In this document: positions 1 through 64,000 of the stretch, one piece after another
How positions within the stretch are numbered: the first letter of the stretch is position 1
How the letters are laid out: every line of letters starts with the position of its first letter
Assembly: GCA_963763655.1 (NCBI GenBank)
Contig: CAVXPY010000043.1
Span: 49,283-113,282 of the forward strand
Length of the DNA: 64,000 nucleotides
Reading direction: 5' to 3'
Source: an uncultured Chloroflexia bacterium
Lineage (GTDB): Bacteria > Chloroflexota > Chloroflexia > Thermomicrobiales > JALYUS01
The notes under the pieces: model-generated
Database searches by the model: none
Told to the model about the DNA's origin: nothing
Seen by the model: the letters and a program-made list of their open reading frames with translations, nothing else
Program-made: the position numbers and the translations under genes

Positions 1-1
1 A

Positions 2-919
2 GTGATCGCGACACCGCCGATGGAGCGCCGCTCTCTCTGCCTCGCGCTCGCAGATGCGGGTTGCGCCTTGCTCATCGAGAAACCCATGACGGTCGATCTC
101 GCGGATGCGATGGCCATTGCCAATCATTGTCAGCAGGTCGGACAACGCTGCTTCATCGCGATGAACTTCCGCTTTGCTGCGACAACCGTTGCGGCACGAA
201 CCATCCTCCAACGGGGCGATCTTGGTGCGCCGGGGATGGCACACCTGACCTACTGGCGGAACCGTCATGGCTGGGCATCAGGATTGAATAAATATCCCCT
301 GACGATGCGCCAGCCGATGCTGTGGGAGCAAACCGTCCATCACCTCGATCTCATCCGTCATTGCTACGATGCCGAGGTGCGCACCGTCACCGCGACGACC
401 AGTAACCCGGCGTGGAGTGACTACGCGGACGATGCGACGGTCTGTGCGACCTTGACGCTCACCAGCGGCATGATCGTGCAGTACACCGGCACCTGGGCCG
501 CGCGTACTGCACGCGATACCTTCACCTGGCGAACCGACTGCGCGCGCGGTGCGCTCGTGCAGACCGCGCTTTTCGACGGGCTGCATATCGTGCATGATGG
601 TACCGAGGCGATGGAGTACGTGCCATTGCCGGTGCAGGAGCCATTTATGGACGATGTTCGGCTCCTTCTGCGGGCGGTGCTACACGATCTTTCTACCGGC
701 GATGACCGTGCCCCGCGCGTGGACGATCATATCCGAACGCTCGCGGTAACGGCGGCCATCGAAGCATCGGCAGATCTCGGGATGCGCGTCCACGTCCCCT
801 CCTTCGCCGCCGCTTACGGTATCTCGATCCAATCCGACGCCATCGCCATAGCGGGAGAGCGACAACACCATAGCACTCAGCACTCAGTCACTGTAGGGAT
901 ACCCAGCACTCAGCACTAG
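2..919 (+). CDS. Gfo/Idh/MocA-family oxidoreductase, C-terminal part (5' end lies outside the window)
   Basis: ORF 2..919. It has the 'LLIEKPM' EKP motif and the C-terminal alpha/beta domain typical of Gfo/Idh/MocA dehydrogenases. The last codons and the TAG stop are encoded inside a CACTCAG heptamer array. Confidence 0.7.
   Translation: MIATPPMERRSLCLALADAGCALLIEKPMTVDLADAMAIANHCQQVGQRCFIAMNFRFAATTVAARTILQRGDLGAPGMAHLTYWRNRHGWASGLNKYPLTMRQPMLWEQTVHHLDLIRHCYDAEVRTVTATTSNPAWSDYADDATVCATLTLTSGMIVQYTGTWAARTARDTFTWRTDCARGALVQTALFDGLHIVHDGTEAMEYVPLPVQEPFMDDVRLLLRAVLHDLSTGDDRAPRVDDHIRTLAVTAAIEASADLGMRVHVPSFAAAYGISIQSDAIAIAGERQHHSTQHSVTVGIPSTQH
872..918. repeat. tandem heptanucleotide array (CACTCAG/AGCACTC units, 2+2 copies around a 17-nt spacer)
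   Basis: Direct inspection: agcactcagcactcag tcactgtagggataccc agcactcagcactag. It overlaps the stop codon of the upstream gene. Confidence 0.7.
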
Positions 920-940
920 CGCGACCGAAGGGAGCGGCTT

Positions 941-2146
941 GTGGCACGGACAGCGGAGGCCATTGTCGTTGGCGGTGGCGTGAATGGCACGAGTACCGCC
1001 TTCCATCTCGCCGAGCGGGGCATCAAGACGATCCTGATCGACCGGGGCGAGATCGCTGGCGCAAGTACGGGCAAATCGGGTGGCCTCGTCCGTATGCACT
1101 ACACGAACCCGTACGAGGCACGGCTGGCGAACGAGAGTTTGCCCTACTTCCGGGATTGGCGGCATCGCGTGGGCATCGGCGACCCCGGTTTCGCGCGCAC
1201 GGGGTTCATCCAGACCGTCACGCCCCGGAACGTCGCGGCCTTGTCCGACAATGTCCGCATGTTGCAGGGCATCGGCGTCAACACCTGCATCGTCAATGGC
1301 GATGATGTGCGGCGGATGCAGCCGTGGGTCGATACGGACGACCTGATTGCCTGTGCCTACGAACCCGATTCCGGTTGCGCGATGCCGGGTGACACAGCGC
1401 GCTCCTTCGCGCGGGCGGCGGAACGACTCGGCGCAGAGATCGTCACCGGCACGACGGTGACGGCGCTACGGACGGACGCCGGGCGCGTTGTGGGTGTCTC
1501 CACCGATGGCGGCGATTTCGACGCGCCGCTCGTCATCGTCTGCGCGGGTGTCTGGGGGGTATCGCTCTTCGCCAGGATCGGTATCGACCTCCCCATCGTC
1601 GCGCACCGCACGCAAGTGGTCCTCTTCGCCCGGCAGGGAGCACTGCCGCGTGGTGCGGACGGCCACATGGTCTTCATCGATACGGCGCTCGGCTCGTATT
1701 TCCGACCGTACGGAGAGCGCGAGACGCTAATCGGTGTGCGGCAGCGCTCCCGCTTCGCGCCCTCTGCCGATCAGTACGACGAGCGAGCCGACCCAGAAAT
1801 TGTCGCGGACTCGAGGCAAACGATTGCGCGGCGCATCCCCGATATGGAGGGTGCGACGGTGACGCGCGATTGGGCGGGCATCCTCGATATGACACCGGAT
1901 CATTGCCCGATCTTGGAGGCGAACCTCGGCGCGGACGGCCTCTATCTCGCCGCCGGATTCAGCGGCAGCGGCTTCAAGAGTGGCCCCTATGTCGGGCATC
2001 TGATGGCCACCTGGGCCGCCACCGGCACGCAGCCCGAGGCCGCAGCACCCTTCCCACTCGCCCGATTCGCGGCAGGCGAATTAATCGCACCCGCGCATCC
2101 CTATGTCGATGATGGCGGGGAGACGGTGTCCTCCGTTCCGCACTAA
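941..2146 (+). CDS. FAD-dependent oxidoreductase (DAO family; sarcosine oxidase beta / glycine oxidase-like)
   Basis: 401-aa ORF with an N-terminal 'IVVGGGVNG' Rossmann FAD-binding motif. Length and C-terminal region fit DAO-family enzymes. It starts 22 nt after the preceding gene. Confidence 0.75.
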   Translation: MARTAEAIVVGGGVNGTSTAFHLAERGIKTILIDRGEIAGASTGKSGGLVRMHYTNPYEARLANESLPYFRDWRHRVGIGDPGFARTGFIQTVTPRNVAALSDNVRMLQGIGVNTCIVNGDDVRRMQPWVDTDDLIACAYEPDSGCAMPGDTARSFARAAERLGAEIVTGTTVTALRTDAGRVVGVSTDGGDFDAPLVIVCAGVWGVSLFARIGIDLPIVAHRTQVVLFARQGALPRGADGHMVFIDTALGSYFRPYGERETLIGVRQRSRFAPSADQYDERADPEIVADSRQTIARRIPDMEGATVTRDWAGILDMTPDHCPILEANLGADGLYLAAGFSGSGFKSGPYVGHLMATWAATGTQPEAAAPFPLARFAAGELIAPAHPYVDDGGETVSSVPH

Positions 2147-2253
2147 TCGAGGCGTTCGTCACATGCATACCAGATAATCCGTAATTTATGGTCTACCTCC
2201 CATCAAAGCCAGCGATCTGGATGCGGAGTCAGGGCCTGTGTGTTCTCGATCGA

Positions 2254-2388
2254 CCTCACCCCCCAACCCCCTCTCCATCAAGTGGAAAGGGGGAGCGACC
2301 TATGCAATGCCTCGGTGTATGAGGAACGCCACGGCAAATACCGCGAGGCATCCCTCTCCACGCAGATGGAGAGGGGCCGGGGGTGAGG
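2254..2388. repeat. family-A hairpin element (arms CCTCACCCCC..CCTCTCCATC and GATGGAGAGGGGCCGGGGGTGAGG), copy 1 with a long (~80 nt) loop
   Basis: The inverted arms are seen directly. The same arms recur at 11495, 22041, 29136 and 63221. The right arm contains a nested hairpin ctctccacgcagatggagag. Confidence 0.65.
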
Positions 2389-2490
2389 TCTTCAATTATG
2401 AAATTATTGCACCTTTGCTCTTGCAAGCGGTGCGAAATGAAGCGACAATCGTCTCTCCGGCAGGGGTGCTCGTCGTACTGATGCGATGCA

Positions 2491-4398
2491 TTGGTACACC
2501 GTTGGAGTGCATGGATGATCAGTCGTTTTCGCCCCACCATGCGCAGGGCGGCGCGTGGGCACTTTCGCGCACCGACCCGCATCTTCATCGTCGCGACACT
2601 GATTGTCGTCGCGTGGGTCTCGCGTACCGGGATCGTGCAGATGCAGGCGGTCGATACCACCTACACGAACCCCCTCACCATCGAAGTAACCACGACGGGA
2701 CCGTTCGAGAGTTGCCCGGACCCGGCGGTCATTCATGGTCAGCAGGCGGGCGACCTCTTCTGGTACATGTACTGCACGACGAACCCGCTCAATGACGCGG
2801 ACCGCAGCGCGAGCGGCAGACTTAACGGTCATTTCCTGCCAATGCTTCGCTCCCGCGATCTCATCCACTGGACGTACATGGGTGATGTCTTCAGTGACCG
2901 TCCCGCATGGCTCGCTGGATTCAGTGGTCTCTGGGCCCCCGATATTCAGTTCTTCAATGACCAGTACTATCTGTACTACACCACGAATGGGACGCAAACC
3001 CCGGGCCGTGGCAGTGCCATCGGCGTCGCCACCAGCCCTGGCCCGACCGGCCCCTGGACCGATAGCGGTGGGCCGGTGGTCGAACCCCAGGCGCTCGCCA
3101 GCGGTGGGCGGTCCGGACGCTGGATCTATGACCCCGCTGTCGCGACGGATGAGAGCGGCCAACGCTACCTCTTCTATGGGAGCTTCGTTGGCGGCGTCTC
3201 GGCGCGTCGGCTCTCTCCGGATGGGCTCCATACCGACCCCGCCACCGATGTACCGATCGCGGCTGCGAATCGTTACGAGGGGGTCTCCGTCGTCAAGCAT
3301 GACGGGGCGTACTTCATGTTTGCCTCTGCGGGCGAGTGTTGCAATGGTCTGCTCTCGGGCTACAGCGTATTCGTCGGGCGTGCGACAACGATCCTCGGGC
3401 CATATGTCGATCGTGCGGGGGTCTCGCTGCTTGCGGGCAGAGTAGGGGGCACGCCGGTCCTGAGTGCGAATGGGAACCGATGGATTGGCCCTGGCCACAA
3501 TACCGTCCTGACCGACTTCGCGGGCCAGGACTGGATGCTCTATCACGCGGTGGATCGCGATAATCCCTACTTCGCGGGGACGAATATTACCAAACGACCC
3601 GTCCTTCTCGATCCGCTCGATTGGGTTGATGGCTGGCCCATCGTGCGTCAAGGGCTCGGCCCCTCCGATACCGCGCAGCGTGCCCCCGCCGCTCAACCGG
3701 GAGAGTCCTATCGCCCGGTAACAAGCGACCCACGCGACGACCTGCTCGGGAAACTCGACCCCGTGCGCTCAATCGATTTCTCTGCATTGCTGCCGGGTGA
3801 TGATGGCGCGTTCCCCACCTCGCCGACCGGCTTGTGGGGTTGGATTCGCCCGCCTTCGCCCGAAACGGTCAATCTCGCGGGTGGAACGTTGCGCTTCGCG
3901 ACCCAAGCAGGAACCCTCGAAGATCATCGCCCGGGTATTCTCACGGTCGCGCCACCGGCGGGGGATTACATAGTAGAGACGCGCGTGCGGCTTGATGTGC
4001 CGCCGGAGGGATGTTGCCAGAACTTCGTGCAGGCGGGCCTGGTGATCTATGGGGACGACGGGAACTATCTCGAACTCGCCCACCTCTCTCGGGAGCAGAC
4101 GCGCCAGATCGTCTTCACCAAGGCCGTCGATCCCGTGCCGCCACGCACCCCGCACACGGGAAACGCCGTCGTGGGATCGCCCGACACGCTGACGTACTTG
4201 CGCATCGTGAAACGCACGCAGGGAGACCAGGAAGTCTACACGGCCTATTCAAGCCGGGACGGGGTTGAATGGACACGGGGCAGCACCTGGACCGATACAC
4301 TGGGTGCGAATGCCCGCGTCGGGATCGTGGCGATGGGTGGCACGGGCTTCACCGCGAACTTCGACTACATTCACTTCTATACACCGCCGTCTCGATAG
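2491..4398 (+). CDS. glycoside hydrolase family 43 protein (xylosidase/arabinanase-like) with an N-terminal membrane anchor and a C-terminal beta-sandwich domain
   Basis: 635-aa ORF with a hydrophobic N-terminus (IFIVATLIVVAWV). GH43 propeller-like blocks are present (WAPDIQFFNDQYYLYYT, YLFYGSF, MFASAGEC, MLYHAV). The C-terminal ~200 aa resemble a concanavalin/laminin-G-like domain. Several candidate starts lie between 2491 and 2539. Confidence 0.75.
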   Translation: MVHRWSAWMISRFRPTMRRAARGHFRAPTRIFIVATLIVVAWVSRTGIVQMQAVDTTYTNPLTIEVTTTGPFESCPDPAVIHGQQAGDLFWYMYCTTNPLNDADRSASGRLNGHFLPMLRSRDLIHWTYMGDVFSDRPAWLAGFSGLWAPDIQFFNDQYYLYYTTNGTQTPGRGSAIGVATSPGPTGPWTDSGGPVVEPQALASGGRSGRWIYDPAVATDESGQRYLFYGSFVGGVSARRLSPDGLHTDPATDVPIAAANRYEGVSVVKHDGAYFMFASAGECCNGLLSGYSVFVGRATTILGPYVDRAGVSLLAGRVGGTPVLSANGNRWIGPGHNTVLTDFAGQDWMLYHAVDRDNPYFAGTNITKRPVLLDPLDWVDGWPIVRQGLGPSDTAQRAPAAQPGESYRPVTSDPRDDLLGKLDPVRSIDFSALLPGDDGAFPTSPTGLWGWIRPPSPETVNLAGGTLRFATQAGTLEDHRPGILTVAPPAGDYIVETRVRLDVPPEGCCQNFVQAGLVIYGDDGNYLELAHLSREQTRQIVFTKAVDPVPPRTPHTGNAVVGSPDTLTYLRIVKRTQGDQEVYTAYSSRDGVEWTRGSTWTDTLGANARVGIVAMGGTGFTANFDYIHFYTPPSR

Positions 4399-4611
4399 CC
4401 GTGCGGCGCCATTTCTCCGGCGCGGTCTGTCGCACCTCGGCGGAACCATTGGGCTTTCTCCTTCGTCAATACCATCGAGGCCGTACGGTCCGGGCGTCGT
4501 GTGCCCGCGATTCGGTGATTTCGTCAGCAAAGCGTAAGAACTCGGCAAGCAATCGACAAGCTGCCACCGCTAGACTCCTGTAGGGAAGCGACCCATACAG
4601 GAGGTGAGTCG

Positions 4612-4737
4612 GTGCGCGCGAGAACCATCACAGTACCCCCGATCCCCAATGCGTCTATGAACACTATCGTGGGGCGCGGACTGCCTTCATTGCGATTGAG
4701 CCGCGCATTGATGCTGGCATTGGCGATGGAGAGATGA
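4612..4737 (+). CDS. candidate small ORF (41 aa) translationally coupled to the downstream methyltransferase
   Basis: A strong SD (ACAGGAGGTGAGTC) precedes a GTG at 4612. The stop TGA overlaps the ATG of the next gene (gagATGAcg). No homology is recognisable. Confidence 0.25.
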   Translation: MRARTITVPPIPNASMNTIVGRGLPSLRLSRALMLALAMER

Positions 4738-5504
4738 CGCAAACGATCACGTCTCCGATCACGTCCCCTCCGGTCCATCGGTCAGATGTCATGCCGCATC
4801 GATTGCCTCGGTCGCAATCGCCATTTGTTCCCGCTTCTGGCTCGGTCTACGAGCACGCTGCGGCACAGTACGCCGACTATCGCCTGCACGCCTGTCCGGA
4901 CGATCGGGCTGTGGGTATGATGGCGCTAAATCTCTCGCACGCGCGGCACGTCGCGGAAGTCGGCTGCGGCCCCGGATTCTATGCGCCGGTGATCGCCGCC
5001 CACTATCCTGCGGTACACGTCACGGGCATCGATAACTCCCCCGCACAAATCGCGCTGGCCCGGAGGAAGGTTGCCCAGATGGGCCTGCCGAACGCGCGTT
5101 TCGTCTGCGATGACGCCTGCGCCCTTTCCCAACCGGACAGACACTTCGATCGAGTCGTCGCTTCGCGATTGTTTATGGTGGTGCATGATCCGCTCCGCGC
5201 GATCGCGGAACTGCGGCGCGTCCTTGCGCCGGGCGGCGTGCTTCTCCTCGTCGAACCCCTCGCCGCTCCGGCGATCCGTTTTGCCGACTGGGCGCAGGTG
5301 CCGACGCCTGCGGAGCGCATTTTTTCTGCCGCGTCATTCGCGGCGCTCATTGCATCGGTCACATGGGGTACCTGCGCGTGTTGGGTAGCGGGCGGTTACC
5401 GCTTCGCCCGCTGCCGTAAAGCGGTTCATGCATATGATGGGGGAGAGACAGCCAATGGCTATTCAGGAAATGCAGCCAGTCACGGTCGAGATACCTGCGC
5501 ATAG
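4734..5504 (+). CDS. class I SAM-dependent methyltransferase
   Basis: 256-aa ORF with motif I 'VAEVGCGPGFY' and motif post-I 'VTGIDNS'. The 3' end overlaps the next gene by ~50 nt, so the C-terminus is uncertain. Confidence 0.7.
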   Translation: MTQTITSPITSPPVHRSDVMPHRLPRSQSPFVPASGSVYEHAAAQYADYRLHACPDDRAVGMMALNLSHARHVAEVGCGPGFYAPVIAAHYPAVHVTGIDNSPAQIALARRKVAQMGLPNARFVCDDACALSQPDRHFDRVVASRLFMVVHDPLRAIAELRRVLAPGGVLLLVEPLAAPAIRFADWAQVPTPAERIFSAASFAALIASVTWGTCACWVAGGYRFARCRKAVHAYDGGETANGYSGNAASHGRDTCA

Positions 5505-7098
5505 CCCCGCACGCGGCACCGCGCGATGGTTGCGGGCGCTCGCCGCCGGGCTGGTCGGTGGGGTGCTCGCGACGCTCGTGATGCTCCTTGCGATGATCGG
5601 GTTGCGCGTCTGGTTCGGTGTCCCCGCGCCACCGGAGAGTATCCCGGATCGGATCGCCCCGCTCCTGCGTATCCCGGAGTTTTTCTCGCTCTTCGACCGC
5701 TTCGGTGGCTATAACGGACTCAAACGCTTTGGCGTCCTCTCCATTCTCAGTGGCATGATCGCCGTCGGTATCGCGGTCAGCCTCGTGTACGCCCTACTCA
5801 TCGAAAATAGCCGCACCGCAGAGCCGACCCTGCCGCGTCGCTTCGGGCTCAGTCTGATACCGCTGATCTTCATCGCCAGTGTTGTCGCGCTGCTCTGGAT
5901 CGGCACGGTCGCCCTCCTCTGGCCGGTGCTCGGCGCGAACTTTCGGGGCCTCTCTCCCGGCCCGGCAATGGTGCTGACGATCTTCGGGCTCCTTTTCTCC
6001 TATCTGCTCTTCTGCGTCACCCTCGTTGCGGTGTACCGCGCGCTCACAAGCGACGCAAGGATTCGGGAGGCGGCACCGGTGGGTGGGCAACTGCTCGGTC
6101 GCCGGGCTGCCATCGCCGGGGGCATGGCGGTTGTCGCGGGGATCGGCGTGCGTGTCAGCATTGCCCGCCTTAACCGTCGCGCGGTCTTCACCTACGACGG
6201 TCTCCAGTACCGAGGGGCCGATGTCCAGCCGATCACCCCGAATGACCGCTTTTACTCCGTCACGAAGAACGTCGTCGATCCTAATCCGACGAAAGCGTTC
6301 TGGCGCCTGGAAGTTGGCGGGAGGGTGGATCATCGCCGGACGTACTCCTATGGCGATCTCGCCGCGCTCGCGCCGACGGAGCAGGAGACGACCTTGATGT
6401 GCATCAGCAACGGCATCGATGCGGGCCTGATGAGCAATGCGAAGTGGAAAGGCGTGCCGTTGCGCGCGATCCTGGATACGGCAAGCCCGCACGCGGGAGC
6501 GGTAGAAGTCAAGCTCAGTGGCGCGGATGGCTACACCGATACGATTCCCTTCGCGAAGGCGATGGAGCCAACGACGCTCGTCGTCTACGGGATGAACGGC
6601 GAGCCGTTGCCGGAGCGGCATGGCTATCCCGTCCGCGTCATCGTCCCCGGCATGTATGGCGAGAAGAGCGTGAAGTGGGTGACGCGCATCGAAGTCGTCG
6701 ATCATCCGGTCAAGGGGTTCTACGCGCAACAGGGCTGGGGGCCGGACTTCGTCATCCCGACGCGCTCGCGGATCGACGTTCCCGATGGGGGCACGTCATT
6801 CCCCGCCGGGATGCCGACGAAACTCCGGGGCGTCGCCTTCGGGGGCAATCGCGGGGTGTCGCGCGTCGAGGTCAGCACGGACGATGGTGCGACCTGGCAG
6901 GATGCCCGCATCGACTATCCGGGCACGCAGCTTTCCTGGGCGCTCTGGAGCGCCGATTGGACCCCTGCGCGGCCCGGCATGTATCGCCTGACGGTGCGGG
7001 CCACCGACGGGACGGGGGCGCTCCAGATCTCCGCCTTCCATGACATCGTGCCGCAAGGCACGCGCGGGTATCACGGCGTGACTGTCCGCGTTGTCTAG
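5428..7098 (+). CDS. membrane-anchored molybdopterin-dependent oxidoreductase (sulfite-oxidase/MsrP fold) fused to an N-terminal polytopic membrane domain
   Basis: The N-terminal ~230 aa have 5-6 predicted TM helices. The C-terminal half has the SUOX-fold Mo-binding block with the conserved Cys (TTLMCISNG) and a dimerisation/Ig-like domain. An ATG at 5455 with a GGGGGAG SD is a likely start. Confidence 0.75.
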   Translation: MHMMGERQPMAIQEMQPVTVEIPAHSPARGTARWLRALAAGLVGGVLATLVMLLAMIGLRVWFGVPAPPESIPDRIAPLLRIPEFFSLFDRFGGYNGLKRFGVLSILSGMIAVGIAVSLVYALLIENSRTAEPTLPRRFGLSLIPLIFIASVVALLWIGTVALLWPVLGANFRGLSPGPAMVLTIFGLLFSYLLFCVTLVAVYRALTSDARIREAAPVGGQLLGRRAAIAGGMAVVAGIGVRVSIARLNRRAVFTYDGLQYRGADVQPITPNDRFYSVTKNVVDPNPTKAFWRLEVGGRVDHRRTYSYGDLAALAPTEQETTLMCISNGIDAGLMSNAKWKGVPLRAILDTASPHAGAVEVKLSGADGYTDTIPFAKAMEPTTLVVYGMNGEPLPERHGYPVRVIVPGMYGEKSVKWVTRIEVVDHPVKGFYAQQGWGPDFVIPTRSRIDVPDGGTSFPAGMPTKLRGVAFGGNRGVSRVEVSTDDGATWQDARIDYPGTQLSWALWSADWTPARPGMYRLTVRATDGTGALQISAFHDIVPQGTRGYHGVTVRVV

Positions 7099-8726
7099 CG
7101 TGCAACAAGAATCGGTCGGAGCGGTCGCGACCGCTCCTGCGCCAAACCCATCCGCTCCCGACGATAGGGAACGCTCTCGTGCTCTGCGCGCTTTCTCGGC
7201 GGTCGTGAGAGGGGCGCGTGCCTGGAACGACTGCCTCGCGGCCTTCGACCGGCGCGAATCGCCGCGACGCGTGGCCCGGATGCTGCTCGATCTCGCCGTG
7301 CTGGCGGTCGCCGGCATCACCATCATCGTTTCAACCTTTGTGATCGCGCAGTGGCGCGTCGTGGCGAGCCATTATCAGACCTTCACCGCACTCTTCGTCC
7401 TGCAACTGGCAATGTACGCGCTGGCCGCCGCCTGGGTCATCGGGCGGCGCCCGCCCGTCCGCTGGACGCTCCTGCTGATCTTCGTCGTTGCCCTGAGCGC
7501 CCGCCTCTCCTTCGTTCCGCAGACGCCGACCGCCTCCGATGACATCTATCGCTATGTCTGGGACGGTCGGATCGAGATGGCGGGCATCAATCCCTATCGC
7601 TACGCACCGAATGATCCTGCGGTCAGTCGCTTCCGGGATACCGCTATCTACCCCGGCATCAATCGCAAGCCCGTGCCGACGATCTACCCGCCCGTCGCGC
7701 AGGGGGCTTTTCGCCTCATCTATCTCGTGCATCCCGACAGTGTCGCGTGGACCAAGCTGGCGCTCTCCCTGCTCGACCTCGTCACGATTGCGGCCCTTGT
7801 CGGGCTCCTTATCCGTGCGGGGAAGCGGCCTGAGCGCGTCCTGCTCTATGCCTGGCATCCGCTCCTCATCCTCGAAGTGGGGCATAGCGGTCACATCGAC
7901 GTGCTGGCCGCGCTCTTCATCGTCCTCGCGCTCCGGGCACGCGCTGCGGAGCGCGATGCAGCCTACCGGCGTGCTGATTGCCTGCGCGACGCTCGTCAAG
8001 TTCTATGCACTCGTCGCACTGCCCGCGCTCCTGCCCCCCTCGCGCCGCCGCACCTTCCGCGTGCTGCTCGGCGTGCTCGCCACGACCGTGCTCGCCTATC
8101 TGCCCTTTCTCTCGGTCGGTGCGCGCGTGTTCGGGTACTTGCCCGGCTATGTGCAGGAGGAGGGCATCACCTCCGGCAAACGCTACTACCTCCTGCATCA
8201 GGCGGTCGGACTCGTGGATCGGTTGCCGGGAGATGTCCCGGCGCTGCTTGCCCGCACCCCTCTCGCGGTACTCTCCCTGACGACGTGGTATCAGGGGGGC
8301 ATTCTTGTGGCGATGCTGGCGTGTGCCTGCGGATGCTGGTTCTGGCCGCCTTCGTCACTCTCCGGTGTGGCGGACCGGATCGCCCTGCTCTTCATCGTGC
8401 TCCTGACGCTCGCGACGCCAAGCCAGCCGTGGTACGTGTTGCTGCTGCTCGTCTGCGTGCCCCTGGTGCGGCGCGCATTCCTCCTGCCGGCGAGTATCGT
8501 CGTCGGAAGCGCGGGGTTCGGCTATCTCTATGAGTGGTTCCCCCACTTCCCCAAATGGCCGCTGATCCTTGACTATGATGGTCGAGCGCTCGCCCTCGCG
8601 CTCTTTCTCTCCCTCGCCGCCGTCATCTGGCATCGCGAGCGCCGTGAGATCGTTGCACCCGCCGATCCTCCCGAACCTGCACGCCGATATGGTATCCTGC
8701 GGCGCGGCGGGGATCGCGGTGCGTGA
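7091..8726 (+). CDS. GT87/DUF2029-family polytopic membrane glycosyltransferase (mannosyltransferase-like); one apparent frameshift near 7960
   Basis: Two overlapping ORFs (7091..8533 and 7539..8726) join into one >500-aa protein with 10 or more TM helices and a DUF2029-like profile. The frame switches between '...FIVLALRARAAE' and 'MQPTGVLIACATLVKFYAL...'. Confidence 0.6.
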
Positions 8727-8738
8727 GGAGGGTTTCGG

Positions 8739-9762
8739 GTGAGTGTTGCGCCGATTGGCGTCGGGTTGTTGGGGTTAGGGACGGTCGGAGCGGCGGTCGC
8801 GCGGGCGCTTGCGGAGCAGGAGCAGCACGTCATGCGCCATCTCGGTCGTCCGGTGCGGCTCGTGGCGGTATTGGAGCGCGGGCCGGAACGTGCCGCGCGC
8901 GCCGACCTCGCGCCCGATCTCGATCCGGACCGATGGCGCGGCGGTCGTCGATGACCCGGCCGTGCAGATCATCGTCGAGGTGCTCGGCGGCGAGGAACCG
9001 GCGCATACGCTGATCGACCGCGCCTTGCGCGCCGGGAAGCCGGTCGTCACGGCGAACAAGGAGACGCTGGCGAAGCATGGCGGCGCGCTCTTTCCCGCTC
9101 GCGGTGGCACGGCGCGTGCCGCTGCTCTGTGAAGCGTCGGTCGGTGGCGGTATTCCGCTCTTCGCCGCGCTCCGGCAGGTGCAGGCCGCGAACACGATCA
9201 CGGCCTTCCGGGGCATCGTCAATGGCACGACGAACTTCATCCTCAGCGCGATGACGGAGCACGGCACGAGCTACGCCGATGCCCTCGCGGAGGCCCAACG
9301 CCTCGGCTATGCGGAACCGGACCCGACTGCCGATGTCGAGGGCTACGACGCGACCTATAAAGCGTGCGTGCTCGCGCAAGCCTGTTTCGGCAGTCGCCAT
9401 CGCGCCGGAGCGCGGTCGCGCGCACTGGCATCACGGGCGTGACGGCGCAGCAAGATCGCGGCGGCGAAGGAAGCGGGCGAAGTAATCAAGCTGCTCGCCC
9501 AGGGAACGCATCACGGACGGTGCGATTGCCCTCTCCGTCGCTCCGGCGCGCGTCGCGGCGGCGAGCCCGCTCGGCTCGACGAGCGCGAACTACAATGCGA
9601 TCGAACTGAGCGGCGACCGGGTCGGCCCGGTGCTGCTCGTCGGGCAGGGCGCGGGGCCGCGCCCAACCGCGTCCGCCATCCTCTCGGATATCGTCGATGC
9701 CGCGCGCGTCGTCCTCGGCGCGCCGCCCGAACCCTATTTCGTCCATCTAGGAGGCACCCGGT
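8739..9762 (+). CDS. hom: homoserine dehydrogenase; at least 4 apparent frameshifts
   Basis: The N-terminus 'IGVGLLGLGTVG' (NAD-binding) is followed, in shifted frames, by 'VVTANKETLAKHG', 'GGIPL...IVNGTTNFIL', 'GYAEPDPTADVEGYDATYKACVLAQ' and the C-terminal ACT region '...ILSDIVDAARVVLGAPPEPYFVHLGGTR*'. The frame shifts occur near 8930, 9090, 9400 and 9480. Confidence 0.75.
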
Positions 9763-10585
9763 GAGCGACGACCTCGCGTGGTTGAAAGGAATTCGCGCCC
9801 TCGTCTTCGATATGGACGGCGTGCTCTGGCGCGGCAAGGAAGCATTGCCCGGCCTCAACGAAATCTTCGACTGGATGGCAGGCGGAGCAGATTCCCTATC
9901 TGCTCGCCACGAACAACTCGATGAGCACCGCGCAGATGTACGTCGAGCGGCTGGCAGGGCCACGGCGTGACCGTGCCGAAGGAGACGATCATCACGTCCG
10001 GCATCGCCGTGCGCGATTACCTGCGCGCCGACCTACCCGCCGGATGTGACGGTCGGCGCGGTGGGGATGCAGGCGCTGATCGAAGTGCTCTTCGATGAAG
10101 GCGGCTTCACGCGGGATGATCGCCGCCCGCAGGTGCAGGTCGTCGGGACGGACCTCAATTTCGGCTACGACGACATCAAACGCGCCTGCCTCGCGATCCG
10201 CGCCGGGGCCGCCTTTATCGCCACGAACCCGGACACGACGCTGCCGACCGAGGAAGGCCTGGTGCCGGGTTGCGGCGCGATGATCGCCGCCCTCGTCGCC
10301 TCCACGGATGTGCAGCCAACCGTGATCGGCAAGCCGGAAAAGTACATGTTCGAACTTGCCTGCCAGCGCCTCGGCTTGCAACCGCACGAAGTGCTGATGG
10401 TCGGTGACCGGCTCGATACGGACATTCTCGGGGCGAACCGGATCGGCGCGCGCACCGCGCTCGTCCTCACCGGCGTCTCGCAGCGCGAGGAGGTCGTCAC
10501 CACCGGCATCGAGCCGACCATGATCGCCGCCGACCTCATCGAACTCCTCGACCGCTTGAAAGCGATGCGTAGCAATGAGCAATGA
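9761..10585 (+). CDS. HAD-superfamily hydrolase, subfamily IIA (NagD-like); at least 2 apparent frameshifts
   Basis: GTG start with a GGAGG SD, overlapping the hom stop (GTGA). The motifs 'FDMDGVLW' and 'YLLATNNS' lie in a shifted frame. The C-terminal block 'GKPEKYMFELA...LMVGDRLDTDILGA' is present. Confidence 0.7.
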
Positions 10586-10683
10586 GCGAGCGCCTATGGG
10601 CAGTAGCAATGAGTTCGGGAGCACGAGGTGCGGAGATTGACGCTGAATCCCACTCAGCACTCAGCACTCAGCACTCAGCACTG
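10571..10683. repeat. two adjacent heptanucleotide arrays: (GCAATGA)n at 10571-10613 and (CACTCAG)x4.7 at 10651-10683
   Basis: Direct inspection: agcaatgagcaatgagc...cagtagcaatgag and cactcagcactcagcactcagcactcagcact. Confidence 0.75.
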
Positions 10684-11480
10684 GATTTCGATTATGAGGA
10701 CGCGACGACGATTCAGGGGCGGGGCGGCATCTCCGCGACGGAGCGCACGATTGGCGGGTTGCGACTGCGACGTGCGTTCGATGCGATGGCGGGGCATACG
10801 GGATCGTGCATCCTGCTCGGCTGCGGTGCGGGGCGGCATAATCGTGCCATCCATCGATGCAGCGCCCGGACCTCCCGCTCGTCGGCACGGACCTGAGCGT
10901 CAGCGCGATCCGGGAAGCGGTGCGGGGGGCAACGGCGGCGTGTATCTCGTCGCGGATGCGGCGCGATCCCGGCCGCGGATGCCTCGTACGATATCGTCCT
11001 GCTGTTCGATCTCCTGGAGCATGTACCGGATGTGAGTCGATGTGTCGCGGAGATTGCGCGCGTCCTCAAGCCGGGCGGGCTTTTCCACGGCTTCGTCCCG
11101 CTCGAAGCGCAGCCGAAGACGCTCTTCCGCGCCCTGACGAAGAGCAGCGTATCCCGATTCATCAGTGGAAGCACGATCATGTCGGACATATCCAGCGGCT
11201 GACGACCGAACGCGTCACCGCGACATTCCGCGCGCACGGCATGGAGCCGACGGACCTCTCGTACTCCTTTCATCTGCTCGGGCAGGTCCATGACATCGTG
11301 GATTACTGGGGGCGGGAGCGGTTGCGGCGGGAACCGACCGGCCGGAAGGCGACCGTCACGAAGGCGGTGCAGCGCGTCGTCTTCTTCCCGACATGGCGGC
11401 TCACCTACTGGGAAGACACGCTCCTGAAGCGCAATCCGTGGGCGACCGGATTGCACCTGACTGCGATCAAGCGGGGATAA
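10609..11480 (+). CDS. class I SAM-dependent methyltransferase (Methyltransf_11/25-like); at least 3 apparent frameshifts; the 5' end is uncertain and runs through the heptamer array
   Basis: Motif I 'CILLGCGAGR' is present. 'YDIVLLFDLLEHVPD' and 'LKPGGLFHGFVP' lie in a shifted frame. The C-terminal 120 aa lie in a third frame (10857..11480). Confidence 0.55.
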
Positions 11481-11494
11481 GAGCCATTATCTTT

Positions 11495-11570
11495 CCTCAC
11501 CCCCGGCCCCTCTCCATCGCCGCACAAATCTGATACCCATCGTAACTTTCTGGCGATGGAGAGGGGAGGG
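11495..11570. repeat. family-A hairpin element, copy 2
   Basis: cctcacccccggcccctctccatcgcc-[26 nt]-ggcgatggagaggggaggg is an inverted repeat forming a ~27-bp imperfect stem. Confidence 0.7.
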
Positions 11571-11591
11571 ACACGGTTTTGCAACCCGCGT

Positions 11592-12093
11592 TTATGTCGT
11601 GGTCTGCGCTTGCACAACCGATGCAACATCGGCATTCGCCACTGCGATGACGTCTGCGATGGCGATTTCCAATGTGCGGTCGGCGCGACCGATGCCGCAG
11701 TAGACGGTGTTCATCGTTGCGGCTGCGTCGGCATCCACAATCGTTCGTGTCTCCGCGTGCGGCGGAAAGGGGGCAACGCCGCCGATGACGTAGCCAAGCG
11801 CCGCCTCGACCTCCTCCGGTGACGGGTTGCACGATGTCGGCACGCCGGGTGCCCGCTGCGTCCGCCAGTTTGCGATAATCCACACGATCCTGCCCCTTGC
11901 AGGCGACGAGAAGCCACGGCCCGTTCTTCACGCGGAAGACGACCGTTTTCAGCAGTTGATCGAGCGGGAACGGGAGTTGGGCTTTGGCATCCGCGACTGT
12001 CCGCGAAGTCTGATGCTTATGAACGTGAAAGTCGACACCCCGCGCGGTGAGCAGGCCAACAATATGCTCCTCCACGGAGCCGGAATCACCCAC
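11592..12093 (-). CDS. YbaK/ProX-type aminoacyl-tRNA deacylase (Cys-tRNA(Pro) editing domain homologue); one apparent frameshift near 11885
   Basis: The N-terminus 'MGDSGSVEEHIVGLLTARGVDFHVHKH...LKTVVFRVKNGPWLLVACKGQDRVDYRKL' continues in ORF 11592..11885 with '...ALGYVIGGVAPFP'. Confidence 0.65.
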
Positions 12094-12096
12094 GCT

Positions 12097-12497
12097 ATCG
12101 CTCCATGCTCTGCGCGCGGTCGATCTTGATGCGCACGATGGCGGGAGGCTTCGGCAGCGGGTTGTCCGATGAGGTAGCGCTTGCCGCCCTCCGGCCCACG
12201 ATACCGGGACGCCATGTGCAGCCGCTTGCTCAAGTCATGGTCAATGCTGATCGTTGCGATGCCGTTGATGGCGATGTAGGGGTAGCCGCTCGGGTCCACG
12301 ACATGAAAGGCGACGCGGGGATCGCGCGCGATGTGGCGAAGTTTCGCCAGGTCCTGCCGGGTGACGAACCAGATGTCGTCGCCGTCGAGGTCGTACCAGA
12401 CGGTGAAGAGGGACGGTGTACCGTCCACGCGGAGAGTGGCGACAGTGCCATACCGGGGTTCGGAGAGAAAGGCGCGCTGGGCATCGGTCAACGGCAT
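12097..12497 (-). CDS. pyridoxamine 5'-phosphate oxidase-family (FMN/F420-binding split-barrel) protein; one apparent frameshift near 12150
   Basis: 'RYGTVATLRVDGTPSLFTVWYDLDGDDIWFVT...VAFHVVD' is a PPOX-class fold signature. The alternate frame after 'KRYLIGQP' gives a typical C-terminus '...LPKPPAIVRIKIDRAQSMER*'. Confidence 0.65.
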
Positions 12498-12545
12498 CGG
12501 CTGAGTACGTGACCTACCGTTCCTCTTCGCATTCCTTCCAGGTAG

Positions 12546-12986
12546 TCAGGTGGGGTCGTTCGGTGATTCCAATTGCTCGGGGCCGAAGGAATGGGGGAGC
12601 AAGGCATCCAGCGTCGTCCGCAGAAAGACCGTGCCATCGGTATTGGCGATGATGATCGCGGCGTCCTTGCCGAACTCGCGGATCACCTGGCGGCAGGCGC
12701 CGCAGGGGGTCGCGGGGTCCGAGCCCGCCGTGACGACGGCGACCGCCTCGATGCGGCGGGCATACGGATTCGCAGACTTGCCGACGAGGCCGAAGATGGT
12801 GTTCCGTTCCGCACATGAGGTGAGGCCATAGGAGGCGTTCTCGATATTGCAGCCCCGATGGATCTGCCCGTCCGCCGTCAGGATCGCCGCGCCGACGGCA
12901 TAGTGCGAATAGGGCACATACGCCCGCGTCCGCGCATCCGTTGCGGCGGCGATCAGTTCGCGCTCCTGTTCGGATGTGATGGCAAC
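12546..12986 (-). CDS. cdd: cytidine deaminase
   Basis: The zinc ligands 'CAERN' and 'PCGACRQ' and the 'YVPYSHYAVGAAIL' block are present. There is no canonical start codon between family-B element 1 and 'AITSEQERE', so the start is set to V27 of ORF 12546..13064 and is uncertain. Confidence 0.75.
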   Translation of the reverse strand, partial: VAITSEQERELIAAATDARTRAYVPYSHYAVGAAILTADGQIHRGCNIENASYGLTSCAERNTIFGLVGKSANPYARRIEAVAVVTAGSDPATPCGACRQVIREFGKDAAIIIANTDGTVFLRTTLDALLPHSFGPEQLESPNDPT

Positions 12987-12989
12987 GGA

Positions 12990-13029
12990 CCTAACCCCCC
13001 AGCCCCCTTCCCCACAGAGGAAGGGGGAG
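12990..13029. repeat. family-B hairpin element (CCTAACCCCCCAGCCCCCTTCCCCAC-loop-GGAAGGGGGAG), copy 1
   Basis: Seen directly. Related copies are at 16663, 16758 (reverse orientation) and 41133. A perfect 9-bp palindrome GGACGGTTCgttGAACCGTCC follows at 13035-13055. Confidence 0.7.
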
Positions 13030-13062
13030 AAGGGACGGTTCGTTGAACCGTCCCCAAACTCC

Positions 13063-13100
13063 ACTCAGTCCTTAGTCCTCAGTCCTCAGTCCTTCGTCCT
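13063..13100. repeat. tandem heptanucleotide array (AGTCCTC/AGTCCTT x5)
   Basis: cactcagtccttagtcctcagtcctcagtccttcgtcct. It directly abuts the stop codon of the EF-G-like gene on the minus strand. Confidence 0.75.
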
Positions 13101-15191
13101 TATGTCGCCGCTGCGGCGGCTTCGTGGCGCGCGTGCGACTCCTTGATGATCGTCTCTTGCAAGTGCGCGGGGACGGTTTCGTAGCGGTCGAAGTGCATCG
13201 AGAAGGTGCCGCGTCCCTGCGTCATCGAGCGGAGATCGGTCGCGTAGCGCTGCACTTCGGCGAGCGGGGCGTCTGCCTCGATCGTCGTGAAGCCGCGACC
13301 GGGGTTCATGCCATGGACGCGCGCGCGCTTGCTGTTCAGGTCGCTCATGATGTCGCCGGTGTAGGAGTCCGGGACGGTGATCTCAAGGTGATAGACCGGC
13401 TCCAGGAGGACCGGATGCGCCTTCTGCGCCGCTTCCTTGAAGCCCTGCGATCCGGCGATCTTGAAGGCCATTTCGGAGGAGTCCACCGCGATGATACTTG
13501 CCGTCCGTCAGGGTCACGCGGACATTCGTCACCGGGAAGCCGGCGAGAAAGCCCTCGTGTAGGGACTCGCGGATACCCTTCTCGACTGCCGGGATGAAGT
13601 TCTTCGGCACATTGCCGCCGACGACCGTGTCCTTGAACTCGAAATCGTTGTCCGTGGTCGGCTCAACGATCAGGACGACTTCTGCGAACTGGCCGTGACC
13701 GCCCGTCTGCTTTTTGTGGCGGCTGGTGACCTGCGCCGTGCCCTGCACCGTCTCGCGGTACGGGACGACGGGCATATCGAGGTCCACATTGACGCCGAAC
13801 TTGCGCGCCATCCGCTCCGTCGCGATCTGGACATGCGAATCGCCCATGCCGGAGACGAGCGTGTCGCCCGTCACGGGGTCGCGGTCGATATGGATCGTCG
13901 GGTCCTCCTCAACGAGGCGATGCAGGCTCGTCCCCAGCTTGTCGAGGTCGCCCTTGCTCTTCGGGCGCACCGCGACGGTGTAAGACGGGTTCGGGAAATG
14001 GACGCCATCGAGGACGATAGGGTGTTCCGGCGCGCAGAGCGTGTCGCCCGTCGCGGCTTCCGCGAGTTTCGTCACCGCGCCGATGTCGCCGGGGCCGACA
14101 TCCCCGACTGCGGTTTGCTCTTTGCCGCGCACGACGTAGAGGCTGCCGATATGCTCATTCTTGGCATGGTTGGCGTCCAGGAGATTGGTGTTGCCGTGGA
14201 CGGTGCCCGTGTAGACGCGGAAATACGTCAGCTTGCCGACGTACGGGTCCGCCATCGTCTTGAAGACGAGCGCGACTGCCGGTTCGCTCGCGCCAACTTT
14301 AATGGCTGCAGGCTTACCGTCCGTGGTCTGCGCAGCGAGGCCCGCGCTGTCCGCACCGGGAAGAATATCGACAATCGCATCGAGTAGCGCGCTCGTTCCG
14401 GTCACCTTCTGGCAGGCACCCACGAGGACGGGGATGATATCGCCCGCCGCGACGGCTTTCCGCATCGCCGCCTTCAGTTCGTCCTCGCCAATCTCCTCAT
14501 CGCCGAGGAAGCGTTCGATCAGGTCGTCGTCCGTCTCCGCGATCTTCTCGACGAGCGCCAACCGCGCTTCCTCGACGGCGTCCGTCATGTCGCCGGGGAT
14601 GCTCGTCGCGGTCATGCTGCCATCGTTCTTACCATTCGCGGTGTAGGCGGTGCGGCTGAGGAGGTCCACATAGCCAGCGAAGGACGCCTCGCTGCCGATT
14701 GGCAGGTGGAGGGGGATGATGGCGCTTCCCCACGCCTCCTGCACCTGTTGGAGGGTGCGGGCGAAGTTCGCGTTCTCGCGGTCGAGCTTGTTCATGAAAA
14801 CGAGGCGTGGAAGCCGCGCCTCGTCGCTATATGCCCAGACTTGCTCGGTGCCGACCTCCACACCGGAGGCGGCGCAAAGCACAATGACCGCGGCGTCCGC
14901 CGCACGGAGGGCGGATTTGATCTCGCCGACGAAGTCCGCATAGCCGGGCGCATCGAGGAGGTTGATCTTGTGATCGCGCCATTCGAGCGGCAGGACCGAG
15001 GTACTGACGGAGATGTGGCGCTTGATCTCGTCTGGGTCCCAGTCCGAAATCGTGTTGCCGTCCTCGACGCGACCGAGGCGCGTCGTGGCTTTCGCGGTAA
15101 ACAGCATCGCTTCGCTGAGCGTTGTCTTCCCCGCGCCACCGTGCGAGAGCAGGACAATGTTGCGCAGTCTCTCAGGGGGATACTGTTTCAT
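13100..15191 (-). CDS. EF-G-family translational GTPase (EF-G paralogue); one apparent frameshift near 13490
   Basis: ATG at 15189-15191 with a GGAGG SD. G1 motif 'HGGAGKTT' and G3 motif 'DAPGYADF'. The domain II-V blocks are present. The C-terminal domain V ('...HFDRYETVPAHLQETIIKES') lies in ORF 13100..13486. Confidence 0.8.
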
Positions 15192-15536
15192 CGCGGGTAC
15201 CTCCAACCTGTGCCGAGGCGGCAGGGTTGCCGCCATACGATCGATCACACCGACCCCTCGGCCGGTGGGGGACAGAAGCCACATGAGGCGCGGCTTGATG
15301 CCATCGGGTCCATCGTCTTCGGTGGCGAATAGCGGTCGCATTTGTGATACGACAAGGCCAAAGCGCGTCGGGCATCATTGCGGCCCGGCGATATTCATAC
15401 GGTATCCGCTAGTATCGCACGGTCGCGGCGGTTGTCAATTTACGTTCCGATAACATCGCGGATCGTCGCTATGCCTCTCCGTCCTCAAGCGGGTGAGGCG
15501 GAGAATACGGTATGCTTCCCCTATTGGCTGTTTTCG

Positions 15537-16656
15537 ATGGCAGGGGAGGGGAATCCAGTGGCGAACGCGGACCTTGGGGCGATCAAGGGGCAACTGAAAG
15601 AGACGCTGCGCGAACTGACCGCGCTCGATGGCGTGGCGGGGCAGGAAATGGCGGTCGTGCGCTGGCTCAAGGAGCGATTCACGCCGCTGGCGGACGAGGT
15701 CGACGGTGGACCGGATGGGCAATGTCTTCGCGACGAAGCGCGGCAACGAGGGGCCGCATCTCGTCATCTCCGCGCACTCGGATGAGATCGGCGGCCTGGT
15801 CAAGGCAATCGAGGCGGACGGCAAAATTCGCTTCGAGCGCAACGGCGGCGTGATCGAGACGTTGCTCGTCGGGCGCAAGGTGCGTGTGGGTGGCGTGCCG
15901 GGGATCGTCGGCATCAAGGCGGGGCATCTGCAGCGACCGGAGGAGCAGCGCACCGTTCCGCCGATGCGCGATCTCTACATTGATGTCGGCTACGACACGG
16001 CGGCGGAGGTGGCCGCGCTCGGCATCCGCATCGGCACGCAGATCACCTACGATGCGCCGCTCTCCGAACTGACGAACGGCGACCGCGTCTATGGCAAGGC
16101 GGTCGATAACCGAATTTCCTGCGCGATTCTCCTCCTTCTACTCGAACGGTTGCAAGGCACGACCCTCGGCGGCACGCTGACCTGTGCGGTCGCGGTGCAG
16201 GAGGAGGTCGGGTTGCGCGGCGCGCAGGTCGTCGCTTATCGCCTCGATCCCGACTACATCATCGTCATCGACACGATGCCCTCCGGCGACACGCCGGAGA
16301 TGCGCCTGACGCAGGACGCCAATGTGAAGATCGGGGCGGGGCCGGTCATTCGCTTGATGGCGGGTGGTGGTGGCTCGGGGCATCATATGCCGCCGCAGAT
16401 GGTCCGTTTGATGCTGGAGACGGCGGAAGGCGCAGGTATCCCCGTTCAACCCGTCGTGCTTGGCGGCGCGAACACGGACGCCGGAACGATGCATCTCGTG
16501 CGCGAGGGCATCCCCACCGGCGTCATCAACCTGCCGCGCCGCTACTCGCACTCCCCCGTCGAAATGCTCGATCTCAACGACGCGGCACATGCCTTGCTGC
16601 TTGCGGAAGCAATCGCCAAGGGCCTCGGCACGCACCGGCTGGATTTTCTGGATTGA
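15537..16656 (+). CDS. M42-family metallopeptidase (glutamyl aminopeptidase / FrvX-like); one apparent frameshift near 15710
   Basis: 'GNVFATKRGNEGPHLVISAHSDEIGGLVKAIEADGKIRFERNGG' and 'CAVAVQEEVGLRGAQV' are M42 hallmarks. The N-terminal 58 aa lie in ORF 15378..15785. Confidence 0.75.
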
Positions 16657-16662
16657 CGGCGG

Positions 16663-16796
16663 CCCTAACCCCCCGACCCCCTTCCCCACGGGGGAAGGGG
16701 GAGTCAGCCGATTGAAGGTCTGCGGCCAATGCATCAGGGCACAATCTCCAGATGAGTCACCCCCTTCCTTTTAGGGATGGGGGCCGGGGGGTTAGG
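16663..16796. repeat. composite of two family-B hairpin elements in opposite orientation (16663-16694 and 16758-16796)
   Basis: ccctaaccccccgacccccttccccacgggggaagggggag ... cacccccttccttttagggatgggggccggggggttagg. Confidence 0.7.
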
Positions 16797-16797
16797 T

Positions 16798-17034
16798 ATG
16801 GATCACCTGGAACAGCAACTGATCGAGGCGCGTGATGCGCTGACTGAGTATTGGGAGCAGCCGGAGGGGCAGGCGTGCGTGCTCGCACTCCGCGTAGCGG
16901 CGGATGCGCTGGCGGACTTTGCGGAAGTGGATCGAGTGGCGGCGCGGCGGCAGGATGCGGACGCCTGGCGGCGCATCGAAACACTCGTCGATGAGATCGC
17001 CCGGCTCCGCGCGCCACTGCAAGGCGAGATGTAA
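16798..17034 (+). CDS. hypothetical small protein (78 aa)
   Basis: An ORF with no recognisable homology. The coding-looking segment lies between two repeats/genes. Confidence 0.35.
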   Translation: MDHLEQQLIEARDALTEYWEQPEGQACVLALRVAADALADFAEVDRVAARRQDADAWRRIETLVDEIARLRAPLQGEM

Positions 17035-17040
17035 GCGGAT

Positions 17041-17736
17041 TTACCTGCCCGCGATCTTGTTGAATTCGCTGAGAACCAGGTCAATATCGGGGCGATCCCC
17101 AAGATCGGTGCCGATGTAGCGCCACTTGACGACGCCGTTCTTATCGAGGATGTAGGTGGAGGGATAGGCGATGCCGCCCTCGATCGGCACGAGGACATCC
17201 GCCGGATTGAGCAGGCCATAGGCGTGGATGGCGCGGCGCTGTGGGTCGGAGAGGGTCGGGAAGGTAAGCCCGAGTTGTTGCGCATCCGGCAGGCCATCGC
17301 GCAGGTGCTGCTGGTCGTCCGCGCTGAGGGCGAGCACGTCGCCGCCCTTCGCCCGAATCGCCGCGATATGCTCTTGCAGCCCACCGAGCTGCGCGACGCA
17401 GTGGCTTCAGCCAAAGGTGCGGAAGAAGAGGATGATTGTCGGCTTGCCCCGGAAGTCGTGGAGCGAGACGGGCTCATTCTTCGCGTTCGGGAGGGTGAAA
17501 TCCGGTGCCGTCTCGCCAACCTTCACCGGCGCGCGGTCGCCGGGTGTCGTTGGGGGCGTGTAGTGATCGTCGGTGCCACCGCCGAGGGCGTTGATGAGCA
17601 GAATGGCGACCAATCCCACGAGCAGCGCCGCCCCGCCAAGGGGGAGGGCGAGGCGGGGGATCGCGTTCTTTCGTGATCGTGCGGTGGTCGTCACAGTGCT
17701 CCCTCGTAATCGGTTCGATTCTTCTGCATCATACAA
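17041..17736 (-). CDS. membrane-anchored redoxin (AhpC/TSA/TlpA-like thiol:disulfide oxidoreductase) with an in-frame TGA at the first position of its CxxC motif (candidate selenocysteine, U-S-H-C)
   Basis: ORFs 17407..17736 and 17041..17337 are in the same frame. The only interruption is the TGA at 17407-17409, which falls exactly at 'ILFFRTFG[TGA]SHCVAQLGG', the position of the resolving CxxC cysteine. The N-terminal TM helix, the 'APDFTLP...GKP' block and the C-terminal redoxin fold are present. Confidence 0.7.
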
Positions 17737-17744
17737 CGCCGCGT

Positions 17745-18533
17745 CTACGGGTGCGATGGGTTTGCGCGATGCATCACGTAGATGCCGTAGAGCGTCAAAT
17801 CATCATCGACGGAGTCGATCACCGATGTACCCTCTGCGATGATAGTGGCGAGAAATCCGGTCGCGATAACGCGCGGCGTTCCGCCCAGCTCGCGGGCCAT
17901 CCGTGTCACCAGCCCCTCGACCAGCCCGATATAGCCGAGCACGACACCGGAGCGCATGGCGTCCACGGTGTTCGTGCCAATGGCGTGGTCCGGCGCTTTC
18001 AGTTCGATGCTGTAGAGTTGTGCCGCCCGCCCGGCGAGCGCTTCGAGCGAGAGGGCGAGGCCGGGGGCAATCGCGGTGCCGACATAGTCGCCGTCCGCAC
18101 TGACGCAACTGAAAGTTGTCGCGGTGCCGAAACCAATGACGATAGCCGGGCCGCCATAGCGATGATAGGCCGCCGCACAGTTCATCACGAGATCGGCCCC
18201 CGCCTCCTCCGGTCGGTCGATCCGCACGCCGACGCCGAGGTCCACCCCCGGCCCGGCGACGAGCGGCGTGAGGTGCAGATAGCGCGTGCAGAGATCGCGC
18301 AGTTGCACGAGCACCTGCGGCACGACGGACGAGATCGCGACGGCGGAAACATCGGCGGGCGCGTGCCCGCTCGTGTGTAGCAGGGTAGCGAGTTGCACCC
18401 ACCATTCATCCGCCGTGCGCCCGCGATCGGTGGCGATGCGCCAGAGATGGAGCGGTCGCGCATCCGCGCCCGCATCGTTCGAGTAGAGGCCGAACTTGGT
18501 ATTGGTATTCGAGAGATCTATTGCCAGTAGCAT
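17745..18533 (-). CDS. coaX: type III pantothenate kinase
   Basis: 262 aa, intact. 'MLLAIDLSNTNTKFGLY' and 'GIYVM' with an acetate/sugar-kinase fold are typical of CoaX. Confidence 0.85.
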   Translation of the reverse strand: MLLAIDLSNTNTKFGLYSNDAGADARPLHLWRIATDRGRTADEWWVQLATLLHTSGHAPADVSAVAISSVVPQVLVQLRDLCTRYLHLTPLVAGPGVDLGVGVRIDRPEEAGADLVMNCAAAYHRYGGPAIVIGFGTATTFSCVSADGDYVGTAIAPGLALSLEALAGRAAQLYSIELKAPDHAIGTNTVDAMRSGVVLGYIGLVEGLVTRMARELGGTPRVIATGFLATIIAEGTSVIDSVDDDLTLYGIYVMHRANPSHP

Positions 18534-18587
18534 GACAGCATCCCCTATCGACCAGCAATCGACATGTAGTTGCTCAATCGACTTCCG

Positions 18588-19454
18588 CTAAGTGGGAACG
18601 CTCTGGCTCAGGTGGTTCTGTGCTCTCTCGGTTTCTTGCATCGCTTCGATGGATTGGCGACGCACGTACACACGACCATTTGCGGCATCATGGAAAGAAT
18701 CGAGTGTGCCATCCTCCATCCAGCGATATATAGTAGGGCGTGACACGCCAAGTTGGCTCGCCGCATTGCCGATGGTCATCAGCTCACTCGCATCGACTGT
18801 GTGGAGCTTCGCCTGTGAGAGCAGCTTACCAAGTGGTTCCTCCCAGAACGAGCGAGGCACCAGATACTGATCTTCACCCGGTAATCGGAATAGGAGTTCC
18901 AAAATCGCATCTACTTTCTGAAAAACCTGCTGTAGATCGGTATGTTCTTCCCCATTGGCAACACGCCCAAGGAAAAGGAGATCAGTGCCAATCGGACTGC
19001 GGCGTAACTCTGTCATCGAAACAACAGCCGGGCGTCTGCCGAGAAATCGTTGATATCGGAATGATTGGGAGTGTACGCGTTGTAACGCTTGATCGATGAC
19101 TTCCTGGGTTTGAGCATCGACAAACTCCTCTGAAGATGTATCAGCATCCTTTACATCAGAGTCTTCCACAGGTTCCTTTGGCAAGGGATCGTGGATGGAT
19201 ACACCGGCGCGGTGTTTCGCTTGTACGAGTTGGTACACTTCGTGCGCCAAATCGATGCCTGGGACGAGGAATACCTCCGTCGGTCGTGGCTCTCGTGCCA
19301 GCACTTCGCGAATAACCTCCTGCGCTCGTTCGCCTAGCGTTACGCGATTGGTCGCCTCATCGACATCTGCGATGGCTCCGCCGATGAGTAATGGCGTGCC
19401 GTCTGGCAAGATTTTCGGCCCAATGAACTCTTCTCGAACCCATTTCTGCTTCAC
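18588..19454 (-). CDS. hypothetical protein with a C-terminal excisionase/MerR-type helix-turn-helix (lower-GC islet)
   Basis: 288 aa. The C-terminus 'LMTIGNAASQLGVSRPTIYRWMEDGTLDSF' is an HTH_17-like motif. The N-terminal ~200 aa are unrecognised. GC is ~52% against ~67% in the flanks. Its start overlaps the stop of the upstream small gene (ATGA). Confidence 0.5.
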   Translation of the reverse strand: MKQKWVREEFIGPKILPDGTPLLIGGAIADVDEATNRVTLGERAQEVIREVLAREPRPTEVFLVPGIDLAHEVYQLVQAKHRAGVSIHDPLPKEPVEDSDVKDADTSSEEFVDAQTQEVIDQALQRVHSQSFRYQRFLGRRPAVVSMTELRRSPIGTDLLFLGRVANGEEHTDLQQVFQKVDAILELLFRLPGEDQYLVPRSFWEEPLGKLLSQAKLHTVDASELMTIGNAASQLGVSRPTIYRWMEDGTLDSFHDAANGRVYVRRQSIEAMQETERAQNHLSQSVPT

Positions 19455-19819
19455 CTCTGAGGATACATGACCGTTACGACAGTCATGGTGGTTGCGCGGC
19501 TGAAATCCGGATCATTGAACGCAATGACCACATCGACTTCATCGCCGTCTGCTCGCCGTCCTACGATCCGATACGTGATCCCTTCAGGATGATGAGGATT
19601 ATGACTGACAACGCGAGCATCCCTGTGAGTGATCGTAGCTTCCGCGTCTGCGAGTTCGATGTTCCGCAACATCCTGCGCTGTTCACTATGCACTGACGCT
19701 CGGACAGCGCCCTGATAAATCAATAAGACCGCGTGCTCAAGAACACGAACGTAGTGCTCCTGCGTCCTGCGATCCAAATCATTCCTCCACCCATCCTCCC
19801 GCTCACTATATGATAGCAC
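19451..19819 (-). CDS. hypothetical small protein (122 aa), DUF4258-like (putative toxin-like partner of the HTH protein)
   Basis: The C-terminal pattern '...GITYRIVGRRADGDEVDVVIAF...MTVVTVMYP' resembles the DUF4258 family. It is translationally coupled to the downstream HTH gene and lies in the low-GC segment. Confidence 0.45.
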   Translation of the reverse strand: MLSYSEREDGWRNDLDRRTQEHYVRVLEHAVLLIYQGAVRASVHSEQRRMLRNIELADAEATITHRDARVVSHNPHHPEGITYRIVGRRADGDEVDVVIAFNDPDFSRATTMTVVTVMYPQR

Positions 19820-19930
19820 GGGTCAGTTTGCGGCGGCTGGCACGATGGGCTACACTCGTGCGGGTAACCATCCCCACGCGCGAAATGAATTTCCGGGGCA
19901 ACAGCCCGTAGGATGCATGAGGGTACGACG

Positions 19931-21235
19931 ATGCCGGTCACGGTGGTGCTGGGCGGACAATGGGGCGACGAGGGGAAGGGCCAGATCACGGACACGCTCG
20001 CGCGCGACGTGGACATCGTCGCGCGGGCGACGGGTGGCTCGAATGCAGGCCATACGGTGATCAACGAGCAAGGCACCTTCGCCGTCCATCTCATTCCGTC
20101 GGGCATCTTCACCCCCGGCACCATCTGCGTCCTTGGCAATGGCATGGTGATCGGCCCACAGACCTTGATTAAGGAGATGGACGCGCTCGCCGGGCACGGC
20201 ATCGACCTGTCGCGGCTGCATATCTCCGATAAGGCGCACCTCGTGATGCCCTATCACCCGACCCTCGACGCGCTCGAAGAGGAACGGCGCGGTGAGGCGG
20301 CCATCGGCACGACGCGGCGCGGTATCGGCCCCGCCTATATGGATAAGATGGCGCGGAGCGGCGTCCGCGTCGCCGATCTTCTCGATGAGGAGGCGCTTCG
20401 CAGTCGCCTGTCCTTCCTCCTCCCGTATCGCAACGATCAGTTCGTCAAGATTTTCGGCGCGGAACCGATCGCACTGGAGCCGCTAGTCGCGGAGATGCTT
20501 GGCTATGGTGAGCGGTTGCGGCCCTATGTGACGCAGACCGAGATACTCATTCAGGACGCGCTCGATGCGGGGAAGCATGTCCTTGTCGAGGGGGCGCAAG
20601 CCTCGCTTCTCGATCCCGACTTCGGTACCTACCCATTTGTCACCTCCTCCTCGCCGACCGCAGCGGGTGCCTGCCTCGGCACGGGCATCGCGCCGTCCCA
20701 GGTGACCGCTGTCCTCGGTGTCTTCAAGGCGTATTGCTCGCGGGTCGGCGCGGGGCCGATGCCCACCGAACTGATGAATGCCCTCGGTGACGAACTGCGC
20801 CAGCGGGGACGCGAGTACGGCACGACGACCGGGCGACCCCGCCGCACGGGCTGGTTCGACGCGGTTGCGGCGCGCTACGTCGTGCGCCTCAATGGCATCT
20901 CCCGCGTCGCGCTCACGGGTATCGGCGTCCTCGGTGCCTTCGAGACGATCAAGGTCTGCACCGCGTACCGCATCAATGGCGAAGAGGTGCGTACAATCCC
21001 AACGCTCGCCGAAGCGTACGCCCGTGCCGAACCGGTCTACGAAGAGTGGCCTGGCTGGCAGACTGATACGTCGGACGCGCAGACGGCGGACGATCTCCCC
21101 GCGAACGCACGCGCCTACATCGCGCGTTTGGAAGCACTGCTCGGCGCGGAAATCGTGCTCGTCGGTGTCGGTCAGCAGCGGCGGCAACTGGTACGGCGCG
21201 GTTCGTTCGCGCGTGAGGCGGCGGCGGTCTCCTGA
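19931..21235 (+). CDS. purA: adenylosuccinate synthetase
   Basis: Intact; 'GGQWGDEGKGQI', 'GGSNAGHTV' and 'GTTGRGIGPAY' are present. Confidence 0.9.
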   Translation: MPVTVVLGGQWGDEGKGQITDTLARDVDIVARATGGSNAGHTVINEQGTFAVHLIPSGIFTPGTICVLGNGMVIGPQTLIKEMDALAGHGIDLSRLHISDKAHLVMPYHPTLDALEEERRGEAAIGTTRRGIGPAYMDKMARSGVRVADLLDEEALRSRLSFLLPYRNDQFVKIFGAEPIALEPLVAEMLGYGERLRPYVTQTEILIQDALDAGKHVLVEGAQASLLDPDFGTYPFVTSSSPTAAGACLGTGIAPSQVTAVLGVFKAYCSRVGAGPMPTELMNALGDELRQRGREYGTTTGRPRRTGWFDAVAARYVVRLNGISRVALTGIGVLGAFETIKVCTAYRINGEEVRTIPTLAEAYARAEPVYEEWPGWQTDTSDAQTADDLPANARAYIARLEALLGAEIVLVGVGQQRRQLVRRGSFAREAAAVS

Positions 21236-21267
21236 TGAGCGAATGCCGGTAAGGGGAGCGCCGCGCG

Positions 21268-21411
21268 ATGCAGTCGATCTATCTCTATGTCATCGTCATC
21301 CTCATCATCGTCCTGACGATATTCATCGTGCGGCAGGTGCGCTTGCGTCGCGCAATTGCCGCCCGCCGCGCCGCCCGCGATGCTGCTTCCCGCACCAGGG
21401 GTGAAACCGAT
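21268..21411 (+). CDS. candidate small membrane peptide (47 aa)
   Basis: ATG ORF 'MQSIYLYVIVILIIVLTIFIVRQVRLRR...' with one TM helix and locally low GC. No homology support. Confidence 0.2.
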
Positions 21412-21414
21412 TGA

Positions 21415-21547
21415 ACCGCAGAGGACGCAGAGAGCGCAGAGCACGCAGAGAAATAAGAGGAAAAGAAACAGATTGCCCTCGTCGCGTTCTTTGCGTTCGT
21501 TCTCTTCTTCCCCTCTGTGCCCTCTGCGCTCTCTGCGTGCTCTGCGT
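21415..21547. repeat. inverted pair of heptanucleotide arrays, (CGCAGAG)x4 and (CTCTGCG)x4, around a ~60-nt AT-richer spacer
   Basis: cgcagaggacgcagagagcgcagagcacgcagag ... ctctgtgccctctgcgctctctgcgtgctctgcg. The arms are reverse complements, so they can form a ~34-bp imperfect hairpin between purA and fabZ. Confidence 0.75.
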
Positions 21548-21582
21548 TGATCTGGTTTCGATGGAGGTAGGTGAGGTGGTAG

Positions 21583-22023
21583 GTGATGCTTGATCGGGCG
21601 GCTATCGAGGCGATTATTCCGCACCGCGCGCCCTTCTTGCTCCTCGATCGCATCGTGGCGATTGAGGCGGGCAAATCGGCCATCGGGGAACTCGATGTGC
21701 GCGACGATGCCTTCTGGGTGCCCGGCCACTTCCCGCAGTACGCCGTGATGCCCGGAGTATTGATCGTCGAAGCGCTGGCCCAGGTCGGCGCGGTCGCCCT
21801 CCTGAGTATGGCGGAGTATCGCGGCAAGCTCGCCTTCTTCGGTGGGATTGATGGCGTCCGCTTCAAGCGACAGGTGCGCCCCGGTGATACGCTCCGGCTC
21901 GAAGTGACGCTCGACGCGATACGGCGCGGCATCGGCAAGGGGCGGGCAACCGCCACCGTCGGCGGTACACTCGCAGTGCGGGGCGAACTGCTCTTCGCGG
22001 TCGGCGATGCGACGAAGGACTGA
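21583..22023 (+). CDS. fabZ: 3-hydroxyacyl-ACP dehydratase
   Basis: Intact, 146 aa; '[13 protein letters not shown]' and '[19 protein letters not shown]' are present. The stop TGA lies inside a ggactgaggactgag motif. Confidence 0.9.
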
Positions 22024-22040
22024 GGACTGAGTTGGAGAAC

Positions 22041-22120
22041 CCTTCCCCTCCCCTCTCCATCGCCGTATGGAACTGACACATACCGAGGCTTGGGGGCGAT
22101 GGAGAGGGGCCGGGGGTGAG
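22041..22120. repeat. family-A hairpin element, copy 3
   Basis: ccttcccctcccctctccatcgccg-[31 nt]-ggcgatggagaggggccgggggtgagg. Confidence 0.7.
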
Positions 22121-23311
22121 GAATTCAAGCCAAGGACCAAGTCACCCCTCGCCATCACGCACGCGGAGCGGTTGCGGGATGCGATCGTCGGCGCGGTTTG
22201 TCGGCTGCTCGGTCTGCTCTTGCAGCCACTGATCCGGACGCCGCGCGGTGGCTGGCCGACACCGCGGCGTATTCTCGTCCTCAAACCGTGCTGCCTCGGC
22301 GATGTGCTCTTCACGACGCCCTTACTCGCCGCGATTCGGACGGCATATCCCAGTAGCCATCTCACCGTCGCGACGAGCGCATGGTCCGCGCCGGTGCTGG
22401 TCGATAACCCGCATATCGACGCTCTGTTCGATGTGCCGTCGCGCATTGGCCTGCGCGATGCCTGGCGGTGGGCGGGGAGCATCCGCGCGGCGGAGTTCGA
22501 TTGCGCGCTCGTGCCGGATCGGTCGCCGGTCTACGGCTTGCTCGTGGCGCTCGCGGGCATCCCGCGCCGCGCGGGCCTCGACAGCGGCGGGCGCGGCTTC
22601 CTCTATACCGACCGCGTGCCGATCACGCCGGACGAGCACGGTGTCCATGAAGCCGATCTCTACGCGCGGGTGGGTGCGGCGATTGGCGCGCCGCCACTCG
22701 TCGGGGCAGGGGACGGTCTATATGCCGCCCGCCGAGGCGATGACGCGAATCACGGCGATGATCGCGGAGCGGGGCTGGCAAGCTCCCCTCTGGGTGATCC
22801 ATCCGGGTGGTGGCGTCAATCCCGGCATGGCGTTGACGCCGAAGCGCTGGCCGCCGGCGCGGTTCGCATGCGTTCGCGGATGGACTCGCTGACGACGTAT
22901 GGCGGGACGGTGCTGCTCCTCGGCACAGAGACGGATGCAGACGCAGTGCGGTCCGTGCGTGCGCGCGATGCGTCGACCAGCCGTGGACCTGTACGGCGGT
23001 GCTCGATTTCGGCATGTGGCAGGCGTTCGCGCGCCACGCGACGCTCTACATTGGCAATGATCAACGGCATGACGCATTGCGCGCTTGCCGGGGGCACCCC
23101 GACTCTCGCCGTCTTCGCGCCGACGGACCCGCGGCAATATGGCGTTGTACGGTGGGCGGGGGATGATGGTCGTTGGGCGCGTGCCGTGGTCGCCCTGTTT
23201 CCGGCGTGGCAGGCTCGCGTGCACCTGCGGTACGATACGTTGCATGGAATGTGTGACGGTGGAGGCGGTCCGCTGCCGCCGCCAATCAACTCATCGGAGC
23301 GTCTCGATTGA
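22067..23311 (+). CDS. GT9-family glycosyltransferase (heptosyltransferase-like) no. 1; at least 3 apparent frameshifts; the true start is probably downstream of the repeat (~22130)
   Basis: 'RILVLKPCCLGDVLFTTPLLAAIR' is the GT9 N-terminal signature. The central and C-terminal blocks are scattered over ORFs 22248..22892 and 22067..23311 ('TLAVFAPTDPRQYG'). Confidence 0.65.
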   Translation: MELTHTEAWGRWRGAGGEEFKPRTKSPLAITHAERLRDAIVGAVCRLLGLLLQPLIRTPRGGWPTPRRILVLKPCCLGDVLFTTPLLAAIRTAYPSSHLTVATSAWSAPVLVDNPHIDALFDVPSRIGLRDAWRWAGSIRAAEFDCALVPDRSPVYGLLVALAGIPRRAGLDSGGRGFLYTDRVPITPDEHGVHEADLYARVGAAIGAPPLVGAGDGLYAARRGDDANHGDDRGAGLASSPLGDPSGWWRQSRHGVDAEALAAGAVRMRSRMDSLTTYGGTVLLLGTETDADAVRSVRARDASTSRGPVRRCSISACGRRSRATRRSTLAMINGMTHCALAGGTPTLAVFAPTDPRQYGVVRWAGDDGRWARAVVALFPAWQARVHLRYDTLHGMCDGGGGPLPPPINSSERLD

Positions 23312-24552
23312 ATCTCCAATACTACGCGCGCCGCGGCATGATGCGGGCGGGCGGGCTGTTCGTGAAACTCTGGAAGCCGCCGCCACTCGAAGCGGTGCGC
23401 CGCGTCGTCCTGATTCGGCCCGATCATCTCGGCGATATGCTGTTTGCTCACCCCGGCGCTCGCCCGGCTGCGCGAAGCGTTGCCCGATCTCGATGTGACG
23501 CTCTATGTTGATCCGACATCCTGCCCCGTCGCATACAACGGCACCGAGGGCGTGCGGATCGAGGCGCATTGCTTCCCCGGCATCACGCGCGGCCCGAAGC
23601 CCCATCCCGGTGCGCCCATATGTGGATCTCTGGTTCATGGCGCATCATCTCAAGGCGGGCAATTACGATGCCGCGCTCATCCTCCGGCCCGATCATTGGT
23701 GGGGCGGCGGCACGGCGGGCGTCGCGCGGATCCCGCTCGTGCTCGGCTTCGATCACCCGGACACGCGGCCCGCATTGACGCAGGCGCTACCCTTTGTGCC
23801 CCGGATGCACGCCGGGCGGTCGAATCTGCTCCTCATCGAAGCATTGATCGCGCGTGCGACGGGTGCGCCACCGCGCAGCTTGCCCGCTGGATGATGTGGC
23901 ACTGATGCGGGCAGCATCCCTTGGTCTTTCGTGTACCGGAGGCGGCACGCGCGAACGCGGCGGGGTTATTGAACGGTTTGGGGCTCGACACGCCGCTGAT
24001 CGCGATTAATCCCGAGCTCGGGCGCGCCCGTCAAGCAGTGGCTACTGGAGCGCTGGGCGCAGGTCGCGGATGCCTCATCGCGCGATACGGCGGGGCAGTC
24101 CTGCTCACGGGCGCGGCGAAGGAGGCGCATCTGACCGTGAGGTAGTCGCCGCGATGCAGCACTCTGCGCTCGATCTGGCGGGCAAGACGGACTTCGCGAC
24201 GCTCGGTGCCGTCTACGAGCGTGCTGCGCTCGTCCTCGGGCCGGATTGTGGCTCATTGCATCTCGCGGTCGCCGTCCGTACCCCGACGATCCATCTCTAC
24301 GGCCCCGCCGATGTCGCGCAGTACGGCCCATGGGGCGATCCCGACCGCCATATCGTCATGGTCGCAGACTGGCGCGATATCCCGTGCCTCGGCTGTGGCG
24401 ATCTCTCGCTGGACCGCCCGCCCGCGCCCCCCTGCCTGACGATCCTCCAAATGGCGGATGTGCTCGCGATGGCGGATCGTTTGCTTGCGTGCCCCATCTG
24501 TGCGGGTGTGAGCGGTGGGGGCGATCATGCGCCCGCTGACCATTGGCATTGA
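23308..24552 (+). CDS. GT9-family glycosyltransferase (heptosyltransferase-like) no. 2; at least 4 apparent frameshifts
   Basis: 'RVVLIRPDHLGDMLF' is at the N-terminus. Fragments lie in ORFs 23444.., 23505.., 23921.. and 24070..24552 ('GPDCGSLHLAVAVRTPTIHLYGPAD'). Confidence 0.6.
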
Positions 24553-25639
24553 TGCGAGCCGGACGCTGCCCGCGCAGCGTACCGGTACGGAGCAGTACAT
24601 GGCATCTTGCTCCGCGCGCCCTGATGGCAATGGAGACGCCGCATCACTGGCGGCTCTATGCCCCCGGCCCGCCGCCTGAAGATTTGGCCTCGCCGCCGAA
24701 AGGGTGGGAGTGGCGAGCGCTGCCCGTTTCCTCGTCTCTGGACGCATCGCGCGGCTTTCGTGGGAGATGGCACGTCACCGGCCGGACGTGCTCTTTGTGC
24801 CCGCGCACGTCGTCCCGGCGATCCACCCTCGCCATACCGTCGTGACGATCCATGATCTCGGCTACCGGCATTTCCCGGAGGCGCACCGGGCCGCGTCGCG
24901 CCGCTATCTCGATTGGTCCACGCGGTGGAGTGTTCGGGCCGCGCGACGGGTGATTGCGGTATCGGCAGCGACGCGGGATGATCTCGTGGCGATGCTGCAT
25001 GTCCCGTCGCGCAAAATTGCGGTTGTCCATCACGGCGTGCGACCTGTCACTTATCTCCCTGATGACGCAGTAGGGGCAACGCTGGACCGGCTCGGTATCG
25101 CGCGGCCCTATGTGCTCTTTCTCGGCACGGTCCAGCCGCGCAAGAATCTGCGGCGGCTGATCGGGGCGTTTCAACAGGTTGTCGCGGCAGGGTTGCCGCA
25201 TACGCTGGTAATTGCCGGGCAGATGGGGTGGTTGATGGCGGCGATGCGCACGGAGGTCGATACGCTCGGTCTCACCGACCGCATCCACTGCACCGGCTAC
25301 ATCGCGGACGATGATCTGCCCGCGCTCTACGCTGGCGCGGACGCCTTCGCCTTCCCGTCGCTCTACGAGGGGTTTGGGATGCCCGCGCTCGAAGCGCTCG
25401 CCTATGGCGTGCCGGTGCTCGCCGCGAATACGACCAGTCTGCCGGAAATTGTCGGGGATGCCGGGCTGCTCGTGGACCCGCTCGATGAAGCAGCCATCGG
25501 TACGGCACTCGTGCAACTGCTGACGGACGAGCCATTACGTGCCCGCCTCATCCAGCGTGGTCCCGCGCAGGCGGCGCGCTTCTCGTGGGAGCAATGCGCG
25601 CGGGAGACCCTTGCCGTGCTGGAAGGGGCGGCGCGATGA
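24527..25639 (+). CDS. GT4-family glycosyltransferase (glycosyl transferase group 1); apparent frameshifts in the first ~200 nt
   Basis: C-terminal catalytic domain 'FAFPSLYEGFGMPALEALAYGVPVLAANTTSLPEIVGDAG' (EX7E). The N-terminal 'MRPLTIGIDASR' lies in another frame. Confidence 0.7.
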
Positions 25640-26797
25640 CCGAAACGATGCGGCGTCTGCTCGTCATCAAACTCGCGGATATTGGCGACGCGATCGGCAC
25701 GCTGCCGGCGATCCGCGCCCTGCGCGATCTGCTGCCCGATGCGCGGATCGACGCGCTCGTCGCGCCCGGCGCGCGCGTCGTGCTCGAACGGGAACCGGCG
25801 GTGAACGAGGTTCTGACCCTCACGAAAGAGACGTACGATTCGCTGCGCGGCATGGCGAACCTCAAGGCGGTGCAAGAACTCACGCAGTTTGGCTGGTCGC
25901 TGCGGGAACGGCGGTACGACGCCGTTTTCTTCTTTCATCACCTGACGACCAGTTGGGGCGCGATGAAATACCGGGCGCTCGCCCGCGCGACGGGCGCGCC
26001 GGTGCGCGCCGGGCTGGAAAATGGCCGGGGCGATTTCCTCACCCACCGCGCGCGCGATCACGGCTTCGGCGTGAAGCCGGAATGGGCCTACTGGCTCGAT
26101 GTCGCGGGCCTGGTCGGTGCATCCGCGCGCGACCCGCGCCCGACAGTAGATGTGACCGACGATGCCTGTGCGGCTGCTCGCGCACTCGTGGGGGAGGGTG
26201 CGCCCTATGTCGCGCTCCATCCCGGCGTCGGTGCGTTCGGTCCGGCGCGACAATGGCCCCCCGCGCGGCTGGCAGCGGTCGGGCAATGCCTCGCCGCCGA
26301 TGGCTACCGGCTCGTCATCACCGGCGGGACGGATGCCTACGCACGCACGGCGGCAGATGACCTCTTGCGCCACTGCGGTGAGACGCCGATAGTCAGATCT
26401 CACAGGAAAGGCCACGATAGCGGTCACGGCAGCCATCTACGCGGGCGCGGCGCTCTTCATCGGCAGCGATAATGGCATGGCGCACCTCGCGGCAGCGGTC
26501 GACACACCGACGCTCGTCATCTTCGGGCCGTCGAATCACCGGGCGTGGGCACCGTACGGGGCGGTCGAGTGCAACCCCGGCGCGCTGACCGTACCCACTG
26601 GCGCGCGGGTCGTCGTCCTGCGCAGCACGATTGCCTGCTCGCCTTGCTTCTACACAGGATATACACTGGGGCGACCAAATGGTTGCCCATCACGAAACTG
26701 TCTCGACCACGTTCAAACAAGTGATGTACTTGCGGTGGCAAATCAAATCTTCGCATCGACTCTCTCGGCTTCCGATAGCGAAGTGATGCCGTTGTAG
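25636..26797 (+). CDS. GT9-family glycosyltransferase (heptosyltransferase-like) no. 3; one apparent frameshift near 26395
   Basis: 'RLLVIKLADIGDAIGTLPAIRALR' is at the N-terminus. The start overlaps the GT4 stop (ATGA). C-terminal part 'GSDNGMAHLAAAVDTPTLVIFGPSN' is in ORF 26477..26797. Confidence 0.7.
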
Positions 26798-26813
26798 CGC
26801 GGGGTGGTAGGAG

Positions 26814-29087
26814 ATGAGTGTTCAGACGGATGTCCGCGATGAACTGCTCGCGACGATCCTGCGCACCGCGCCGGTCAGTATCATCGTCATCGAAGCGGGG
26901 ACGTTGCGTATCCTCCTTGCGAACGAGCAGGCGAAACGCACCCTCGATCCGATATGGTACGATCGCGACCTCGCCTCCTACACGATGACGGACCTCTTTG
27001 GCGAAGAACGAGTCGCGAACTTCCGCGCCCTGGTGCAGCGCATCACCCGGACGGGCGAGCCGGTGCATGTGCGCGATCAGCCCTTCGATGGGTTCGCGCG
27101 CGGCCGCACGTATTGGAACTACGATGTGACGCCGCTCTTCGATGCCGCCGGAAACTGCCATGCGGTGATGCTCGGTTCGACAGATGTCACCGCGCATGTC
27201 CTCGCGCAGCAGAAACTGGAGGAGACGAACGCGGCGCTGATGGCCGTCGCGATCCGCAATGCTCAGTTGCACGAGCAGATGCAGCAGCGCATGACCGAGC
27301 TCGCCACCCTGGCGGAGGTCGGCGCGACGGTGGCCGTCTCCCTCGATTTCGATGAGGTGGTGGACCGTGTGCTGGCGGCGGTCTGCGCGCTCATTCCGCA
27401 TGACCGGGCCTTCCTGATGTTGGATGAGACCCCGGATGCCCTCCGGTCAGTCGCCGCGCGCTCCGCGACTGCGGAGGAGGTCGTGCAAGTCGGTCTGCTC
27501 ATTCCGAAAGCGCACAGCCTGAATGGATGGGTCTTTCAGAGTCGGCAACCGCTCCGGGTCGCGGATGTGCGTGCTGCGGGCAATACGCTGCCGATGCACT
27601 ACCCGCCGCAGGATGATCTCCAACTGCGCGCGGTCCTCTGCGTGCCGCTGATCGCCCGAGAGCAGGCCATCGGCACGATTTATCTCGCCCGCTATGAGCC
27701 GGATGTCTATACGGACGAGGACCTCGAACGGCTGCATCTGGTCGCCGCGCAGGCAGCCGTCGCGATAGCGAACGCGCTCCTCTATACGCGCAGCGTCCAG
27801 CAGGTCGCGCAACTCCAAAGGCTCAATGATGAACTGGAAACGCTCCGCGAAGTCGGCATCGCGACGACCGGCACGCTCGATCTCCCCGCCGTTCTCCGCC
27901 GTGTCCTCGCGGAAATCTCCCGTGTCGTGCCGTATGAGCAGGGGATGATCACGCTCGAAGTGCCCGATCGCGGCGTGCTTCGGGTCGCTGCCGCGACCGG
28001 CTCCGTAGTTGAACCGTTCCTTGGTATGGAGATGGGGATCAAAGAGAGCCTCAATGGCTTCGTCTTCACCGCAGGCGAAACGGTCTGCGTTGATGACTTC
28101 TGGGCATCTGAGGAGTGGCTGGCACGCTCGCATCGAATCGTCGTGCAGCGTGACGAACTGCGGAGCATTCTCTGCGCGCCGCTGCGGATCGGTGGGCAAA
28201 GTATCGGCACGATCTACCTCGCGCACGGTAAGCCTTCGGTCTATCGTGCAGAGGACATCGACCGGATCGAGCGGTATTGCCGCCAGGTCGCGGTGGCGGT
28301 GGCGAATGCGCGGCTCTATGAGCAGATTCAGAGCCAGGTCACCGAGCTTCGCCGCCTGAATGTCGATCTCGAAACGGCGAACCAGCATAAGAGTGAGTTC
28401 CTCGCCACGATGAGTCACGAACTGCGGACACCCCTCAATGCAATTATCGGTTTCTCGGAGCTCTTGGCGGACGATATTGTGGTGAGTGCTGCCGAACGGC
28501 GCGAATGCCTGATGGACATCCATTCGAGTGCCGGGCATCTGCTCTCGCTCATCAATGATGTCCTTGATGTCGCGAAAATCGAGTCCGGGCGGATGGAGAT
28601 GCGCCCGGTCGCCTTTGTCGTCGCGGACGAACTGCGCGAGGCGGAGCGCGTCATGGCCCCCCTCATCCTCACGAACCGCCAGACGCTCTCGATCGCGGTC
28701 GCTCCCAAAACGCCCCGCCTCTATGCGGATCGCGCGCGTTTCCGGCAGATCGTGCTCAATGTCCTCTCTAACGCAAACAAATTCACGCCCGAAGGAGGGC
28801 GCATTACGATCGCGGTAGACACCGTGGCCGATGATGTGCGCGTGCGTGTGACGGACACCGGCATCGGCATCCGCCCGGAGGACGCCTCTAAGGTCTTTGA
28901 GGCGTTTCGCCAAATCGATGGGTCGCTCTCGCGTCGCTACAGCGGCACCGGTCTCGGCCTCGCCCTCACGAAGCAATTGGTCGAACTGCAACACGGCAGC
29001 ATCGCCTTCGCAAGCGTCCCCGGCAAGGGAACGACCTTCACGATCACCCTCCCCGCTGCAAGGGAAGGACTGAGGACTGAGGACTAA
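26814..29087 (+). CDS. sensor histidine kinase with PAS, two GAF domains, HisKA and HATPase_c; no adjacent response regulator
   Basis: Intact 757-aa ORF. H-box '[18 protein letters not shown]'. N, G1 and G2 boxes ('NANKFT', 'DTGIGI', 'GTGLGLAL'). The last 6 codons and the TAA stop are encoded by a GAGGACT heptamer array. Confidence 0.85.
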
Positions 29088-29098
29088 GGACTGAGGAC
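29066..29098. repeat. tandem heptanucleotide array (GAGGACT x4.5), the reverse complement of the 13063 array
   Basis: aggactgaggactgaggactaaggactgaggac; it contains the histidine kinase stop codon. Confidence 0.75.
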
Positions 29099-29135
29099 AA
29101 CGCGGGCGCATCTGCCCAAAGGGCACCCGTGCGTC

Positions 29136-29225
29136 CCCTACCTCTCCCCTCTCCATCGCCGTACAAACCTTGCTATTCCGTGATCTCCGGGCGATGGCTC
29201 CGTACGAGAGGGGTCGGGGGTGAGG
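29136..29225. repeat. family-A hairpin element, copy 4 (degenerate right arm)
   Basis: cccctacctctcccctctccatcgccg-[~35 nt]-ggcgatggctccgtacgagaggggtcgggggtgagg. Confidence 0.6.
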
Positions 29226-29406
29226 CAAAGCGTGAGGAATGCGTACTTCGCTCGTACCGCACGGGTAATTGAGCGCATGAGATTACCAGGTTCGTGTAAC
29301 TCGCAGTCCTCAATTCTCAGCACTTCCCCCACAAGTGGAACCTCTGTGGTCTGCCAGTCGTATCTTCTGCGGGGCCTGTTATGATACGAGGACACTGGAG
29401 GACCAT

Positions 29407-30455
29407 ATGACTGATACTGATGCACGCGTACGTTACCCGCAAGCCGCACCGACCCGCCGACCGAGCAGGCTGGACCGGATACCGGGCTATCGTGGTTACC
29501 ATGAGAAGGAATCGCGACGCGATGCGGATGGCGCATTGCGCCGGATGCTCGCTGCGGATTACGATGAGCAGTCAAAGCGGCTGACGCGCGTGCAGCAAAG
29601 CTTGCTTGCTGCGCGCCGCCTCGACCAACTCGCGCCGGTAGATCAAGCGCCGAGCGGCTGAAGCATTTCATGGACCGCGTCCGCACGGCGACCTATGGAT
29701 ATGCCTGGATGCGCGACACGATTCAGGTGGACGAACGTGCGCTCGATCAACTCTACCAGTTCGATCTCGCGCTCGCGGATGGTGTGGATACACGTCAGCA
29801 CCGAAAGTTGAGGCGACTCGAGCAAGCGGCGGACGGCGGCGGCGAACTGCAGCCCGCCGCTCGGCGATCTCGACGCGTCGGTGCAGGACTTGCAGGAGCG
29901 GTTCAATGCGCGCGCCGATATCTTCCAGACCGGGCAGCCGACGCAGAACACGAAACTCTTCGATATGGTCCAAACGCCTGCGCTGCTTGCCGGGTCAGAC
30001 GCGGACGATTCCGCTCCTCAATCTCAACGACGCCGTCAGTGTGGATGGCCGGGACTGGCTCGTCGCCGCACGCACGCGGGTGGATGGCGCTGTGCCATGG
30101 ACCGATTATCTCCTGCGCGATGGGCAGATAGGAGCGATGGCTGATCGTGCCGGGTGATGCGACGCGACCCATCGCGCTCACCGAGCAGGTGGATTTCTGG
30201 ACGCGCGTCCCGCCCGTCACGCCCCTCATGTTCGGCGGCGTTTCCTATTCACTCGGTCGAGCAGATGAGTGGGGCAGGCACCATCACTGCGGCAGCGGGC
30301 GAGCGCACCGGCAAGGTCACGCCTATGTCTATACGGGCGTGGATGGCGCATATCTCGTCCTGCGCGATTGGGGTACCGACCGCCAGGCGCTCGTTGGCCG
30401 CATGATTGACCGGCGCGAATTGCAGGTGTATCCGCAGATAGCGAGTAAGCAGTAG
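29407..30455 (+). CDS. hypothetical protein immediately upstream of pspA (C-terminal part weakly DUF4178-like); at least 3 apparent frameshifts
   Basis: Four overlapping ORFs (29335.., 29670.., 29906.., 30147..) fit one ~350-aa product. C-terminal segment 'VYTGVDGAYLVLRDWGTDRQALVGRMIDRRELQVYPQ'. The family assignment is tentative. The stop codon is embedded in an agtaggcagtag motif. Confidence 0.45.
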
Positions 30456-30533
30456 GCAGTAGAGAGTGGATCGCAGAGATGGGGATGGCTTGGGCTAGTC
30501 CCTACTCAGTCCTGAAGCGACCGAAGGGAGCAA

Positions 30534-31312
30534 ATGATGGGTATTCTCGACCGGATGACACGGTTGATCCGCGCGAACGTCAATGACATGATCGACCACG
30601 CCGAAGACCCGGAGAAAATGCTGGATCAACTGATCCGCGAGATGAACGACCAGATCCATATGGCGCGCGGGCAGGTCGCCGCGATGATCGCGCAGGAAAA
30701 AGAACTGCAAATGGACTACGACCAGTCCTGCCCGCATGGCGTCCGATTGGGATCGCAAGGCGGAACTCGCAGTCACGCAGAACAAGGACGACCTCGCGCG
30801 GGAAGCCCTGCGCCGCAAGCGGGACAACGACGAGCACGCGCAGGTCTACGCGACAACCTGACCTCGCAGCAGGAGATGGTCACGAAGCTGAAGGCGCAGT
30901 TGCAGCAACTCGAAGCGAAGTACGAGTCCGCCCGCGCGAACCGGGACGTGCTGATCGCGCGGCAGCGGCGCGCGGAGGCGATTCAGAAGGTCTCTAGCAC
31001 GATGTCCGGCCTGAAGTCGCTCGAACCGGGCGAAGAACTGGAGCGCATGGAGAACGCATCCGCTCCAATGAGGCCAGGGCGCTCGCCGAGCAGGACCTCG
31101 CGAGCGATTCGATGTCCGCGCAGTTTGCCGAACTCGACGGCGGCCTCGAAGTCGAGGACGATCTCGCCAAACTGAAGGCGCGCGTGCAAGGCAGTGCGCT
31201 GGCGGCGCTCCCACCCGGTCAGAGCATGGACGAACTCGCCGCCCTCAAGGCGCGCATGGGCGTCCACGAAGGCGCGGCACTCGCCCGCAGGCGATCCGCA
31301 ATCGGCGAGTAA
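30534..31312 (+). CDS. pspA: PspA/IM30-family protein (phage-shock protein A homologue); about 4 apparent frameshifts
   Basis: 'MGILDRMTRLIRANVNDMIDHAEDPEKMLDQLIREMNDQIHMARGQVAAMIAQEKELQ' is a canonical PspA N-terminus. Coiled-coil heptads continue through shifted ORFs (30846-31312). Confidence 0.75.
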
Positions 31313-31411
31313 TGAGACGAGCGCACAGACACAGACGCCGACCCCCGCAAAGCAGCAATAAGCACTGAGTCCGGGAAAGTGGACTGGGCGCAAGATGTTT
31401 GCACTCAGTCC

Positions 31412-31446
31412 TCAGTCCTCAGTTCTCAGTCACTCCGCGACGAAGG
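31412..31446. repeat. tandem heptanucleotide array (CAGTCCT/CAGTTCT x4) between pspA and the SPFH gene
   Basis: cactcagtcctcagtcctcagttctcagtcactc. Confidence 0.7.
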
Positions 31447-31455
31447 AGCGGTTCC

Positions 31456-32500
31456 GTGGCGATATTAGATGTCATTGAATGGGTAGATCAGGGAAGTAAC
31501 GAGATCGTCCACCGCGTGCCGGAATACGGTTCCGGCGAGTTCCGGCTCGGCTCGCAGTGCATCGTGCGTGATAGCCAGGTCGCGGTCTTCTTCCGTGACG
31601 GCAAGGCGCTCGACACGCTGCCGCCGGGGCGGCACACGCTCTCGACGCAGAATATCCCGATCCTCGCGGGGATATCTCAGCCTGCCGTTCGGGCACAAGT
31701 CACCCTTCCGCGCGGAGGTCGTCTACGTCTCGCTCAAGCAGTTCCTCGATATGAAATATGGGACGCCGCAGCCGATCATCTACCGCGATACCGATCTCGG
31801 TATCGTGCGGTTGCGCTCGTTCGGCACGTATGCGATGCGCGTGGTCGGATCCGCAACTGTTTGTCAACACGATTGTTGGCACGCAGGGGGTCTTCCGCAC
31901 CGAAGACATCGGCAACTACCTGCGCTCGATCATCGTCCAGCAACTGACGGTCATCATGGGCCAGGTAATGAAGAGCGTCCTCGATCTCGCCGTGATGTAC
32001 GAGCAGTTGGCGCTGGCGACAAAGACTGCCGTCGCGGATCAGTTCGCGGCATACGGTCTGCAACTCGACTCGTTCCAGATCGGCGCGATCACGCCGCCGG
32101 ACGAGGTGCAGGCGACGATTGACGAGCGTTCCGAGCATGGCGCGCACTCGGTAATCTCGATCAGTACATGAAGTACCGGACGGCGCAGGCAATCGGCGAC
32201 GCCGCGAACAACCCCGGCTGCGGGCGGCGACGCCCTCGGCGCGGGGATCGGCTTCGGCCTCGGCAGCCAGATCGCCGAATGCGATGCGGCAGCAGGCGCA
32301 GCGAGCAACCGCAGCAGCCGCAACAGCGCCAGCAACAGCAAGCGCCCAGCAGGCCAGCCCGGCGCGCCCGCTGCCGCATCAGGCCTGCGCCGACGACGGG
32401 GCCGAAGTTCTGCCCGAACTGCGGCTTCGCGCTCACCGCGATGCCGGACGGCGGGCCACCGAAGTTCTGCCCGAACTGCGGGAATAAATTGCGCGACTAG
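31456..32500 (+). CDS. SPFH/band-7 (flotillin-like) protein with a C-terminal double zinc-ribbon (COG4260-like); at least 3 apparent frameshifts
   Basis: GTG start 'VAILDVIEWVDQGSNEIVHRVPEYGSGEFRLGSQCIVRDSQVAVFFRDGKALDTL'. The SPFH core continues in ORFs 31568.. and 31758... The C-terminal 'PKFCPNCGFALTAMPDGGPPKFCPNCGNKL' is a tandem zinc ribbon. Confidence 0.7.
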
Positions 32501-33039
32501 GATGTTGTGACCGACGCCCCATCCCACGAGGAATGCGGCTGCTCAAAGGAGGCGCGCGAGCGTAATGCGTCCATCCGGGTTCCCGCTGCCATAGGTAGGG
32601 ACAGGGGGTATCCGCATCATAGAGCACATATCCATCATAGGCTCCACGCATCATCGCGAATCGAATCACAGCGCATGGAGACCGTTGACGAGGCGGGGAT
32701 TCGTCCGTATACTGCATGTTTGCGGATGCCTGCGGCGGTGCGATCGGCGTCAGACATAAGGTCGAGGTAGATTGCCAAATCGAACGACGGTAGATGAACG
32801 ATACAGGGTGGGGGAAACCTCGCCCTTCTGGTGTCTCTCCACATCTCTTTCGGTTACCCACCAGCATACGACAACGGTTCGTCGCACCATTGCGGCGGAC
32901 GGGGTAGCCTTGTCTTCGCATACGAGACGGCAGCGTGCGCGCGACGCGCGGCTGTTGTCGTCGCAGTGGCGAGCTAGCCACTGAGCACGACCAATCCGAG
33001 GTTGTTTTGGGTCTGTATATCACAAAGGGGGAAAGACGC
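32501..33039 (+). promoter_or_regulatory. long (~540 nt) lower-GC leader/promoter region upstream of rpoB
   Basis: There is no convincing ORF; the 32433..33041 minus ORF looks spurious. It ends with an AAGGGGGA SD before the rpoB ATG at 33040. No promoter or RNA fold could be assigned by eye. Confidence 0.3.
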
Positions 33040-36520
<3,481 letters not shown>

Positions 36521-36678
36521 GAGCCTCACCGCCATTCTCCATCGCGATGAGCGAGGAGCGAATCGAGGAGATGCGCGCGAAGCGTCATATTGCACGAGCG
36601 GCTGCGAGCTGCTCGCGCCGCTCCCCCAAACGAAATGGCGCGCTGCTCGCGCCAACGCGAAAGGGCTGGGGAACGACA

Positions 36679-41118
<4,440 letters not shown>

Positions 41119-41132
41119 CGACTAGGCAGCAG

Positions 41133-41170
41133 CCCTAACCCCCAGCCCCTTCCCCACTGGGGAAGGGGAG
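41133..41170. repeat. family-B hairpin element, copy 4 (directly after the rpoC stop)
   Basis: ccctaacccccagccccttccccactggggaaggggag. Confidence 0.7.
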
Positions 41171-41205
41171 CAGGGATGGATAACGCGAAATCGTGGATAC
41201 TCTGA

Positions 41206-41234
41206 GGGGCACACCATTCGTGTGCCCCTTTTCC
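41206..41234 (+). terminator. rho-independent terminator downstream of rpoC
   Basis: Stem GGGGCACAC / GTGTGCCCC with loop CATTC, followed by TTTTCC. Confidence 0.6.
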
Positions 41235-41288
41235 GTATATTATCTACATGACCTCTGACTGTTCGTGTCGTTGTGAAAGGATCGATCG

Positions 41289-41642
41289 ATGAGCACCTGG
41301 GGCTACGACATTTTCGACAATGATGAGGCGAACGACATCCGCGCGCTGTTCGAGGATGAACTGAACACCGGTGCCTCCGTCGCCCATGCGACTGCGGAAA
41401 TCCTGCGCGAATCGAAAGATGCATTGGATGACCCGGATAGTGGACCTATTATTTGGCTCGCGCTCGCGGCCTTGCAACTCCAGCGCAAAGAACTCCAGCC
41501 CAATGTGCGTGACCATGCCCTTGCCGTGATCGATGGCGGCGCAGACCTTGAACGCTGGGAAGCGGACGGCAAGTCCGTAGACGCGGAAGGGCGCAAGCGT
41601 GTGCTGGAAGAGCTACGGGCGCGTCTGGTAATCACAGCATAA
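41289..41642 (+). CDS. DUF4259-like hypothetical protein
   Basis: Intact 117-aa ORF beginning 'MSTWGYDIFDNDEANDI...'; this N-terminal motif is characteristic of the DUF4259 family. It lies in a lower-GC islet between rpoC and thrS. Confidence 0.55.
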   Translation: MSTWGYDIFDNDEANDIRALFEDELNTGASVAHATAEILRESKDALDDPDSGPIIWLALAALQLQRKELQPNVRDHALAVIDGGADLERWEADGKSVDAEGRKRVLEELRARLVITA

Positions 41643-41734
41643 TCATGGCATATGTGCGTAGTGCGCTTCTCGTAATCGATATCGTGCAAGCGCGAATCGC
41701 GGAGGAGACGCAGAAGGCTGCAAAGGATTGATCC

Positions 41735-42061
41735 ATGAAGGCACTATTAATCGATATCGAAGACGATGATACCACCACGAATGCGGCGACCGACGTCACA
41801 CTGACGCCTGAAATATATGCGCTTGCACGTCGGCCATATGCGGTCGTCGTGACCCACGAAGCGGATAGTGGATGGGTTGGCCGCGTGCCCGACCTTCCCG
41901 GCCTCGTCGCGGCGGGCGATACGCTCGATGAAATGATGGATGATCTCGAAGGAGCCAAGGAAGTCTCTATCGCATCACTGCTGCTGCGTGGTCACGCGGT
42001 GCCCGACCCGCGTCCGTATGAGGCAGTGGCGAATCTCCGCACCGGGATCGCAGCGCGGTAG
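41735..42061 (+). CDS. HicB-family (UPF0150) antitoxin-like protein, no adjacent HicA
   Basis: 'YAVVVTHEADSGWVGRVPDLPGLVAAGDTLDEMMDDLEGAKEVSIASLL' matches the HicB N-terminal RNase-H-like fold domain. No HicA-like ORF is found within 1 kb. Confidence 0.6.
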   Translation: MKALLIDIEDDDTTTNAATDVTLTPEIYALARRPYAVVVTHEADSGWVGRVPDLPGLVAAGDTLDEMMDDLEGAKEVSIASLLLRGHAVPDPRPYEAVANLRTGIAAR

Positions 42062-42096
42062 CCTTTCTGGATCGCTCACAATTTCTGTCGCGGAAG

Positions 42097-42141
42097 GCAA
42101 TGAAACGCCGCCGAGACTTGATCTCAGCGGCGTTTCATTGC
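42097..42141. terminator. perfect 15-bp palindromic hairpin between the convergent HicB-like gene and thrS (candidate bidirectional terminator)
   Basis: GCAATGAAACGCCGC-cgagacttgatctcag-GCGGCGTTTCATTGC. The stem contains the GCAATGA heptamer that also occurs in tandem arrays elsewhere. Confidence 0.55.
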
Positions 42142-42152
42142 ATGGTGAATCG

Positions 42153-44000
42153 TCAGTCCGCTGCTTGCGTCTGCATCTCCGGGGGCAGGAGATCGATGCC
42201 GCGCGCATCGCGCTGGGTGGTGGCGATCTGGATAAACTGGGCGAGCGGCATGGATTTCAAATCTTCGCCGGAGCGGAGCCGGACAGAGACCGCGCCCGCT
42301 TCGGCTTCGCGATCACCAACGACGAGCATGTACGGGATTTTCTGCACCTGCGCGTCGCGGATCTTCGCCTGCATCCGTCCGTCTGAGACGTCTGCCTCAC
42401 CCCGCAGGCCCGCCGCCTTCAGTTTGGCAACGACTTCCCGCGCGTAGTCCTGATGCCGATCCGCGATCGGAATGACCTCTGCTTGGACTGGTGCGAGCCA
42501 GACGGGGAAGGCGCCCGCGTAGTGCTCGATCAGGCCGCCGACGAACCGCTCCATCGAGCCAAGCACGGTACGATGGACCATCACCGGGCGGTGCCGCTCG
42601 CCATCGTCGCCGATGTACGACATATCGAAGCGGTCCGGCAGTTGCATAGTCTACACTGAATCGTCGGCCCCTGCCACTCGCGGCCAATTGCATCGTAGAG
42701 CTTGATGTCGATCTTCGGCGCGTAGAAGGTGCCGCCGCCCTCGTCCACTTCGTACTGCCATGCCGCGCTTCTTGAGCGCGCGGCGGAGCATCTCCGTCGC
42801 GTGCTCCCACACGTCTTCCGTGCCGACCCACTTTTCCGGTCGGGTCGCAAGATAGGCGCTGTAGGTGTAGCCGAAGGTCTGCATCATGTAATCGACGAGG
42901 TCGATGACGCCATTGACTTCGTCTTCGAGTTGATCCGGCGTGCAGAAGATGTGCGAGTCATCCTGCGTGAAGCCGCGGACGCGCAACATGCCGTGGAGCA
43001 CGCCGGAGCGCTCGTAGCGATAGACCGTGCCGAGTTCCGCCCACCGGAGGGGGAGATCGCGGTAGGAGCGCGTGCGGGTGTTGTAGATCGTGATCGCGGC
43101 GGGGCAGTTCATCGGCTTGACGTAGTAATCCGTGCCGTCAATGTCCATCGGCGATACATATTCTCGGCGTAGGACTGGAGATGACCACTCCGCTCGAAGA
43201 TCGCGCCGTTGTGGATGTGCGGCGTGTAGAGCAGATCGTAGCCGCGGTCGAAGTGGACCTGCTTCCAGAAGTCCTCGATCTCCTTGCGGATGATCGCGCC
43301 CTTCGGATGCCAGAGGATCAGGCCCGCGCCGATCTCGTCCGAGGTACTGAAGAGATCGAGTTCGCGCCCGAGGCGGCGATGATCGCGCCGTTCCGCTTCC
43401 TCCAGTTGGTGCAGGTAGGCGTCGAGGTCTTCCTGCGACTCCCACGCGGTCGCGTAGATGCGCTGCAGCTGCTGGCGATGCTCGTCGCCGCGCCAGTAGG
43501 CCCCGGCGATGCGCATCAGTTTGACCGGCCCGATCTTGCCGGTGTCCTCGACGTGCGGCCCGGCGCAGAGGTCCGTGAACGGCCCGTCGATGATAGAACG
43601 AGACTTCCTCATCCTCGGGGAGATCGTTGATCAGTTCGATTTTGTAGGGCTGGTCCTTGAAGAAGGCGCGCGCTTCGTCGCGCGGAGACGATCTTCTTGA
43701 CGAAGGGCGACTTCGCCGCGATGCGCTCCTGCATGCGCCGCTCGATCTCCGCGAAAGTCGTCCGGCGTCAGCGAGCGCGGCAGGTCGAAGTCGTAGTAGA
43801 AACCGTCCGCGATCGGCGGGCCAATGGCCAGTTTCGCGTCCGGGAAGATGTCCGAGCACCGCCTCCGCCATCACATGCGCCGCCGAGTGGCGCATCTTGC
43901 GGAGCGGGGTCCAGATGTCGTCGTCGTGCCGATCCGGTTGTACGAGTCCGGCGGCCTCCGCTTCCATCTCCTTACCGATGTCGTCGTCCTGCTCGCGCAT
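42153..44000 (-). CDS. thrS: threonine--tRNA ligase; at least 5 apparent frameshifts
   Basis: '[12 protein letters not shown]' is at the N-terminus. Class II motifs follow across shifted ORFs: '[21 protein letters not shown]', '[14 protein letters not shown]', '[36 protein letters not shown]', '[12 protein letters not shown]'. The anticodon-binding C-terminus is in ORF 42153..42647. Confidence 0.85.
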
Positions 44001-44021
44001 GGGGGATGTTCCCTCCCGATA

Positions 44022-44067
44022 ACAAAAAACCCGACCCCGAAACGAATGGGGACGGGGCGACCGGTCA
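44022..44067 (-). terminator. rho-independent terminator after tRNA-Val (minus strand)
   Basis: Minus-strand reading: CCCGTCCCCattcgtttcGGGGTCGGG followed by TTTTTTG. Confidence 0.5.
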
Positions 44068-44100
44068 TACCACTGCCGGTCCCTGCCTTACGAGGAGAAG

Positions 44101-44177
44101 TGGTGGGCGATACTGGGCTCGAACCAGTGACCTCCACGATGTCAACGTGGCGCTCTAACCAACTGAGCTAACCGCCC
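44101..44177 (-). tRNA. tRNA-Val (anticodon GAC), CCA encoded
   Basis: The reverse complement folds as a cloverleaf. Acceptor stem GGGCGGU/AUCGCCC with one G-U pair. D-arm GCUC..GAGC. Anticodon stem CCACG/CGUGG with loop UUGACAU. T-arm ACUGG-UUCGAGC-CCAGU. 3' ACCA. Confidence 0.9.
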
Positions 44178-44238
44178 TTCGCCTCGTGATCGGTAGGATA
44201 GCACGACCTGTCACGGCGCGCAAGTGCAAGTGCAGTCG

Positions 44239-44793
44239 TCAGTCGTAGTCAAAAAGGTCGTCAACCGCGATCTGCCAGCCAGGAAGTGCGGGCTCCGCAT
44301 CTGCAAAATCGCCCGAACCGGAAGACGAGAGGAGCATCAGGAGCGGATCGGCGATAGGAGGCGAACGGTTTCGTATCCGGATCAACATCCCAGACGACTT
44401 CTGCTCCCGCCGCGAAATAATCCGCACGCTTTCGCGCATAGGCGCGATCAGCGGCGGGACCGTGATCATGTTCCGAACGCACTTCTACCGCGAAGAGCGG
44501 CGCACCCTTGACGAATCTCATTCCCACCGCGTGAGTAGGAGAATGAAGCATCGGGGCTGAATGACTTTCGGTTCGGGAGGTCAACGACATAGGCGACACC
44601 ATCAGTTCGCGCGCGCCCTTCGCCGACTGTTTCACGTAGATTCTCGGAGGCTCGCAAAAATCTCGCCCGCGGTGAAGTTCGGGTCATCACCCGTCGGCGA
44701 CATGCTTACCAGCCTTCCACCGACCAGTTCGTAGTTGCCGTCGTCGGGAGCATGATAAAGGTCTTCGATGGTCGCTTCCGTTTTTGTCTGCAT
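44239..44793 (-). CDS. Uma2-family (DUF820) putative endonuclease, copy 1; 2 apparent frameshifts
   Basis: 'MQTKTEATIEDLYHAPDDGNYELVGGRLVSMSPTG' is in ORF 44632..44862. The core 'FAVEVRSEHDHGPAADRAYARKRADYFAAGAEVVWDVDP' is in ORF 44261... The C-terminal 'DFADAEPALPGWQIAVDDLF' is in ORF 44239... Confidence 0.65.
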
Positions 44794-44836
44794 GGTGAGC
44801 CCCCATTGTATCTCGTCCTTTAGCCGATTCAGCGAA

Positions 44837-45407
44837 TCATTGATGCTTTCGGCGGAACACATTAGCTACCGGGACGGACCAACCGGGCAGCGCCGGTTCC
44901 GCATTCGCGATATCGCCTTGATGGAAGGTGATCGCCTCTGTTGGCTTGTCGAAGCGATAGCTGGCGATTGTCTGACGAATAGGATCAACATCCCAGACGA
45001 CTTGTGTTCCCACCGCGAAGTAATCCGCCCGCTTTGCCGCGTACTCGCGATCCTTTGCCGGTCCGTAATCGCCTTCCGAGCGTACTTCGGCGGCAAAAAT
45101 CGGGATGCCCTCGATGAATTTCATTTCTTGTTCTTCGGAAGGAACATCAAACGTGTACGATGCATCGGGGCTGATCGATCGGCGGTGCGAGAGGTTGACG
45201 ATATACGCGGGACCATCGGCCAGTGCTGCCCCCGCACCTGTGTGATCCTCGTACTCGAGAAGGGCATCCGCAATGAAGAACGAAATTCGCCCTGGCCGAA
45301 ATCCGGTTGGCGACATCTTCACCAGCTTTCCATCGACCAATTCGTATTTGCCGTCATCGGGTGCATTAGTAGAGGTCTTCGATGGTTGCTTCGGTCTTTG
45401 TCTGCAT
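44837..45407 (-). CDS. Uma2-family (DUF820) putative endonuclease, copy 2 (tandem paralogue); one apparent frameshift near 45366
   Basis: ATG at 45405-45407 with an AAAGGAG SD. The same N-terminal 13 aa as copy 1 are followed by a stop and then resume as '...APDDGKYELVDGKLVKMSPTG...FAAEVRSEGDYGPAKDREYAAKRADYFAVGTQVVWDVDP...'. Nucleotide identity to copy 1 is ~75%. Confidence 0.65.
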
Positions 45408-45510
45408 CGCGGGCTCCTTTGCGTCTCGTCAGTATAGCGGATGCGGCGGTACGATGCCTGCGGTACACTGGCCGTGTCGAATCGGGACAGACCTGAAACG
45501 GAGGCAAAAT

Positions 45511-46065
45511 ATGTCACTCGCAGGTGTGAAGATCGCGGCGCTCGTCGAGGCTGAATTCGAAGACCTTGAACTCCTCTATCCGGTAATGCGCTTCCAGGAA
45601 GAGGGCGCGGAGGTCACGATCATCGGAACCGGGAGCGCGGAAACCTATAAAGGCAAGCACGGCCTATCGGTGACTGCGGATACGACGGCCGATAACGTGA
45701 ACGCGGCAGACTTCACGGCGATTATCGTGCCCGGCGGCTGGGCGCCGGACCGCCTGCGCCGCTACGACGCAGTGCTGGATTTCGTGCGCGCCTTCGACCG
45801 CGCCGAGAAGACGATTGGCATGGTCTGCCACGCGGGGTGGGTCGGTGCCTCCGCCGGTATCTTGCGCGGGCGACGCATCGCGGGCACGCGGGCGATCAAG
45901 GACGATGTGAACAACGCGGGCGGTGAGTGGGTCGATGTTCCGGCGATCCGGGACGGTAATCTCGTCACCGGGCGGGTCGTAGCAGACATCCCGGCATGGA
46001 CGAAGGAACTCGTCGCGGCGGTGTACGAGCAAGTCGGCGTGGCGCAACCGGTCGGCGCGCGCTAG
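45511..46065 (+). CDS. DJ-1/PfpI-family protein (type-1 glutamine amidotransferase-like)
   Basis: Intact, 184 aa; 'VPGGWAPDRLR' and the nucleophile elbow 'GMVCHAG' are present. Confidence 0.8.
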   Translation: MSLAGVKIAALVEAEFEDLELLYPVMRFQEEGAEVTIIGTGSAETYKGKHGLSVTADTTADNVNAADFTAIIVPGGWAPDRLRRYDAVLDFVRAFDRAEKTIGMVCHAGWVGASAGILRGRRIAGTRAIKDDVNNAGGEWVDVPAIRDGNLVTGRVVADIPAWTKELVAAVYEQVGVAQPVGAR

Positions 46066-46120
46066 ATGCGTAATCGGATGAACCGCCATGACGCCGGGGA
46101 CGCCGGAGAGGGGGACGGAA

Positions 46121-46225
46121 CACAGAGCGCACGGAGAGCACAGAGACCACAGAGAAGAGAAAATGCATTCACTCTCTGTGTCCTCTATGTCCTCTATGTC
46201 CTCTGTGGTCTCTGTGCTTCTCTCT
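46121..46225. repeat. inverted pair of heptanucleotide arrays, (CACAGAG)x5 and (CTCTGTG/TCCTCTA)x6, with an ~11-nt spacer
   Basis: cacagagcgcacggagagcacagagaccacagagaagaga aaatgcattca ctctctgtgtcctctatgtcctctatgtcctctgtggtctctgtg. Confidence 0.75.
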
Positions 46226-46325
46226 TCTCTTGGCATCCTTTCGGCATGCGCGGAATCATACCGCGAAGCGATGAGTGAGACATTTGTTGCGCGGGATCGT
46301 GCTGGTATCGCGGCCTGCGGTCCGG

Positions 46326-47370
46326 GTGCTCTGCTATGGTGCGGGGGCGGTCGGGTCGTTCCTCGCGGCGCGGCTTGGGCTGACGGGTGCGGATGTGACG
46401 CTGCTCGGTCGGCCCGCGACGGTGCGAGTCGCTCGCGAGACGGGCCTCGCGCTCGAAACGGGGGGCCGGACATTCGTCGCGCTCGTGCATGCAGTCGCCA
46501 GTATCGATGCGTTGCGGACGCCGCCCGATCTCGTCTTGCTCGCAGTCAAGTCGAACGACACCGCCGCCGCCTTGCCCGATCTCAAGCGGCTGGCGGCGAT
46601 GGGCGCGACGATCTGCACGATGCAGAACGGCGTCGGCAACGAGGCGGTGCTGATCGACGCGCTCGGCGCGGCGCATGTCCTCAGTGGCGCGATCACGATC
46701 AGCGTCAGCATGAAGGAGCCGGGCCTGGTGGTGCCGCATACCGGCGATGGGGGTGTCGCGTTCGCGCCGGTGCCGGGTGGGCCGACGCCAGGCACGCGCG
46801 CTGGCGATTTTCGATGAGGCGGGGTTGCCTGCGGTCGGCGTGGCGTCGTCTGACGAACTGAAATGGTCGAAACTCCTCCTCAATATTCTCGGTAATGCGC
46901 AAGCCGCGATCCTCGATACGGACGCCGCGTCGATTGCGGGCGATTCTGCCTCCTTCGGCATCGAGCAGCGCGCCTTCCGGGAAGCGCTCCAGGTGATGCG
47001 GCGCCTCCCGGCGCAGCCACTGCGCCTGCCCGGATACGATGTGCCGAAACTCGCGCTCGCGATGCGCTTCCCGCGCCCGATCGCGTGGCGGCTTCTCAAG
47101 GAGCGCATTGGTGGCGGGCGGGGCGAGAAACGACCCTCCCTCGCGCTCGACCTCGCGCGCGGCAAGCGAGAGACCGAGGTGGCGTGGCTCAACGGCGCGG
47201 TCGATGCAGCGGCGCGGCGGTACGGTCTGCACGCCCCCGTCAATGCAACCCTCACCGCGCTCGTGCAGCAGCTTGCGGCTGACCCGACCGCCTGCCCCCC
47301 GGTCCCCGAGCGACGCGCGTGGCTCGAACGATCCCTGCGGGAACGCGGTGTCCGCGTCCGATTAACGTGA
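46326..47370 (+). CDS. panE: 2-dehydropantoate 2-reductase; one apparent frameshift near 46790
   Basis: 'VLCYGAGAVGSFLAARL' is the NADP-binding motif. The C-terminal ApbA domain is in ORF 46747..47370 ('KWSKLLLNILGNA', 'RPSLALDLARGKRETEVAWLNGAV'). Confidence 0.7.
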
Positions 47371-47579
47371 GCGGGAACCGACCCAAACAGGAGAGCATCG
47401 CGCAGCGCGGCTGCTTCATCAGTGGCGTGCTGGCCGTGATCGTCCTCATCATCTTGCGGCGGTTCTTGTTCCGGTTGCCGCCTCTTGGCGTGCTCGTCCT
47501 CGCCGGAGCGCTCTGGTTCGGTTTCCTCGTCATCTATCTGCGCAGTGTCGGCAGTCGCGGGCGTCGCCCCGAAGAATAA
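47367..47579 (+). CDS. candidate small membrane protein (70 aa, 2 TM)
   Basis: The GTG at 47367 overlaps the panE stop (GTGA). Two hydrophobic helices ('GVLAVIVLIILRRFLF', 'VLVLAGALWFGFLVIYL') are present. No homology support. Confidence 0.25.
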   Translation: MSGNRPKQESIAQRGCFISGVLAVIVLIILRRFLFRLPPLGVLVLAGALWFGFLVIYLRSVGSRGRRPEE

Positions 47580-47590
47580 GAGAAGGCGCG

Positions 47591-48244
47591 ATGACGGAAG
47601 AGACATGGCGTAGGTGGGAAGAAGAGTTCGCGGCATTCCTCGCGGCGCAAGCGGTGCCGGGAGACGCGGCGCACGACGCGATGCACATCCGCCGTGTCGT
47701 CGCGAATGCGCGAAGCCTCGCGGTTGCCGAGGGTGCGGACCTCGCAATCGTGCTGCCCGCCGCGTGGCTGCATGATTGCGTAATCGTGCCGAAGGATGCA
47801 CCCGAACGTGCGATGGCCTCCCGCCTCGCGGCGTCTGCGGCGGCGGACTTCCTGCGATCAGCGGGGTATGACGCCGCAGCGATCCCCGCCATTCAGCACG
47901 CCATCGAGGCGCATAGCTTCTCCGCCGGTATCCCGCCCCGCACGCGCGAAGCAGAGATCGTGCAGGATGCGGACCGCCTCGATGCGCTCGGCGCGGTCGG
48001 TATTGCCCGCACGATGATGCTTGGCGGCGCGATGGCGCAACCACTCTACGACGCCACCGAGCCTTTCCCCCGCACCCGCACCGCAGACGACCGGCGAAAT
48101 GTGCTCGATCACTTTTTCGTCAAGCTGCTGACTCTTCACGGCACGATGCGAACGCACGCCGGGCGGCAGGAAGCAGCCCGCCGCACCGCATTCATGCAGC
48201 AGTTCCTCGATCAACTCGGCATGGAAATCGGTACAGAGCGATAA
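47591..48244 (+). CDS. HD-domain phosphohydrolase
   Basis: Intact, 217 aa. The 'HD' pair is in 'AAWLHDCV' and a downstream Asp is in 'IVQDADRLDALGAVG'. Confidence 0.7.
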   Translation: MTEETWRRWEEEFAAFLAAQAVPGDAAHDAMHIRRVVANARSLAVAEGADLAIVLPAAWLHDCVIVPKDAPERAMASRLAASAAADFLRSAGYDAAAIPAIQHAIEAHSFSAGIPPRTREAEIVQDADRLDALGAVGIARTMMLGGAMAQPLYDATEPFPRTRTADDRRNVLDHFFVKLLTLHGTMRTHAGRQEAARRTAFMQQFLDQLGMEIGTER

Positions 48245-48309
48245 CCCTTGGGCTGAATCCTGCTGTCCGTTGCTGGCACAGGCTGAAGCCCATGCCACCG
48301 AGCCATTAC

Positions 48310-48747
48310 TCAGTGGCCGAGGATGTACACGCTCATTGCGCGGGGCTGCCACTGCACGTCGGTCTCTTTGAAGCGGGCGAGTAGCGCGGTCGCCTCGGCG
48401 TGCAGCGGGCGGATGCGCGGATTGCGTACCTTCCATCTGCCGGTGACCTGAAAGATCACCAGCTGGCTATCGCCGCGCACGGTGAGCGTGTACATCTTGG
48501 GCTCCAAAGATGCGGCGGTCAGGCGGGCGATGACGTCCCGCAGTGCGGCGATCAGCGTGCGGTATTCGGCCTCGTTGTTTGTCACTCGATTGCCGAACTC
48601 GAGGCGCTCGATCTGCCACAGCGCGCCGGTGCGCAGTTGGTACGAGCCGTATCCTTCGCCGGGATTTCCCCGCGCGCCGCCATCGAAGATAATCGTGTAG
48701 TCCGCATCGTTTCGTTCCATTGCGACGATGGTATCATGTCCGTACAT
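48310..48747 (-). CDS. ribonuclease H (RNase HI-like, reverse-transcriptase-type RNase H fold)
   Basis: 'IIFDGGARGNPGEGYG...NNEAEYRTLIAALR...TVRGDSQLVIFQVTGRWKV' carries the DEDD catalytic residues in their typical spacing. The start is possibly at M10 (48720). Confidence 0.75.
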   Translation of the reverse strand: MYGHDTIVAMERNDADYTIIFDGGARGNPGEGYGSYQLRTGALWQIERLEFGNRVTNNEAEYRTLIAALRDVIARLTAASLEPKMYTLTVRGDSQLVIFQVTGRWKVRNPRIRPLHAEATALLARFKETDVQWQPRAMSVYILGH

Positions 48748-48766
48748 TGCGGCAAAGGGGGAGGAG

Positions 48767-48906
48767 AGTAGGCAGTAGGCAGTAGGCAGTAGTCAGTGAC
48801 CAGAGATCGGACGTACGCGACCTGTCGCATCGCCCGACGAGCGATAGGCGCATTCTCCCTTCTGCCTACCGACTACTGACTACTGTCTACTGTCTACTGC
48901 CTACTC
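48767..48906. repeat. inverted pair of heptanucleotide arrays, (AGTAGGC)x4 and (CTACTGN)x6, around a ~63-nt spacer
   Basis: agtaggcagtaggcagtaggcagtagtcagt ... ctgcctaccgactactgactactgtctactgtctactgcctactc. It lies between the divergent RNase H and CvpA-like genes. Confidence 0.75.
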
Positions 48907-48923
48907 AAGGGGATAGGGGGTTC

Positions 48924-50561
48924 ATGACTGCGCTCATACTGACGGTCCTGCTGGCAATCGGGTGGATTGCCTTCGTCGGGCTCGGTTACTGGCATGGTGG
49001 GTGGCGGCAATTGCTCGTGCTGGCGGGCACGCTCTTCGCGTATGCCGTGCTTTCCGAGTGGGCGGCTCCCAATGGGCGCGATCTGGCGACCCATTTTCAT
49101 TGGAGCCTCGCGCGCACCACGACGGGAATCGCGCTTCTCTATCTGCTCGGTGGCACGCTTGTGCTTGGTTGGCTCGGCAGTTTCGCGCTCCAGCGGCCGC
49201 GCCCGCTCGGTGGCTGGGAGCGGCTCGTGGGCGGCGTGGTGGGCGCACTGAATGGCGGCCTACTCCTTGCGCTCATCCTGCGGACCTTCCGCTCCTATGC
49301 GTTCCTCGCGGGCGATGGGAAGGCATTGGGGAAGAGCCCGCTCTCTCGCTTTCTGATCGAGGAGATCGGCTACGTCCTGCTTGCTGCCTTCGTCCTCGGG
49401 GTGATCGCGGTTCCCGTTGCCCTGATCGCCGGGCGACGGCGGAGCGCCGATGCGCCGTTGATCGAGCAACCGATGGTGCCCGAAACGGTACCGGCCTATA
49501 CATCGTACGCACCGCCCGCGCCGACTCCTCTTCCACCTGCGCGCGCGCTGCCAACGCCGCCGCCGATGTCTCCCGCGTTGGAGCCGGTATACGCATCCGA
49601 GCCGATCATTGACTGGCCGATCAGCCCGCCACCGGGGCAGCCCGTCGAGTCGTCGGTAGCTCCGTCTCAGCCTTCTCCTGTCCCGTCGCCTCCTCCCGTT
49701 CCTCCTGCCGAAATCGCCGGTACGGCGGCGTCGAGACCCTCGCCCGTACCACTTCCGACCGAACCCACACTGCCCCGACGCATCGCGCCACCGATGATCT
49801 ATCCTGTCGCCGCGCTGATCGCGACACAGACGAAAGCAGCCAAGTCGGCGGTCACGCCGCCCCAGGATCCTGCGCCTGCCGTGCGCCCCACGACACCGCC
49901 ACCCGGCGCGCCTCAGCCCGCGCTCATGCCAGCGGCGGATGCGCGCGATGCTGAGACAATCGACGCGCCAAACGCGGCGGCTGATCGTCCCGCCGTGCCG
50001 GAGGATGTGCCGCCAGTCGTGCGCGAACTTATCGTCGATACGCAGGATACCCCGAGGGTGGAGCAGAAGCACGCCACCACGCAACCGGAGCCAGCATCCG
50101 CCGCGCCCCGACCAACGAGTGAGGGAGAAACGATGCAATCCGATGCGACCACCACGGTAACGCCGCTCGCCCCCCCGATGGTGTCAGCGACGACACCGAT
50201 ACCGACGGTGGTGCCGCCGCCGTTGCCACCGATCCAACCGCCGCGACCCGGTGCGCCGTCTCCGGTCGCACCCCCCGGCGAGAACCTGAATCGACCACCG
50301 GAGCGGGTCACCGCAGCGGAGGAATCAGCGAAAGCGCGTTCCGGGTTCGCGCGTGTCGCCGTCGCCCGGCAGGCCGGGGCGCGCCCGGACCCGCCACCGA
50401 CGCAACCACCCACCGCCCTGCAACCGCCCGCGCAACCGGAACCGACACACCCGCCACTCCCGAATGGGCCGCGTGTGCACGCCTGCCCGACCTGCGGCTA
50501 CCCGGTGCGCGACCACGCGCGCTATTGCCCGAACTGTGGGAGCCATCAGAGGCAGCAGTGA
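48924..50561 (+). CDS. CvpA-family membrane domain protein with a ~330-aa Pro/Ala/Thr-rich low-complexity linker and a C-terminal zinc ribbon
   Basis: Intact, 545 aa. The N-terminal 180 aa have 4 TM helices of CvpA type. The low-complexity linker carries PxxP runs. The terminal 'CPTCGYPVRDHARYCPNCG' is a zinc ribbon. Confidence 0.6.
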   Translation: MTALILTVLLAIGWIAFVGLGYWHGGWRQLLVLAGTLFAYAVLSEWAAPNGRDLATHFHWSLARTTTGIALLYLLGGTLVLGWLGSFALQRPRPLGGWERLVGGVVGALNGGLLLALILRTFRSYAFLAGDGKALGKSPLSRFLIEEIGYVLLAAFVLGVIAVPVALIAGRRRSADAPLIEQPMVPETVPAYTSYAPPAPTPLPPARALPTPPPMSPALEPVYASEPIIDWPISPPPGQPVESSVAPSQPSPVPSPPPVPPAEIAGTAASRPSPVPLPTEPTLPRRIAPPMIYPVAALIATQTKAAKSAVTPPQDPAPAVRPTTPPPGAPQPALMPAADARDAETIDAPNAAADRPAVPEDVPPVVRELIVDTQDTPRVEQKHATTQPEPASAAPRPTSEGETMQSDATTTVTPLAPPMVSATTPIPTVVPPPLPPIQPPRPGAPSPVAPPGENLNRPPERVTAAEESAKARSGFARVAVARQAGARPDPPPTQPPTALQPPAQPEPTHPPLPNGPRVHACPTCGYPVRDHARYCPNCGSHQRQQ

Positions 50562-50690
50562 GCGGCCCCCCGTACCGGCCCTCACGCACATGACCGCCTC
50601 TCGTTATCTTGCATCGAGATCGACGCCGACGCTATCGAGCGCAGCGCGGTCACCGCGTGCCGTTGCGATGACCGCGCTGCCCGGTGTCGC

Positions 50691-51149
50691 TCAGTGGCCC
50701 CACTTGCCGGCAACCTGCCTGGTGGTGGCATTGATGCGGTTGAAAAAGTTGGTCGTGGCGATCATGAGGACCAGGGCGGCAAGACCCTTCTCGTCGTAGT
50801 GCCGGGCGGCCTCGTCCCAAATCGCGTCGGGTACCGGGTCCGCCCGATCGGCGAGCCGGGTGGCAGCCTCGGTGAGGGCGAGGGCGGCACGTTCGGCGTC
50901 GGTGAAGTAGGGTGCCTCCCGCCAGGCCGCCACGGTGAAGAGACGCTCGTCTGTTTCGCCCGCCTTCTTGGCGCTGCGTGCGCCCGAATCTACGCAGGCG
51001 CTACAGCCATTGATCTGGCTCGCGCGCAGATGGACAAGCTCAAGCGTCGCCGACGGCACGCCGCCTTGTCTCGTGGCCTTGATCAGCGCGCCAACGGCAT
51101 CCATGCTGTCAGGAAGGATCATTCCCGGGTTGCTCATTCGTGCTTGCAT
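50691..51149 (-). CDS. carboxymuconolactone decarboxylase-family (AhpD-like) protein
   Basis: 'ATLELVHLRASQINGCSACVDSGA' is the AhpD-core CxxC-containing motif. The start is taken at M34 of ORF 50691..51248. Confidence 0.7.
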   Translation of the reverse strand: MQARMSNPGMILPDSMDAVGALIKATRQGGVPSATLELVHLRASQINGCSACVDSGARSAKKAGETDERLFTVAAWREAPYFTDAERAALALTEAATRLADRADPVPDAIWDEAARHYDEKGLAALVLMIATTNFFNRINATTRQVAGKWGH

Positions 51150-51341
51150 GAGTACGCTCCTTGTGGTGGCTTGAGGGCTCTTTGTCGAACCGAGATGCCG
51201 AAAATATCGACGTTTCGCAGTCTCCTTGTCACATCGGCTGGGTTTCATCCGTCACTCCTATGACGGAACGCGACGAGGGGAATGAACCGATGAAGTCCGC
51301 TCGTCACTACATTGACGAAACATCACGAAGGAATGTGACCG

Positions 51342-52217
51342 ATGGACGAACACGAATGGCTGGCGGCGCAATTTGAGACCAACCGGACCCACCTGCGGGC
51401 GGTAGCGTATCGGATGCTCGGCTCCCTGAGCGAAGCGGAGGACGCCGTCCAGGAGTCCTGGCTCCGCCTCAGCCGCGTGGACACGAGCGGCGTCACGAAT
51501 CTCGGGGGATGGCTGACGACGATCGTCGCGCGCGTCTGCCTCGACATGCTTCGCTCGCGCAAGTCGCGGCGCGAGGAGCCGCTGGGAGCGTACGCGCCGG
51601 ACCCAATCGCGAGTCGTGCAGAGGGGATCGACCCTGAGTACGAGGCGCTTCTGGCCGACTCGGTCGGTCTCGCGCTCCTCGTGGTACTCAATACGCTCGC
51701 TCCCGCTGAGCGCCTGGCCTTCGTGCTGCACGATATGTTCGCCGTGCCCTTCGACGAGATTGCTCCCATCGTCGGACGCTCCCCGACTGCGGCACGGCAA
51801 CTCGCGAGCCGTGCCCGTCGCCGGGTGCAGGGAACGGCAACGGTTCCCGATGGCGAGCTCACCCGCCAGCGCGCCGTGGTCGATGCCTTCCTCGCCGCCG
51901 CGCGCGCTGGCGACATCGAGACGCTTGTCGCGCTGCTCGACCCCGATGTGGTGTTCCGCGCTGACCGTGCAGCCGTGGCGGTGGGCGCATTGAGCGAGGT
52001 CTGCGGGGCGTCAGCGGTGGCGAAGCAGTTCGTGGGGCGTGCCCAGCTCGCACAACCGGCGCTCGTCAACGGAGCGGTGGGATTCATGGTAGCCCCGCGT
52101 GGACAGCTATTTCTCGTATTCGGTCTGACAATCACGGAGGGGAAGATCGCCACGATCGACGTGGTCGCCGACCCCGCGCACCTCCGCCAATTCGACCTGG
52201 CGGTCCTCGACGACTGA
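51342..52217 (+). CDS. ECF sigma factor with a C-terminal SnoaL-like extension (ECF41/SigJ-like)
   Basis: Intact, 291 aa. Region 2 'EDAVQESWLRL', region 4 'VLHDMFAVPFDEIAPIVGRSPTAARQLASRAR' and a ~100-aa C-terminal extension are present. It is divergent from the AhpD-like gene. Confidence 0.8.
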   Translation: MDEHEWLAAQFETNRTHLRAVAYRMLGSLSEAEDAVQESWLRLSRVDTSGVTNLGGWLTTIVARVCLDMLRSRKSRREEPLGAYAPDPIASRAEGIDPEYEALLADSVGLALLVVLNTLAPAERLAFVLHDMFAVPFDEIAPIVGRSPTAARQLASRARRRVQGTATVPDGELTRQRAVVDAFLAAARAGDIETLVALLDPDVVFRADRAAVAVGALSEVCGASAVAKQFVGRAQLAQPALVNGAVGFMVAPRGQLFLVFGLTITEGKIATIDVVADPAHLRQFDLAVLDD

Positions 52218-52319
52218 TGAGCCAACCTCCCGGCCCTGGGCCGGATGGAGGAAAGGAGACGAGAAACGACCCCCGCATCGCGCAGGGGCCGTTTCCTTTT
52301 GTGCGTTAGAGGAAGGTGC

Positions 52320-54305
52320 TTAGTCGCCGTCCGCCGGGATCGGGGGGGCATAGGCGGCGGGTTGACCATAACCGAGGGGAAGCGGCTCGTTGTACTCGAG
52401 CGGCACTTCGCCATCGCGGCCGTAATCCTTCGGGAGCGGCTCGAAGCGACGGATGACGTCGAGCACCTCGTAGTCCGTCAGTTCATGGCGAACGAGCAAT
52501 TCCTGTGCGAGTGCATCGACCACTTCGCGATGCTCGGTGAGGAGGCGCTTCACCTTCTTGTACTCTTCCTGGAGTACCCGCTCGATACGCTTCTTCTGCT
52601 CTCCATCGGGCGGTGCGCCGGGGAGGAAATAGAAGCTGTTATCGAAGCCGAACATGACGATCATCCGCGCGATGTTATTGGCAGACGGGAGATCGCCGCC
52701 CATCGTCATGTACTGCTCGCCGAAGAAGACTTCTTCCGCTGCACGACCGGCGAGGGCGACTTGAATGCTCGCTAACAACTCATCACGCGAGTTCGTGTGC
52801 GATTCATCGACCTCTTTGAAACCCACGAACCCTTCTGCATCGCCGTGTCGCAGGATCGTCACCTTTGTGATACGCAGGAAGGGACGCAAGATAACCTGCG
52901 AGTAGGCATGACCGGCCTCGTGGTAGGCGGTGATGCTGTTGTCGCGGTAGGTCTTCGTCGTCCGCGGTTGCCGAAGACCATGCTCGTGGGTATCACGGGC
53001 GCGGGAGAAATCCCAGTAGTTGATCGAGGTGCGGCCATCGAAATGGGCGTGGACGACTGCCTCGTTGATGACGTACTTGATCGCGACCGGCGTGTAGCCG
53101 ATGGTGTCGCTGATCATGCGGTCAATCGGCATCGGATCGTGCTTCACCTTTTCGAGGTAGTACTCGATCACTTCGCGGCGACCGTCGGCGTCCGGGAGGT
53201 CGACGTGGATCTTGCGGTCGAACCGACCGGGGCGCAGGAGCGCGGGATCGAGCACGCTTGAGATGTTCGTCGCGCCGATCGTCAGGACGGGAGGGATCTG
53301 CGCCTTGCCACGGATGATGTGCAGGGCGCGGAGGAGGCTACGCCACCAGACATACTCACGGGGCATCGGGTCCATGTTGGTGAGCAGGGTGTTCAGAACA
53401 CCGCCACCGCCGCCCATCATGCCGCCGCCCATCATACCGCCACCGCCGATGCCGCCGCCCATGCCGCCAGCGCCCATGCGGGATTGCGCGATGGCGTCGA
53501 TCTCATCGAAGAAGACGATACAGGCACCCCACTCAATCGCCTGCTTGCGCGCCTTGCGATAGATCATCGATGCCTGCAAGGGGCCCATGCCGATGAAGAC
53601 ACCGATCAGGGACGGGGCGGAGCAGTAGCAGAAGGGGATTTTCGCTTCGGTCGAGATCGCTTGCGCGAGATACGACTTGCCGGTGCCGGGAGGCCCTTCG
53701 AGCAGGAGGCCGCGAATCACTTCGCCGCCCATCTGCTTGAATTCCTTCGCCCCCTGCAAGAGGACGACGACGCGGCGTGCCCCTTCGAGCACTTCCGGGT
53801 TGCCCTTGTAGTCCTTGAAGCCGATGCCGCCCTCGCCCGGCTTCATCCAGGTGACGCGCGGACGGCCCATCAGGAAGAAGAAGGCGCCGAACTGCACCGC
53901 CATGAAGGTCATCGCGAAGAGCAATTGGAGCATCAAGCCGATGATCGGGTTGCCCGCAATGAACGCGGTAAACCGCTTCGACCACTCCGCCTGATTGCGG
54001 AAGACGATGATGATGAAGATGAGCATACAGACACGGAAGAGCCACTTCGGGCCGCGGAAGCGCAGCCAGCGGACGAGGCTGTCGATCTGCTCGTCCGCCG
54101 CGCGGTCGAGGTCTTCTTCGGCGTTGATGTACTCATTCGCGTAGGTCGGCTTGGGGCCGAGGTCACGCAAGTCCGGCGGCGTGTAATGGCCGGGGTAGGG
54201 GATCGGCGGCGGAGGTGGCGGCGCATGCGTCGGTGGATACGATGGTGGTGGCTGCGGTTGCGGCTGGGGTGTGGAGTACTGTGGGTACTCAGGTTCATTC
54301 GCCAT
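52320..54305 (-). CDS. ftsH: FtsH-like AAA+ zinc metalloprotease lacking a periplasmic domain, with an N-terminal Pro-rich extension and a Gly/Met-rich insertion
   Basis: Intact, 661 aa. Walker A 'GPPGTGKS', Walker B 'IVFFDEIDA', SRH 'ATNISSVLDPALLRPGRFDR' and zinc site 'HEAGH' are present. 'GAGGMGGGIGGGGMMGGGMMGGGGG' is inserted after Walker B. The two TM helices are separated by only a short loop. Confidence 0.85.
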   Translation of the reverse strand: MANEPEYPQYSTPQPQPQPPPSYPPTHAPPPPPPIPYPGHYTPPDLRDLGPKPTYANEYINAEEDLDRAADEQIDSLVRWLRFRGPKWLFRVCMLIFIIIVFRNQAEWSKRFTAFIAGNPIIGLMLQLLFAMTFMAVQFGAFFFLMGRPRVTWMKPGEGGIGFKDYKGNPEVLEGARRVVVLLQGAKEFKQMGGEVIRGLLLEGPPGTGKSYLAQAISTEAKIPFCYCSAPSLIGVFIGMGPLQASMIYRKARKQAIEWGACIVFFDEIDAIAQSRMGAGGMGGGIGGGGMMGGGMMGGGGGVLNTLLTNMDPMPREYVWWRSLLRALHIIRGKAQIPPVLTIGATNISSVLDPALLRPGRFDRKIHVDLPDADGRREVIEYYLEKVKHDPMPIDRMISDTIGYTPVAIKYVINEAVVHAHFDGRTSINYWDFSRARDTHEHGLRQPRTTKTYRDNSITAYHEAGHAYSQVILRPFLRITKVTILRHGDAEGFVGFKEVDESHTNSRDELLASIQVALAGRAAEEVFFGEQYMTMGGDLPSANNIARMIVMFGFDNSFYFLPGAPPDGEQKKRIERVLQEEYKKVKRLLTEHREVVDALAQELLVRHELTDYEVLDVIRRFEPLPKDYGRDGEVPLEYNEPLPLGYGQPAAYAPPIPADGD

Positions 54306-54390
54306 CGACGGTCACTTCCTCTTTCTCGATGCCCGAGGGCAGACGCCTCGTGGCCTCCCAGACTCCCATGCTTCCCGGATACTCTCTCGC

Positions 54391-55458
54391 TCAACCACCC
54401 TTGAGTTGCTGCAGCATATAGTCATAGAGCTGATCGGTTACCTGGCTGATCTGCCCATTGCTGTCCATCGTGAAGACCATCGGGATGGAGGTCTTCTGGG
54501 TTCCTTTGCCGACATCAGCGACATAGAAATAGATACCGCCTTTGGTCGGGTCCGTGGTGCCATCTTTGCCGTATCCGGCAACGTAGTGATAACTGGAGTA
54601 GGTGAAGCCTTGCTGCTGCTGCGCCTGGAGAACGGCGCTCAGGACGGTCTTATCATCCCCACGGGAGATGCGGTGGGCCTTCTCCTGTGGGCCGAGGGCG
54701 TTCCAGACCGCGTCCGCGTCGCCCTTCTGCACGGCGGTGAGGTATGCCTGCACCGACGCAGTCTCCGGCGGGAGGTTGACTACGCCGCTGGCGGCGTTCG
54801 GGGTCGCACTTGCGGTGCCACTGCCCGCGAACCACTTATCGTAGGCGAACCAGCCGGTGAGGAGCAGCACAATGATGAAACCAACCGTCAGCGTGGGGCG
54901 GACACCGAACATGAACCTGCTAGCCGAACTCCCACTACGCACCATGCGGCGCATCATCCGGCGACCCATCCGTGCCTTGGAGGCTTTCGGTGCGGGCGGG
55001 GAGACGACCAGCGGTGGGGTGTACGAACCCATCGGCGCGGAGTAGCCGCCCGCAATCGCCGGTGCATAGGCGGGTGGTCGCTGCGCTTGGGCGGGGGGCG
55101 GTGGTGGCGGGGGCGCGGCGGCCTGCGGCGGCACGTAGGCTTGTGGGGCATACTGCGGTGCGGGCTGCGGACGCGGTGCTTCGTACTGGACCGGCTCCTG
55201 CCGGGTCGGTCGCGCAGGGTACTGCGGCAATGGCGGGGCCCAGACGAGCCGTTCCTGCTCCGAATCGATCGAGAACGGTTCGCTTGCCTGGCCTTCGCCT
55301 GCTGCTGCACCCTGCTGCGTGCCGGGTGGCGCGTTGCGTGGTTCGGTAGCGGCCCCTTCTGCGGGCGGGGGTGGTTCGTGCCCGTGCGTCTCGGGGGGCG
55401 GGATGCGCTCGTCCTCGGGCGGGGCGCCGTGGGGTGGTGCCTGGTATCGGTCGGTCAT
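54391..55458 (-). CDS. hypothetical Pro-rich single-pass membrane protein, co-directional and adjacent upstream of ftsH
   Basis: Intact, 355 aa. The N-terminal ~160 aa are Pro/Ala/Gln-rich. The TM helix is 'TVGFIIVLLLTGWFAY'. A C-terminal ~150-aa globular domain follows. The gap to ftsH is 85 nt. Confidence 0.5.
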   Translation of the reverse strand: MTDRYQAPPHGAPPEDERIPPPETHGHEPPPPAEGAATEPRNAPPGTQQGAAAGEGQASEPFSIDSEQERLVWAPPLPQYPARPTRQEPVQYEAPRPQPAPQYAPQAYVPPQAAAPPPPPPPAQAQRPPAYAPAIAGGYSAPMGSYTPPLVVSPPAPKASKARMGRRMMRRMVRSGSSASRFMFGVRPTLTVGFIIVLLLTGWFAYDKWFAGSGTASATPNAASGVVNLPPETASVQAYLTAVQKGDADAVWNALGPQEKAHRISRGDDKTVLSAVLQAQQQQGFTYSSYHYVAGYGKDGTTDPTKGGIYFYVADVGKGTQKTSIPMVFTMDSNGQISQVTDQLYDYMLQQLKGG

Positions 55459-55789
55459 GTCTCAACCCTTCTTGAAGTACTGCATGCCCGCTCTCGCACG
55501 CTAAGGGCCGGGTGATCGCGGATGCTCTCGTCAGCGTACGAAGCAATCCTGAATTTCGCCTGAGTGAACCCTGAAAAACCGATGAACATTCGTTCCGAGT
55601 GATCGTCATTGAATGGCAGTTTCCTGCCATCATGCGCCGAAGCGGCTACGTCCTGCTTCCGGGAAAGCATAGTCAAGTGTAGCATAGATGCGCGCTCCCG
55701 TTCAACGCCGCCTCTGGCGCACCGCAACGCGGTAAAACGCCGCTCACTGCTTGTCATCACCGCACCCCGCGTGTACGATGCGACGACGG

Positions 55790-55895
55790 AGCAATGAGCA
55801 ATGAGCAATGAGCTAATGAGGGGTGAGGACTGAGGACTAAGGACTGAGGACCGAATAGGGAGTCTTCTGGCTACTGCCTACTGCCTACGGTCTAC
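55790..55895. repeat. three different heptanucleotide arrays back to back: (GCAATGA)x4, (GAGGACT)x4, (CTACTGC)x3
   Basis: gagcaatgagcaatgagcaatgagctaatgag gggtgaggactgaggactaaggactgaggacc ... ctactgcctactgcctacggtctactc. It lies just upstream of ltaE. Confidence 0.75.
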
Positions 55896-55912
55896 TCGGA
55901 GGGGAGGGTTCG

Positions 55913-56959
55913 ATGGCACAGCGGCTCGTAGATTTGCGCAGCGACACGGTTACACGACCGACACCGGCGATGCGCCGGGCGATGGCGGAGGCGGAGGTCG
56001 GCGACGATCAGTACGGTGAGGACCCGACCGTCAACCGGCTCGAAGACGCTCGCGGCGGAAATGCTCGGCAAGGAAGCCTCGCTCTTTGTGGTCGGCGGCA
56101 CGATGGGCAATCTCTGCTGCGGTGCTGGCGCATTGCCAGCGCGGGCAGGAAGTGATTATGGGCGACCAGTGCCACATCTTCCTCTATGAAGCGGGCGGCA
56201 CCGCAGTGCTCGGTGGCCTGCCGTGGCGCGTCCTGCCCAATACCCGCTAGGGCATGATCGAGCCGGAGGCGATTCGCCGAGGCGATTCGTGGCGACCGGG
56301 AAGGGGAACCGCCGACGGGCGTCCTCTGTGTCGAGAATACGCATAACCGTTGCGGTGGCTTGCCGCTCAACCGCGCGAGCGATCAAGTCGATGGCGGATG
56401 TCGCGCACGAGCATGGTATTCCGGTCCATATGGATGGCGCGCGCGTCTTCAATGCCGCTGCCGCGCTCGGTGTCCCGGTCGCGGAGATCGTGCAGGATGT
56501 CGATTCCGTCCAGTTCTGTCTCTCGAAGGGGCTTGCCTCGCCCGTCGGTTCGATGATCGCCGGTTCAGCGGATTTCATCGCCCGCGCTCGGCGGCATGCG
56601 GCGGATCGTCGGCGGCGCGATGCGGCAGGCAGGCGTCCTCGCTGCTGCCGCGATCATCAGCCTCACCGAGATGGTCGATCGCCTGCCGGAGGATCACACG
56701 CGGGCGCGGCGGCTCGCCGAAGGGTTCGCGGATGTCCCCGGTATCGACATCGACCTCGATCTCGTGCAATCGAATATGGTCTTCTACAAACTCGATCCGC
56801 CGAACCCCGACGTTCGCTGCGGAGATGAAGGCGCAGGGGGTGCTCGTTGGCGGTGGGCAGTACGGTGGCCGGATGGTCACACATTACGAGATCACCGACG
56901 CGGATATCGACACGGCGATGATGGCGGCGCGGAAGACCGTTACCGCGCTGTCGCGGTAG
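55913..56959 (+). CDS. ltaE: low-specificity L-threonine aldolase; about 5 apparent frameshifts plus one in-frame TAG (56248-56250)
   Basis: '[44 protein letters not shown]' is at the N-terminus. The PLP region '[42 protein letters not shown]' and the C-terminus lie in shifted ORFs. Confidence 0.7.
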
Positions 56960-56967
56960 CGACCAGT

Positions 56968-58213
<1,246 letters not shown>

Positions 58214-58257
58214 CCTGCGCGACCGTGAAGTCAGTCGGCGGATAGAGGAGGAGGCGC

Positions 58258-58557
58258 ATGAACAAGTCCGTGCATAAGAACGAGTTCATCAAGACCGTGG
58301 CGGAGCGGGCGAACGTGACGCAGGCGGATGCGTCTCGCGTCGTCACCGCCGCGTTGAAACTGATTACGCAGACCTTGCAGGAGGGCGATAAGGTCGTCCT
58401 GACCGGGTTCGGGACCTTCGAGATGCGGCAGCGCAGCGCGCGCAAGGGAATCAACCCACAGACGCGCAAACCGATTACAATAGCGTCATCGGCGACGCCG
58501 GGCTTCACCGCAAGTTCGACGTTCAAGACGCAGGTCAATCAGACCGCAAAGAAATAG
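58258..58557 (+). CDS. hup: DNA-binding protein HU
   Basis: Intact, 99 aa; 'MNKSVHKNEFIKTVAE...VLTGFGTFEMRQRSARKGINPQT' is present. Confidence 0.9.
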   Translation: MNKSVHKNEFIKTVAERANVTQADASRVVTAALKLITQTLQEGDKVVLTGFGTFEMRQRSARKGINPQTRKPITIASSATPGFTASSTFKTQVNQTAKK

Positions 58558-58591
58558 AAGGATGACGCGATGCAGAGTCTTGTCACGCACG

Positions 58592-58726
58592 ATGTTCCGC
58601 AGCCTGATGGGTATCGCCCTCGCGGCGCTCGCCACCTGGCTCGCCAACTACCTGACCGAGCGCATCTTCGGCCCCGAAGAACTCGAAGCAGGGGACGAGA
58701 ACACGGCGACGCAGCACGCCGCCTGA
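58592..58726 (+). CDS. candidate small membrane peptide (44 aa)
   Basis: ATG ORF 'MFRSLMGIALAALATWLANYLTERIFGPEELEAGDENTATQHAA' with one TM helix. The competing ORF 58570..58758 in another frame is Arg-rich and looks spurious. Confidence 0.25.
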   Translation: MFRSLMGIALAALATWLANYLTERIFGPEELEAGDENTATQHAA

Positions 58727-58736
58727 CGGCGCGACG

Positions 58737-59628
58737 GTGCGGTTGCTCCTCATCATGAACCCGGTGGCGGGGCGGCGCTCGCCTGCCTATGTCGAGGAGG
58801 TCGTTCGCCAGTCGTTCGACGCGTCGCGGCATCACCGCGACGATTGATACGTATTCGCTGACGCGCACCGCAGCGGATGCCACCGCGCATCACCCGTGAG
58901 GCGCAGGAGCGCTACGACATCATCGTGGCGGTCGGTGGGGATGGCACGGTGCGCGATGTAGCCGCCGGTCTTGCGGGCTCCGCAACGCCACTCGCGATCA
59001 TCCCGAACGGGACGGCGAATGTGCTCGCTGCCGATCTCGGTATCCCGCTTCGGACCCGGAGCGCGGCAGACCTGCTCGATGCGCGGGCACGCACGGTGCC
59101 GCTCGACCTCGGCGATGTGAATGGCCGGCCCTTCGTTCTCAATGTCGGCGCGGGCTACGCGGCACGGCTCATTCTCGATACGCCGCATAGCTGGAAGAAG
59201 CGGGTCGGTTTCTTCGCCTATCTCCCCGCTGCCGTCCGCGCGACCTTCGCCCACGACCGCGCGCAGACGACGATCGAAGTGGACGGCGAGCGGTACGAAG
59301 GCCGGGTGCAGATGATCTTCGTCGCCAATAGCGGCGGCATCGGCGGCCGGGCGATTCAGATCGCGGCAGACGTGCGCTACAACGACGGTCTCTTCTCGAT
59401 CGCGGCCTTTGGGCCGCGCTCTCCCTTCGGAACCCTCTTCGCCTTCATGCAGATCGCCGCCCGGCGCTGGTACGCGCATCAAGGGCGCGCGGTACTGGGA
59501 GGGGAAGAGCGTGCGCGTCACCTGCGACCCACCCCTGCCGATGCAGGTGGACGGCGACGGGATGGGCACGACCCCCTTCACGATTCGAGATGCGCCCCGC
59601 CGCGCTCCGCGTCATCGTGCCCGGATGA
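58737..59628 (+). CDS. diacylglycerol/lipid kinase catalytic-domain protein (YegS/BmrU-like); at least 3 apparent frameshifts
   Basis: 'VRLLLIMNPVAGRR' is at the N-terminus. 'YDIIVAVGGDGTVRDV' and 'LAIIPNGTANVLA' lie in ORF 58877... The C-terminal 'PMQVDGDGMGTTPFTI' is present. Confidence 0.6.
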
Positions 59629-59634
59629 TACCGC

Positions 59635-60308
59635 ATGAGGGACGCGCGCGACGATCTCCTGGCTCCAAGAAACGCTTGCCGAGGCGTACGGCCCGCAGGC
59701 GGCATGGTGGCCGGCGGAATCGCCTTTCGAGGTCTGTGTCGGCGCGATCCTCGTGCAGAACACGACGTGGCAGCAGGTCGCGCGGGCGATTGCGAACCTC
59801 AAGCGCGGCGGGAGCGCTCGATCTCGCCGCGCTCTTCGCCCTCCCGCCGGACGACGATTGAAAACCTCGTGCGCCCGTCCGGCACCTTCCGCCAGAAAGC
59901 GCGGCGATTGGAAACGTTCTGCCGCCACGTCGTGACGCGCTGGGATGGCGATCTCGGCGCGATGCTCGCGCAGGATGGCGCGACCGCTCCGCGCGGAACT
60001 GCTCGGCATCTGGGGCATCGGCGAGGAGACGGCGGACGCGATCACGCTCTTCGCCGCGCATCAGCCCGCCTTCATCGTGGATGCCTACACGACGCGGATC
60101 GTCCGGCGGTTGGGCCTGGTGTCGGAGGATGGCACGCGGCACGATGTCCGCGCCCGTTTCACGGATGCGTTACCCGCCGATGCGGGCGATGCGCGACATG
60201 CACGCCCTCCTCGTCACTCATGCAAAGACACATTGCCGCGCCACGCCACTCTGTGTGGGCTGTCCGCTCGCTGACCGTTGCGCCTATTGGAAGGAGCATG
60301 CCGCATGA
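59635..60308 (+). CDS. HhH-GPD superfamily DNA glycosylase (endonuclease III-like); at least 4 apparent frameshifts
   Basis: 'WWPAESPFEVCVGAILVQNTTWQQV', 'LLGIWGIGEETADAITLFAAHQPAFIVDAYTTRIVRRLGL' (HhH-GPD) and the C-terminal 4Fe-4S cluster cysteines 'CVGCPLADRC' lie in shifted frames. Confidence 0.6.
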
Positions 60309-61157
60309 GTACGGGAACCCTGACGACGTTTCGCTGCGCCTCGATCAGTGCAGTCGAGACGAACCACTCACTGCTCTGCGTCGGCCTCGATCCGGAACTG
60401 GCGACGATTGCCCGCCGCGCTTCAGGTCGCTGCCGGTTGCGGACGCGCTCACTACCTATCTCCACGGCATGATCGCGGCGACAGCGGACCTCGTCTGCTG
60501 CTACAAGCCGAACCTCGCCTTCTATCTCGCCCACGGTGCGGCGGGGTGGAATGTGCTGCTGCGGCCTCCGCGCCGCCATTCCGGCACATATCCCGATGCT
60601 CCTTGACGCGAAGTTCGGCGATGTCGGCTCGACGGCGGAGATGTACGCGCGCGCCGCCTTCGATGTCGTCGCGTGCGGACGCCGTGACGGTCAGTCCGTA
60701 CGTCGGTGGCGATGCGCTCGCGCCCTTCTTCGCCCGCGACGACCGCGCGGCGTTCGTCCTCTGTAAGACCTCCAATCCGGGCAGTGGCGATTTGCAGGAT
60801 GTCCCACTCGCAAATGGTGAGACGGTTTTCCTGCGCATCGCGGGGCGCATCCGGGAGTGGGGTGCGGCGCGCGGGAATGTCGGCGCGGTCGTCGGCGCGA
60901 CCTATCCGGCGCAGATGGCGGCGATGCGGGCGGCGCTCCCGGACGCCCCGCTCCTCGTGCCGGGCATCGGCGCGCAGGGCGGGGATCTCGTCGGTTCGGT
61001 GCGCGCGGGGATCGACGCGCGCGGCGCGGGCATCCTCGTCAGCGCGAGCCGGAGCGTCCTCTACGCTTCATCCGGCGACGACTACGCCGAGGCCGCGCGC
61101 GCCGAAGCGCTGCACCTGCGCGACGCGATCAATGCCGCCCGCGAGGGTGCCGCGTGA
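60305..61157 (+). CDS. pyrF: orotidine 5'-phosphate decarboxylase (type 2); at least 2 apparent frameshifts
   Basis: 'LCVGLDPE' and '[23 protein letters not shown]' lie in other frames. '[13 protein letters not shown]', '[16 protein letters not shown]' and '[13 protein letters not shown]' are in ORF 60348..61157. The start overlaps the upstream stop (ATGA). Confidence 0.7.
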
Positions 61158-62109
61158 CCGACGGCGGGGCGGTCACCTATGGGCCGTATGAGGAGCGCGA
61201 CCATGATGCGGTCGTTGCCCTTCTCAATCTGATCACCGACGATCTGGGGTCAACGGTGCTCGCGGTCGTGCAGGACAAGCCATCGCGCAGCGTCTACGTG
61301 GCGCGGGAAGGTGACCGCACCATCGGCGTGATCGTCCTCGCGCTGATCGCCTGGAGCGGCGACGCCCATCTCCGCTTCATCGCGGTCGATGCGGCCCATC
61401 GCGGTGCGGGCATCGGTGCCGCGCTCCTGCATTGGGCGCACGACACCGCCCTAGCCGCCGGGATGCGCCGCCTCTACGTCGATACCTCGCACGACAATGT
61501 CCGGGGGATGCAGTTCTATATCCGGCAAGGCTTTGTGCCGGAAGTCTGCCGGTTCGACTTCTATCGGCCCGGCTTGCATCAGGTGAATCTCTGGATGGAC
61601 TTGCCGAATAGCGCGGTCGGGCGCGTCGGCAGCGGTGGCAGCGGCGCAACGCGACGGGCTGATACTTCGATCACGATTGATCGCTACGGTGAGCGCGATC
61701 GTGATGTGGTTGTGGAGTTGATCGACGCGATTACTTGGCAAGGCTCGGGCCTCGGTGTGCTGGAGAATGCGCTCCGCAATCACGAGGAGTGGGACATCTT
61801 CGTCGCGCACGATGGCGATGCCCCGGTCGGTACGCTCCTCCTGCACATCACGCGCTGGAACGCTACCGCGCACATCGGGATGCTCTCCATCCTGCCGGAA
61901 TACCAGAGCAGAGGCGTGGGCGCGGCGTTGGTCGCGGCGGCGCGCGCCTACGCGCGGGACAGTCACTGCGGCGGTTCACGGTCGGCACAGGTCATCAGAA
62001 CTGGCGGGCGCAGCTTTTCTACCTGCGCAACGGCTTCGTCCCGGAAATTTGCCGCCACGACTTCGGCGGCCCCGGCGTCCATGAAATGCTACTCTGGCAA
62101 GACCTGTAG
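61154..62109 (+). CDS. tandem GNAT-domain acetyltransferase (two N-acetyltransferase domains); one apparent frameshift near 61975
   Basis: Domain 1 has 'IAVDAAHRGAGIGAALLHWA' and domain 2 has 'LSILPEYQSRGVGAALVAAA', each matching the GNAT acetyl-CoA motif A. The GTG start overlaps the pyrF stop. Confidence 0.65.
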
Positions 62110-63205
62110 GGCGCGATCAGACTCCGCATCTGCTTTGATGGCCTTCACATCGACATGTTCCCGCGCACCAGCAATCGCGGCTTCGACGTGCGCGCGGTCG
62201 GGGCCGACGAGGAAGAGATGCTCGTGGTTTCGTAGATGGGATACCTTGCCCGACTTTCTCGCCGCTCGGGTTGAAGATGCCGATCTGCGCGCCGACATAG
62301 CGTTTGAAGTCGAGCGCGACCGAGGCGACATACCCCCGCTCGCCGAGCATCGCCGCGATCTCGTCACGGGTGAAATACCCCTCGGAGTTGAATGAGACGA
62401 GGAGATATGGGGCACGAATCGAGCGCAAGAGATCTGCGAACGTTGCCCCTGCCTGTCGTTTCGAGTTGTACGCGCTTTTCTCGACGCGACAATCTTCCCG
62501 TTTCATTGCAATACCATAAGCGGGGGGCGCATCGTTGCGCACGAAGGTTTCCCAGATGTGATAGTTGCTGAAATACGAATGCTGATTATAGGGCGGATCG
62601 ATGTAGACGAGGTCGATAGCCGTATCGAGTTGACGCACCAGTGCGTTTGCGTCCATCCGTGTCACCGTGCCATCGCCCCGGAGCAGTTCAGGGAGGCGCA
62701 GTTCAAGCGGATTATAGGAGCGGGCGGACCACCCTTTGAGGTAGGCCATCTGGAGCCCCGTCGTTGAATCCACGCGATCCGCGGCCTCGATAAGCGAGGT
62801 AAGGAGGATTGCGTGCTCGGTCTCGTTCGTCGCGAGGGCGTCAATGCCCCTACGAATGGCATCCATTTTCCTGCCATTGAATGGCTGAAAATAGCGCGCA
62901 TCTTCGCAGAAGGTCTTGGTGAAGTAGCCATGCACAGGCGGCAGCGCCATCAGTTCGGCCAGCAGTCGCCGTATCCGCGCTTCATCCACGGTGCGGGCAT
63001 CTGTCGCGATATAGGTCTTGCCGAAGACTTCGCTGTAGGTCGCGAGGTCATTACTCTGTACCCAGAGACCGGATGATTTGAACGCCTGACCGATGCGGGT
63101 CGTCCCGGCGAAGATGTCGCACACCCGCCGGACTTCGGGTATCTGTCGCACAATATCAGTGATTATGGGTGCCAGTGTTCGCTTGGAGCCAATGTATTTA
63201 ATCAT
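62089..63205 (-). CDS. Dam-family (D12-class) N6-adenine DNA methyltransferase, no adjacent restriction enzyme; one apparent frameshift near 62220
   Basis: 'MIKYIGSKRTL' is motif I. 'IFAGTTRIG' and the catalytic 'LVYIDPPYN' motif IV are present. The C-terminal ~40 aa are in ORF 62089..62415. The upstream region runs into family-A element 5. Confidence 0.7.
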
Positions 63206-63220
63206 GGCGCGGCAGGGGAA

Positions 63221-63353
63221 CCTCTCCCCCGGCCCCTCCCCTAAAGAGGGAGGGGTGACTCGCTGCAAGTACCGAGGCGTTCTTGATATGCCGTGACCTA
63301 GCGAAGGTCGCTCCCCCTCTCCACGCAGATGGAGAGGGGGTTGGGGGGTGAGG
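63221..63353. repeat. family-A hairpin element, copy 5 (bipartite, each half itself a hairpin)
   Basis: cctctcccccggcccctcccctaaagagggaggggtgac ... ctccccctctccacgcagatggagagggggttggggggtgagg. Confidence 0.6.
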
Positions 63354-63438
63354 TTCCCCCAATCCGCCGCGTGCTGCTACACTGAAGGGTACCGGGGGCG
63401 GTGTGCATCCGGCCAAATGATGCGCAGGAGGGACGGGA

Positions 63439-63678
63439 ATGGCTGAATACATCGTGCGGCTCTACTTTAAGGGTGGCATGACGATGGACGTACCGATCAC
63501 GCTGGCGGAGGACGAGGAACCGGATCTGACCTGGTTCCTCGGCGAATCGAGCGATCCGGAAGAGCGCACCGCCGTACTCACCGAGGGGCAGTTCGCGTGG
63601 AAAGCCTCGGAGGTGCTCGCCGCCGAATGGTACGAGAATGAGAGCGCAACGGGCGGGGAATCCGACTCGGCGATGTAA
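63439..63678 (+). CDS. hypothetical small acidic protein (79 aa)
   Basis: An ORF with coding-like composition and no recognisable homology. Confidence 0.3.
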   Translation: MAEYIVRLYFKGGMTMDVPITLAEDEEPDLTWFLGESSDPEERTAVLTEGQFAWKASEVLAAEWYENESATGGESDSAM

Positions 63679-63759
63679 CGCAACCCCGATCGCGCAAGCA
63701 CTGATACGAATGACGGCGGCCGCGAAGCCGCCGTCATTGCATGAGGGGCGCTCGCCGGT

Positions 63760-64000
63760 CTAATCGTCCCCAGTGCTCGCCTCAAGGACCTGATCGGTCT
63801 GCGGTGGGACGCTCTCGGTCGTCAGACGGGCAAGCCGTGTCCAGGCGAGTTGCCGCCGTGCTTCCATCAAAGCGTCGTACTCATCGACCGGCAGGATCGC
63901 GACCTGTGGCCTGCCATGCGCGGCGACGATCACCGCGTGCTTGCCATTGCGCACCTGATCGATGACGGCACCGATGTTGCGTTGGAACTCTGTCGACGAA
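63760..64000 (-). CDS. Phd/YefM-family antitoxin-like protein (N-terminus beyond the window end)
   Basis: 'KHAVIVAAHGRPQVAILPVDEYDALMEARRQLAW' matches the Phd/YefM fold. No toxin gene is visible inside the window. Confidence 0.5.
   Translation of the reverse strand, partial: SSTEFQRNIGAVIDQVRNGKHAVIVAAHGRPQVAILPVDEYDALMEARRQLAWTRLARLTTESVPPQTDQVLEASTGDD

What the first reader, a model, noticed from the sequence alone, without database searches (positions are those of the whole stretch)
872..55895. Dispersed tandem heptanucleotide arrays at gene boundaries, often as inverted pairs and often carrying the stop codon
At ten or more loci there are 3-6 tandem copies of 7-nt units: CACTCAG (872, 10651), GCAATGA (10571, 55790), AGTCCTC and its complement GAGGACT (13063, 29066, 31412, 55824; partial at the fabZ stop, 22021), CGCAGAG/CTCTGCG (21415-21547), CACAGAG/CTCTGTG (46121-46225), AGTAGGC/CTACTGC (30446, 48767-48906, 55871). 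Three loci (21415, 46121, 48767) are inverted pairs of arrays separated by 11-63 nt and can fold into ~30-bp imperfect hairpins. Others stack two or three different arrays back to back (10571+10651; 55790+55824+55871). The arrays sit immediately at gene ends. The stop codons of the Gfo/Idh/MocA gene (TAG in CACTCAG), fabZ (TGA in GGACTGAGGACTGAG), the histidine kinase (TAA in GGACTAAGGACTGAG) and the pspA-upstream gene (TAG in AGTAGGCAGTAG) are all supplied by the array. Because 7 is coprime to 3, three copies of a stop-containing heptamer give a stop in all three frames of one strand. I do not recognise this as a described repeat class. It is not a CRISPR array: the units are 7 nt and there are no spacers.
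Basis: seen in the sequence. Interest (0 to 1): 0.6.

Follow-up and report, generated by a model that had tools for sequence, protein, structure and literature searches.

The report
Tandem 7-base repeats at gene ends
The window, from an uncultured Thermomicrobiales bacterium, is peppered with short tandem 7-base repeats and a second kind of paired 9-base repeats at gene boundaries; both kinds are real and non-random, but they have been described in many bacteria since 1990 and their function is still unknown.

Summary
There are 13 tandem heptanucleotide arrays at 9 loci, far above chance and specific to period 7. All lie in intergenic spacers or in the last or first few codons of genes. Five genes take their stop codon from an array, and a sixth stop directly abuts one.

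Neither class is new. Heptanucleotide simple-sequence repeats are the most abundant intergenic tandem repeat in prokaryotes (Mrazek 2007; SPADE 2018). Described examples include cyanobacterial STRR, TAACTGA in Beggiatoaceae and GGGAATC in Xanthomonas. Geobacter metallireducens has paired 7-mer and 9-mer sites.

Comparison with five related genomes shows that copy number and unit sequence change at fixed positions. The histidine-kinase array is kept in all five genomes compared, always holding the stop codon.

Best explanation: slippage-driven repeats that selection confines to gene boundaries, with paired arrays forming hairpins that sometimes look like terminators.

Still unexplained: the same few units recur across phyla, and inverted pairs are strongly polar.

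Verdict: a new member of a known, still functionless repeat class. Interest is moderate.

The parts
872..919 (+). Two short runs of AGCACTC (872-892 at 2.9 copies, 905-919 at about 2 copies). They encode the last 16 codons of a Gfo/Idh/MocA oxidoreductase ORF. The stop TAG at 917-919 lies in a degenerate unit.
10571..10587 (+). (AGCAATG)x2.4 at the HAD-hydrolase / methyltransferase junction. It holds the HAD stop TGA (10583-10585) and the overlapping ATG (10582). Relative L120 has a 2-copy version, AGCAATGAGCGATGAGG, at the same junction.
10651..10682 (+). (CACTCAG)x4.6, read in frame as SHSALSTQHSAL within the non-conserved N-terminal tail of the methyltransferase ORF. That tail is 14 codons (42 nt) longer than in L120.
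13064..13102 (-). (GGACTGA)-type array of about 5 units, read on the minus strand. It starts directly after the TAA of the EF-G-like gene and lies upstream of cdd. Relative L126 has an orthologous array with the same unit. L120 has a single proto-copy.
21405..21560 (.). Palindromic element with 9-nt-period arms: GATTGAAC + (CGCAGAGNN)x4, a loop, then (NNCTCTGCG)x4 + GTTGATC. It is about 150 bp and is absent from four relatives at this site. It lies between a small ORF and fabZ.
22016..22031 (+). (AGGACTG)x2.3 holding the fabZ stop TGA at 22021-22023. This stop aligns with the TAA of the relatives.
29066..29098 (+). (AGGACTG)x4.7 holding the histidine-kinase stop TAA at 29085-29087. The orthologous array is present in L120, L121, L126 and L127, with differing copy number and unit.
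29305..29325 (+). Degenerate inverted partner (AGTCCTC AATTCTC AGCACTT) of the histidine-kinase array. It is orthologous to the right arm seen in L126 and L121. Here a roughly 200-nt insertion carrying another palindrome separates it from the left arm.
30444..30462 (+). (AGTAGGC)x2.7 holding the stop TAG at 30453-30455 of the frameshifted DUF4178 gene upstream of pspA.
31404..31431 (+). (CTCAGTC)x4 between pspA and an SPFH/Band-7 gene. Relative to transcription it is in the stop-free orientation.
46105..46235 (.). Second palindromic element with 9-nt-period arms: (CACAGAGNN)x4, a loop, then (NNCTCTRTG)x4. It lies between a DJ-1/PfpI gene and a panE-like gene.
48767..48905 (.). True heptamer inverted pair: (AGTAGGC)x4.4, a 64-nt spacer, then (CTACTGN)x6.3. 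It folds into a stem of about 33 bp. It lies between a divergent RNase H-like gene (minus strand) and a CvpA-like gene (plus strand).
55789..55896 (+). Three different heptamer arrays stacked back to back: (GAGCAAT)x4.4, (TGAGGAC)x4 and (CTGCCTA)x4.3. The stack ends 17 nt upstream of the ATG of a beta-eliminating-lyase (threonine aldolase-like) gene.

Best explanation
**What they are.** The heptamer arrays are long simple-sequence repeats of the heptanucleotide class, the same kind as cyanobacterial STRR, Beggiatoaceae TAACTGA and Xanthomonas GGGAATC repeats. Here they occur in an uncultured Thermomicrobiales (Chloroflexota) genome.

**How they arise (inferred from comparisons, not shown directly).** They are born from single or double proto-copies. 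They then expand, contract and homogenise by replication slippage or unequal exchange.

**Why they sit where they do (inferred).** Selection removes arrays that damage genes. Survivors are therefore found in the short intergenic spacers and in the dispensable last or first codons of genes. Because 7 is coprime to 3, a unit that contains a stop trinucleotide closes all three frames within three units. Such an array can overlap a gene end at a cost of only a few altered C-terminal residues. This would explain why arrays so often supply the stop, and why stop-bearing units are enriched.

**A possible role for a subset (inferred).** Where two arrays lie in inverted orientation they form long hairpins of 20-45 bp. 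At some 3' ends, such as downstream of the histidine-kinase gene in relatives, these look like terminator or 3'-stabiliser hairpins, so some arrays have probably been co-opted.

**The second class.** The two 9-nt-period palindromes are separate. They are a widespread, polar, insertion-polymorphic element with a conserved terminal TTnAC motif.
For: **Period 7 is specific.** In the window, period 7 gives 11 runs against 0.68 expected. In 119 unrelated loci there are 236 period-7 arrays against at most 24 for any other period from 4 to 12.

**Arrays avoid coding sequence.** About 88% of the syntenic locus L120 is coding. Yet none of the 13 arrays interrupts a conserved part of a protein.

**Turnover at fixed sites.** At the histidine-kinase 3' end:
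- window: (GGACTGA)x4.7
- L126: (GAGGACT)x3.4
- L127: (ACTGAGT)x3.9
- L121: (AGTGCTG)x4
- L120: 2 copies

The stop codon lies inside the array each time, and the genomes are about 78% identical at nucleotide level.

**Proto-copies.** L120 has a single GAGGACTGG downstream of the EF-G gene. L120 also has a 2-copy AGCAATGAGCGATGAGG at the ATGA start/stop overlap of the HAD and methyltransferase genes.

**Decaying edges.** Units degrade at array edges, and there is no conserved flank.

**Not an assembly artefact.** Nearly identical contigs from separately deposited assemblies (JGI and ENA) carry identical arrays: L121 = L122 and L124 = L125.

**Stop trinucleotides are enriched.** 67% against 40% for random and 49% for GC-matched heptamers. 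After removing seed-like units, 59 of 94 against an expected 45.5 (sd 3.7). None of 300 control sets reached the observed value.

**Hairpins.**. In L126 and L121 the 3' arm is followed by UUUUCCCUU and UUUCCCCUUUGU. In relatives, the site downstream of fabZ holds either a conventional GC hairpin or an array-based hairpin (L124).

**Literature.** Heptamers are the most abundant intergenic tandem repeat across prokaryotes, and a slippage hypothesis has been proposed.
Against: **Unit reuse.** Pure local slippage does not explain why the same few units recur. Four units make up all 13 arrays in 64 kb.

In IMG/VR, exact arrays of about 3 copies number 35 for AGTCCTC, 26 for CACTCAG and 52 for AGTAGGC. 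Three composition-matched permutations give 9, 7 and 2.

**Shared internal pattern.** Three arrays in the window share the same internal variant order, GGACTGA-GGACTAA-GGACTGA.

**Polarity.** GGACTGA inverted pairs are polar 27:2. Random juxtaposition of arrays would not give this.

**Long persistence.** The histidine-kinase array persists across about 22% nucleotide divergence. This suggests constraint, or at least a very stable hotspot.

**No orientation bias.** With a crude ORF proxy the stop-bearing strand does not preferentially face the upstream gene across phyla: 74 tail against 69 head. With real gene calls, the independent sites split 6:3.

**Imperfect null.** The stop enrichment was tested against whole-locus heptamers, not against true intergenic sequence.
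Confidence: 0.6

Rival explanations
1. The arrays are selected cis-acting RNA elements at gene 3' ends and between cistrons. In this view a frame-independent stop cassette, often joined to a hairpin formed with an inverted partner, terminates transcription or protects the upstream mRNA from 3' exonucleases. The GAGGA in the GGACTGA unit could also act as a Shine-Dalgarno-like site.
For: - The array at the histidine-kinase stop is conserved in five species, and an inverted partner is recognisable in the window, L121 and L126.
- The hairpins in L126 and L121 are followed by U-rich tails.
- Array-based and conventional hairpins occupy the same position downstream of fabZ.
- Five stop codons lie inside arrays.
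- Stop-bearing units are enriched.
- Inverted pairs outnumber direct pairs 45:18, with a median gap of 54 nt.
Against: - No window array is followed by a T-run, and none was called terminator-like.
- The 48767 pair sits between divergent genes.
- Other pairs or arrays lie between co-directional, probably co-transcribed genes: small ORF to fabZ, DJ-1 to panE, and HAD to methyltransferase.
- Most arrays are unpaired and cannot fold.
- The close relative L120 lacks nearly all of them without an obvious substitute.
- There is no orientation bias in the cross-phylum sample.
Confidence: 0.2
2. The arrays are binding-site arrays for sequence-specific nucleic-acid-binding proteins that polymerise with a 7-bp (or 9-bp) register. 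Candidates include ribbon-helix-helix proteins, as in the omega repressor, or nucleoid proteins. In this view they form a global regulatory or chromosome-organising network.
For: - The periodicity is strict.
- A small unit repertoire recurs within the genome and across phyla.
- The 9-mer half-element almost always has exactly 3 copies, plus a conserved TTnAC flank, in metagenomes spanning 36-72% GC.
- Earlier authors proposed IHF/HU or other binders for the equivalent Geobacter and Nostoc repeats.
Against: - At least four unrelated heptamer units plus two 9-mer variants coexist within 64 kb. This would need many specific binders.
- Copy number is very variable, from 2 to 6 here and up to 12 or more elsewhere.
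- Units drift at orthologous sites (GGACTGA, GTACTGA, GTGCTGA).
- No candidate protein was identified or tested here.
Confidence: 0.1
3. The paired elements, especially the 9-nt-period palindromes, are non-autonomous mobile elements of the MITE or REP type. Their arms would be tandem sub-terminal binding sites for a transposase, and the heptamer arrays would spread by a related copy-and-paste route.
For: - The 21405-21560 element is a clean insertion of about 150 bp relative to four relatives.
- It has conserved terminal inverted motifs (GATTGAAC ... GTTCAATC), also seen in another Thermomicrobiales MAG.
- Orientation is strongly polar: 37:1 for the 9-mers and 27:2 for GGACTGA pairs.
- Arrays at 13064 and 22016 share flanks, GACGAA|array|GT(T)GGAG.
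- The arrays occur in viral and proviral contigs.
Against: - No target-site duplication could be defined.
- Interior length varies from 13 to 288 nt.
- Most 9-mer sites are solo half-elements.
- GGACTGA arrays have no conserved flanks.
- No transposase was linked to them.
Confidence: 0.1

Closest known systems
Heptanucleotide long simple-sequence repeats of prokaryotes (Mrazek et al. 2007, as summarised in PMC4679880 and PMC4692102; Mori et al., SPADE, bioRxiv 10.1101/309039)
   Same: - Tandem 7-nt units, a few copies per array.
- Many dispersed, mostly intergenic loci.
- Period 7 dominates over neighbouring periods.
- Phylogenetically scattered, array-rich genomes.
- Function unknown, with a slippage hypothesis on record.
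   Different: - The host is Thermomicrobiales, which I did not find described.
- The specific units are GGACTGA, CACTCAG, GCAATGA and AGTAGGC.
- The overlap with stop codons and the cross-species persistence documented here did not turn up in the papers I could read or in a text search for these unit sequences.
STRR (short tandemly repeated repetitive sequences) of heterocystous cyanobacteria (Mazel et al. 1990; cited; unit sequences from my own knowledge)
   Same: - Tandem heptamers.
- Several unit families per genome.
- Dispersed and intergenic.
   Different: - STRR in the strict sense are cyanobacterial, with units CCCCAGT, TTGGTCA and CAACAGT. Neither the host nor the units match.
- The (AGTCCTC)n unit of this window does occur in cyanobacteria such as Okeania and Coleofasciculus.
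TAACTGA direct repeats of marine Beggiatoaceae, cyanobacteria and Bacteroidetes (MacGregor 2015, PMC4679880)
   Same: - A heptamer with an ACTGA core and a TGA stop.
- 2-6 copies per set.
- Close to coding-region boundaries.
- A cross-phylum distribution suggesting horizontal spread or convergence.
   Different: - There the repeats lie mostly just upstream of start codons in one orientation, with essentially no inverted pairs.
- Here they lie mostly at or after stop codons, several units coexist, and inverted pairs occur.
GGGAATC repeats of Xanthomonas and GGGGAYT repeats of Nostoc (Rehm et al. 2015, PMC4692102)
   Same: - Intergenic heptamer arrays.
- Extensive length variation between close species at conserved positions.
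- Some occur as inverted pairs able to form stem-loops.
   Different: Those units are G-rich and form G-quadruplexes. The units here cannot form G4.
Geobacter metallireducens multicopy elements (Aklujkar et al. 2009, PMC2700814): class 2 sites (three tandem TCTCCGTSY, paired on opposite strands), class 3 sites (five tandem MTYCTGA heptamers, paired) and four tandem GGACCGG heptamers
   Same: - The architecture matches the window's 9-nt palindromes: three to four 9-nt repeats on each strand at variable distance.
- The reverse complement RSACGGAGA resembles the CACGGAGAG unit at 46130.
- Paired heptamer arrays also occur there.
   Different: - The consensus sequence differs: CRCAGAG here against CACGGAG there.
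- The authors guessed IHF/HU binding, which was not tested there or here.
REP/BIME-type extragenic palindromes and intrinsic terminators (from general knowledge)
   Same: Dispersed intergenic hairpins at gene 3' ends. Some here are followed by U-rich tracts in relatives.
   Different: - The arms are built from tandem short units rather than a unique palindrome.
- There is no U-tract in the window.
- Some copies sit in promoter regions or inside operons.
- No RAYT link was tested.
Heptad operator and centromere arrays bound by the omega repressor of plasmid pSM19035 (from my own knowledge, not checked with the tools)
   Same: Contiguous 7-bp units in direct or inverted orientation, read by a protein that polymerises with a 7-bp register.
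   Different: That system has a single unit (WATCACW), is plasmid-borne and uses a few promoters. Nothing here links the arrays to such a protein.

Membership tests
Heptanucleotide long simple-sequence repeats (broad sense) | Head-to-tail copies of a 7-nt unit, more copies than chance allows | tested here: met
   13 arrays of 2.3-6.3 copies. 11 perfect runs of at least 16 nt against 0.68 expected.
Heptanucleotide long simple-sequence repeats (broad sense) | Period 7 over-represented relative to neighbouring periods | tested here: met
   In the window, period 7 gives 11 runs while periods 8-12 give 0-1. In 119 loci from many phyla, 236 arrays against at most 24 for any other period.
Heptanucleotide long simple-sequence repeats (broad sense) | Predominantly non-coding location | tested here: met
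   All arrays lie in spacers or in non-conserved terminal codons, although about 88% of a syntenic locus is coding.
Heptanucleotide long simple-sequence repeats (broad sense) | Copy number varies between related genomes at the same site | tested here: met
   Histidine-kinase end: 2, 3.4, 3.9, 4 and 4.7 copies. EF-G/cdd spacer: 1, 3.3 and 5 copies.
STRR in the strict sense (cyanobacterial) | Host is a (heterocystous) cyanobacterium; units are CCCCAGT, TTGGTCA or CAACAGT | tested here: not met
   The best PurA matches are Thermomicrobiales MAGs at 93-94% identity. The units differ.
Geobacter-type paired 9-nt sites (class 2) | Three or so tandem 9-nt repeats on each strand, paired at variable distance | tested here: met
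   Window 21417-21546 and 46121-46213. In metagenomes, 3 copies in 111 of 120 loci, with 37 carrying a downstream inverted partner at gaps of 13-288 nt. Description of the family.
Geobacter-type paired 9-nt sites (class 2) | Consensus TCTCCGTSY | tested here: inconclusive
   The window consensus is CTCTGYGNN. Only the 46130 unit (CACGGAGAG) and some metagenome variants match the Geobacter core.
CRISPR array | Repeats of 23-50 nt separated by unique spacers of similar length | tested here: not met
   Units are 7 or 9 nt and contiguous, with no spacers.
Intrinsic (Rho-independent) terminator | GC-rich hairpin immediately followed by a T/U run, downstream of a gene in its sense | tested here: not met
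   Hairpins are present, but there is no T-run and no call by the terminator scan in 20-32 kb. The 48767 pair lies between divergent genes. Orthologous pairs in L126 and L121 do have U-rich tails.
MITE / REP-like mobile palindromes | Terminal inverted repeats, presence/absence polymorphism, target-site duplication, many near-identical copies | tested here: inconclusive
   Inverted termini and an insertion polymorphism are shown for 21405-21560. No target-site duplication is definable. The copies are not near-identical.
Protein-bound heptad arrays (omega/RHH type) | A cognate DNA-binding protein that recognises each unit | not testable with these tools
   No binding data. The resemblance rests on periodicity only.
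Phase-variation (contingency) SSRs | The repeat lies inside a reading frame or promoter spacer, so that copy-number change switches a gene on or off | tested here: inconclusive
   Only the 10651 array is inside an ORF, in a non-conserved N-terminal tail, with a net insertion of 42 nt that keeps the frame. The arrays at 48767 and 55789 are in 5' regions, but no promoter was mapped.

The most novel reading that the evidence does not exclude
Tandem heptamers (and the 9-nt paired elements) may not be passive microsatellites. They could be a conserved, cross-phylum class of gene-boundary modules. In this reading the prime period exists because it yields frame-independent stop cassettes. A shared unit repertoire (GGACTGA, CAGTAGG, CACTCAG, all rich in CTGA/TCAG) and the strict polarity of inverted pairs would then reflect a dedicated trans-acting factor or a copy-and-paste mechanism spreading between phyla and their viruses.
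Probability: 0.15. Interest if true: 0.75.

Novelty: new member of a known kind. Interest (0 to 1): 0.4.

Why it matters
Tandem heptamers are reported as the most abundant intergenic tandem repeat in prokaryotes, and the SPADE authors note there is "no clear clue" to their function. This window adds three things.

- **A new host lineage.** The arrays occur in Thermomicrobiales.
- **Persistence with turnover.** One array has stayed at a gene's stop codon across five diverged species while its unit sequence and copy number changed.
- **Quantitative hints.** Stop-bearing units are enriched, CTGA/TCAG is enriched, a small unit repertoire is shared across phyla and viral contigs, and inverted pairs are polar.

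These hints turn the question of why the period is 7 into testable hypotheses. On its own, though, the window shows an example of a known phenomenon, not a new system.

Tried and rejected
- **Exact-protein look-ups.** Look-ups of the window's fabZ and purA found nothing, so the genome itself is not in that collection. I used relatives found through a PurA homology search instead.
- **Gene calling by GC3.** A GC3-based gene caller was too noisy. It was replaced by Pfam scans and tblastn with the relatives' proteins.
- **Rfam.** At gathering thresholds it found only one tRNA and no known RNA family at any array.
- **Terminator scan.** Nothing was called at the arrays.
- **CRISPR.** Rejected: no spacers.
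- **Assembly artefact.** Rejected: separately deposited (JGI and ENA) assemblies carry identical arrays, and Illumina-type MAGs of relatives carry orthologous arrays.
- **Orientation test across phyla.** I asked whether the stop-bearing strand faces the upstream gene. With a crude longest-ORF proxy there was no bias. The proxy is weak in high-GC DNA, so this is not decisive.
- **Convergent-gene context.** I tested whether inverted pairs sit mainly between convergent genes. They do not: 4 of about 22 classifiable pairs.
- **Conserved flanks.** A search around GGACTGA arrays, which would indicate a larger element, found none.
- **Literature text search.** A search for the exact unit sequences found nothing relevant. 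Mrazek et al. 2007 is not held in the library and is cited second-hand.

Full report
**1. What is in the sequence**

Tandem Repeats Finder and direct reading confirm 13 head-to-tail heptanucleotide arrays at nine loci of the 64-kb window (GC 64%). They are:
- AGCACTC at 872-892, with a second short run at 905-919
- AGCAATG at 10571-10587
- CACTCAG at 10651-10682
- AGTCCTY at 13064-13102
- AGGACTG at 22016-22031 and 29066-29098
- AGTAGGC at 30444-30462
- CTCAGTC at 31404-31431
- AGTAGGC at 48767-48797, facing CTACTGN at 48862-48905
- a stack of GAGCAAT, TGAGGAC and CTGCCTA at 55789-55896

Only four unit families, counting complements and rotations, make up all 13 arrays.

The signal is specific to period 7. 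There are 11 perfect period-7 runs of at least 16 nt, against a mean of 0.68 (maximum 3) in 100 Markov resamplings. Periods 4 and 5 are at chance level. Periods 8-12 are absent apart from one period-9 run.

At 21417-21546 and 46121-46213 the period is 9: a 7-nt core CRCAGAG followed by two variable bases, three to four copies, facing an inverted set. The pattern gives 12 matches against 0.34 expected.

**2. Organism and gene context**

The window's adenylosuccinate synthase is 93-94% identical to proteins of uncultured Thermomicrobiales MAGs. I fetched six distinct syntenic loci from relatives, with their gene calls: L120, L121, L123, L124, L126 and L127. L122 and L125 are near-identical second assemblies of L121 and L124. 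Over the shared region they are 71-80% identical to the window at nucleotide level.

Pfam scans and tblastn with the relatives' proteins give the gene map around the arrays.

tblastn also shows that the window assembly has many local frameshifts inside otherwise well conserved genes. Examples are homoserine dehydrogenase, the HAD hydrolase, the methyltransferase, EF-G, M42 peptidase, the glycosyltransferases, DUF4178, PanE and the threonine-aldolase-like gene. These are most simply indel errors of the assembly. They do not create the arrays, because nearly identical contigs from separately deposited assemblies (JGI and ENA) carry identical arrays (L121 = L122 and L124 = L125, one mismatch each in 21 kb). 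Relatives also have arrays at the same sites.

**3. Position relative to genes**

About 88% of the syntenic locus L120 is coding (from the gene table). Yet no array interrupts a conserved part of a protein.

Translation shows these stops inside arrays:
- HAD hydrolase: ...RSNEQ*, TGA at 10583-10585
- fabZ: ...ATKD*, TGA at 22021-22023
- histidine kinase: ...[11 protein letters not shown] at 29085-29087
- DUF4178: ...SKQ*, TAG at 30453-30455

The Gfo/Idh/MocA ORF runs through two CACTCAG runs and stops at a degenerate unit, GCACTAG (917-919). The TAA of the EF-G-like gene directly abuts the 13064 array.

(GGACTGA)n, (GCAATGA)n and (AGTAGGC)n give a stop in every frame within three units. Their complements, and CACTCAG, are open in all frames.

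One array (CACTCAG at 10651) is translated in frame within the non-conserved N-terminal tail of the methyltransferase. That tail is exactly 42 nt (14 codons) longer than in L120.

The 48767-48905 pair lies between divergently transcribed genes. The triple stack at 55789-55896 ends 17 nt before a start codon.

**4. What the relatives show**

*Histidine-kinase 3' end.* The array is present in all five genomes compared, and the gene's stop codon lies inside it every time. Copy number and unit differ:
- window: GGACTGA x4.7
- L126: GAGGACT x3.4
- L127: ACTGAGT x3.9
- L121: AGTGCTG x4
- L120: AGGATTG AGGACTG AGG (2 copies)

So the array has persisted at one site through roughly 22% nucleotide divergence, while its units changed together. 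This is the behaviour of a repeat homogenised by slippage or conversion.

In L126 and L121 an inverted partner follows at 18 and 90 nt. The window has a degenerate partner at 29305-29325, pushed away by a roughly 200-nt insertion that carries another palindrome.

*EF-G/cdd spacer.* The window has about 5 units, L126 has 3.3 units of the same sequence, and L120 has a single GAGGACTGG.

*HAD/methyltransferase junction.* L120 has two units, AGCAATGAGCGATGAGG, spanning the ATGA start/stop overlap. The window has 2.4 perfect units plus extra arrays.

*fabZ 3' end.* The window's TGA aligns with the relatives' TAA. Downstream, four relatives have a conventional GC hairpin, and L124 has an inverted pair of a different heptamer (TCAGCCN / CTGGCTN).

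*Overall density.* At my scan threshold (at least 17 nt), L120 has no array across the 21-kb syntenic region, where the window has eight.

*The 9-nt palindrome at 21405-21560.* It is a clean insertion of about 150 bp relative to L120, L121, L126 and L127.

**5. Structure**

All three inverted pairs in the window fold into long hairpins:
- 21405-21560: -81.4 kcal/mol, z = -9.0
- 46105-46235: -60.6 kcal/mol, z = -4.9
- 48755-48915: -88.1 kcal/mol, z = -7.6

None is followed by a T-run. The terminator scan of 20-32 kb calls nothing at an array, and Rfam finds no known RNA there.

The orthologous histidine-kinase pairs in L126 and L121 also fold (z = -7.3 and -6.3). These are followed by UUUUCCCUU and UUUCCCCUUUGU, so they look more like terminators.

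**6. Wider distribution**

The hosts include Acidobacteriota, Chloroflexota, Cyanobacteriota, several proteobacterial classes, Gemmatimonadota, Planctomycetota, Nitrospirota, Bacteroidota and others.

In those 855 kb, period 7 again dominates: 236 arrays of at least 3 copies, against at most 24 for any other period from 4 to 12. There are 111 distinct units. Genomes that carry one heptamer array therefore tend to carry many, of many sequences.

Among 150 locus/unit combinations other than the seed:
- 67% of units carry a stop trinucleotide on at least one strand.
- Random heptamers from the same loci give 40%, and GC-matched heptamers give 49%.
- None of 500 and none of 300 control sets reached the observed value.

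After removing every unit within two mismatches of the seed, 59 of 94 still carry a stop against an expected 45.5 (sd 3.7). CTGA/TCAG is 3.7-fold enriched.

Adjacent arrays of the same unit are inverted 45 times and direct 18 times, with a median gap of 54 nt.

GGACTGA pairs are strongly polar. The GGACTGA arm comes first in 27 cases and second in 2 (p = 1.6e-6). For other units the split is 10:5, which is not significant.

Using the longest open frame as a crude gene proxy, I saw no preference for the stop-bearing strand to face an upstream gene (74 against 69). Pairs showed no preference for convergent gene pairs.

GGACTGA arrays have no conserved flanks beyond decaying units.

In the IMG/VR viral collection, exact arrays of about 3 copies number:
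- AGTCCTC: 35
- CACTCAG: 26
- AGTAGGC: 52
- GCAATGA: 8
- three composition-matched permutations of AGTCCTC: 9, 7 and 2

Three of the window's four units therefore belong to a globally favoured repertoire.

**7. The 9-nt class**

- The half-element is nearly always exactly three copies (111 of 120).
- It has a conserved 5' flank, tTTnAC.
- When an inverted partner exists, it lies downstream 37 times and upstream once, at gaps of 13-288 nt.
- Another Thermomicrobiales MAG (L064) has two copies with the same GATTGAAC...GTTCAATC termini as the window's element.

**8. Comparison with what is known**

The class is described.
- Mrazek et al. (2007) found heptanucleotide repeats to be the most abundant long SSR in most prokaryotic genomes and proposed polymerase slippage (as summarised in PMC4679880, and PMC4692102).
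- Specific families include the STRR of cyanobacteria.
- TAACTGA occurs in Beggiatoaceae, cyanobacteria and Bacteroidetes. It lies mostly upstream of start codons.
- GGGAATC occurs in Xanthomonas and GGGGAYT in Nostoc. These vary in length between close species and sometimes form inverted pairs.
- TTTTGAA-type repeats near Nostoc promoters have some reporter evidence of regulatory effects.
- The Geobacter metallireducens genome paper lists four tandem GGACCGG heptamers at 49 sites. It also lists paired sites of five tandem MTYCTGA heptamers, and paired sites of three tandem TCTCCGTSY 9-mers. The last has the same architecture as the window's 9-nt palindromes. The authors tentatively attributed them to IHF/HU binding.
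- A text search for the window's exact units found no relevant paper.

**9. Interpretation**

*Shown:*
- The arrays are real, specific to period 7, excluded from conserved coding sequence, variable in copy number and unit at orthologous sites, and widespread.
- Several stop codons lie in them.
- Pairs fold.

*Inferred:*
- They arise and turn over by slippage or unequal exchange from proto-copies.
- Selection confines them to places where they do little harm.
- A stop-bearing unit with a period coprime to 3 is especially tolerable at a gene's 3' end, because it always closes the frame within three units. This would account for both the stop overlaps and the enrichment of stop-bearing units.
- Some paired arrays have probably been co-opted as 3' hairpins.

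*Not explained by this picture:*
- reuse of a small unit repertoire within the genome and across phyla and viral contigs
- the shared internal variant order GGACTGA-GGACTAA-GGACTGA at three window loci
- the polarity of the pairs
- the long persistence at the histidine-kinase gene

These keep alive three rival readings: selected RNA elements, protein-binding arrays, or mobile palindromes, the last especially for the 9-nt class.

**10. Verdict**

The stop and hairpin observations are correct, but the claim of an undescribed class is not. The window holds a new example, in a new lineage, of a well documented and functionally unresolved repeat class.

Interest is moderate. The specific case is ordinary for array-rich genomes, but the comparative and statistical hints gathered here bear on an open question.

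Noticed in passing
window 8739-9761, 9880-10040, 10860-10990, 13434-13486, 15558-15770, 22295-26761, 29407-30434, 46275-47370, 55913-56828: Many genes show local frameshifts relative to the orthologous proteins of relatives. The alignments jump between frames and then return. This most likely reflects indel errors in the assembly, possibly from long reads, so ORF ends and repeat copy numbers in this window carry some uncertainty.
   Followed up: partly
window 2250-2293, 12986-13029, 16660-16703, 41128-41171: A dispersed palindromic family, CCTAACCCCC(c/a)GCCCCCTTCCCC-loop-GGGGAAGGGGG, lies right after stop codons. The same hairpin follows fabZ in relatives L120, L121, L126 and L127. It is probably the lineage's ordinary 3'-end or terminator hairpin.
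   Followed up: partly
window 11497-11566, 22040-22109, 29136-29225: A second dispersed palindrome family, CCCCTCTCCATCGCCG...loop...CGGCGATGGAGAGGGG (65-90 nt; dG -49 kcal/mol for the fabZ copy). One copy sits between the two arms of the histidine-kinase array pair.
   Followed up: partly
window 21250-21410; L121 11428-11571; L126 9194-9337; L127 11350-11493: A conserved 47-residue, very hydrophobic small ORF lies between purA and fabZ in all close relatives. It has no Pfam hit on record.
   Followed up: no
window 44104-44177 (minus strand) and 44379-44522 / 44982-45125: The only Rfam hit in the window is a tRNA gene. Next to it is a 144-nt direct duplication at 76% identity, spaced 603 nt apart. 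This could be tandem paralogues or a remnant of an integrated element.
   Followed up: no
window 53406-53479: A tandem repeat with periods of 15, 12 and 27 nt (CCGCCGCCCATCATG). It lies inside a long minus-strand ORF (52320-54305) and would encode a Gly/Met-rich repeat. Its period is a multiple of three, unlike the heptamers.
   Followed up: no
window 48310-48747 (minus strand): An ORF with RVT_3 / RNase H-like Pfam hits lies immediately next to the 48767-48905 heptamer inverted pair. It is probably an ordinary RNase HI-type gene, and no link to the repeats was tested.
   Followed up: no
L011 2077-2225 (uncultured deltaproteobacterium MAG): A higher-order repeat: a unit of about 61 nt (GTGGAAAAACATCTGCGCTTTTGCTCCCTGCTCAGCAGTA...) followed by (GGACTGA)x3-4, repeated three times in tandem.
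   Followed up: no
L332, L321, L329 (AGTAGGC arrays) and L292 (CACTCAG arrays), IMG/VR contigs: Some viral or proviral contigs carry many heptamer arrays of the window's units. L332, for example, has eight AGTAGGC matches including inverted pairs. Phages or prophages may carry or spread such arrays.
   Followed up: no
L035 872-896 and 1280-1350 (Candidatus Muproteobacteria MAG): One small Rieske-like gene is flanked upstream by (CACAGAGNN)x3 and downstream by (GAGGACT)x11 or more, which runs into an assembly gap. Both repeat classes of the window therefore co-occur around a single gene in a different phylum.
   Followed up: no

What the first reader, a model, noticed from the sequence alone, without database searches (positions are those of the whole stretch)
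17041..17736. Redoxin with a single in-frame TGA exactly at the first Cys of its CxxC motif: selenoprotein candidate (U-S-H-C)
The AhpC/TSA/TlpA-like redoxin is one continuous 231-codon reading frame except for one TGA at 17407-17409. That codon sits precisely where the N-terminal active-site cysteine of the CxxC motif belongs (…ILFFRTFG-[TGA]-SHCVAQLGG…). Replacement of the attacking Cys by Sec in thioredoxin-fold proteins (UxxC) is the classic architecture of bacterial Prx-like and Trx-like selenoproteins. A small stem-loop begins ~14 nt downstream of the UGA on the mRNA: stem GCAGC/GCUGC with apical loop UCGGUGG containing GGU, plus-strand coordinates 17376-17392. That is roughly the position where bacterial SECIS elements sit, though it is short. 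Everything outside the TGA is in frame, so this is not one of the indel-type breaks that riddle the window.
Basis: partly seen in the sequence, partly recalled or inferred. Interest (0 to 1): 0.7.

Follow-up and report, generated by a model that had tools for sequence, protein, structure and literature searches.

The report
Selenocysteine redoxin gene, not a broken gene
The single in-frame TGA in this membrane-anchored peroxiredoxin-fold redoxin is almost certainly a genuine selenocysteine codon with its own recoding hairpin, which makes the gene a new member of an already known family of bacterial selenoproteins.

Summary
The minus-strand gene 17041-17694 encodes a 217-residue AhpC/TSA-fold redoxin with one in-frame TGA (17407-17409) at the first position of a U-S-H-C motif.

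- **Same TGA elsewhere.** It sits at the same codon in every close orthologue recovered (four further distinct sequences, 62-82% identical overall, from many independent short-read assemblies). It is also there in four distant family members. One orthologue has TGC (Cys).
- **Translation continues past it.** dN/dS is 0.09-0.38 downstream and 0.13-0.37 upstream of the TGA.
- **Hairpin.** A 17-nt hairpin (GCAGCUC-GGU-GGGCUGC, -9.2 kcal/mol) lies 14 nt after the UGA.
  - It meets all four published bacterial SECIS criteria.
  - It is nucleotide-invariant across the Sec orthologues despite near-saturated synonymous divergence.
  - Distant members keep it through compensatory and wobble changes.
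  - The Cys form lacks it (-1.3 kcal/mol).
- **Error and recoding excluded.** The window assembly is riddled with indels (rpoB, rpoC and EF-G are broken), but an error cannot explain a TGA shared across lineages. TGA is also the commonest normal stop in the window.

The gene fits the known "Prx-like thiol:disulfide oxidoreductase (PF00578, UxxC)" selenoprotein family. The organism is a soil Thermomicrobiales bacterium (Chloroflexota). The Sec machinery (selA, selB, selC, selD) is not in the window and could not be tested.

The parts
17041..17694 (-). Full selenoprotein coding sequence: 217 residues plus TAA stop, read through the TGA. The GTG start at 17694 is inferred; TTG at 17736 is the alternative.
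   Evidence: Searches give the frame. Pfam AhpC-TSA 4e-29; dN/dS is 0.09-0.38 downstream and 0.13-0.37 upstream of the TGA.
17407..17409 (-). Sec (UGA) codon, residue 96, first position of the U-S-H-C redox motif.
   Evidence: The same codon is TGA in L005, L010-L015, L008, L001-L004 and L016-L020, and TGC in L006.
17398..17400 (-). TGC codon of the second (resolving) Cys of UxxC. It aligns with the peroxidatic Cys of BCP peroxiredoxins.
   Evidence: alignment to PDB 2cx3: query 'ffrtfgCshCvaqL' against 'ffpaafSpvCtkeL'.
17376..17392 (-). SECIS-like minihelix: 7-bp stem GCAGCUC/GGGCUGC with a GGU triloop, 14 nt after the UGA. It is encoded by the codons for (A)QLGGL(Q).
   Evidence: -9.2 kcal/mol in all Sec forms, -1.3 in the Cys form; 6 of 6 codons invariant against 25 of 93 elsewhere (Fisher p = 6.6e-4); 98% of cells paired, one compensatory pair; the motif matches once in the window and once in each of the 14 loci that match it.
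17584..17652 (-). N-terminal hydrophobic segment (residues ~15-37, LALPLGGAALLVGLVAILLINAL) after a basic stretch. It is read as a signal anchor that puts the redox domain outside the cytoplasmic membrane.
   Evidence: Sequence. The AlphaFold model of the Cys orthologue P0001 has one long helix at residues 19-39 before the Prx fold. Orthologues L001 and L008 instead carry SRR plus a lipobox, LLVAC and LAAC.
17122..17520 (-). AhpC/TSA (peroxiredoxin-fold) domain, residues 59-191.
   Evidence: The model of the Cys orthologue matches Bcp4 (3hjp, target-normalised TM 0.89) and AhpE (4x1u, target-normalised TM 0.83-0.85).
17699..17705 (-). Shine-Dalgarno-like GAGGGAG, 4 nt before the GTG at 17694.
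   Evidence: Read directly. Its function is inferred.
17745..18533 (-). Upstream coaX (type III pantothenate kinase) on the same strand, 50 nt before the redoxin start. Probably co-transcribed with it.
   Evidence: Pan_kinase 5.7e-64. The coaX-redoxin order is conserved in L001-L004, L006 and L010-L012. No promoter-like or terminator-like site was found between the two genes.

Best explanation
The gene encodes a genuine selenoprotein: a peroxiredoxin-fold (AhpC/TSA) thiol:disulfide oxidoreductase with a Sec-Ser-His-Cys active site, anchored by one N-terminal transmembrane segment.

Recoding (inferred). During translation the UGA at 17407-17409 is read as selenocysteine. The mRNA folds into a 17-nt hairpin (7 bp plus a GGU loop) 14 nt downstream. 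By analogy with E. coli fdhF, this hairpin would tether SelB-GTP-Sec-tRNASec to the ribosome approaching the UGA.

Chemistry (inferred). The selenolate at the N-terminus of helix alpha-1 attacks a disulfide or an oxidised substrate, and Cys99 resolves the selenenylsulfide.

Shown here:
- conservation of the UGA;
- the Sec/Cys pair;
- translation of the downstream half;
- conservation of the hairpin and its fit to the bacterial SECIS model;
- the fold;
- loss of the canonical peroxiredoxin Pro/Thr/Arg residues.

Inferred: SelB binding, actual selenium insertion, export topology and the substrate.
For: 1. The TGA is at the identical codon in close orthologues from independent assemblies.
- L005 (82% identical).
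- L010-L015 (79% over the whole protein; the C-terminal half, P0026, is 89% identical). These are six Logan short-read assemblies from different runs.
- L008 (68%).
- L001-L004 (62%; one JGI and three Logan assemblies, identical to each other in the gene).

2. The TGA is also at that codon in distant family members L016, L017, L018 and L019/L020, which are 31-38% identical.

3. Orthologue L006 (P0001) has TGC there, in FGCGHC.

4. dN/dS downstream of the TGA (0.09-0.38) equals that upstream (0.13-0.37), with dS of 0.6-1.7.

5. The six hairpin codons are nucleotide-invariant in the four Sec orthologues, against 25 of 93 conserved-residue codons elsewhere (Fisher p = 6.6e-4). This is the longest such run in the gene.

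6. The hairpin is -9.2 kcal/mol in the Sec forms and -1.3 in the Cys form. Distant members keep it through changes.
- U.G to U-A in L016, L017, L018 and L019.
- G-C to C-G in L018.
- G-C to G.U in L019.
Overall, 98% of cells are paired, against 14-61% when the 3' partners are slid.

7. All four criteria of the published bacterial SECIS model are met.
- Loop of 3-9 nt: here 3.
- Stem of 4-16 bp: here 7.
- G in the first two loop positions: here GG.
- 16-37 nt from the UGA to the loop: here 21.
- MFE of -7.5 kcal/mol or lower: here -9.2.
(Criteria from PMC13188914; values.)

8. TGA is the ordinary and commonest stop in the window, ending 13 of 24 confident genes.

9. Of the 150 best cluster representatives matching the C-terminal half, 49 are full-length CxxC forms. 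Another 72 are ~100-aa fragments that start within 12 residues after the redox codon, the signature of gene calls cut by the same in-frame stop.

10. A 'Prx-like' selenoprotein family defined by PF00578 and UxxC is already catalogued (PMC2398784 Table 2, PMC1088965, PMC1794560, PMC9312934).
Against: - No selA, selB, selD or tRNA-Sec lies in the 64-kb window or in any fetched locus. The rest of the genome could not be searched.
- The hairpin alone is not statistically unusual for this G+C-rich DNA: z = -0.83, and 3.5% of all UGA triplets have one as good.
- Covariation is thin: one compensatory pair, and 59 of 500 shuffles reach the observed score. The hairpin is nearly invariant and also encodes a conserved QLGxLQ peptide.
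- The window assembly is demonstrably error-prone.
- The closest NCBI relative by purA (L021, 93% identical) lacks the redoxin gene at the syntenic site. The trait is therefore not universal in this group.
Confidence: 0.9

Rival explanations
1. The TGA is a substitution error of a noisy long-read assembly. The real codon would be TGC or TGT, and the protein an ordinary CxxC redoxin.
For: The window is full of errors. EF-G, rpoB, rpoC, an aminoacyl-tRNA synthetase and ltaE are split over several frames, whereas EF-G is intact at 694 aa in relative L021. An in-frame TAG also sits in the ltaE region at 56248.
Against: - The same TGA is present in at least 12 independent assemblies of four other orthologous lineages, mostly short-read, and in four distant family members.
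- The errors documented in the window are mainly indels (the TAG at 56248 is the only other in-frame stop seen). This gene has none.
Confidence: 0.02
2. The gene is a pseudogene, or a gene genuinely split by a nonsense mutation. Only the N-terminal 95 residues would be made, possibly with a separately initiated C-terminal fragment.
For: - Gene callers split the gene in all relatives. The C-terminal piece starts at ATG or GTG four codons after the TGA in L001, L005, L008 and L010.
- The gene is dispensable, being absent in L021.
Against: - Purifying selection is equally strong on both halves, across dS up to 1.7.
- The stop sits at exactly the catalytic Cys position in lineages 31-82% identical.
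- Either fragment alone would lack a complete thioredoxin fold, and the C-terminal fragment would lack the redox motif.
- In the window the codon after SHC is GTC, not a start codon.
- Synonymous sites of the hairpin are conserved.
Confidence: 0.03
3. The UGA is read through without selenium. This could be near-cognate Trp or Cys insertion stimulated by the hairpin, or a lineage-wide reassignment of UGA.
For: The Sec machinery was not observed. A downstream hairpin can also stimulate generic readthrough.
Against: - UGA terminates 13 of 24 confident genes in the window, so there is no reassignment.
- The position is the redox-active Cys of a CxxC motif, and a Cys orthologue exists, which is the hallmark of Sec/Cys exchange.
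- The hairpin's geometry and GG(U) loop fit the SelB-type model.
- The family is already known to contain UxxC selenoproteins.
Confidence: 0.04

Closest known systems
Prx-like thiol:disulfide oxidoreductase selenoproteins (PF00578, UxxC/UxxU; 'Prx-like 1' of the GOS and Sargasso Sea surveys; reference WP_010940744.1)
   Same: - Same Pfam domain (PF00578).
- Sec at the first position of a thioredoxin-like UxxC motif that replaces the TxxC of true peroxiredoxins.
- Cys-containing homologues are common.
- A SECIS hairpin lies directly downstream of the UGA.
   Different: - This clade comes from soil Thermomicrobiales (Chloroflexota), not from the Deltaproteobacteria, Clostridia or marine plankton in which the family was described.
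- It carries an N-terminal membrane anchor or lipoprotein signal and a conserved HYxPPTTPGD linker.
- It is linked to coaX.
E. coli fdhF-type bacterial SECIS element (SelB-binding minihelix)
   Same: - A short hairpin inside the coding region just 3' of the UGA.
- G followed by U in a small apical loop.
- It fits the bacterial SECIS consensus (PMC13188914).
- From my own memory, not tested here: the minimal functional fdhF element is also a ~17-nt minihelix, 11 nt from the UGA.
   Different: - The spacing here is 14 nt, one codon more.
- The loop is a GGU triloop, and the 7-bp stem has no bulged U.
- SelB binding is inferred, not shown.
BCP/PrxQ and AhpE 1-Cys/atypical 2-Cys peroxiredoxins (PDB 2cx3, 3hjp, 4x1u)
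   Same: - Best sequence match in the PDB is 2cx3 at 8.6e-18.
- Best structural matches of the modelled Cys orthologue are 3hjp (target-normalised TM 0.89) and 4x1u (target-normalised TM 0.83-0.85).
- The second Cys of UxxC aligns with the peroxidatic Cys.
   Different: - The catalytic Pro of PxxxTxxC is Arg here.
- The Thr/Ser is Sec.
- The conserved Arg is missing: the sequence reads ...IAYPSTY... where relatives have ...IARPATF....

The chemistry is therefore expected to be CxxC-type disulfide exchange rather than classical peroxidase catalysis.
ResA/TlpA-type extracytoplasmic thiol-disulfide oxidoreductases, and the NCBIfam 'SelL-related redox protein' (NF040769)
   Same: - A membrane-anchored thioredoxin-fold domain with CxxC at the start of helix alpha-1.
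- Weak matches to both models: 54 bits each.
   Different: - Both scores are far below the curated cut-offs of 120 and 170 bits.
- No CcdA or DsbD partner gene appears in the neighbourhood.
- The fold carries the Prx-specific insertions.

Membership tests
Bacterial selenoprotein gene (UGA recoded as Sec via an in-frame SECIS) | In-frame UGA aligned with a conserved, redox-active Cys in homologues (Sec/Cys pair) | tested here: met
   The orthologue in L006 (P0001) has TGC at this codon. 49 of 55 full-length representatives have CxxC there.
Bacterial selenoprotein gene (UGA recoded as Sec via an in-frame SECIS) | UGA conserved at the same codon in homologues from other organisms or assemblies | tested here: met
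   TGA in L005, L010-L015, L008, L001-L004, L016, L017, L018 and L019/L020.
Bacterial selenoprotein gene (UGA recoded as Sec via an in-frame SECIS) | Reading frame downstream of the UGA under purifying selection | tested here: met
   dN/dS is 0.09-0.38 downstream against 0.13-0.37 upstream.
Bacterial selenoprotein gene (UGA recoded as Sec via an in-frame SECIS) | Bacterial SECIS consensus: 3-9 nt apical loop, 4-16 bp upper stem, G in the first two loop positions, 16-37 nt from the UGA to the loop, MFE of -7.5 kcal/mol or lower (PMC13188914) | tested here: met
   Loop GGU (3 nt), 7-bp stem, 21-nt spacing, -9.2 kcal/mol. Criteria quoted. Base rate: 10% of UGA triplets in this window pass.
Bacterial selenoprotein gene (UGA recoded as Sec via an in-frame SECIS) | Hairpin conserved beyond what the coding sequence requires, and specific to the Sec forms | tested here: met
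   6 of 6 hairpin codons are nucleotide-invariant against 25 of 93 elsewhere, p = 6.6e-4. The Cys form folds at only -1.3 kcal/mol. There is one compensatory pair and two pairs with one-sided changes. Covariation alone is weak (59 of 500 shuffles).
Bacterial selenoprotein gene (UGA recoded as Sec via an in-frame SECIS) | selA, selB, selC (tRNA-Sec) and selD present in the same genome | not testable with these tools
   None in the window or fetched loci. The window's purA protein, the one product looked up, is not on record.
Bacterial selenoprotein gene (UGA recoded as Sec via an in-frame SECIS) | Selenium actually incorporated at the UGA | not testable with these tools
   Needs 75Se labelling or mass spectrometry.
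Prx-like thiol:disulfide oxidoreductase selenoprotein family (PF00578, UxxC) | AhpC-TSA (PF00578) domain | tested here: met
   4e-29, 101.5 bits against a cut-off of 26.
Prx-like thiol:disulfide oxidoreductase selenoprotein family (PF00578, UxxC) | Sec in a UxxC motif occupying the position of the peroxiredoxin TxxC | tested here: met
   U-S-H-C. In the alignment to BCP 2cx3, U aligns with Ser and the second Cys with the peroxidatic Cys.
Prx-like thiol:disulfide oxidoreductase selenoprotein family (PF00578, UxxC) | Demonstrable homology to the family's reference sequence (WP_010940744.1) | not tested
Canonical peroxiredoxin (BCP/PrxQ/AhpE) | PxxxT/SxxC active-site motif with the conserved Pro and Thr/Ser | tested here: not met
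   FFRTFG-U-SHC: Pro is replaced by Arg and Thr/Ser by Sec (alignment).
Canonical peroxiredoxin (BCP/PrxQ/AhpE) | Conserved catalytic Arg before the beta-strand ...R..F(I/V)ID | tested here: not met
   The window has GIAYPSTYILD. BCP has AKRAVFIV, and family members P0030 and P0046 have IARPATF.
Canonical peroxiredoxin (BCP/PrxQ/AhpE) | Prx fold | tested here: met
   AlphaFold model of the Cys orthologue P0001: pLDDT 84.6. Foldseek 3hjp 2.2e-14 with target-normalised TM 0.89. The model is of the orthologue, not of the window protein itself.
ResA/TlpA extracytoplasmic thiol-disulfide oxidoreductases | Score above the curated family threshold (NF002854, 170 bits) | tested here: not met
   54.1 bits.
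ResA/TlpA extracytoplasmic thiol-disulfide oxidoreductases | N-terminal membrane anchor or signal placing a CxxC domain outside the cytoplasm | tested here: inconclusive
   A hydrophobic segment at residues 15-37 follows a basic stretch. The orthologue model has a helix at residues 19-39. L001 and L008 have SRR plus a lipobox. No dedicated topology predictor was available.

The most novel reading that the evidence does not exclude
This would be the first documented case of Sec decoding in soil Thermomicrobiales, an aerobic Chloroflexota lineage for which I found no report of Sec use. The selenoprotein would act outside the cytoplasmic membrane, TM-anchored here and a possibly Tat-exported lipoprotein in sister lineages.

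Its 17-nt SECIS minihelix is almost sequence-invariant across very distant members of the family, because it doubles as the codons for a conserved QLGxLQ helix segment. That would make the family a clean natural system for asking two questions.
- How does a SECIS evolve out of pre-existing coding sequence?
- How do Sec and Cys forms, and outright gene loss, interconvert within one genus-level group?
Probability: 0.4. Interest if true: 0.4.

Novelty: new member of a known kind. Interest (0 to 1): 0.3.

Why it matters
- **Annotation.** Gene callers split this gene into two fragments in every assembly examined. Dozens of ~100-residue 'proteins' in public catalogues are the C-terminal halves of such UxxC selenoproteins.
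- **Biology.** It implies that a soil Thermomicrobiales lineage maintains the whole selenocysteine apparatus. It also shows a Sec form, a Cys form and gene absence side by side among close relatives.
- **The scan.** An in-frame stop in a badly error-ridden assembly can still be rescued as real by comparative evidence.
- **Limits.** It does not change what is known about how bacterial Sec insertion works.

Tried and rejected
- **Genome-collection scan with the orthologue alignment.** Only one distant Microbacteriaceae hit (31% identical), so the organism is not represented and its Sec genes could not be sought there.
- **Metagenome scan.** Only two further loci: L008, which was useful, and L009, a C-terminal fragment.
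- **Exact-sequence look-up of the window's purA.** Not on record, so the source assembly could not be located.
- **Rfam, at gathering thresholds on the whole window and permissive on 17300-17480.** Nothing relevant. No general bacterial SECIS family matched.
- **MFE z-score of the region.** Not significant. The hairpin alone was rejected as evidence.
- **Covariation test.** Consistent with the structure but weak, because the hairpin hardly varies.
- **tblastn against plasmids.** Only ordinary redoxins at 32% identity or less.
- **Literature search for Sec use in Thermomicrobiales.** Sec machinery is documented only in Dehalococcoidia among Chloroflexota.
- **The small UGGC/GCCA stem around the UGA seen.** Rejected, because it is not conserved in L001 or L008.
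- **The CMD/AhpD-like gene at 50691-51251, checked as a possible second selenoprotein.** It has an ordinary Cys motif, CSAC.
Full report
**1. What is in the sequence**

On the minus strand, 17041-17736 is one open frame interrupted only by TGA at 17407-17409, in the context ...KPTIILFFRTFG-TGA-SHCVAQLGGLQEH.... The most plausible start is GTG at 17694. It lies 4 nt after a GAGGGAG and 50 nt downstream of the stop of coaX on the same strand. That start gives a 217-residue product with the TGA at codon 96.

With Cys substituted for the stop, the protein matches Pfam AhpC-TSA (PF00578, 4e-29) and Redoxin (4.5e-20). It folds best as a 7-bp stem with a GGU triloop, GCAGCUC-GGU-GGGCUGC, at -9.2 kcal/mol.

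**2. Is it more than chance or error?**

Taken alone, it is not.
- The 76-nt region folds no better than shuffled sequence (z = -0.83).
- 10% of all UGA triplets in this 64% G+C window are followed by a perfect hairpin that passes the bacterial SECIS criteria. 3.5% have one as good as this.
- The assembly is poor. EF-G, rpoB, rpoC, an aminoacyl-tRNA synthetase and ltaE are each spread over several frames. EF-G is an intact 694-residue gene in a relative (L021).

The case therefore rests on comparison with other sequences.

**3. Comparative evidence for the UGA**

A protein search returned one full-length orthologue with Cys: P0001, motif FGCGHC. It also returned several C-terminal fragments that begin immediately after the xxC. 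Reading the DNA showed why: the gene is cut by TGA at the identical codon in each of these.
- L005 (82% identical).
- L001-L004 (62% identical; one JGI and three Logan assemblies, identical to each other in the gene).
- L008 (68% identical; GenBank metagenome contig JAABUQ010002877).
- L010-L015 (79% over the whole protein, and 89% for the C-terminal half, P0026; six different sequencing runs).

Four much more distant family members, 31-38% identical, also have TGA there.
- L016, on a 682-kb ENA contig.
- L017.
- L018, in NCBI MAG GCA_016934455.1.
- L019/L020.

Their motifs are U-V-H-C, U-G-I-C, U-I-Y-C and U-M-P-C. The Cys orthologue L006 has TGC.

Synonymous divergence among the Sec orthologues is 0.6-1.7 per site. 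dN/dS is the same downstream of the TGA (0.09-0.38) as upstream (0.13-0.37). The 3' half is therefore translated in the same frame. A sequencing error, a recent nonsense mutation or a decaying pseudogene cannot produce this pattern.

TGA ends 13 of 24 confident genes in the window, so the genetic code is standard.

**4. Comparative evidence for the hairpin**

In a codon alignment of the four Sec orthologues, the longest run of nucleotide-identical codons in the whole gene is GCG CAG CTC GGT GGG CTG, at codons +5 to +10 after the UGA. The next longest run is three codons. All six are invariant. Of the other codons whose amino acid is conserved, 25 of 93 are invariant (Fisher p = 6.6e-4). In the Cys orthologue all six codons differ, and the hairpin collapses to -1.3 kcal/mol.

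The distant Sec members keep a hairpin at the same 14-nt distance, with changes that preserve pairing.
- U.G to U-A in L016, L017, L018 and L019.
- G-C to G.U in L019.
- G-C to C-G, a double change, in L018.

Their loops are GGU, GGC, GGG or CGGGC. Over eight distinct sequences, 98% of pair cells are standard pairs, against 14-61% when the 3' partners are slid by one to three columns. There is only one compensatory pair, and 59 of 500 column shuffles do as well. Covariation is therefore supportive but not decisive. The strong signals are the synonymous-site conservation and the contrast between Sec and Cys forms.

The hairpin motif matches once in the window and once in each of the 14 loci that match it, always in this gene.

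**5. Fit to the published SECIS model**

The consensus model quoted in PMC13188914 sets four criteria. All are met.

| Criterion | Required | Here |
|---|---|---|
| Apical loop | 3-9 nt | 3 nt |
| Upper stem | 4-16 bp | 7 bp |
| G in the first two loop positions, usually followed by G or U | yes | G-G-U |
| UGA to loop | 16-37 nt | 21 nt |
| MFE | -7.5 kcal/mol or lower | -9.2 kcal/mol |

From my own memory, not tested here: the minimal E. coli fdhF SECIS is likewise a ~17-nt minihelix, placed 11 nt from the UGA. The geometry here is one codon longer.

**6. What the protein is**

*Closest solved structures.* The best PDB sequence match is Aeropyrum pernix BCP (2cx3, 8.6e-18). In that alignment the second Cys of U-S-H-C falls on the peroxidatic Cys, and the Sec falls on the Ser/Thr of the PxxxT/SxxC motif. 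This is exactly the relationship described for 'Prx-like' UxxC selenoproteins (PMC1088965).

*Catalytic residues.* The peroxiredoxin Pro is Arg here. The catalytic Arg is missing: the window has IAYPSTY where relatives have IARPATF. A thioredoxin-like disulfide-exchange mechanism is therefore more likely than classical peroxidase chemistry. This is an inference.

*Curated models.* No NCBIfam model reaches its cut-off. The top matches are 'SelL-related redox protein', ResA and BCP, at about 50-54 bits.

*Structure model.* An AlphaFold model of the Cys orthologue P0001 (pLDDT 84.6) shows three things.
- One long N-terminal helix at residues 19-39.
- A Prx fold, closest to Sulfolobus Bcp4 (target-normalised TM 0.89) and M. 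tuberculosis AhpE (target-normalised TM 0.83-0.85).
- The CxxC at the first turn of a helix spanning residues 95-105.

*Location.* The window protein has a basic stretch followed by a 23-residue hydrophobic segment. Orthologues L001 and L008 instead have SRR plus a lipobox (LLVAC, LAAC). The redox domain is therefore probably outside the cytoplasmic membrane. This is inferred, since no topology predictor was available.

*Operon context.* The gene follows coaX in all lineages that have it. No promoter-like or terminator-like site lies between the two genes.

**7. How widespread the family is**

An exhaustive HMMER search with the C-terminal half found 755 cluster representatives (E-value up to 0.001). 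The best 150 break down as follows.
- 55 are full-length: 49 CxxC, 5 SxxC and 1 TxxC.
- 72 are ~100-residue fragments that start within 12 residues after the redox codon.
- The remaining 23 are fragments that start further downstream.

Five of the fragment type were checked at the DNA level, and all had TGA. This matches the literature.
- 'Prx-like 1 (pfam00578, UxxC)' had 225 selenoprotein sequences in the GOS survey (PMC2398784).
- 'Prx-like thiol:disulfide oxidoreductase' is listed among bacterial selenoprotein families (PMC1794560, PMC5029168, PMC9312934, PMC13188914).

**8. Organism and distribution**

The window's purA is 94% identical to a protein named 'MAG: Thermomicrobiales bacterium', so the source is a Chloroflexota bacterium of that order. 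The samples I recognise among those holding the orthologues look like soil, but sample descriptions were not retrieved.

Among close relatives the gene occurs in three states.
- As a Sec form in the window, L005, L010-L015, L008 and L001-L004.
- As a Cys form in L006.
- Absent from the syntenic site in L021 (GCA_038231255.1). There the M42 peptidase gene, a small ORF and coaX abut directly, and tblastn finds nothing.

In the literature I could search, Sec machinery in Chloroflexota is documented for Dehalococcoidia (PMC4918011, PMC13326102). I found nothing for Thermomicrobiales.

**9. What could not be tested**

No selA, selB, selD or tRNA-Sec is in the window or in any fetched locus.
- tRNA and Rfam scans.
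- Pfam on about 50 ORFs.

The presence of the machinery is therefore inferred from the selenoprotein gene, not observed.

**10. Verdict**

Confidence is about 0.9. Interest is modest, for three reasons.
- It corrects a systematic mis-annotation.
- It implies Sec decoding in a soil Thermomicrobiales lineage.
- It offers a tidy set of Sec form, Cys form and gene loss among close relatives.

The mechanism and the family are already known.

Noticed in passing
window 13100-15374, 33316-41118, 42153-44000, 55800-56900: Essential genes are split over two or more reading frames: EF-G, rpoB, rpoC, a class II aminoacyl-tRNA synthetase, and also ltaE. EF-G is intact in relative L021. This points to uncorrected indel errors of the assembly rather than pseudogenes. 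The TAG at 56248 lies in the frameshift-ridden ltaE stretch and is probably an error too.
   Followed up: partly
window 18500-19850: G+C drops to 0.51-0.56 against 0.64 in the flanks. The segment holds a 288-aa ORF with an excisionase/HTH_17 domain (18588-19454, minus strand) and a 122-aa ORF with no family match (19451-19819, minus strand). Neither ORF's counterpart is present between coaX and purA in relatives L010 and L021, so this looks like a small foreign insertion.
   Followed up: partly
L021 8185-8447 (NCBI GCA_038231255.1, JBBRLR010000008.1), syntenic to window 16777-17745: The closest NCBI relative (purA 93% identical) has no redoxin gene at the syntenic site. The small ORF after the M42 peptidase gene abuts coaX with a 17-nt gap, and tblastn finds no remnant. 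The selenoprotein gene is thus present or absent among close relatives.
   Followed up: partly
L001 9746-9830; L008 9911-10000: Orthologues of the redoxin in two sister lineages begin with SRR followed by a lipobox (LLVAC, LAAC) instead of the transmembrane anchor seen in the window. This suggests a lipoprotein, possibly Tat-exported, form of the same selenoprotein.
   Followed up: no
window 50691-51251 (-) and 51339-52217 (+): A CMD/AhpD-like protein with an ordinary Cys motif (NGCSACV) lies divergent to an ECF-type sigma factor gene. AhpD-like proteins are another family with known Sec forms, but this one is the Cys form.
   Followed up: yes
protein representatives P0026-P0175: 72 of the 150 best matches to the C-terminal half are ~100-residue 'proteins' that start within 12 residues after the redox codon. 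Public protein catalogues therefore hold many truncated halves of UxxC Prx-like selenoproteins. One recurrent subgroup starts M[AS]ELRGLG, which hints at a different SECIS sequence.
   Followed up: partly
window 17520-17580 and orthologues: A strictly conserved HYxPPTTPGD segment links the membrane anchor to the redoxin domain in all orthologues, both Sec and Cys forms. Its role is unknown.
   Followed up: no
window 48310-48792 (-): An ORF with an RVT_3 (reverse-transcriptase-like/RNase H-like) domain, 1.4e-9.
   Followed up: no
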